Shown in pieces: positions 1 to 21,631 of a DNA stretch of 21,631 nt. Where the stretch lies: positions 105,975 to 127,605 of the forward strand of contig JAVKHQ010000002.1 in the NCBI GenBank assembly GCA_031459875.1, read 5' to 3'. This DNA comes from Candidatus Fervidifonticultor sextus. Its GTDB lineage: Bacteria; Sysuimicrobiota; Sysuimicrobiia; Sysuimicrobiales; Humicultoraceae. The notes beneath the pieces were generated by a model. That model saw only the letters and a program-made list of their open reading frames with translations, was not told the origin of the DNA and did no database searches. A program made the position numbers and the translations under genes. Position 1 is the stretch's first letter; each line of letters starts with the position of its first letter.

Positions 1-540
1 GGCCTGCTCGAGGAAGAACGGGTCGGTTTCCACGCCCAGGGCCTCGTAGATCCGGCTGCGGGCGGCGCGCAGGTTGGCCCACACCGCCACGTCGATGATG
101 GCGCCGTCGTCCAGGCCCACCCCGCGCAGCCGCGTGATGTGCTCCTCGGTCGGATGGCCGGTGGATGCGGCCAGCGCGTAGTCCAGGACGGCCACCTCGC
201 GCGCGCTCAGCCCGGCCGCCCGGTAGTCGTCCAGCACCGCGCGCACGCGGTCCAGCCCGCCGAGGTCCCGCTCGACTTCCGTGGCGTACACCAGCACGCA
301 GTAGGACGACCGCAGCCGCTGCGCCACGAGCAGGCTGATCAGCCGCCGCTCCTGCGGGCTCAGGCCTGAGGCCTGCTTGACCGCGGCGGTCAGGGCGTCG
401 AAGGCCGCCGCGACCTCGGGCCGGCTCGAGAGCGCCTTGGTGGCCTCCATGACGAATCCCAGCCGCGCCAGTTCGGCGTCGTAGACCTGCCGCAGCGACC
501 CGCTGACTTCGTCCTCGCTCAACGTCTTGACCCAGGTCAT
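1..540 (-). CDS. AhpD-like / carboxymuconolactone decarboxylase family peroxidase-related protein (3' end runs off the window)
   Basis: Not in the ORF track because there is no stop in the window. Manual translation from ATG 540: MTWVKTLSEDEVSGSLRQVYDAELARLGFVMEATKALSSRPEV...GLSPQERRLISLLVAQRLRSSYCVLVYA...DYRAAGLSAREVAVLDYA...ITRLRGVGLDDGAIIDV... matches the AhpD/CMD pattern. Purine-rich RBS upstream. Confidence 0.8.
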   Translation of the reverse strand, partial: MTWVKTLSEDEVSGSLRQVYDAELARLGFVMEATKALSSRPEVAAAFDALTAAVKQASGLSPQERRLISLLVAQRLRSSYCVLVYATEVERDLGGLDRVRAVLDDYRAAGLSAREVAVLDYALAASTGHPTEEHITRLRGVGLDDGAIIDVAVWANLRAARSRIYEALGVETDPFFLEQA

Positions 541-571
541 GGCCACCCCCGTCCTTCCCCGGCTCAGGAGC

Positions 572-1396
572 CTATGGTTTGCGTGCGCTGAAGATGACCG
601 AGCGTGCCGCCTTCGGCTGCTGCGATGGGGGGATCAGACGGCGCATCAGGGCGATGAGCTCTGGGGTAAACAGCGGATACTGCTCGCACTGGTCTACCCC
701 GAAGGGCAGCTCTTCCCCACGCCGGATGTCGACGAACCCGATGTTCTTCAGTTTGCTGACGAAGACACGCTCCGCCAGGGCCCCCGACAGTCAGCCCGCC
801 CACGCCGCCGCGCTGGTCAAGATCTCCGGCGGCAGGTCGTCGTCCACCACGATGTCGGCGATGACCATGCGGCCGCCCGGCTTCAGGATGCGAAAGATCT
901 CGGCAAACGCCCGCGACTTCCGCGGCGAGAGGTTGACCACGCCGTTGCTGATGGCGACGTCTGCGCTGTCCGAAGGCAACGGGATCGCCTCGATCTCGCC
1001 CTGCACCCACTCGACGTTGTTCACCCCGGCCTCGGCGGCGTTGCGCGCGGCGACCTCCAGCATCTCGGGCAGCATGTCGAGGCCGATGGCCCTGCCCGTC
1101 GGCGCCACCACGCGGGCCGCCAGAATCGTGTCAATGCCCCCGCCGCAGCCCAGGTCGATGACGACCTCGCCGGGCCGCAGAGCGGCGGCACGGACGGGGT
1201 TGCCGACGCCCAGCGCCTGCTCGATGGCCCCCCGCGGCAGGACCGCGAGCTGGTCGGGATCGTACAGCCGCTCGGCGACCGTGCTCTTCGCGCCGACCAC
1301 CTCCCGGTAGGCTCGCCGGACGATCTCTTTGATGGCGTCCTGACCGAGCAGGTCCTCACCGGCCGGCGCCGGGGGATGTCCCCTGGCGTGGCTCAT
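572..1396 (-). CDS. ArsM-like class I SAM-dependent methyltransferase, predicted selenoprotein (Sec at TGA 791..793, residue 202 of 274)
   Basis: SAM motif VIDLGCGGGID and ArsM-like segments ALGVGNPV, ISNGVVNLSP, RILKPGG. The frame continues past the TGA for 72 codons (LSGALAERVFVSKLKNIGFVDI...SVIFSARKP) to TAG 572..574. The TGA sits at the ArsM W-x-G-C-x-x-G-A cysteine. ATGA overlap with the anti-sigma stop. Confidence 0.85.
756..778 (-). promoter_or_regulatory. Putative bacterial SECIS element of the methyltransferase
   Basis: Transcript reads UGA-N12-CUGGCGGAG-CGUGU-CUUCGUCAG: 9-bp stem (two G-U pairs) and a 5-nt loop with GU at positions 2-3. The loop starts 21 nt after the UGA. Confidence 0.7.
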
Positions 1397-1650
1397 CCTC
1401 GCTCACCCCTCCCTTCCCGCTCGCCCAACCGGGCCAGCAGGGCTTCCAATCTGACCTGGGCCTCGGGCGCGATCTCCCTGGTCGCCCCCGAGCGCTTCAG
1501 CCGCTCCCTGAGCTGCCGGGCGAACTCCAGCTCCCCGCAGCAGTGCCGGCACAGGCCCAGGTGCTCCTCGAGTTCGTCCTCCTGCACCCGGCCGATGTTC
1601 CGGTCAAGATAGGCCCACAGCCGGGCGACGGCTTCTTTGCAGGTGATCAC
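1393..1650 (-). CDS. Zinc-binding anti-sigma factor (zf-HC2/ZAS), soluble, 85 aa
   Basis: MITCKEAVARLWAYLD...EEHLGLCRHCC contains an N-terminal Cys plus the HxxxCxxC ZAS motif. GTG start overlaps the sigma stop (GTGA), with GGAGG upstream. The track's 219-aa version has a spurious N-terminal extension. Confidence 0.88.
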   Translation of the reverse strand: MITCKEAVARLWAYLDRNIGRVQEDELEEHLGLCRHCCGELEFARQLRERLKRSGATREIAPEAQVRLEALLARLGEREGRGERG

Positions 1651-2255
1651 ACGCCCGCCTCCTGGTGCGACATGAGCAGCCGGTGGCGAACCGCGTAGTC
1701 CCAGATCTCCCGCTCCATCTGGCGGCGACCTCGGGACAGCCAGGTCAGGACCGTGCCCAGCGGCTTTCGCGTGATCCCCGCGATCTCCCGCGCCTTGAAC
1801 CCGTACACGTAGGCGAGGATCAGGGTGATCCGGTACGACGGGTGTAGCCGCTGGAAGACCTCGATGATCCTCGCGTCGTCGAAGAGGTCGAGGAAGTCCA
1901 GGTGCACGCGATCCGAGTAGGGGAACGGGTCTTCCTCGACGATTTTGTCGAAGAGATCGAAGGGCTCGTCGACCGGCAGGTCGTCCGGATCCTTGCCGCG
2001 CAGGGCGCGCACGCGGTCGTAGTAGGCATTGGTGAGCACGCGCGTCAGCCACAGCCGAGGTCGCTCGCGGTTGCGCAGCCGCGGGAAGCCGCGGAATGCG
2101 CGCAGCAGCGTATCCTGCACCAGGTCCTCCGCCTCGGCGCGGCTTCCAGACAGGCGCACCGCCAGCGCATAGAGGTACGCCAGATGCGGTCGGACGACAT
2201 CTTCAAACTTGACCTCTGGAACAGCCGCTGGACCCCCCACCAGCCTGCCTCGCAC
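1647..2255 (-). CDS. ECF (sigma-70 group 4) RNA polymerase sigma factor
   Basis: Region 2 (AEDLVQDTLLRAFR, WLTRVLTNAYYD) and region 4 (GFKAREIAGITRKPLGTVLTWLSRGRR). Start is GTG 2255 or in-frame GTG 2240. Confidence 0.92.
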   Translation of the reverse strand: MRGRLVGGPAAVPEVKFEDVVRPHLAYLYALAVRLSGSRAEAEDLVQDTLLRAFRGFPRLRNRERPRLWLTRVLTNAYYDRVRALRGKDPDDLPVDEPFDLFDKIVEEDPFPYSDRVHLDFLDLFDDARIIEVFQRLHPSYRITLILAYVYGFKAREIAGITRKPLGTVLTWLSRGRRQMEREIWDYAVRHRLLMSHQEAGV

Positions 2256-2276
2256 GGGTCTGACATCTACTAGAAT

Positions 2277-2303
2277 GACGCATCAAGGGCGTCGATTTAT
2301 TGC
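2277..2303 (-). promoter_or_regulatory. Putative ECF-sigma (autoregulatory) promoter GCAATAA-N16-CGTC
   Basis: Minus strand GCAATAA-atcgacgcccttgatg-CGTC just upstream of the sigma gene. The same boxes and spacing recur at 18471..18497. Confidence 0.65.
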
Positions 2304-2359
2304 CTGTGGAGGGTGCGACCAGGCCGCGCCGAGCATGAGCCCACGACCCCCGGCGATGA

Positions 2360-2578
2360 AGTCGAGACCTGCCGGCGTCAGCAGACTGCCAGGGCTTCTA
2401 CGAGGAGTTCGTGGGGCGCACCCACATCCACCACTACGCCACGAAACCCGACGTGCACGTGGTAGGCGCGGCGGCGGCTACGTGCCGTTACTCCCTCACC
2501 CATGTCATCCACATAACCCGTTTACAGGAGGCGGGGCGGGACGCGCGGGTATTCGCCCCCCTGAAATGGGCCCGGTAG
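2360..2578 (+). pseudogene. Start-less fragment resembling the C-terminal half of a DUF4440/SnoaL (NTF2-like) protein
   Basis: Frame between TGA 2357 and TAG 2576 reads ...DCQGFYEEFVGRTHIHHYATKPDVHVVGAAAATCRYSLTHVIHITRLQEAGRDARVFAPLKWAR. Resemblance judged from memory only. Confidence 0.35.
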
Positions 2579-2616
2579 GCCATCCGGCGTATGAGCATGC
2601 CTGCGCAACGAAGTCA

Positions 2617-3396
2617 TTATCCTTCCGCAATCGGAAGCTGCCAAAGATCTAGGGCCAGGTCCACAGGTCCGTGAAACGCCTGCAATGCTTCGTCTTGGAT
2701 CGTCTTGGCGGGTATCACACGCTCTGACGGAAGGTGTGTTAGAACTAGCCGTTTAACCCCGGCTCGCTCCGCTACTGCACCGGCTTCCTCTCCGGTGGAG
2801 TGCGGCATGATCCGAGCCTGCGCCTGATGGGCCCGGTCCCACGTCGCCTCATGCACCAAGAGGTCGGCACCTGCTGCTGCCGTAACGACCGACTCCGCTG
2901 GACTGGTATCCCCCGTAATAACGATCACCGCGTGTCGGAGTCTAACTCGGTATCCGACACTGCCAGAGATATGCTCCACCGGAAAAACCTCCACTGTCAC
3001 CCCCGCCAGCGGGTTGCACTCCTCGCCAGTTCGGAGTCCGACAAAGGCGAAGCCGCCCCGATGTCCTGAAAGATGACACATGCGGCCAAGCGCCGCAACT
3101 GTCTCGTCGCTGCCAAACGTAGTCAGACGCGTCAAGACCTCAGGACAACGGAGTCGAAACCAGATCAGCAGCGGGAAGAGTCCACCAACGTGGTCCCAGT
3201 GCCGGTGGGTAATAAAAATAGCCCTCAGGTCAACAGGCCGTAGCCCGGCACGAAGCACCTGCCGCAACGTCTCCAGGCCGCTCCCAGCATCGAACAACAC
3301 AAATGGCCCATCCTCGTGGACCAGCGCCAGCGCTGATTGACAACGTTCTTCGTTGTCTGCAGCTCCTGTTCCAAGGAAGACAAAACCAAAGTTCAC
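2617..3396 (-). CDS. MBL-fold metallo-hydrolase, RNase Z/arylsulfatase-like
   Basis: FLGTGA, LFDAGSG, THRHWDH metal motif, ITGDT, LLVHEAT, LVLTH. GTGA overlap with the tctA stop. Confidence 0.88.
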   Translation of the reverse strand: MNFGFVFLGTGAADNEERCQSALALVHEDGPFVLFDAGSGLETLRQVLRAGLRPVDLRAIFITHRHWDHVGGLFPLLIWFRLRCPEVLTRLTTFGSDETVAALGRMCHLSGHRGGFAFVGLRTGEECNPLAGVTVEVFPVEHISGSVGYRVRLRHAVIVITGDTSPAESVVTAAAGADLLVHEATWDRAHQAQARIMPHSTGEEAGAVAERAGVKRLVLTHLPSERVIPAKTIQDEALQAFHGPVDLALDLWQLPIAEG

Positions 3397-4901
3397 TTGT
3401 GGAGCGCTCCGGATCCTCTTGTGGCACGCACACGCCGCCAGATTACGGATGCTACAATGCCAAGCACCATAGCCAGCAGCAATCCTCCGCTGATCGGCCT
3501 TTGAAGGAAGACCAACGGATCGCCCCTGCTCATGTACAAACTCTGCCGAAACGTTCGCTCGAGCATTGGGCCCAGCACAAGGGCAAGGATCAGCGGCGCC
3601 ACGTCAAAGTCGAGCTTTTTCAGAATGTAGCCAAGGATGCCCATGGCGAGCAAAACGAGCAGATCGAGTACACTGTTGTTTACGCTAAAAGTGCCTACCA
3701 GCATAAAGACCAGAACGAGCACAAGAAGCATGGGCTGAGGTATCCGGAGGAGGCTCACCCAAAAACCCACCAGCGGAAGGTTCAGGATGAGGAGGGCCGC
3801 ATTGCCAACGTACATCGACGCCACTAAGCCCCAAAACACCTCGGGACGTTCCTGCATGAGAAGCGGCCCTGGCTGCACGCCGTGGATCATCAAGGCGGAA
3901 AGCAGCATTGCCACTGCCGGAGCAAAGGGCACTCCCAAAGCCATTAGCGGGATCATGGCCCCGGTGGTGGCCGCGTTGTTGGCCGCTTCGGGCCCCGCCA
4001 CGCCTTCAATGGCACCCCGGCCGAGCTCATCCGGCCGTTTGGCGAGCCGTCGCTCCAGGTTGTAGGAGGCGAAGGAGGCGATGACCACAGCAGGGCCGGG
4101 GACAAGGCCGACCGGAAAACCCACCGCCGCCCCCCTGAGAATTGCAGGCAGCGCTCGACGCCATTCGGTGCCGGTAGGAAGCAGATCCCGGAGCCGAACC
4201 CCCTCTACCTTGGGGAGTCCCCCCATTCGCTCGGCGACTAGCAGAACTTCGGCCATGCCGAAGAGGCCCATGGCTACTGGAACCAACTCGATTCCCTGCG
4301 CTAGGTTCAACCTGCCGAAGGTATACCGCCTCACTCCGGAGATCGGTTCCATACCCACGGTACCGAGCGCGAGGCCAAAGGCCAGAACCAGCAGCCCCTT
4401 CCACACGGAGCCGCCAGAGACGCGGGACAGCACGAACAGCCCTACAAGAGCCAGGACGAAATACTCCGGCGGTCCAAAGGCTAATGCGAAATTGGCCAGG
4501 ACCGGCGTAAACAACATGAGCCCGACAACACCGAGAGTGCCGGCGACGAACGAGCCAACAGCCGCCACCGCCAATGCAGCGCCTGCCCGTCCTCTTTTCG
4601 CCATCTCGTACCCATCCAGCGCGGTCACAACCGAGGCGGTCTCTCCCGGGACGTTCATCAGAATGGATGTCGTAGAACCACCGTACATACTCCCATAATA
4701 GATTGCCGCCAGCATGACGAGCGCGGTCTCCGGCCTCAGTCCCAGCGTAGCCGGCAAGAGTAACGCCATAGCCCCGATGGGACCTATCCCTGGCAGCACC
4801 CCCACGAGCGTCCCTATTGTCGCTCCGGTTAGAGCCGCTAGAAGATTCTCCCACGCAAGGGCGATTGAGAAACCATACAGCAGTTCATTGACGGAATTCA
4901 T
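3393..4901 (-). CDS. tctA: Tripartite tricarboxylate transporter large permease TctA
   Basis: GTLVGVLPGIG, YYGSMYGGSTTSILMNVPGE, GPEAANNA, HGVQPGPLL signatures. Start moved to ATG 4901 (MNSVNELLYG). Confidence 0.93.
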   Translation of the reverse strand: MNSVNELLYGFSIALAWENLLAALTGATIGTLVGVLPGIGPIGAMALLLPATLGLRPETALVMLAAIYYGSMYGGSTTSILMNVPGETASVVTALDGYEMAKRGRAGAALAVAAVGSFVAGTLGVVGLMLFTPVLANFALAFGPPEYFVLALVGLFVLSRVSGGSVWKGLLVLAFGLALGTVGMEPISGVRRYTFGRLNLAQGIELVPVAMGLFGMAEVLLVAERMGGLPKVEGVRLRDLLPTGTEWRRALPAILRGAAVGFPVGLVPGPAVVIASFASYNLERRLAKRPDELGRGAIEGVAGPEAANNAATTGAMIPLMALGVPFAPAVAMLLSALMIHGVQPGPLLMQERPEVFWGLVASMYVGNAALLILNLPLVGFWVSLLRIPQPMLLVLVLVFMLVGTFSVNNSVLDLLVLLAMGILGYILKKLDFDVAPLILALVLGPMLERTFRQSLYMSRGDPLVFLQRPISGGLLLAMVLGIVASVIWRRVRATRGSGALHK

Positions 4902-5051
4902 GCAAGTCGATCCAACCCGCAATGATCCGGAACCTGTCAACACGGTCCGACTGGAGACCCGGGCAGCGAATCCTCTGCCCACCGAACCTCCGGCCGGTTG
5001 ATATCGGGGTAGGATTGTCCTCGGGGCAACGACGCAGCCCGTTCGATGCCA

Positions 5052-6014
5052 TCATCGTAATTTCAGCTTTCTGACCATGTCGCCAAAGAACGTGTAGTCT
5101 CGCTCCAGTTGTCTCTTCAGGTCGGACGGCCCCATATAGTCAATGACATAACTGTTGTCCTCGGCAAATTTCCTGAAGGCCTCGGTCTCGACGGCTCTCT
5201 TGAGGGCGTCGTGGAGGATCTGCACCACCCGATCCGGAGTGGCTTTAGGGACAATCACAAAGTGATAGACGCCTGCAGAAATGTCGTACCCCAGTTCGGG
5301 GAAGGTCGGAACGCCTGGAAACAGCGGGCTCCGCTTTGCGGAAAAAATTGCGAGCGGCCGTACCCGGCCCGCCCGCACATGGGGGATGACCTCAACTGGT
5401 AGCCCTACAACGGCCTCGATATGCCCCCCCAGTAGGGCCGAAATGTACTCGCCAGCGCCGGCAAATGGCACGTGGGTCAGGTTGACACCGGCCTTTTCCT
5501 TAAGGGCCTCAAGGTCTATGTGCGGAATCGTGCCTACGCCTGCGCTGCCGACGCGTACCGCGCCAGGGCTAGCCCGTGCCTGCTCCAGCACGTCTGCCAG
5601 GGTCCGCCAGCGCGCGTCAGCGCGCACGCAGAAGACCACGGCATGGCCGCCGATCTTGATCACCGTCCGGTAGTCCTCAGGAGTCCTGTAGGGCAAATCG
5701 GTCAAATGAGGCTGAACTGTCATGACAGCCACTGCGGTCATTCCGATTGTGTAGCCATCGGGTTTTGCCAACACGACTTCCGCGGCCCCTATCGTTCCAG
5801 CCCCTCCCGGCCGATTGACCACATAGACTGGGAAGAATGGCCTCGCAGCCTCAACCAGCGCCCGCGCGACCAAGTCGATGGCCTGACCTGCGGGCCAGCC
5901 CACAATCATTGCTACTGGCTTGATCGGGTACGATGGACCCGGAGCCCCAGGAGCGGCGGAGGCCAGCCATACCGTGACGGCAAGGGCTATCATGATATGA
6001 GCGATGCGCATCAT
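5052..6014 (-). CDS. tctC: Tripartite tricarboxylate transporter substrate-binding protein (Bug/TctC family)
   Basis: Signal peptide, YPIKPVAMIVGWPAG, VVNRPGGAGTIG, KPDGYT, HVPFAGAG, PGVPTFPELG. AGGAGG RBS before ATG 6014. Confidence 0.92.
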   Translation of the reverse strand: MMRIAHIMIALAVTVWLASAAPGAPGPSYPIKPVAMIVGWPAGQAIDLVARALVEAARPFFPVYVVNRPGGAGTIGAAEVVLAKPDGYTIGMTAVAVMTVQPHLTDLPYRTPEDYRTVIKIGGHAVVFCVRADARWRTLADVLEQARASPGAVRVGSAGVGTIPHIDLEALKEKAGVNLTHVPFAGAGEYISALLGGHIEAVVGLPVEVIPHVRAGRVRPLAIFSAKRSPLFPGVPTFPELGYDISAGVYHFVIVPKATPDRVVQILHDALKRAVETEAFRKFAEDNSYVIDYMGPSDLKRQLERDYTFFGDMVRKLKLR

Positions 6015-6086
6015 GGTGGTTCCTCCTTTCCAACTCTTGACCATAGCTCCCGAACGCACGCCACCTCTGCGATTCGTGCCGACGAG

Positions 6087-6539
6087 TCAACGAAACAAGA
6101 TTCCCAACGGAAGCGGAACCCCGAGCAAAATGGCGAACAAATAGTGAGAACCTAACGCCACCAGGAGGCTGATCGCAACTTTCAACAACCGGGAGGGCAG
6201 ACCCATCACTTGGAGGATGACGAGTGTGACCAGGGCCGCAGCCAGCGGATGACCCGCGTAGGGAAGCAGAGCGATGTAGCCAAGGGTGGCTCCAACGACC
6301 GCCGTTACCCGCCAGCGACTCCTCTCCTCCGGCCACTCGATGGATCGCCACCGTCGATCACGTGTTGCTTCCAGGCCCACACCGAACGCGCTGAGCACCA
6401 TCAGGCCCCCGACGAGCAACGGATAGAGGCCAGGCCCGGGTTGGGCCAGGGTCCCGCGAGGATACCGGTGGGCCTCAACGAGGTACAGCATCCCTGCCAA
6501 CGAGCTAAGGACCACTATGACGAAGAGGTACTTCCTCAC
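6087..6539 (-). CDS. tctB: Tripartite tricarboxylate transporter small permease TctB
   Basis: QPGPGLYPLL motif, several TM helices, C-terminal LLGVPLPLG. Probable start GTG 6539 (the track extends it to 6638). Confidence 0.85.
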   Translation of the reverse strand: MRKYLFVIVVLSSLAGMLYLVEAHRYPRGTLAQPGPGLYPLLVGGLMVLSAFGVGLEATRDRRWRSIEWPEERSRWRVTAVVGATLGYIALLPYAGHPLAAALVTLVILQVMGLPSRLLKVAISLLVALGSHYLFAILLGVPLPLGILFR

Positions 6540-6627
6540 TGTCTGCTCTGCCAGGGACGAAAGAGCCTTTCCCAGATCGCAAGCGCATCGAGCACGCCAG
6601 CTTGCAGTCCCCTGAGTGCTAGAAGTC

Positions 6628-8574
6628 TCATAGCTCAAGAATCTCTTTCATGACGTGCCCTTCCGCATCGCGCGGCGTCGGGATGTCCAGCAGGCGCGCC
6701 AGCGTCGGGGCCAGGTCGATGAGGTTGACGGGCCGGGTCGGCCAGAGGTGTTTGACCCCGGGGCCGGCCAGGATCACGGCCGCGTGCATCTCCGGCACCG
6801 TGGGCAGGGTCAGGTGGGCTCCGGTGAAGTTCTGCAGCAGCCGCGAGGCCTCGAACCTCTCCATGTTGACGATCACCCGTTCGGTACCGTCCCGGTACCT
6901 GACGGCGGCGGGGTAGACGTATGGGTTCGCCATGTACCCGGGCTTCCAGGCGTAGAGCACATCACCGATTCGGTCATAGCCACGCCCTTCATAGACGCCC
7001 AGAAGGCGCGCGTCTTGTTTGCGCACGGCCGCAGCCACCACGAGTTCTCCCGTTACGGGGTCGCGCAGGCGCATCAGCGCGTCGATGACCTCGTCCTGGA
7101 CGCGGGCATAGTCCGCGGGGTCGACGCATCCCTGCGGGTCGCGCCCCTTGAGGTTGATGAAGATATGGGCGTGTCCCGGTTCCAAGGGATAACACTTCGT
7201 ACGTGACCAGTCGATGGCCATCTCGCCCGTCTGCGGGTCGAGGGTGAACGTCATGAGCCCGGCCTCGGCCAGGCAGTATTTGAGGAACGGGAAGAAGTCC
7301 AGGTGGGTGAAGCCGTGGTCCGACACGGCCAGCACCACGGTCCGCTCCAGGTCGACACTGCGGAGAATCTCGGCCACCCCCAGGTCCACCTCCCGGTAGA
7401 CGTCACGGATGGTGCTTAGCCAGCGGTCGGCCGTGGCAGGGTCGTAGGTCCGGGACCGCGGTTCGACGCCTCCGTAGAGCACATGCTCGATGTGGTCGAT
7501 GGTGCCGACCCACGAGAATGCCAGATCCCACGCCTGGGTGCGCAGCACGTGGGCGGTGGCCCGCATCCACCAGGCGTTGTGGGCACTCAGCTGGGCTCTG
7601 AAGGCGTCCAGGGGAATCCAGCCGTCCATGAACGCCCAGGGATCGTCCACCTCCATGTACGGCCCGGCCACCGCCTCCAGCTCCGGGGTCAGTTCGGCAG
7701 GGATGGTGTAAGGTTCTGCCGTGTTGATGGCGGTCACGTAGAGCCGCAGGTCGCGGGCGTCGGGGCTGAGGGCGACCAGCTGGAACCGGAACCGCCCTCG
7801 GCGCGTCCCGGTAGCGGTCTCGAACGTCTCCGTGATCCAGTCGCTCAGTTCGCCGACACGCAGTACGGCGACGGCGGCCCGGGCGTCACGCGTGGGGGCG
7901 ACGACGACCCGATCGTACCCGCTCTGCCCGGTGGCTACGATGGCCACGTGGTAGCGGACGCCGCGGGCATAGGTCGGCGGGACGTCGATGACGATTTCCA
8001 GCGGCGGCAGCGGTCCAGGAGCAAGGCCCGACCAGCCGGAGGCCGGCTCGGGGGTGACCACGACCATCCGCCCCGGCACCTGGTTGCACGGGAACCGCTC
8101 CGTGGCAAAGAAGGCGCTGCTGGCGATGTCGAACAGCGGCATGTAGAAGAAACGGAAGGGCGGATTGAGCGCGGCCGCCACCTGGACGCCGCGCTCGAGG
8201 CCCATGGGCCACGTCACCGGCCAGTTGATCAGGGCGGGGCGCCGGCCGGCCCGCATGCCCGCCTCCCAGAGCGTCTCCGCCATCTGAATCCGGCGGTCGA
8301 ACGACGTATGCCAGCGGTCCAGCGGCTCGCCCGGCAGGTGCACCATCAGGCTGGGGACGCCGGTACTGCCGGGCCCGGCGCCGGTGACGATCGCAGACCA
8401 CGCGGCGGCGGTCAGCGGCGGGAACGTGGTCAACGCACGGGCGAACACGCCGCGGCGCATCAACGCCGCCAGGGCCGGCAATACGCCCTCGTCGGCGAAC
8501 CGGCGCACGAGGTCCGGAAGCGCGGCGTCCAGTCCCAGGACCAGGAGCCTGTCAGGCCTGGTGGGCATGGGCAC
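6628..8574 (-). CDS. Alkaline phosphatase superfamily, nucleotide pyrophosphatase/type I phosphodiesterase-like protein
   Basis: LVLGLDAA, FPPLTAAAWSAIVTG (Thr nucleophile position), DHIEH, VSDHGF, INLKGRDPQG, DLAPTLARLL. No signal peptide seen. Start is 8574 or 8568. Confidence 0.88.
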   Translation of the reverse strand: MPMPTRPDRLLVLGLDAALPDLVRRFADEGVLPALAALMRRGVFARALTTFPPLTAAAWSAIVTGAGPGSTGVPSLMVHLPGEPLDRWHTSFDRRIQMAETLWEAGMRAGRRPALINWPVTWPMGLERGVQVAAALNPPFRFFYMPLFDIASSAFFATERFPCNQVPGRMVVVTPEPASGWSGLAPGPLPPLEIVIDVPPTYARGVRYHVAIVATGQSGYDRVVVAPTRDARAAVAVLRVGELSDWITETFETATGTRRGRFRFQLVALSPDARDLRLYVTAINTAEPYTIPAELTPELEAVAGPYMEVDDPWAFMDGWIPLDAFRAQLSAHNAWWMRATAHVLRTQAWDLAFSWVGTIDHIEHVLYGGVEPRSRTYDPATADRWLSTIRDVYREVDLGVAEILRSVDLERTVVLAVSDHGFTHLDFFPFLKYCLAEAGLMTFTLDPQTGEMAIDWSRTKCYPLEPGHAHIFINLKGRDPQGCVDPADYARVQDEVIDALMRLRDPVTGELVVAAAVRKQDARLLGVYEGRGYDRIGDVLYAWKPGYMANPYVYPAAVRYRDGTERVIVNMERFEASRLLQNFTGAHLTLPTVPEMHAAVILAGPGVKHLWPTRPVNLIDLAPTLARLLDIPTPRDAEGHVMKEILEL

Positions 8575-8577
8575 CTC

Positions 8578-9408
8578 CTACCGGAGGGCTCCCAGGGTGA
8601 GCCCTCGGACGATGTGGCGTTGCATGGCAAAGGCGACGACGATCACGGGCCCCATGATCATCACCGCGGTGGCGGCAAAGGGTCCCCACAGCGTCTCCTC
8701 GGTGGTCAGGAATCCGAAGATCGCCACCGGGGCCATACGTACCCTGGCCCCGGTGAGCACCGAGGCGTAGACGAACTCGTTCCAGGCGTTGATGAACGAC
8801 AGGATGGCGGTCACCGCCATGCCGCCGTATGCCTGGGGCAAGACGATCCGCAGGAAGGCGGCACCCCGGGAGCACCCGTCCACCAGGGCGGCCTCTTCCA
8901 GTTCCCGGGGGACGTCGAGGAAGTACGTCGTCATCAGCCAGACGGCGAAGGGGATGGTGATGGTGAGGTAGATCAACAGGATCCCGGTGTAGGTGTCCAG
9001 CAGCCGCAGCCTGGAGAGGATCAGGAAGAAGGGGATCAGGAACCCGACGGGCGGTGCCATCTGCGTAAACAGCGTGTAGAAGAACAGCGGCTCCCGGTAG
9101 GGAAAGCGCACCCGCGCGTAGGCGTAGCCGGCCGGCACGCTGATGGCCAGGGTCAGGAGCATGGTCAGGCCGCCGACCAGGGCACTGTTGACGATGCTGG
9201 GCGGGATGTCGACCGTGCCCAGCGCGGTGCGGTAGTGCTCCAGCGTCGGTGTGAACCAGAGGCGAGGGGGCAGCGTGAAGATATCCGTGCGGGTCTTCAA
9301 CGATGTGGCCAGGACCCACACAACCGGCACAGCCCAGATCCCGATGGCGACCAGCAGCGCCGCATACCGCAGCGCCGTCCGGGCCGCACGCCCGACGTTC
9401 CGCTTCAC
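8578..9408 (-). CDS. Carbohydrate ABC transporter permease (MalG-like)
   Basis: EAA loop VPRELEEAALVDGCS and FINAWNEF. GTG start 9408 overlaps the upstream stop (GTGA). Confidence 0.92.
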   Translation of the reverse strand: MKRNVGRAARTALRYAALLVAIGIWAVPVVWVLATSLKTRTDIFTLPPRLWFTPTLEHYRTALGTVDIPPSIVNSALVGGLTMLLTLAISVPAGYAYARVRFPYREPLFFYTLFTQMAPPVGFLIPFFLILSRLRLLDTYTGILLIYLTITIPFAVWLMTTYFLDVPRELEEAALVDGCSRGAAFLRIVLPQAYGGMAVTAILSFINAWNEFVYASVLTGARVRMAPVAIFGFLTTEETLWGPFAATAVMIMGPVIVVAFAMQRHIVRGLTLGALR

Positions 9409-10394
9409 GCCTCCACCTCCACGGCGGCGCGCAGGCGGCCGAAGGTCGCGGTCATGGCGGCCGTCAGGATCAGGAGGGTCGTGGTGAGCGTGGCACCGTA
9501 GCCGAGGTTCAGTGAGTTGAATGCGATCCGGTATGCGTAGAGGTTGAGGATCTCGGTGGCGGTCCCTGGCCCGCCGCCGGTGGCGGCGTAGATCGCGTCG
9601 AACGCCCGGAGGGCCACAATGACGCGCAGCACGACAACGGTGACGATGGCCGGGCGAATCAGCGGAAGTGTGATGTAGCGGAACCGCTGCCAGGCCGTGG
9701 CCCGGTCCAGCATGGCCGCCTCGAAGGGCTCCACGGGAAGCGCGGCCAGGCTGGCCGAGAACACCAGGAAGGCAAACGGCGTCCACTGCCAGGTATGCAG
9801 GGCAATGACCGCGCCCAAGGCCAAGGTGGGATCGCCCAGCCAGCTGTGCGAGCCCACGCCTGCCAGCACCGCCAGGTAGTCCAGCAGGCCGTAGCGCGGG
9901 GTGAGCAGCAGCGTGCGCCACACCAGCCCCACCACCACCGGGGCCAGCACCATGGGGAGCAGCACCGCCGTGCGCATGGCATTGCGGCCCCGCATCTCCC
10001 CCGCCAGGGCGATGGCGAAGGCCAGGCCCAGCGCGACCTGGAGGGTGACGCTGGTGGCGGTGTAGACGGCGGTCACGCGCAGGCTGTGCCAGAAGCGCGG
10101 GTCGGCCAGCATCGCTCCGTAGTTGGCGAGGCCGACGAATCCCGTGGCCCAGGGTCTGGTCAGCTCGATACGGAAGAACGTCACCGCCAGCAGGAACAGT
10201 AGCGGCGCTGTGGAGATGATGACCAGCAAGAGGAGGCTTGGACCCACCAGCAGCAGGCCGAACCGGGCCTCGCCGCCGGGCCGCGCGGGCGGCAGCGCGC
10301 GGGCGGCCGGGACGGTCCCGGGGCGCCCGGGCGTCAGGCTGTCGGCGGGACCACCCCGCGCAGCGGCTCGTGGCGACCTTCCCGTCACGGCCAT
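9405..10394 (-). CDS. Carbohydrate ABC transporter permease (MalF-like)
   Basis: FVGLANY, WQWTPF, EAAMLDRATAWQRFRYITLP, TGGGPGTATE. Start uncertain; ATG 10394 chosen. Confidence 0.9.
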   Translation of the reverse strand: MAVTGRSPRAAARGGPADSLTPGRPGTVPAARALPPARPGGEARFGLLLVGPSLLLLVIISTAPLLFLLAVTFFRIELTRPWATGFVGLANYGAMLADPRFWHSLRVTAVYTATSVTLQVALGLAFAIALAGEMRGRNAMRTAVLLPMVLAPVVVGLVWRTLLLTPRYGLLDYLAVLAGVGSHSWLGDPTLALGAVIALHTWQWTPFAFLVFSASLAALPVEPFEAAMLDRATAWQRFRYITLPLIRPAIVTVVVLRVIVALRAFDAIYAATGGGPGTATEILNLYAYRIAFNSLNLGYGATLTTTLLILTAAMTATFGRLRAAVEVEA

Positions 10395-10448
10395 ATCGTG
10401 ATCACAGGGCGTATCTTGGCCGATCGTTACCTTCCGCCGGCCCACACG

Positions 10449-11840
10449 TCACCGGCGCAGAATACGCGACAGCTCCGCGTTGGCCTCGTCGAGGGCCTGT
10501 TTGGGGGGCTTGCGTCCCACCAGCGCCTCTTGGATGGCGATGGCCATCACCTCGCCGATCTCGGGCCACTCCGGAATGCGCGGACGCCAGTCGGCGTCGG
10601 TGTCCTCCCGCAGCGCGGTGAGCACGACGTCGGCGTAGTCGCGGGTGAACGCGATGTCCTTGCGATAGTCCGCGTCCCGCCAGATGGACATGCGGTTGAC
10701 CCCGGTGCGCACCACGGCGTCGGGACTTTCCTTGAACGTGGCCGACCGGAGCTGCGTCGGCCGGCTGGCCAGCCACTGGAGGTACAGCCAGGTCGCCTGC
10801 TTCTTGCGCGCCGGCAATGCAGCGTTGATGGGCATGGCCCAGTTCCAGATGCTGGTGACCCGCCTGTTGGCCGGGCCCTTGGGCCACCGCTGATAACCGA
10901 TCTGTCCCGCGACCTTGGACTTCGCCGGGTTCTCGATGACCGATGCCGTGCTGTTGGCGTCGATGTACTGCACCAGCGTCCCCGCGGCGAACGCCTCCAT
11001 GATCTCCGGCCAGTTCCAGTTCTCCACGCCCTTCGGGGCGAACTCCCGAAGCACGCTTACGTAGTATTCCAGCGACTTCACCCCGGCCTCGCTGTTCACC
11101 GTCGGCCGGCCCGCATGGTCGAACCACTGGCCGCCGTAGGCTCGGAACAGCGACGGCCAGATGTACATGTTCTGCCCGGGGCCGCGAAAGCCTCGAAGCG
11201 CCAGGCCGTAAAGGTTCTGGGCGGGCGCATGGCTGCGCCTGGCCGTCTCGCGCAACTCGTCCAGCGTCTCGGGCGGGCGCAGTCCTAGTCGGTCATACAC
11301 GTCCTTGCGATAGATGTGGATGGTGACTTCGCCTTCTACCGGCATGCCCCACAGGCGACCGCGCACGGTGTTGGCCCGGCGCCAGAGCGGCACGATGTCC
11401 TCCAGGTCGAACCAGGCCTGGTCGGTGAGCTTCGAGTCGTTGAGGAAGAGGTCGAGCGGCTCGACCCAGTTGTTGACCGCGTAGAGAGGGAGGTACATCG
11501 GGTCGGCCGTGTGGCTGGCGTAGTTCGCGGTGCGGGCGCCCAGGTCCAGGACCGCCTTCTCGCGCATCTCGCGGGGCGGGATGACCTCGAAGGTGACCTC
11601 GATGCCGGAGAGACGGGTGAACTCCGGGGTCACCGCGCGAAATTTGGTGAAGTAGTGGGCCGGTGTGACCAGGATGTGGATCCGCTCCCCGGCCAACTGG
11701 CGCCAGTTGATCCTGGCAACCGCGTAGGGGTCGCCGCCGGAAGGTGCCGCCCACGCGGCCTCCAGCGTCCGTCCCAGATAGGCAGCAGTGGCTCCGCCAA
11801 CGGTCAGGCGGAGCAGTTCACGTCGCGAGATCCTGTGCAT
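10449..11840 (-). CDS. Sugar ABC transporter substrate-binding protein with Tat signal peptide
   Basis: N-terminal SRRELL twin-arginine motif with AWA cleavage site; IYRKD, PPETLDEL, YGGQWFD, NPAKSKVAG typical of SBP family 1. GGGGAG RBS. Confidence 0.92.
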   Translation of the reverse strand: MHRISRRELLRLTVGGATAAYLGRTLEAAWAAPSGGDPYAVARINWRQLAGERIHILVTPAHYFTKFRAVTPEFTRLSGIEVTFEVIPPREMREKAVLDLGARTANYASHTADPMYLPLYAVNNWVEPLDLFLNDSKLTDQAWFDLEDIVPLWRRANTVRGRLWGMPVEGEVTIHIYRKDVYDRLGLRPPETLDELRETARRSHAPAQNLYGLALRGFRGPGQNMYIWPSLFRAYGGQWFDHAGRPTVNSEAGVKSLEYYVSVLREFAPKGVENWNWPEIMEAFAAGTLVQYIDANSTASVIENPAKSKVAGQIGYQRWPKGPANRRVTSIWNWAMPINAALPARKKQATWLYLQWLASRPTQLRSATFKESPDAVVRTGVNRMSIWRDADYRKDIAFTRDYADVVLTALREDTDADWRPRIPEWPEIGEVMAIAIQEALVGRKPPKQALDEANAELSRILRR

Positions 11841-12967
11841 CGCTCTCCCCCTCCCTCATCGTGGATCTTCACCTGGGGATACATCGTGCGTTCGATCCGG
11901 GCTACGAGCGTCGGCACGACGACCAGCTGAACGACGATGCCCGGCACGCCGGTCGCCAGCGCCGCCTGCAGGTAGGCCACCGCCGACATCTTGAGACCCA
12001 GCGCCGGGCCTACGGTGGCGGCGGCGACACCCAAGGCGAGCCGTCCGGCCGCCAGCGTGGGTACGAGCCAGACGTACTCCCGGGCCAGCGAAAGGTGCAG
12101 TGGCACCTGAGTCCGGGCGTGGCCCGGCCGCGTGCCGTATGCACGTGCCCAACCACGCACGACTCCCGCCACCAGACCGTACGTGGCCAGCTCGACCATC
12201 ATCAGCGGCGCCACCGGCGGTATCACCGGCGGCATGCCCGTGAGCAGATGCGACAGCGCGGGGGCGACGGCCCCGACGAGGCAGCCGACCCGGGCACCGC
12301 CCAGCGCTCCCATGAGGAGCACCGGCAGGTGCATGGGGAGGAGCGCCGGGCCCAGGCCGACCATGTGGACGACCAGGGGGAGCGTCACGGCCATGGCTAG
12401 GCCGACGCCGGCAGCCGCCAGCGCGTGCACCGCATGCCGCGCATCCGCAGAGGTGCCAAGGATGCGCGTGGGCCGGCGCTCGGCACGTCCGGCGTCCGGC
12501 CGGCGTGCAGCCAGCCGGGCACCCGTGGCACGCACTGCAGCGACCACGCCGTCGAGGTCGGCACCCCCCGCCCGGGCGGCCTCCGCGGCGGCCTCGAACG
12601 GACAGGGGCCGTCGCCACGGCAGTTGAGGATCCTGGGCACCTGGCGCTGGCTGGTGAAGGCCACGCCCCGCGCGCGAGCCTCGCGGGCCGCCGCCTCGCT
12701 GGCCACCTCGGCGAAGATCATGCGCACACCGGCCCATGCCGCCACCGCCACGGCCGCCGCGCCGGCGATCCGATCCGCCAGCGCGGCACCGGCGATCCCT
12801 CGCGCGCGCAGGTCGTCCGCCGCCTGCACCAGGGCATCCAGGCCGGGGTCGGCCGACTCGGCCAGCACCAGTCCCTCGCGGACGATGACGAAGCCCAGCG
12901 CTCGGTCCCGCAGTCGCGCGGCGGCTATGGCCAGGTCCCGGGGCGCCCCGTCAGGGAGAGGACCCAT
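11804..12967 (-). CDS. DUF1893 (TM1506-like) domain fused to an ECF transporter S-component
   Basis: N-half ADRIAGAAA...VASEAA...VPRILNCRGDGPCPFE is the DUF1893 pattern. C-half LPMHLPVLLMG...APALSHLLTGMPP...MMVELATYGLVAG...PGIVVQLVVVP is the ECF S-component pattern. Confidence 0.72.
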   Translation of the reverse strand: MGPLPDGAPRDLAIAAARLRDRALGFVIVREGLVLAESADPGLDALVQAADDLRARGIAGAALADRIAGAAAVAVAAWAGVRMIFAEVASEAAAREARARGVAFTSQRQVPRILNCRGDGPCPFEAAAEAARAGGADLDGVVAAVRATGARLAARRPDAGRAERRPTRILGTSADARHAVHALAAAGVGLAMAVTLPLVVHMVGLGPALLPMHLPVLLMGALGGARVGCLVGAVAPALSHLLTGMPPVIPPVAPLMMVELATYGLVAGVVRGWARAYGTRPGHARTQVPLHLSLAREYVWLVPTLAAGRLALGVAAATVGPALGLKMSAVAYLQAALATGVPGIVVQLVVVPTLVARIERTMYPQVKIHDEGGGERCTGSRDVNCSA

Positions 12968-13919
12968 CGCCGCGCTCCGTCAGCCCTTCGTACACCCGGA
13001 CCAGCGCCGCGCTGTCCAGGTCGCCAAAGCCCCGGGCCCGGGCCAGGTGGTTGAGGAGCTGGACCAGCGTCGTCAGCACCGGCGCGCCCCCTGCCGTTCG
13101 GGCCATGCCCACGGCCAGGTCGGTGTCCTTGCAGAGCAGGTCGATGGAAAAGACAGGCGCGAAATCGCCGCGCGTCATCCTGTCGCCTGCCTCGCGGAAC
13201 AGTCCCGAGACGGTGGCGGCGCCGCTGGACACGATGGTCTCGTACAGCAAACCGGGCGCGATGCCGACGCGCGGTGCCAGGGCCATCACCTCTGCCGTGG
13301 CAGCGTTGATGATGGCAAACATCATCTGATTGAGCAGCTTCACGATGTGCCCGCTGCCGGGAGGGCCGACGTGGATGACCCGGGCTGCGAACGCCTTCAG
13401 CACCGGCCGCACCCGGTCGAGGACCGCCTGCTCGCCGCCCACCGGCACCGTCCATCGTCCGGCCGTGGCCGGACGGCCCAAAATGGGCGCGTCGAGAAAG
13501 CCGATCTCGACCGCGGCCGCGCGTGCGGCCAGCAGCCGCGTCGCGGCAGGGTCGCTGGTGCTGGTGTCGACGATGACCTGCGGCGGAGAGTTCAGAGCGG
13601 TCAAGCGGTCTGCCACCTGCCGGACAGCCTCCGGGCCAGGCAGCGACAGGATGGCCGCGACGGCACGAGCATTCAGGGCGTCCAGGTCCGGCACCGTGGT
13701 CGCTCCTGCTGCCGCTACCGCCGCCAGCGCCTGGGCGTCGGGGTCGTGAGCCATCACGTGATACCCGCCCGACAGCAGTGCCGCCGCGATGATCCGCCCC
13801 ATGGTGCCGCACCCGATGATGGCCAGCGGCGCCGGAGGCAGGATGAGGGCGGCCGACGACGTCGGGTGTGCGTCGCGGGTGGGTACGCGACCTGGGAGGC
13901 GCGGCGGCCCTGGTGTCAT
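12951..13919 (-). CDS. NAD(P)-dependent beta-hydroxyacid dehydrogenase (3-hydroxyisobutyrate dehydrogenase/tartronate semialdehyde reductase family)
   Basis: IIGCGTMG, VDTSTSDP, FLDAPILG, GSGHIVKLLNQ (catalytic Lys), FSIDLLCKD. ATG 13919 overlaps the larA-like stop (ATGA). The track's 828-aa ORF has a spurious N-terminus. Confidence 0.92.
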   Translation of the reverse strand: MTPGPPRLPGRVPTRDAHPTSSAALILPPAPLAIIGCGTMGRIIAAALLSGGYHVMAHDPDAQALAAVAAAGATTVPDLDALNARAVAAILSLPGPEAVRQVADRLTALNSPPQVIVDTSTSDPAATRLLAARAAAVEIGFLDAPILGRPATAGRWTVPVGGEQAVLDRVRPVLKAFAARVIHVGPPGSGHIVKLLNQMMFAIINAATAEVMALAPRVGIAPGLLYETIVSSGAATVSGLFREAGDRMTRGDFAPVFSIDLLCKDTDLAVGMARTAGGAPVLTTLVQLLNHLARARGFGDLDSAALVRVYEGLTERGDGSSP

Positions 13920-15364
13920 GACCGGGAGGCGGGCACGCCGGCAGTCTGACGCTCGGCGTGCAGGTGCACCTGGACCCGGGAGAGGCGTGGCACCACCAGC
14001 AGGCGCGGGCGTGGTCCGACGTGCCGCGCGGCGTGCCGCAGGGCGTCGTCGAACGTGGCGGCCGGGATGCACCCCATGCCGCGGGCGTGGGCGGGCGCAC
14101 GGGCGCCGACGATGTACACGGCCCGCGCGTACCGGTCGGCGAGTCCACCCATGTACGCCATGGAGAAGCCGTGGAAGGGATGATAGGCGTACCCGTAGCG
14201 GTACCGGCGGATCCACTCGGGCCGGGTGCACACCTCGTCTTCGTAGCGGGCCAGCGCGTCGACTGTCTGGCAGCGCTGTAACAGCCGGTAGATCTCCCGG
14301 TACGCCGGGAACCACTCGTCGTTGAACCAGCCGTCGCACACACACGCCGCGATGACGACGGGGAACGGCCGCAGCGCGCCGAAGGCACGGGCCAGGGAGG
14401 CGCCGATGGCCTGCTTGAAGAGCAGCGGGTTGGATCCCATGCCCGGCCCGTAGTGGAACGTCCGGGGAATCCCCAGCACCAGTACATCGGCGGGCTCGCC
14501 CGGCACCGTGACCTCGGTGCGGTGTCCGGCCAGGGGCCAGGTGGCCTGCTCCACCTCGGCCAGCCGTCCTGCGAATACCGCCAGCTGCTGGTTCTGGCCG
14601 TTGAGCACGGCGTCGACGGCGAAAAACGGCTGTTTCATGGCTCGCTCTATCGCCTCGCCGATGCGGCGCAGCTGGTGGCGGAAGCGGCTCCCGGTGGTGA
14701 TGGGGACGAAATCCGGCCGGAACATGGTGCCGGGCGCGTGGTGACACCGGATGGATCGCCATCCCACCAGACCGGTGCAGGGCATCTTGTACCCGCCACT
14801 GTAGCCACCGTAGGGGTTGCCCAGCGTGTGTCCCAGCACGATGGTCAGGTCGGCCTCCAGCACCGCGCGGTTCACTTCCACGACGTCGCCGTCGGCCGTC
14901 TCGCCCAGCCGCACCATGCCGTCCGGATCCTCGGCGTCGTGGTTGGTGAGCCGCCGGCCGCGAAAACGTGCGACGACCTCGGAGCCCAGGTAGCTTTCGA
15001 ACTCCTCCGGGAGGTTCTTTCGGTGCAGGCCGACCGCGCAGAGCAGCGTGATGTCGTCCTCGCGCACGCCGGCGTCGCGCAGGCGCTCCAGCAGCAGCGG
15101 GATGGTAACCCGCCGGTGCGCTGTGGCGTGGGCACCACCCTTCACGCGGTCGGGGAAGGCAATCACCACCCTGGCGCCCGGGCCGACCAGGGCCGGCAGG
15201 GGTGGCAGCCCCAGGGGCTGCGCCAAGGCCCGCGCGGTCAACGCGACGGGGTCCTCGGCGGGGACGGGGTCCCGGTAGAGCGTGCCGGGCTCCACCACGA
15301 CCGCGTCGTCGGGGACGTCGACCTCGAGAATGCCGTCGCCGTACTCGAGGGCTACCCGCGGCAT
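13916..15364 (-). CDS. LarA-family (lactate racemase domain) nickel-pincer-nucleotide-dependent racemase/epimerase
   Basis: LEYGDG start, VVIAFPDRVK, AVGLHRK, NHDAED, VEVNRAVLEADL, GYSGGYK, SIRCHH. GGGGGAAG RBS. Confidence 0.85.
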   Translation of the reverse strand: MPRVALEYGDGILEVDVPDDAVVVEPGTLYRDPVPAEDPVALTARALAQPLGLPPLPALVGPGARVVIAFPDRVKGGAHATAHRRVTIPLLLERLRDAGVREDDITLLCAVGLHRKNLPEEFESYLGSEVVARFRGRRLTNHDAEDPDGMVRLGETADGDVVEVNRAVLEADLTIVLGHTLGNPYGGYSGGYKMPCTGLVGWRSIRCHHAPGTMFRPDFVPITTGSRFRHQLRRIGEAIERAMKQPFFAVDAVLNGQNQQLAVFAGRLAEVEQATWPLAGHRTEVTVPGEPADVLVLGIPRTFHYGPGMGSNPLLFKQAIGASLARAFGALRPFPVVIAACVCDGWFNDEWFPAYREIYRLLQRCQTVDALARYEDEVCTRPEWIRRYRYGYAYHPFHGFSMAYMGGLADRYARAVYIVGARAPAHARGMGCIPAATFDDALRHAARHVGPRPRLLVVPRLSRVQVHLHAERQTAGVPASRS

Positions 15365-15444
15365 CGGCTTCCCCCGTACAATTCCTCATCGGCGGTACGC
15401 CAGGCGTCGCCTGGACCGTCGACATGGTGTTCGACACAGGTGTT

Positions 15445-15468
15445 GTCTATTCCTCTATACAAATAGAC
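15445..15468. promoter_or_regulatory. Inverted repeat, candidate GntR operator in the divergent larA-like/gntR promoter region
   Basis: GTCTATT-cctctataca-AATAGAC in an AT-rich patch; contains GT-N-TA and TA-N-AC half sites reminiscent of HutC-subfamily operators. Confidence 0.5.
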
Positions 15469-15524
15469 TTATTGAGGGGAGCAGATCGGTCAGGACCCGG
15501 CGCGACGAGGGGAGGCGGCATCAG

Positions 15525-16295
15525 GTGAGGCTCGATCGGGACAGCGGCATTCCCCTCTACGTGCAGATCCGAGAGTTGATCCGCCAGGGCGTGGCCCAGG
15601 GCGCCTGGCGGGTGGGCGAGACGCTGCCTCCGGAGGACGAGTTGAGTGCGGCCTTCGGCGTGAGCCGCGGCACGGTACGGCAGGCTTTGGGACACCTCGC
15701 GCGGGAGGGCCTGCTGGTCCGTCACCGCCGGTCGGGGACCCGCATCGTGCGCGCGCCGGCCAACCCCGGGCTGCTATTCATCTCCCCCTACAGGGCCATT
15801 CGGGCGGCCGGGAAGCACCCCCGGGTACAGATCCTGGCACTGAAGAAGCAGCGCGCGCCGCGGCGCGTGGTGGCGGCGTGGGAAGCCGACGGGCGGGGGC
15901 CGGCCAGGCGTCTTGCCGTGCATTTCGACCGGGTGTTTTGGGCTGACGGAGAGCCCATTGCCCGGGGGAGCTCGTGGGCGCCAGCCCCGCGCTTCGACCG
16001 GCTGCTGGCCATGGATCTGACCACGCGAGCCTTCCTCGACGTGCTGGCCAGCGAGTTCGGCGTGGTCATCACCCGCATCGACGAGCGCATGGAGTTGACG
16101 GCGATGTCGGCCGAAAACGCCCGCCTGCTCCGCACCCGGCGTGGCGCGCCGTGTCTGGCGGTCACCCTCTGTCAGTGGTCTCGTGCAGAGCCTGTGGAGT
16201 ATGCGGAGTTCTGGCTCGACCCGGCCAAGTCGCGCTACCTGCTCACCGGCCTGATGGGCGTCGAAGCCGACCTGGCCAAGGGTCGGGGGTTATAG
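15525..16295 (+). CDS. GntR family transcriptional regulator (HutC/UTRA subfamily)
   Basis: IPLYVQIRE, LPPEDELSAAFGVSRGTVRQAL wHTH plus a UTRA-like C-terminus. GGAGG RBS before GTG 15525. Confidence 0.92.
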   Translation: MRLDRDSGIPLYVQIRELIRQGVAQGAWRVGETLPPEDELSAAFGVSRGTVRQALGHLAREGLLVRHRRSGTRIVRAPANPGLLFISPYRAIRAAGKHPRVQILALKKQRAPRRVVAAWEADGRGPARRLAVHFDRVFWADGEPIARGSSWAPAPRFDRLLAMDLTTRAFLDVLASEFGVVITRIDERMELTAMSAENARLLRTRRGAPCLAVTLCQWSRAEPVEYAEFWLDPAKSRYLLTGLMGVEADLAKGRGL

Positions 16296-16490
16296 CCGGC
16301 GGCTCCCGCAGCCACGGGGCGGCGCGGCTCTTCTCGGGCGGCAAAAAGTTGCTGAGGCAGATGGAGGGCATCGACTGCGGGCGGGACGCGGCCTGCTTCG
16401 TCGGCCACCACCGGCGGCAAGGGGCCGCTATGGCATCCTGGCGCGAGGCGACTGATTCGCTCTCCAGAGTCACTGTGCCGCTCCGGATGT

Positions 16491-16510
16491 GCTGCGGTAT
16501 CGGCCGCAGC
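16491..16510 (-). terminator. GC-rich hairpin just downstream of the DUF2182 stop
   Basis: GCTGCGG-tatcgg-CCGCAGC 7-bp stem about 10 nt after the stop. No U-tract, so function is uncertain. Confidence 0.3.
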
Positions 16511-16519
16511 CTCGCCCGA

Positions 16520-17284
16520 TCAGAGCATGCCTTCCACCTGAAGGAGGATCGCCCAGGCGATCAACGCTGCGCCCGCGGGCCCGGTGAGCCGGCTACCCCA
16601 CGGGAGCGTGCGCTCGGCGGTCATGACGGCGCCCAGCGCCAGCATCCACCCCAGGTGTGCGATGCCCACGGCGAACATGAGCAGCATGAGCGCCCAGCAG
16701 CAGCCGACGCAGAACAGGCCGTGGTGTAGCCCCAGCGCCCACGCGTCGCGACAGGGGTGGACACCCCGCCAGCGGCCCGCCAGGAACGTCAGCGGCGAGC
16801 GGCACTGGCTCAGGCAGCGCTCCTTCAGCGCCGTGAACTGGTAGGCGCCGGCGGCCAGCAGCACCCCGGGCGGGAGGATGGCGGCGAGCCAGGGCAGCCG
16901 CTCGACCAGTTCGTGCACCGCGACGACGTCCACGGCGAACGCCGCCAGACCGAACCCCGCCCAGACGCTCAGGTAGCCTGCGCCCAGCCGCAGCAGCAAC
17001 CGCCGGCGGTCCGGTCGGTGGGCGACCGCGCGGCGGAACAGGTTCACCAGCGGCAGGCTGCCCGGCAGCATCATGGCCACCGTCATCACGGTCCACCCGA
17101 CCACGAATGCTGCCAGCCGGAAGACCGGAGAGAGGGTGCTCGCCTCGGTCTCCCGGTGGCCTAGCCAGCCCGCGTACGGGGAGGAGCCCCACAGCGCCAT
17201 GATGGCCCACGCCGACCCGATCAGGGCCGCAAGCGCCAGCCGGTACCAGCGGGCGTCGTCAGGCGTGCGGAGGGCGCCGATCAT
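16520..17284 (-). CDS. DUF2182 family predicted metal-binding integral membrane protein
   Basis: WTVMTVAMMLP, AGAYQFTALKERCLSQCRSP, GLFCVGCCWALMLLMFAVG are DUF2182 signatures; adjacent to DUF1326. Confidence 0.88.
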   Translation of the reverse strand: MIGALRTPDDARWYRLALAALIGSAWAIMALWGSSPYAGWLGHRETEASTLSPVFRLAAFVVGWTVMTVAMMLPGSLPLVNLFRRAVAHRPDRRRLLLRLGAGYLSVWAGFGLAAFAVDVVAVHELVERLPWLAAILPPGVLLAAGAYQFTALKERCLSQCRSPLTFLAGRWRGVHPCRDAWALGLHHGLFCVGCCWALMLLMFAVGIAHLGWMLALGAVMTAERTLPWGSRLTGPAGAALIAWAILLQVEGML

Positions 17285-17305
17285 GCCGCAGCCGCGAGGC
17301 GGCGG

Positions 17306-17908
17306 TCAGGCGGCGAACTTGAACGGTCCCAGCACCGCGTTGCGCCCACTGTACTCCCATCGGATGCGGTGCTGCGGGACGTCGGCCCGGAACGCGGGCG
17401 CTGTGCCGACGAAGGCCGCAGAGCCGGGGATGGTGGAGAAGACGCTGTCCACGAGCTTCGTGGGGTGGCCCTGGAGGTCCGTCAGGGGCTCCATCTCGCT
17501 GGTCACCGCATCGCCGATCCTGATGTACCCCTTGCCCTCGCGGAAACTGAAGTCAATGGGGGCGTCGTAGACGCCGAGGACCTCACCCACAAGGGGTGCC
17601 AGGTCGGCCAGCGGTCCGCCAAGCTTCCCGGTGTGCGCCGCCAGGATGGCCTCCTTCTGCTGCGGCGTGGCCCTGCTGTCGACGAAGACCACGGCCTTCC
17701 AGTTGCCCTTGAGGACGTTCCCGGGAATCTGCACGACCAGGGCCAGGGTCAGGCCCGCCACGTCGACCCCGTTGATTTGCCCGCGGTCGTAATGGTAGGC
17801 GATGAGCCCGTTGCAGGCCCCGCCGTCGGGATCCTGCCCGACCCAGCAGGGGCACACGGCTGCACATGAGCAGGCTTCCAGCAGCGCGCCTTCCAGCACG
17901 TACCCCAT
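17306..17908 (-). CDS. DUF1326 family Cys-rich protein
   Basis: EACSCAAVCPCW...PDGGAC, IPGNVLKGNW, VDSRATPQQKEA. GGAGGT RBS before ATG 17908. Confidence 0.88.
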   Translation of the reverse strand: MGYVLEGALLEACSCAAVCPCWVGQDPDGGACNGLIAYHYDRGQINGVDVAGLTLALVVQIPGNVLKGNWKAVVFVDSRATPQQKEAILAAHTGKLGGPLADLAPLVGEVLGVYDAPIDFSFREGKGYIRIGDAVTSEMEPLTDLQGHPTKLVDSVFSTIPGSAAFVGTAPAFRADVPQHRIRWEYSGRNAVLGPFKFAA

Positions 17909-18067
17909 AGCCGTCACCTCCCTGGTGGTGTGCGCGTCCCGCGCGCCTAGTGGGCGATCGAGAAGACCAGCTGCACGTTGTCTTCCCGCGCGTCGTTTCC
18001 ATGCGTTGTCCCCTCCTGTCTCCCCGTAGGTCCCAGAGTATTCCCCCTCTGAGACAGACACCGTCCC

Positions 18068-18430
18068 TCAGAACGAGACCACCCGGTCATACTCCGCCAC
18101 CAGCGCTGCGAACTGCCTGGGCGTCATGAACTGGCCATTCTTGCCCTGCAGGTCCTGCTCGGTCACCCCACGGGCGGCCGAACAGCCGCCTCAGACGTAG
18201 ATCGGAATCTTGTACTCGAGGACCTTCGCCATCAGGTCCTTCATAGGCGGCCAGCCTACGGGCACGATGGCGTTGGCCACGACATCCTTCATCACCACCA
18301 CCGCATCGGCCGTCAGGCCGATGGCGGCCTGGTGGCCCGCTTCCACGGCCCCTATGGCCGACAGTAACGGCAGGACCGCCTTCGTGGGGTTCTCGGACCC
18401 GTGGGTCCCATTGAAGAACAATCGGGCCAT
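18068..18430 (-). CDS. DsrE/DsrF-like protein, predicted selenoprotein with UxxC motif (Sec at TGA 18191..18193, residue 80 of 120)
   Basis: THGSENPTKAVLP...GHQAAIGLTADAV N-terminus. The frame continues after the TGA as GGCSAARGVTEQDLQGKNGQFMTPRQFAALVAEYDRVVSF to TGA 18068..18070, completing the DsrE CxxC...RG motif and the usual C-terminal D-x-V-x-x-F ending. Confidence 0.88.
18155..18185 (-). promoter_or_regulatory. Putative bacterial SECIS element of the DsrE-like gene
   Basis: UGA-N5-CUGUUCGG-C-CGCC-CGUGG-GGUG-A-CCGAGCAG: 8-bp lower stem, C/A mismatch, 4-5 bp upper stem, GU-containing apical loop 18-19 nt after the UGA. Confidence 0.68.
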
Positions 18431-18470
18431 CCGCGTCACCCCCTCACCCCATCCTGAATCCATTGTGAGA

Positions 18471-18497
18471 GACGGGGCTGCGGCGCAGACTTATTGC
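18471..18497 (-). promoter_or_regulatory. Putative ECF-sigma promoter GCAATAA-N16-CGTC upstream of the Sec-DsrE operon
   Basis: Minus strand GCAATAA-gtctgcgccgcagccc-CGTC, ending 40 nt before ATG 18430. Same boxes and spacing as 2277..2303. Confidence 0.65.
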
Positions 18498-18601
18498 ACG
18501 AGCGGAGGGCCAGGGTCCGGCCGGCCGGCGGGTCGGGCGGGCGGCCTGTCGGCCCCCGGGAAGCCGCCTGCTCTGCCTCCGGCGGTCAGGGCCTTCTTGA
18601 C

Positions 18602-18642
18602 TTACTCATGCATTTGAGTAAAAATACTCACTAATATGAGTA
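18602..18642. repeat. Two tandem palindromes TACTCA-N6-TGAGTA over the promoter and start codon of the ATPase
   Basis: TTACTCA-tgcatt-TGAGTAA (18602..18621) and TACTCA-ctaata-TGAGTA (18625..18642). Confidence 0.75.
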
Positions 18643-19850
18643 ATCAGAGGCATCCTGCCTTCATCCGACCCCAGGCCCAGGTCTTGGCCACCCGGCTTGC
18701 CGAGCCACGGCGCCACCTCCAGGTGGTCGCAGGCCCCCGGCAGGTCGGCAAGACCACGTTGGTACTGCAGGTGCTCGCGACCTGGGGCGAGCACGCGCGG
18801 TACGCGTCGGCCGACGAGCCGACACTGCGGGATCGGGCGTGGTTGGTGGCGCAGTGGGAGGCGGCACGCCTGGTCGCCAGGCGGGCGGGCAGGCGCGGCG
18901 CGGTCCTCGCGCTAGACGAGATCCACAAGATCCCTGGCTGGTCCGAGACGGTCAAAGGCCTCTGGGACGAGGACACACGGCAGCGCGTGCCGTTGCGCGT
19001 CGTGATCCTGGGCTCGGCTCCTCTCCTGGTGCAGCGGGGCTTGACCGAGAGCCTGGCCGGGCGGTTCGAGGTCATCCCGCTCGGACACTGGACGTTGGTC
19101 GAGATGCGGGAGGCATTCGGCTTCGCGCTCGACCAGTACCTCTTCTTCGGCGGCTATCCCGGAGCGGCGCCGCTGGCACAGGATCCAGCACGCTGGACGC
19201 GCTACGTGAAGGACGCGTTGATTGAGACGACAATCGCGCGCGACGTGCTGCTACTCTCCCGCGTGGACAAACCCGCCCTCCTGCGCCAGCTGTTCGAACT
19301 GGGTTGCCACTTCTCAGGCCAGGTGCTCTCCTACACAAAGATGCTCGGGCAGCTGCAGGACGCGGGGAATACCACGACCCTGGCGCATTACCTGGAGTTG
19401 CTCTCCGGCGCGGGCATGCTCACCGGTCTGCAGAAATACGCCGGCTCGGTGGTACGCCGACGGGGCTCGAGCCCCAAGCTGCAGGTGCTCAATACGGCGC
19501 TGATGACCGCCACCATGGGCCTGAGGTTCACCGAAGCGCGCGCAGACCCGGAAACGTGGGGGCGCATCGTGGAATCCGCAGTCGGCGCTCATCTGGCCAA
19601 CGCGGCCGCCGGCGGCGAGGGGGAGCTCTTCTACTGGCGCGAGCGCAATCGCGAAGTAGACTTCGTGCTCCGACGCGGACGGCGGCTGGTGGCCATCGAG
19701 GTGAAGTCCAGCCGGCGGCGCCAAACGCTGCCCGGACTGGAGGCCTTCGCTGACCTGTTCAGACCCGCGCGCACTCTGATCGTGGGAGCCGACGGGGTTC
19801 CGCTGGAAGAGTTCCTGGCACAGCCCGCCAATCACTGGACGAGCCCATGA
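18636..19850 (+). CDS. AAA_14 ATPase with C-terminal DUF4143 domain
   Basis: Walker A GPRQVGKTT, Walker B LALDEIH, ILGSA, ESLAGRF, GGYPG, C-terminal FYWRE..EVDFV..AIEVKS (PD-(D/E)xK-like). Confidence 0.92.
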   Translation: MSNQRHPAFIRPQAQVLATRLAEPRRHLQVVAGPRQVGKTTLVLQVLATWGEHARYASADEPTLRDRAWLVAQWEAARLVARRAGRRGAVLALDEIHKIPGWSETVKGLWDEDTRQRVPLRVVILGSAPLLVQRGLTESLAGRFEVIPLGHWTLVEMREAFGFALDQYLFFGGYPGAAPLAQDPARWTRYVKDALIETTIARDVLLLSRVDKPALLRQLFELGCHFSGQVLSYTKMLGQLQDAGNTTTLAHYLELLSGAGMLTGLQKYAGSVVRRRGSSPKLQVLNTALMTATMGLRFTEARADPETWGRIVESAVGAHLANAAAGGEGELFYWRERNREVDFVLRRGRRLVAIEVKSSRRRQTLPGLEAFADLFRPARTLIVGADGVPLEEFLAQPANHWTSP

Positions 19851-19856
19851 GCCGGA

Positions 19857-20579
19857 TCACCGCCGCGGCGACGGCCGGTACCCCCAGATCTTGCTCGTCT
19901 TCAGCCCCATCCCGGCCAACGCACTGGCCACCGAGAACCCCGCGGCCACCGGGTCGATGACCGGGATGCCCAGATCGTCCTGCAGGCGCTCCGCGGAGCC
20001 GGTCAGCGCCGCGCACCCCAGGACGACGGCCTCGGCGTGGTCGGCGTCGCGCGCCGCCAGACCTTCGCGGCGCATGGCCGCATAGCACCCCTCCGGGTCG
20101 TCCTGGATCCCCTGCACCGAGAAGTCCACCGCCCGCCACACGCAGATGCGGTGGGCCGCCCCGGCGGCTCGCGCGTTCTGCTCCATCTTGGGGACCCACT
20201 TCCAGTCGCCCACCAGCACCGCGATCCGGGAAGCGACGATGCCGGCCAGCATAAAGCTGGCCTCGCCGATGCCGACCACCGGGATGTCCAGGGCCTCCCG
20301 CAGTTCCCACATCCCGGGGTCGTAGAAGCAGCCGATGCTGGCCGCCGCGATCCGGTGGCGGGCCACATAGGCGGGCAGCACCGCGAGCATCAGTCCCACG
20401 GCCGCGTGGTCGTCGGCGAAGTGTTCAAGGTCGGGCGGGCCGTCCGGGAGGTCGATCACGTGGACGTCGGCGGCGGGCGCCAGTCCGGCCAGGTAGGCCC
20501 GGACCGCCTCGACGCGGCCGGGCCGCGCGCGGACCGGGATCACGTGCAGGACCGCCGGCATGCCTGGTGGCCTCTGCAC
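19857..20579 (-). CDS. Asp/Glu/hydantoin racemase family protein (hydantoin/allantoin racemase-like)
   Basis: Two catalytic-Cys motifs IGCFYDPG and VLGCAAL, plus PVVGIGEA and IPVIDP. Start is GTG 20579 or ATG 20561. Confidence 0.88.
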   Translation of the reverse strand: MQRPPGMPAVLHVIPVRARPGRVEAVRAYLAGLAPAADVHVIDLPDGPPDLEHFADDHAAVGLMLAVLPAYVARHRIAAASIGCFYDPGMWELREALDIPVVGIGEASFMLAGIVASRIAVLVGDWKWVPKMEQNARAAGAAHRICVWRAVDFSVQGIQDDPEGCYAAMRREGLAARDADHAEAVVLGCAALTGSAERLQDDLGIPVIDPVAAGFSVASALAGMGLKTSKIWGYRPSPRR

Positions 20580-20601
20580 CGCCGTCGCGTCCTCCGCCAG
20601 T

Positions 20602-21630
20602 TCAGTACCCGGGGACCCCGAGGTCCCGGCACGCCGCGGCGACCTCGGGGTGCACGTACTTCCCGTCCACCTCCAGCGGCACCCCGTCCAGGTGGATCGT
20701 GGGGTTGAGCACGACGCAGTCGGTGTGGGCGGCGGCCTTCCACCCCACCGCCTTCATCTGGGGCCCCTGCGTCCCGATCCCCATGTTGAAGATCCCGAAC
20801 ATCCGCTCGTCTTCCACGATGCGGCCGGTGGGCTTGGTGACGCCGGGGTTGAAGCCGAGCGAGTAGTGCGCCACGCGGTACATGTTGGGATCCCCGAACG
20901 AGGCCAGCCACCGCTCGTAGACCCTGGCCTCGGCGCCGCCCTCGACCTTCTTGACGACGCCCGCCTCGATGGTCAGGGTCACCGGCGTGCGCACCAGCCC
21001 GATCTCCGCCGGCGGCCAGATGCAGCCGTCCACCACGAGACGGCCCGCGATGGTCTCCTCCAGCGGCGCCCAGGAGACCTGGCCGACCAGCATGATCGGC
21101 TCGCCCGGGGTGTCGGCGAGCCTGCCGGAGTGGCGGATGTAGCGGCCGGCGTTGTCGGCGACCAGGTCGGTGCCGGCCGCAGTGGTGATCTTCACCTCCC
21201 GCGCGCCGGCCAGCAGCGCCCGCAGCCTCTCGCCCATGGCGATGACCTTGGGGTAGTCGACGCGCCCGATCGAGCGCACCATCATCTGGACGTCCATCCC
21301 CGACAGACAGATGTACCGGGCGCCGCGCTCCATCGCGCGGCGGTAGGCGTTGGAGTAGAGGATGTAACCGACCGCGTACTCGATCCAGATGTCGCAGTCG
21401 GCGATGGCCGCGGCCACAGGCCGGGGTGGATCCTGACCGCTGGTGAGGTTGGTAGGATACCACAGGACGACCGGGACCGCGCCGGCCGCGAACGCGGCGT
21501 TCGCCGTGGCCTCCACCACGCGCGCGTCACTGCTGGAGTCGGCGGTGATCACCACCTGCTCGCCGGGTCTGGCCAGCATGACCTGCTCGACGAGTTTCCG
21601 CGCCGCGGCGGCGACCTCGAAGGACAGGTA
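20602..21630 (-). CDS. Thermophilic metalloprotease (M29)/aminopeptidase T-like protein, 5' end outside the window
   Basis: PGEQVVITAD, ITTAAGTDL, GRLVVDG, LGFNPG, EDER, AHTDCVVLNPTIHLDG. The frame is open to the window edge (YLSFEVAAAARKLVEQVM...). Confidence 0.75.
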   Translation of the reverse strand, partial: YLSFEVAAAARKLVEQVMLARPGEQVVITADSSSDARVVEATANAAFAAGAVPVVLWYPTNLTSGQDPPRPVAAAIADCDIWIEYAVGYILYSNAYRRAMERGARYICLSGMDVQMMVRSIGRVDYPKVIAMGERLRALLAGAREVKITTAAGTDLVADNAGRYIRHSGRLADTPGEPIMLVGQVSWAPLEETIAGRLVVDGCIWPPAEIGLVRTPVTLTIEAGVVKKVEGGAEARVYERWLASFGDPNMYRVAHYSLGFNPGVTKPTGRIVEDERMFGIFNMGIGTQGPQMKAVGWKAAAHTDCVVLNPTIHLDGVPLEVDGKYVHPEVAAACRDLGVPGY

Positions 21631-21631
21631 C

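Follow-up and report, generated by a model that had tools for sequence, protein, structure and literature searches.

The closest described systems are the SigR-RsrA pair of Streptomyces and the SigH-RshA pair of Corynebacterium and Mycobacterium (ECF12), in which the gene of an ECF sigma factor is followed by that of a small soluble anti-sigma factor with an HxxxCxxC motif. In the ECF14 (SigE type) arrangement, an ECF sigma and a ZAS anti-sigma at +1 have a methyltransferase as neighbor, which the supplement of PMC7826278 gives as an O-methyltransferase upstream at -1. Among enzymes related by function or family, the SAM-dependent H2S/methanethiol methyltransferases MddM1 and MddM2 are described as induced by oxidative stress in the available part of PMC12904073, and the DmdE/DmdF proteins of Roseobacters and PpoB2 of Marinomonas bring two Pfam families, DUF2182 and DUF1326, side by side.

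The window, a stretch of 21,631 nucleotides from Candidatus Fervidifonticultor sextus, most resembles the first of these. We favor, with a probability of about 0.6, a SigR-RsrA-like thiol-stress switch with a very small regulon. No published description of this system was found.

A sigma/anti-sigma pair and two candidate operons

The features of the window, all on the minus strand, are:

1..546, minus strand: AhpD/CMD-like 'peroxidase-related' protein with one Cys (546..<1, runs off the window start; Pfam CMD)
572..1396, minus strand: ArsM-fold SAM methyltransferase, one selenocysteine U202, motif UxxG
757..777, minus strand: SECIS-like hairpin of the methyltransferase, 8 bp, loop CGUGU
791..793, minus strand: Sec codon TGA of the methyltransferase
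1393..1650, minus strand: soluble ZAS (zinc-binding) anti-sigma, 85 aa; C4, H30, C34, C37, C38
1647..2255, minus strand: ECF sigma factor, start GTG 2255, possibly GTG 2240
2277..2303, minus strand: candidate promoter P1, GCAATAA (-35) N16 CGTC (-10), 5' of the sigma gene
16520..17284, minus strand: DUF2182 (now Pfam PpoB2) membrane protein, DmdE family (PF09948, 202.6 bits)
17306..17908, minus strand: DUF1326 protein with Cys-rich N-terminus, DmdF family (Pfam PF07040, 180.3 bits)
18068..18430, minus strand: DsrE-like selenoprotein, U80, motif UGGC (Pfam DsrE, 47.4 bits)
18155..18185, minus strand: SECIS-like hairpin of DsrE
18191..18193, minus strand: Sec codon TGA of DsrE
18471..18497, minus strand: candidate promoter P2, GCAATAA-N16-CGTC, 41 nt ahead of the DsrE start codon

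The preliminary description read one operon as encoding an ECF sigma and a ZAS anti-sigma, and Pfam agrees: the sigma factor matches Sigma70_r2 (60 bits) and Sigma70_r4_2 (36.9 bits), and the anti-sigma, whose gene overlaps the sigma gene by GTGA, matches zf-HC2 (30.3 bits). The best family matches, SigH_actino (NCBIfam) for the sigma and RsrA for the anti-sigma, bring the pair close to SigR-RsrA and SigH-RshA, but both fall under the curated cut-offs (90.4 vs 251.55 bits and 40.8 vs 62.5 bits, respectively). The likeness extends to an extra N-terminal Cys 26 residues ahead of the His, the RsrA residues used for comparison being presumably C11, H37, C41, and C44. This Cys/His pattern, C-x25-H-x3-C-x2-CC, is invariant in 45 of 45 anti-sigma orthologues, and no hydrophobic segment was found in the 85-residue protein. 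A ZAS motif alone is no proof of redox sensing, and several ZAS anti-sigmas are unresponsive to oxidants.

In the proposed switch, the soluble zinc-binding anti-sigma would keep the ECF sigma inactive until oxidation or other modification of its zinc-bound cysteines releases the sigma. The freed sigma, which presumably recognizes GCAATAA-N16-CGTC, would then guide RNA polymerase to this sequence. P1 would drive the sigma's own operon (sigma, anti-sigma, Sec-methyltransferase, AhpD-like protein), and P2 would drive the Sec-DsrE/DUF1326/DUF2182 operon 16 kb away; since one motif copy precedes the sigma's own operon, autoregulation would be positive. The likely signal is a thiol-reactive stress in the form of a disulfide, a peroxide, an electrophile, or a reactive sulfur/selenium species.

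The motif and the extent of the regulon

Two co-oriented operons ∼16 kb apart, each preceded by GCAATAA-N16-CGTC, had been described, and the window indeed contains the motif twice, at 2303..2277 and 18497..18471, on the same minus strand as the genes. None of 100 shuffles of the window holds any match. The genome scan proposed with that description returns, in the 3,053,559 bases of 67 contigs, the same two sites and no further ones, one per operon in 3.05 Mb and both correct in placement and orientation, with 0 sites in the reversed control. Allowing one mismatch gives 5 sites at spacer 16 vs 7 in the control, adding background alone.

A scan of 41 related genomes gives 22 exact sites vs 7 for the reversed control; 11 of the 22 lie 5' of a sigma orthologue, two 5' of DsrE, and one 5' of OsmC...DUF1326-DUF2182. 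All 18 Sysuimicrobiota loci carry the motif, or a variant differing from it by one base, ahead of the sigma gene (11 exact and three one-base variants in 14 of them; one exact and three GCAATAG variants in the four further loci), and the flanking sequence there is unalignable and unconserved. This comparative evidence supports the suggestion that the sigma gene is autoregulated from the motif, which is very likely. The architecture resembles the autoregulatory promoter of SigH, GCAAT-N19-GTC here against GGAAT-N18-19-GTT in the accessible text of PMC10012870, and also promoters of ECF26 and ECF207, given as GGAATAAA ... GTT or GTC in the supplement of PMC7826278. Departures from SigR/SigH are the second base of the -35 element, which is C and not G, a -10 element of CGTC, and the number of promoters, one to two per genome here and dozens there.

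The regulon very probably includes the distant DsrE-DUF1326-DUF2182 operon as well, because the motif is conserved at the sigma orthologues and DUF1326-DUF2182 lies in the sigma cluster elsewhere. In six relatives, the pair is clustered with the sigma gene, in the order sigma-anti-MT-(AhpD)-DUF1326-DUF2182 in five (G025, G012, G020, G035, G006) and directly 5' of the sigma gene in G036. Extra motif copies precede cargo genes, namely OsmC in G036 and L061 and a second methyltransferase in G199 and G102; in L205 the motif stands before both osmC and sigma. The view that the two operons form one sigma regulon gains support from these arrangements.

It is highly improbable that P2 is a chance match and that its operon is transcribed independently of the sigma. 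P2 recurs only in one genome of the same genus (G002), with near-identical flanks, so that it carries no independent phylogenetic footprint, and the reversed control corresponds to ∼0.17 chance matches per genome (7 in 41 genomes). By our own arithmetic from that rate, however, the probability of a chance match within about 100 nt 5', on the right strand, of genes found in the sigma cluster of six relatives is of order 1e-5. A search for a sigma-70-like promoter of the operon found none, and TC and CGCC are common to the P1 and P2 spacers.

Selenocysteine codons and the ArsM-fold methyltransferase

The genome holds the complete set of SelA, tRNA-Sec, SelB, and SelD. As described earlier, each operon has one gene with an in-frame UGA, the TGA lying at 793..791 in the methyltransferase and at 18193..18191 in DsrE; it is retained in 14 close orthologues of the former and in 13 homologue rows of the latter within the phylum. 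Of the SECIS-like hairpins reported alongside, that of DsrE stands, with a single-sequence fold of -31.3 kcal/mol (z -1.93) and, over seven orthologues, 11 pairs, of which three show compensatory changes. The methyltransferase hairpin fails as a single-sequence fold, being no better than shuffles (z 0.35), and stands in an alignment of 15 orthologues, where its 8 bp begin 13 nt past the UGA with 0 broken pairs, one compensatory pair, and two pairs with one-sided changes. Judged by sequence, each of the two UGA codons does encode selenocysteine.

An ArsM-fold methyltransferase as invariant third gene sets the locus apart from SigR/SigH; it also differs from ECF14 in that this enzyme sits at +2, its gene overlapping the anti-sigma stop codon by ATGA. 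The enzyme shares with CmArsM and CrArsM the fold, an intact SAM motif, and, as Sec, the Cys position of GECLAGAL; its top Foldseek matches, 5evj, 4fr0, and 6cx6 (TM 0.67-0.71), are arsenite methyltransferases. Unlike ArsM, it scores 239.5 against NF008823, below the cut-off of 263, and the other three Cys positions hold Val, Gly, or, in a Cys-free N-terminal region, no Cys. The conserved cysteines of CmArsM we take to be C44, C72, C174, and C224; PDB titles among the structure matches name C72A and C224A mutants. Because three of the four are missing, the protein is probably not an arsenite methyltransferase despite its fold, and its substrate is presumably a small soft nucleophile (sulfide, thiol, or selenide). 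The UxxG motif is as listed for the 'arsenite methyltransferase' selenoprotein family in the available part of PMC13188914, and NCBIfam NF041537, a fused ArsM/AhpD selenoprotein family, parallels the methyltransferase-AhpD gene pair. MddM1, MddM2, and MddH offer a functional analogy as SAM-dependent small-molecule methyltransferases that are oxidative-stress-induced and raise tolerance; by their description in the portion of PMC12904073 available, they are set apart as UbiG/UbiE-type proteins of 204-210 aa for which no Sec is reported.

The same regulon could instead answer to a thiophilic ion (arsenite, antimonite, Cu(I), or similar) that displaces the anti-sigma zinc, the output being metalloid methylation by the ArsM-like enzyme and copper or metal handling by DUF2182/DUF1326. 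The nearest sequences and structures of the methyltransferase would fit, as would the occurrence of the source DNA in hot-spring metagenome runs; the run listing includes none of RNA. Pfam describes PF09948 as a copper chaperone, which would suit a metal signal equally well. This alternative is unlikely in view of the missing cysteines and of a canonical four-cysteine ArsM encoded on another contig of the genome (C40); moreover, the commonest cargo genes, OsmC-like and AhpD-like, encode peroxide-type proteins, and DUF1326/DUF2182 were not found beside the module in the actinobacterial loci examined.

Conserved core and exchangeable cargo

In an actinobacterial class, the methyltransferase gene is directly preceded by sigma and anti-sigma genes in 30 of 30 loci examined, with Sec (17) or Cys (13) at the same residue; of 13 extended loci, 12 carry GCAAT-N17-CGTC. 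In a quick tree, the methyltransferases linked to a sigma gene fall together as one group, with an SH-aLRT of 92. As far as these sequences indicate, the conserved core is the sigma, the anti-sigma, and the single-Sec/Cys methyltransferase across two phyla, and AhpD, OsmC, cupin, DUF1326/DUF2182, and DsrE are lineage-specific, exchangeable cargo, mostly thiol- or selenol-based redox proteins.

The AhpD-like protein scores 83.9 bits against TIGR01926 (cut-off 81.8). Its gene comes next after that of the methyltransferase in 12 of the 18 Sysuimicrobiota loci, once as a fragment, and OsmC recurs as cargo. The DUF2182 protein, with at least four hydrophobic segments, and the DUF1326 protein belong to the families of the DmdE/DmdF pair; the function of PpoB2 is taken here from the Pfam description. 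In the part of PMC12992908 available, purified DmdF consumed H2O2 and its peroxidase activity is linked to protection from oxidative stress; actinomycete and other non-Rhodobacterales copies of DUF2182/DUF1326 are given there as phylogenetically distinct. Unlike dmdE/dmdF, which accompany dmdA/acuI under DmdR, the pair here lies under an ECF-type promoter beside selenoprotein genes. Similarly, the DsrE protein resembles the DsrE-like selenoprotein family (UxxC) in its Pfam domain and UGGC motif but has an ECF-type promoter, whereas that family is presented without regulatory context in the accessible sections of PMC13188914 and PMC2398784.

The proposed gene-neighborhood comparison upheld the link of DUF1326-DUF2182 to the sigma in six relatives and did not extend the DsrE-motif tie beyond the genus. 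Outside this genome, one of 17 DsrE loci examined has the motif, and it comes from the same genus; beyond G000 and G002, the tie shows only in fragments in G003, and DsrE homologues elsewhere in the phylum showed neither motif nor module neighbors. This distribution bears on the linear reactive sulfur/selenium route put forward in the preliminary description, where Sec-DsrE would be the carrier of S(0) or Se and would pass it to the Sec-methyltransferase to be methylated, with help from AhpD, DUF1326, and DUF2182. Sec at the active-site position of both proteins is consistent with such a route, as are DsrE-like genes 3' of the module in two actinobacterial loci (L189 and L206, 32-34% identity) and, from the available text of PMC12904073, H2S/methanethiol methylation as a known detoxification route. 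The route is nonetheless quite unlikely, less probable than the metal switch: most module-bearing genomes have no DsrE adjoining the module, so DsrE is no obligate step, and the G002 assembly (84% complete) has DsrE followed by OsmC, DUF1326 not being found there. The recurrent AhpD-like, OsmC-like, and DUF1326 cargo fits peroxide/thiol chemistry better than a single linear S/Se pathway. The favored thiol-stress switch would, for the first time, place several protein families of unknown function in a regulatory context.

Gene content and predicted promoters of the two operons

The preliminary description proposed an ECF-sigma-controlled selenoprotein regulon split over two operons. Gene families were assigned with Pfam and NCBIfam, and the features are as follows.

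Features of the two operons and their predicted promoters (window positions)
2303..2277, minus strand: P1, GCAATAA-N16-CGTC, upstream of the sigma gene
2255..1647, minus strand: ECF sigma factor (operon 1), Pfam Sigma70_r2 and Sigma70_r4_2
1650..1393, minus strand: zf-HC2 anti-sigma, 85 aa (operon 1), start overlapping the sigma stop codon (GTGA)
1396..572, minus strand: SAM methyltransferase, 274 aa (operon 1), start overlapping the anti-sigma stop codon (ATGA)
793..791, minus strand: in-frame TGA of the methyltransferase gene
546..<1, minus strand: AhpD/CMD-like gene (operon 1)
18497..18471, minus strand: P2, GCAATAA-N16-CGTC, upstream of the DsrE gene
18430..18068, minus strand: DsrE-family gene, 120 aa (operon 2)
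18193..18191, minus strand: in-frame TGA of the DsrE gene
17908..17306, minus strand: DUF1326 gene (operon 2), PF07040, 180.3 bits
17284..16520, minus strand: DUF2182 gene (operon 2), PF09948, 202.6 bits
Between the operons: MBL-fold protein, TctABC, phosphodiesterase, ABC transporter parts, dehydrogenase, LarA-like protein and GntR regulator

The motif GCAATAA-N16-CGTC occurs in the window only at P1 and P2 (0 matches in 100 shuffles), and a scan of the whole 3.05 Mb assembly returns the same two sites, each ahead of one operon, with none in the reversed control. The first possible sigma start codon lies 21 nt past the end of P1, and the start codon of the DsrE gene, which has the ribosome-binding site GAGGGGG, lies 41 nt past the end of P2. 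With one mismatch allowed at spacer 16, the window's own genome (G000) yields 5 sites vs 7 in the control, a background level that adds no further regulon members. Inverted repeats in the promoter spacers, considered as sites for a second regulator, are unconvincing (mean best stem 3.9 vs 3.3 in shuffles). The sequence GTAG or GTAA is conserved 7-11 nt downstream of CGTC (window 2266-2270, with equivalents in the related loci L014-L026) in the majority of sigma promoters from Sysuimicrobiota as well as in L207, an actinobacterial promoter, and may mark the transcription start region. Two sigma-70-like promoter matches lie nearby, one at 2616-2644 (minus strand, like P1), some 310 nt further upstream than P1, and one at 18597-18625 (plus strand), divergent from P2 and facing a DUF4143/AAA_14 ATPase gene (18636-19850).

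The DsrE domain matches PF02635 with 47.4 bits (cut-off 22.7) and carries the motif UGGC, a UxxC form. The DUF1326 and DUF2182 genes, separated by 21 nt, belong to the two Pfam families of the DmdE/DmdF pair, and the DUF2182 family is now named PpoB2, 'copper chaperone', in Pfam. The dmdR, dmdA and acuI families of DMSP demethylation are absent from the 26 window ORFs scanned. Family assignments reveal no evident link between the inter-operon genes and either operon. The G+C content is 0.59-0.63 in window 2001-7000, where the MBL-fold gene and TctCBA reside, vs about 0.69 elsewhere. Because the phosphodiesterase gene directly abuts the sigma promoter in the same-genus record L059, this low-G+C stretch has the look of an insertion in G000.

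Selenocysteine and the ArsM-like methyltransferase

Each operon was described as harboring one in-frame-UGA gene with a SECIS-like hairpin, a claim upheld by conserved UGA codons, by hairpins supported over orthologues and by the selenocysteine (Sec) machinery encoded in the genome, consisting of SelA, SelB, SelD and tRNA-Sec. Fourteen close orthologue loci, counting that of the window, retain the methyltransferase TGA, as do 7 more distant rows. Of 30 actinobacterial loci, 17 have TGA and 13 have Cys at the same residue, and the alignment of the methyltransferase with solved ArsM structures continues through the UGA position. An 8-bp hairpin starts 13 nt after the methyltransferase UGA; its single-sequence fold is no better than shuffles, and the question was settled by the alignment-based fold of 15 sequences, with 0 broken pairs and 1 compensatory pair. 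For DsrE, the single sequence already folds into a strong hairpin, which comprises 11 pairs, 3 of them with compensatory changes over 7 orthologues, and 13 DsrE homologue rows in the phylum display one in-frame TGA. The selD gene (L160, G000:C7:11684-12604) also carries one in-frame TGA, and SelD is probably a Sec-containing protein. PMC13188914 and PMC2398784 already list 'arsenite methyltransferase' (UxxG) and 'DsrE-like' (UxxC) among the selenoprotein families.

Sequence alignment and structural matches assign the methyltransferase to the ArsM-type class I SAM methyltransferase fold, and the model of a Cys-form orthologue (pLDDT 91.2) has ArsM proteins as its top structural matches. The score against NF008823 is 239.5 bits, below the cut-off of 263. 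The protein differs from ArsM at three of the four conserved cysteines. In the As(III)-binding pair, ISNCV is replaced by ISNGV and the Cys of GECL by Sec; in the N-terminal pair, GCGNP is replaced by LGVGNP, with no Cys before residue 83. The conserved positions are thus Val, Gly and no Cys, and the GECL residue alone remains, as Sec. A canonical four-Cys ArsM is encoded on contig C40 of the same genome, and NCBIfam includes a fused ArsM/AhpD selenoprotein family. Because H2S/methanethiol methyltransferases are induced by oxidative stress, as stated in PMC12904073, analogy leads us to favour a small soft nucleophile over arsenite as the candidate substrate.

Many Cys-form actinobacterial orthologues have a C-terminal Cupin_2 domain, as 9 of 13 are 388-415 aa in length and 5 of the 7 scanned match Cupin_2. 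The fusions in L167, L169, L173, L174, L177 and L186 display an HxH...E metal motif. The genomes G030 and G007 have small stand-alone cupin genes after the methyltransferase; a sequence comparison of these with the fused domain gave no detectable similarity (E 0.27-0.38).

The module in two phyla

Among named public records, the nearest are Candidatus Fervidifonticultor octavus (96% identity in the methyltransferase) and further Candidatus Sysuimicrobiota (CSP1-3) MAGs; the window stretch itself is present in four hot-spring metagenome DNA runs of one study, and the listing of such runs includes none of RNA. In the core set of 14 Sysuimicrobiota loci, defined by a methyltransferase at least 67% identical, the gene-neighbourhood analysis supports the proposed linkage, with a sigma orthologue upstream of the methyltransferase in all 14 and an anti-sigma in 13, and four further public loci have the same arrangement. 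The sole anti-sigma exception, in G003, is a decayed copy beside a transposase gene. In this module (L156, G003:C84, 250-3615) there is no anti-sigma, the truncated sigma gene continues into the methyltransferase, and AhpD and DsrE survive as mere fragments before the transposase gene (rve/HTH). The motif upstream of sigma is exact in 11 of the 14 loci and a one-base variant in 3, and the four extra loci harbor one exact copy and three GCAATAG variants. The intergenic DNA around the sigma-promoter motif does not align among loci.

A motif scan of 41 genomes revealed 22 sites vs 7 in the reversed control. Eleven of these are upstream of sigma, two upstream of DsrE (G000 and its congener G002) and one upstream of an OsmC...DUF1326-DUF2182 cluster (G036). 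The other 8 exact sites (G013, G019, G015, G031, G038, G032 and two in G027) have no module gene within 1.5 kb; they are about as numerous as the 7 sites of the control and are read as background. Eight genomes flagged as unpublished (G022, G013, G114, G148, G115, G149, G116 and G109) enter the overall tallies only, namely the TGA rows, the 41-genome scan and the actinobacterial survey; they also supply one motif match judged background, and no conclusion rests on them.

The cargo of the module varies among lineages, and the claim of one regulon over both operons fares differently for its parts. The part that the gene neighbourhood supports concerns DUF1326 and DUF2182, which join the sigma cluster in six relatives: the gene order is sigma-anti-sigma-methyltransferase-AhpD-DUF1326-DUF2182 in G025 and G012, the same without AhpD in G020, G035 and G006, and in G036 the DUF1326-DUF2182 pair is directly upstream of the sigma gene. 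DsrE, in contrast, is not a conserved member. Among 17 other DsrE loci examined, the motif is present only in the same-genus G002, no module genes are found within 1.5 kb of DsrE, and P2 has no independent phylogenetic footprint. An OsmC-like gene comes after AhpD in G001 and G007, is preceded by a separate motif copy in G036 and at locus L061, and follows DsrE in G002 at the place where G000 has DUF1326-DUF2182. This cargo swap, between window 16520-18430 and L158 (G002:C88), is upstream of the same LarA-like gene in both genomes; OsmC was not found in G000, nor DUF1326 in the 84% complete assembly of G002.

Six more distant loci, L027-L032 (G029, G027, G038, G014, G011 and G015), form a sister group of Sec ArsM-like methyltransferases at 48-53% identity. 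These loci gave no sigma or anti-sigma matches, and four of them have no Sigma70 family among 21 neighbouring ORFs.

The survey of a second phylum covered the actinobacterial class to which the Nitriliruptoraceae MAG L104 belongs. Full-length methyltransferase orthologues of 46-61% identity are directly behind the sigma and anti-sigma genes in all 30 loci, an OsmC gene is ahead of sigma on the same strand in 12, and 17 contain a second ArsM-like paralogue. The motif takes the form GCAAT-N17-CGTC, with a spacer one base shorter than that of Sysuimicrobiota, and is located upstream of osmC or sigma in 12 of 13 extended loci. Three more complete genomes contain 7 matches to a derived pattern vs 1 in the control, and two of the actinobacterial genomes, G199 and G102, have one site ahead of osmC/sigma and another directly ahead of the second methyltransferase. 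The sigma-linked methyltransferases of the two phyla group together (SH-aLRT 92) in a maximum-likelihood tree from a quick search, to the exclusion of canonical ArsM, the unlinked Sec paralogues and the second methyltransferases.

The second paralogue is downstream of the module in L207 (G097:C148), L196 (G199) and L206/L209 (G102). It is devoid of the other ArsM cysteines and has Cys at the shared position, or TGA in G097. A third match to the actinobacterial motif in G199 (L215, G199:C1:4822848-4822874) precedes a small protein of ~88 aa with a signal-peptide-like N-terminus, which could be a further regulon member.

Proposed type of switch and significance

The sigma factor consists of regions 2 and 4 only in Pfam, plus a sub-threshold PhyR_sigma2 match. 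Its best family match is TIGR02947 (SigH_actino) at 90.4 bits, and that of the anti-sigma is TIGR03988, the RsrA model, at 40.8 bits; both scores are under the curated cut-offs (251.55 and 62.5, respectively), which sets the pair apart from SigR/SigH and RsrA. As in the SigR/SigH systems, a soluble zinc-finger anti-sigma is encoded at +1; it has no hydrophobic segment, with a maximum 19-residue hydropathy of 0.35. The residues C4, W12, H30, L31, C34, C37, C38, G39 and E40 are invariant in 45 of 45 anti-sigma sequences from both phyla, and include the HxxxCxxC motif and the N-terminal Cys that characterize RsrA/RshA. This Cys is 26 residues ahead of HxxxCxxC, an RsrA-like pattern. Sequence searches of solved structures with the anti-sigma, DUF1326 and DsrE gave nothing useful.

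The SigH promoter GGAAT-N18-19-GTT, as given in PMC10012870, shares its layout with GCAAT-N19-GTC here but differs at two key bases. The PMC7826278 supplement describes the motifs of ECF12 subgroups as lacking conservation and gives the ECF26 and ECF207 promoters as GGAATAAA ... GTT or GTC. From the soluble anti-sigma, the Cys/His pattern, the best family matches and the promoter layout, the switch is therefore filed as one that would work like SigR-RsrA/SigH-RshA, with no claim of ECF12 membership and with thiol-reactive stress as the putative inducing signal.

An alternative is that the trio is a three-part sensor rather than a switch with cargo, in which the methyltransferase would act as the primary sensor or as a modifier of the ZAS anti-sigma. 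The methyltransferase is translationally coupled to the anti-sigma and, in many actinobacteria, fused to a metal-binding cupin domain, and a cupin domain is the sensing part of the ChrR anti-sigma. By analogy, the methyltransferase selenol could pass an oxidation equivalent to the zinc-bound cysteines in a relay of the Orp1-Yap1 type, or the enzyme could S-methylate the zinc thiolate as in Ada. We consider this alternative improbable; either route, if true, would constitute a new mode of ECF sigma gating and a regulatory use of selenocysteine.

The literature search returned no paper in which this methyltransferase, the DUF1326/DUF2182 pair or selenoprotein genes are connected with an ECF sigma or a ZAS anti-sigma, and nowhere combined 'arsenite methyltransferase' with anti-sigma, ECF and OsmC. 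In the accessible portion of a selenoprotein review, section 9 contains no sigma-linked operon and the word 'sigma' is absent. Neither the ECF reclassification paper (PMC7826278) nor the available part of its supplement mentions DUF1326, DUF2182, DsrE or GCAAT, or describes any group in which an ArsM-like gene stands at +2, a negative that covers the supplement in part only. The main text of the phylum description paper mentions neither selenium nor sigma factors.

The module brings under a single predicted stress switch, whose promoter is precisely defined, three poorly understood families, namely the single-Sec/Cys ArsM-like methyltransferases, the DUF1326/DUF2182 (DmdF/DmdE, PpoB2) pair and the DsrE-like selenoproteins, whose functions become testable through their predicted regulatory context. 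That an entire subfamily scoring as 'arsenite methyltransferase' is devoid of the arsenic-binding cysteines bears on arsM-based surveys of arsenic methylation. A sigma factor with one or two targets per genome is also a candidate orthogonal regulatory part for synthetic biology. Since the module spans two phyla, being found in Sysuimicrobiota as well as in one actinobacterial class, and its Sec forms coexist with Cys forms, it offers a natural system for studying what selenocysteine adds.

Follow-up and report, generated by a model that had tools for sequence, protein, structure and literature searches.

A selenocysteine-containing ArsM-like methyltransferase with one arsenic-handling residue left, encoded in a predicted ECF sigma factor operon

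We found that the 21,631-nucleotide stretch of DNA analysed here (the whole of which we call the window) encodes an ArsM-like selenoprotein in which one of the four arsenic-handling residues is left. Comparison with related sequences confirmed that this state is real, neither a product of chance nor an assembly error. The gene and its key codon are as follows:

572-1396, minus strand: ArsM-fold SAM-dependent methyltransferase of 274 aa with Sec202, V64 and G152 (UGA read as Sec).
791-793, minus strand: in-frame UGA encoding Sec202, at the position of CmArsM C224 (alignment and TGA/Cys alternation).

The first-pass annotation had placed this methyltransferase at 791-1220, which holds for the part before the UGA but not for the whole gene, which runs from 1396 to 572. 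The two altered motifs that it had reported, ALGVGNPV and ISNGVVNL, are both found in the protein. In a phmmer alignment with CmArsM (4kw7/5eg5) and CrArsM (5evj), V64 falls on CmArsM C72, G152 on C174 and U202 on C224; the claim that Sec occupies the one ArsM catalytic position left was thus borne out. The claimed absence of an N-terminal Cys was equally correct: residues 1-83 are Cys-free, and hence the C44 position is empty too. Neither functional pair is intact, as the metalloid-binding pair C174-C224 is reduced to U202 alone, with G152 at C174, and the N-terminal redox pair C44/C72 is gone. The protein contains two cysteines, C84 and C237. C84 lies in SAM motif I (DLGCGGG), aligns to CmArsM C92 and is outside the four arsenic cysteines; C237 is the Cys of the tail DQC motif.

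The annotation had also proposed alignment and structure prediction against CmArsM, and these yielded an ArsM fold with V64, G152 and U202 at the positions given above. An AlphaFold model of the methyltransferase from a 63-row alignment (pLDDT 92.9) had CmArsM and CrArsM as its best fold matches (Foldseek E 5.5e-20; VIA Z 25.9, rmsd 2.5 Å over 219 residues), indicating that the ArsM scaffold and SAM site are kept. The class I SAM methyltransferase fold and motif I are present, the C-terminus carries a conserved YPLF..LMRRL region, and NF008823 was the top-ranked NCBIfam model, at 239.5 bits, under its cut-off of 263. In comparison with ArsM/AS3MT (CmArsM 4fr0/6cx6, CrArsM 5evj, human AS3MT 8xt7; NF008823/PRK11873), the protein has the same fold and SAM motif I and likewise places a chalcogen at C224, but C44, C72 and C174 are missing from it, and it is found in an ECF/anti-sigma setting rather than with arsR. 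Judged by sequence and predicted structure, it is ArsM-like in fold and SAM use, yet fails the ArsM residue tests. The nearest named relative, at 96% identity, is from Ca. Fervidifonticultor octavus (Ca. Sysuimicrobiota).

The missing cysteines are not peculiar to the window. We assembled 134 related loci (80 from metagenomes, 25 from Actinomycetota, 19 from the window's own phylum and 10 from named genome contigs), from which 9 duplicates, L203 and one unpublished genome had been removed and in which near-identical rows were retained. Residue 152 was Gly in all 134 loci, and residue 64 was V, L, M or T in 132, the other 2 not covering it; the V64 count is partly circular for the 80 metagenome loci, which were found via GVGNP/AWAGC patterns. 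The protein search and the whole-genome searches used no motif selection, and both V64 and G152 were present in 120 of the 120 best protein homologues listed. In 112 of these the gene callers had stopped at the UGA, so that the protein ends at WAG; the other 8 carry Cys and are full length. From these results, we conclude that the loss of the ArsM cysteines is, at the level of sequence, a fixed trait of a clade. C237 and C84 were considered as replacement ligands and rejected family-wide, as neither is conserved across the 134 loci: residue 84 is a cysteine in 70 and a serine in 62, residue 237 is a cysteine in 60, and both cysteines are missing in 48. In 6 loci the aligned region is wholly Cys-free. 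These counts support the earlier suggestion of a single selenium nucleophile or ligand.

Several observations indicate that UGA202 is read as selenocysteine. The genome encodes selA, selB, selD and tRNA-Sec, all above cut-offs, and its selD itself carries a TGA. In the 134 loci the column for residue 202 holds TGA in 95 and Cys in 39, and the 72 aa downstream of the UGA are conserved. The bacterial SECIS consensus provides the background for judging the hairpin that follows the codon:

758-776, minus strand: candidate bacterial SECIS with a 7-bp stem, a 5-nt loop and G at loop position 2 (allele comparison).

This candidate begins 17 nt past the first base of the UGA. Of 79 distinct Sec alleles, 73 preserve all 7 stem pairs, compared with 4 of the 36 Cys alleles, a count in which the stem was defined from the window sequence and the kin are not independent; in every one of the 79 Sec alleles, codons +6 and +7 have G as their last base. 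Taken by itself, the window hairpin folds no better than shuffled sequences (z 0.14), and the evidence for a SECIS is therefore comparative. This lack of excess stability, and the apparent frameshifts near residues 103 and 133 in two relatives (L107, L108), would suit the alternative of a genuine stop at UGA202 or of a pseudogene, leaving no catalytic chalcogen. Against it stand the encoded Sec machinery, the alternation of TGA and Cys in one column, the conserved sequence past the UGA and the specificity of the hairpin for Sec alleles, and we regard that alternative as extremely improbable.

Phylogeny bore out the expectation of a distinct clade. The clade and a small sister group were supported with SH-aLRT 99 in an IQ-TREE analysis of 89 rows (89 of 250 rows used, trait columns kept) and with SH-aLRT 96 in one of 65 rows with the three trait columns dropped; both trees were quick ones, without bootstrap. 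In these quick trees the clade is placed either beside canonical ArsMs as a sister group or within them; with the trait columns dropped, it grouped with a canonical ArsM at 86, and outgroup rooting was not clean. All three Cys are present in 14 of 14 long-form ArsMs, and the C174 position is occupied by Cys in 2 of 3 aligned DVU_1556-type proteins. The Cys of these two groups would favour loss of cysteine over gain on the sequences compared. In the window's phylum, 24 of 94 genomes carry a close form of the gene, and across 401 Actinomycetota genomes the gene turns up at about 27 places. Other single-Cys/Sec subfamilies were also found (FAGVANP..WTD/G-C/U, FAGVGY..WAAC, MAGTGNP and FCGVGNP), of which FAGVGY..WAAC adjoins OsmC on haloarchaeal plasmids. 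A common origin of all Cys-poor groups was neither shown nor rejected (p-AU 0.37).

Sec-containing ArsM-like proteins have already been catalogued, as tables in PMC13188914 and PMC9312934 show; the former lists the families of Haft & Tolstoy 2025, NF041537 (ArsM/AhpD), NF047649 (methyltransferase/UXPK-star) and NF041536 (ArsM/DUF2284). Searches of 251 genomes for each of NF041537 and NF047649 gave four over-cut-off members (L232 and L233; L237 and L241), and 4 of 4 match the window protein at the three key positions (V, G and UGA). The novelty implied by the first-pass annotation was accordingly overstated, since two catalogued selenoprotein families share the Val/Gly/Sec state, and the single-Sec ArsM core is, by sequence, not unique to the window gene. 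Linkage to an AhpD domain recurs in NF041537, as near the window gene. The members of the two families differ in carrying additional domains or tails with Sec, as well as a Cys placed two residues ahead of V64 (FCGVGNP), and in quick trees they form a branch separate from the window clade; the window protein stops at residue 274, with no fused second Sec domain or tail. No over-cut-off member of NF041536 was found in 251 genomes. The window clade is outside all three catalogued selenoprotein models: the window protein scored 189.5 bits against a cut-off of 510 for NF041537, 169.5 against 460 for NF047649 and 171.3 against 575 for NF041536. MduS (NF045649, cut-off 380), which has two Sec and CxxU where the window protein has one Sec, was absent from the best 25 of 50 families listed, all of them at 34 bits or more. 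The 'arsenite methyltransferase' selenoprotein of Fomenko et al. 2007 (WP_011987699.1) likewise has a UxxG Sec motif, as listed in PMC13188914 and PMC9312934. Among the top matches in a literature that was mostly non-subscription, neither Cys-poor ArsM-like selenoproteins nor the sigma coupling and promoter described below were the subject of any paper.

What is known of arsenic methylation bears directly on the missing residues. As set out in PMC6138428, all four cysteines of CmArsM are required for conversion of As(III) to MAs(III), the metalloid site consists of C174 and C224, and DMAs(III) is weakly held by C224 alone. For human AS3MT, PMC3877260 reports that C156S (the C174 position) and C206S lack activity on both iAs(III) and MMA(III), whether GSH, TCEP or DHLA is supplied, and that DMA binds one Cys. 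We infer that a protein without C174 could not clamp As(III) or MAs(III), and that without C44 and C72 the disulfide cascade could not run. The same genome carries a canonical arsM, in an arsR - GNAT - arsM operon (contig C40, 15848-17446), whose product scores 281 bits with NF008823 and has N-terminal CC motifs, GCG, SNC and AAC. This separate gene and the non-ars context of the clade support the earlier proposal of a different enzyme, an interpretation that is borne out in part. A second ArsM-like match is present in 21 of the 24 phylum genomes with a clade gene, the own-genome copy alone having been checked by residue; this fits an arsenic division of labour as well as divergence. The arsenosugar ArsM model NF038099 had no match in the 151 genomes searched. 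The missing Cys, the clade and sigma context and the separate canonical arsM together make canonical arsenite methylation by the window enzyme unlikely, and its substrate is probably something other than arsenite. Arsenic chemistry may nonetheless be retained, considering the binding of DMAs(III) by C224 alone and the one-Cys enzyme of Thermus. That enzyme, TtArsM of Thermus thermophilus, has one catalytic Cys and is reported to methylate arsenite (bioRxiv 2021.07.12.452139 / PMC8649762); by its description there it differs in being distant from ArsMs, with His ligands and ArsR/SmtB control, and its binding to the regulator TtSmtB is reported there.

The methyltransferase gene lies downstream of a sigma/anti-sigma pair and a predicted promoter:

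1393-1650, minus strand: zinc-binding anti-sigma factor, zf-HC2, C..H-x3-C-x2-CC (PF13490 over cut-off), overlapping the methyltransferase start.
1647-2255, minus strand: ECF sigma-70 factor (family profile matches).
2277-2303, minus strand: predicted ECF promoter GCAAT-N18-CGTC of the sigma/anti-sigma/methyltransferase operon (motif).

The anti-sigma protein has the RsrA-like H-x3-C-x2-C zinc motif of zf-HC2, with C/H/C/C/C conserved in 131 of 133 matches, and falls under the TIGR03988 cut-off (40.8 of 62.5). Zinc anti-sigma factors sense thiol-reactive stress. At the 114 loci where the upstream flank extends to 700 bp or more, an ECF sigma gene is upstream in 108 and an anti-sigma gene in 107, and the 6 loci without sigma constitute a sister subclade. 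Of 100 regions upstream of sigma genes, 81 contain the pattern GCAAT-N17/18-CGTC, against 0.3 for base-shuffled controls. A matrix built from 25 sites, the window's own sigma site among them, was run over the 3.05-Mb genome: the best site (25.8), which was outside the training set, precedes an operon beginning with a DsrE-like gene, and the sigma site came second (22.3). Scores in the rest of the genome were at most 17, in line with a shuffled background of 2-4 matches above 16. In the window alone, the plain pattern had 2 matches versus 0.43 expected, a number that 9 of 100 shuffles reach. ECF279 was considered and set aside: its predicted motif TTGCAA/CGTCTAA is similar, but its anti-sigma differs. 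In the portion of the ECF reclassification supplement (PMC7826278) that we searched, none of 14 'methyltransferase' passages has this context and no word beginning GCAAT was found. At one locus (L012), the sigma gene starts right after the end of a phosphodiesterase-like gene.

The second promoter copy and its operon, together with the gene at the window edge, are:

18471-18497, minus strand: second predicted ECF promoter copy (best-scoring site in the 3.05-Mb genome).
18068-18463, minus strand: DsrE-like selenoprotein, U-G-G-C (PF02635 over cut-off reading through the UGA).
17306-18061, minus strand: DUF1326 (DmdF family).
16520-17284, minus strand: DUF2182/PpoB2 (DmdE family).
1-546, minus strand: AhpD-like/peroxidase-related protein, S-x-x-C (TIGR01926 barely above cut-off).

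The shared promoter suggests that DsrE(Sec)-DUF1326-DUF2182 (16520-18497) is a second target of the same ECF sigma factor, and the small regulon so predicted includes two selenoproteins. The hairpin after the DsrE-like UGA has z -1.3. DUF1326 and DUF2182 adjoin the methyltransferase in other genomes. According to PMC12992908, the Roseobacter peroxidase DmdF belongs to the former family and DmdE to the latter, both being required during DMSP demethylation, and distinct homologues of the two occur elsewhere without a DMSP context. Between the two promoter-bearing operons, 2617-15364 (minus strand) is an unrelated insert with genes for an RNase Z-like MBL hydrolase, a phosphodiesterase-like protein, a sugar ABC transporter, a TM1506-ECF transporter fusion and a LarA-like racemase, as well as tripartite tricarboxylate-type transporter genes recognised by eye.

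We also assessed the neighbours of the clade genes, using a coding filter against shadow ORFs in the clustering. OsmC is near the methyltransferase in 30 of 134 loci, DUF1326 in 13 and DUF2182 in 11; of the two partners suggested in the first-pass annotation, AhpD-like genes are present within the fetched flanks in 18 and DsrE in 1. TlpA-like (6 loci), ArsR-rhodanese (6) and MBL-rhodanese (5) genes complete the sulfur/redox set. ArsR-like matches were found at 7 of the 134 loci of the clade, compared with 14 of 58 canonical ones, the flank lengths differing between the two sets, and no arsenic transporter/reductase cluster was among the recurrent neighbours of clade loci. The picture that emerges from gene content is of a thiol/oxidative-stress module, not an ars operon. 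The sulfur/redox neighbours are variable and present at a minority of loci, however, and would point to a stress regulon rather than to a substrate. The AhpD-like gene of the window crosses its edge (full gene, contig C12, 105918-106520), and all 23 AhpD-like matches spanning the motif have S/T-x-x-C with a single Cys. AhpD-type proteins usually have His at a position where the window's protein has Tyr.

We tentatively propose that the enzyme is a selenoenzyme that methylates reactive sulfur, selenium or tellurium species, or small thiols, via one ligand; a substrate needing one ligand would suit a lone selenolate beside SAM. The sole retained ligand would be the C224 equivalent, as Sec here and as Cys in about 30% of relatives. 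The enzyme would be expressed from an autoregulated ECF-sigma promoter, freed when the zinc anti-sigma thiols are attacked. The selenolate would take up a soft thiol-reactive species by one bond to give Enz-Se-X, where X is most likely sulfane sulfur, a persulfide, selenide/tellurium or a small thiol, and the terminal X could then attack the methyl of the neighbouring SAM. A thiol partner, for which AhpD-like, DsrE U-x-x-C, OsmC, thioredoxin and a low-mass thiol are candidates, would free CH3-X and regenerate the selenol. The role would thus be detoxification in thiol/oxidative stress, not arsenite resistance. Possible functional analogues under such a chalcogen chemistry are the H2S/methanethiol methyltransferases MddH, MddM1 and MddM2 (PMC12904073); these are described as UbiE/UbiG-type, and the main text of that paper makes no mention of arsenic. 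The proposal is weakened because these three thus give the ArsM fold no experimental link to S-methylation, and also because the retained residue is the one that binds DMAs(III) alone.

This last point leads to a different view, in which the enzyme is a one-ligand organometalloid methyltransferase that takes DMAs(III) to trimethyl-arsenic, or acts on Sb/Bi equivalents, downstream of canonical ArsM. The single-Cys binding of DMAs(III) in the CmArsM scheme and of DMA in AS3MT (PMC6138428 and PMC3877260) would suit it, as would the ArsM folds among the closest matches, the position of the clade beside or within canonical ArsMs, the second ArsM-like match in most phylum genomes, and a second single-Cys paralogue near 22 of 39 Cys-type loci, which suggests stepwise reactions. 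We consider it doubtful all the same, given the rarity of ArsR-like genes nearby, the lack of an arsenic transporter/reductase cluster among recurrent neighbours, regulation by a zinc anti-sigma rather than ArsR, and the loss of all internal reductant Cys. Arsenite itself could still be the substrate if ligands or reductants came from glutathione/mycothiol-type thiols, non-Cys residues or a partner protein: single-Cys TtArsM and an ArsR-M fusion poor in Cys have both been reported to act on arsenite, and the ArsM-AhpD(CxxU) fusion family has the same V/G/U core. This we judge unlikely. C174-position mutants are dead with each of the three reductants tried (PMC3877260), no one partner is conserved (neither AhpD-like nor OsmC), the AhpD-like protein is itself S/T-x-x-C, TtArsM is described as distant from ArsMs, and the genome already has a canonical arsM.

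The near-universal presence of sigma and anti-sigma genes, the only neighbours of which this is true, the overlap of the anti-sigma gene with the methyltransferase start, and the reported TtArsM/TtSmtB binding (PMC8649762) raise yet another explanation, a regulatory or relay role in which the Sec is methylated, or in which the anti-sigma zinc-cysteines or another protein thiol are methylated, tuning the sigma response. The sister subclade of 6 loci and the other single-Cys/Sec subfamilies are without the sigma pair, however, and first place in an autoregulated operon accounts for the linkage without binding; we hold this role to be more unlikely still. The remaining probability we assign to something else.

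The broader reading would be that a hidden ArsM-family branch has gone from a three-thiol arsenic site to a one-selenolate/thiolate site, methylates reactive S/Se species or dimethylarsenite via Enz-Se-X, and serves as effector of an undescribed ECF thiol-stress regulon. As part of that reading, the branch would span several subfamilies, in Ca. Sysuimicrobiota, Actinomycetota, Thermodesulfobacteriota and haloarchaea. We put this forward as a possibility that is itself rather doubtful. If it were true, the branch would produce volatile methyl-S/Se/As gases by an enzymatic route that has gone unrecognised, and 'arsenite methyltransferase' annotations and arsM counts would in many cases be wrong. 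Environmental surveys treat ArsM-like genes as arsenic-methylation potential, and the clade carries the 'arsenite methyltransferase' label in several database entries, yet is without the residues known to be required. The family also offers a natural experiment, with Sec, Cys and Cys-free backgrounds and with 3-Cys versus 1-Sec sites on the ArsM scaffold.

Further observations concern individual loci. The sister subclade (L109-L114) has G-L/M-GNP and YAG-U and is without sigma/anti-sigma; in L109 the aligned region is Cys-free. At 22 of 39 Cys-type loci, and at 4 of 95 of the Sec type, a second single-Cys/Sec ArsM-like paralogue adjoins the gene; L057, L136, L143, L151, L154 and L199 are among these loci. 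Near actinobacterial-type loci, a membrane protein (24 of 134 loci, e.g. L219:1-591) and a small Cys-rich protein (18 of 134, e.g. L169:1279-1530) recur, with no Pfam or NCBIfam match over cut-off. On haloarchaeal plasmids (L115, L116, L118) we found a cassette of MarR, OsmC and a single-Cys ArsM-like methyltransferase, in which the OsmC and methyltransferase genes are adjacent or overlapping. Finally, an Oscillospiraceae genome (L024/L230) encodes a canonical-type ArsM that keeps C72 and C174 and has Sec at the C224 position.
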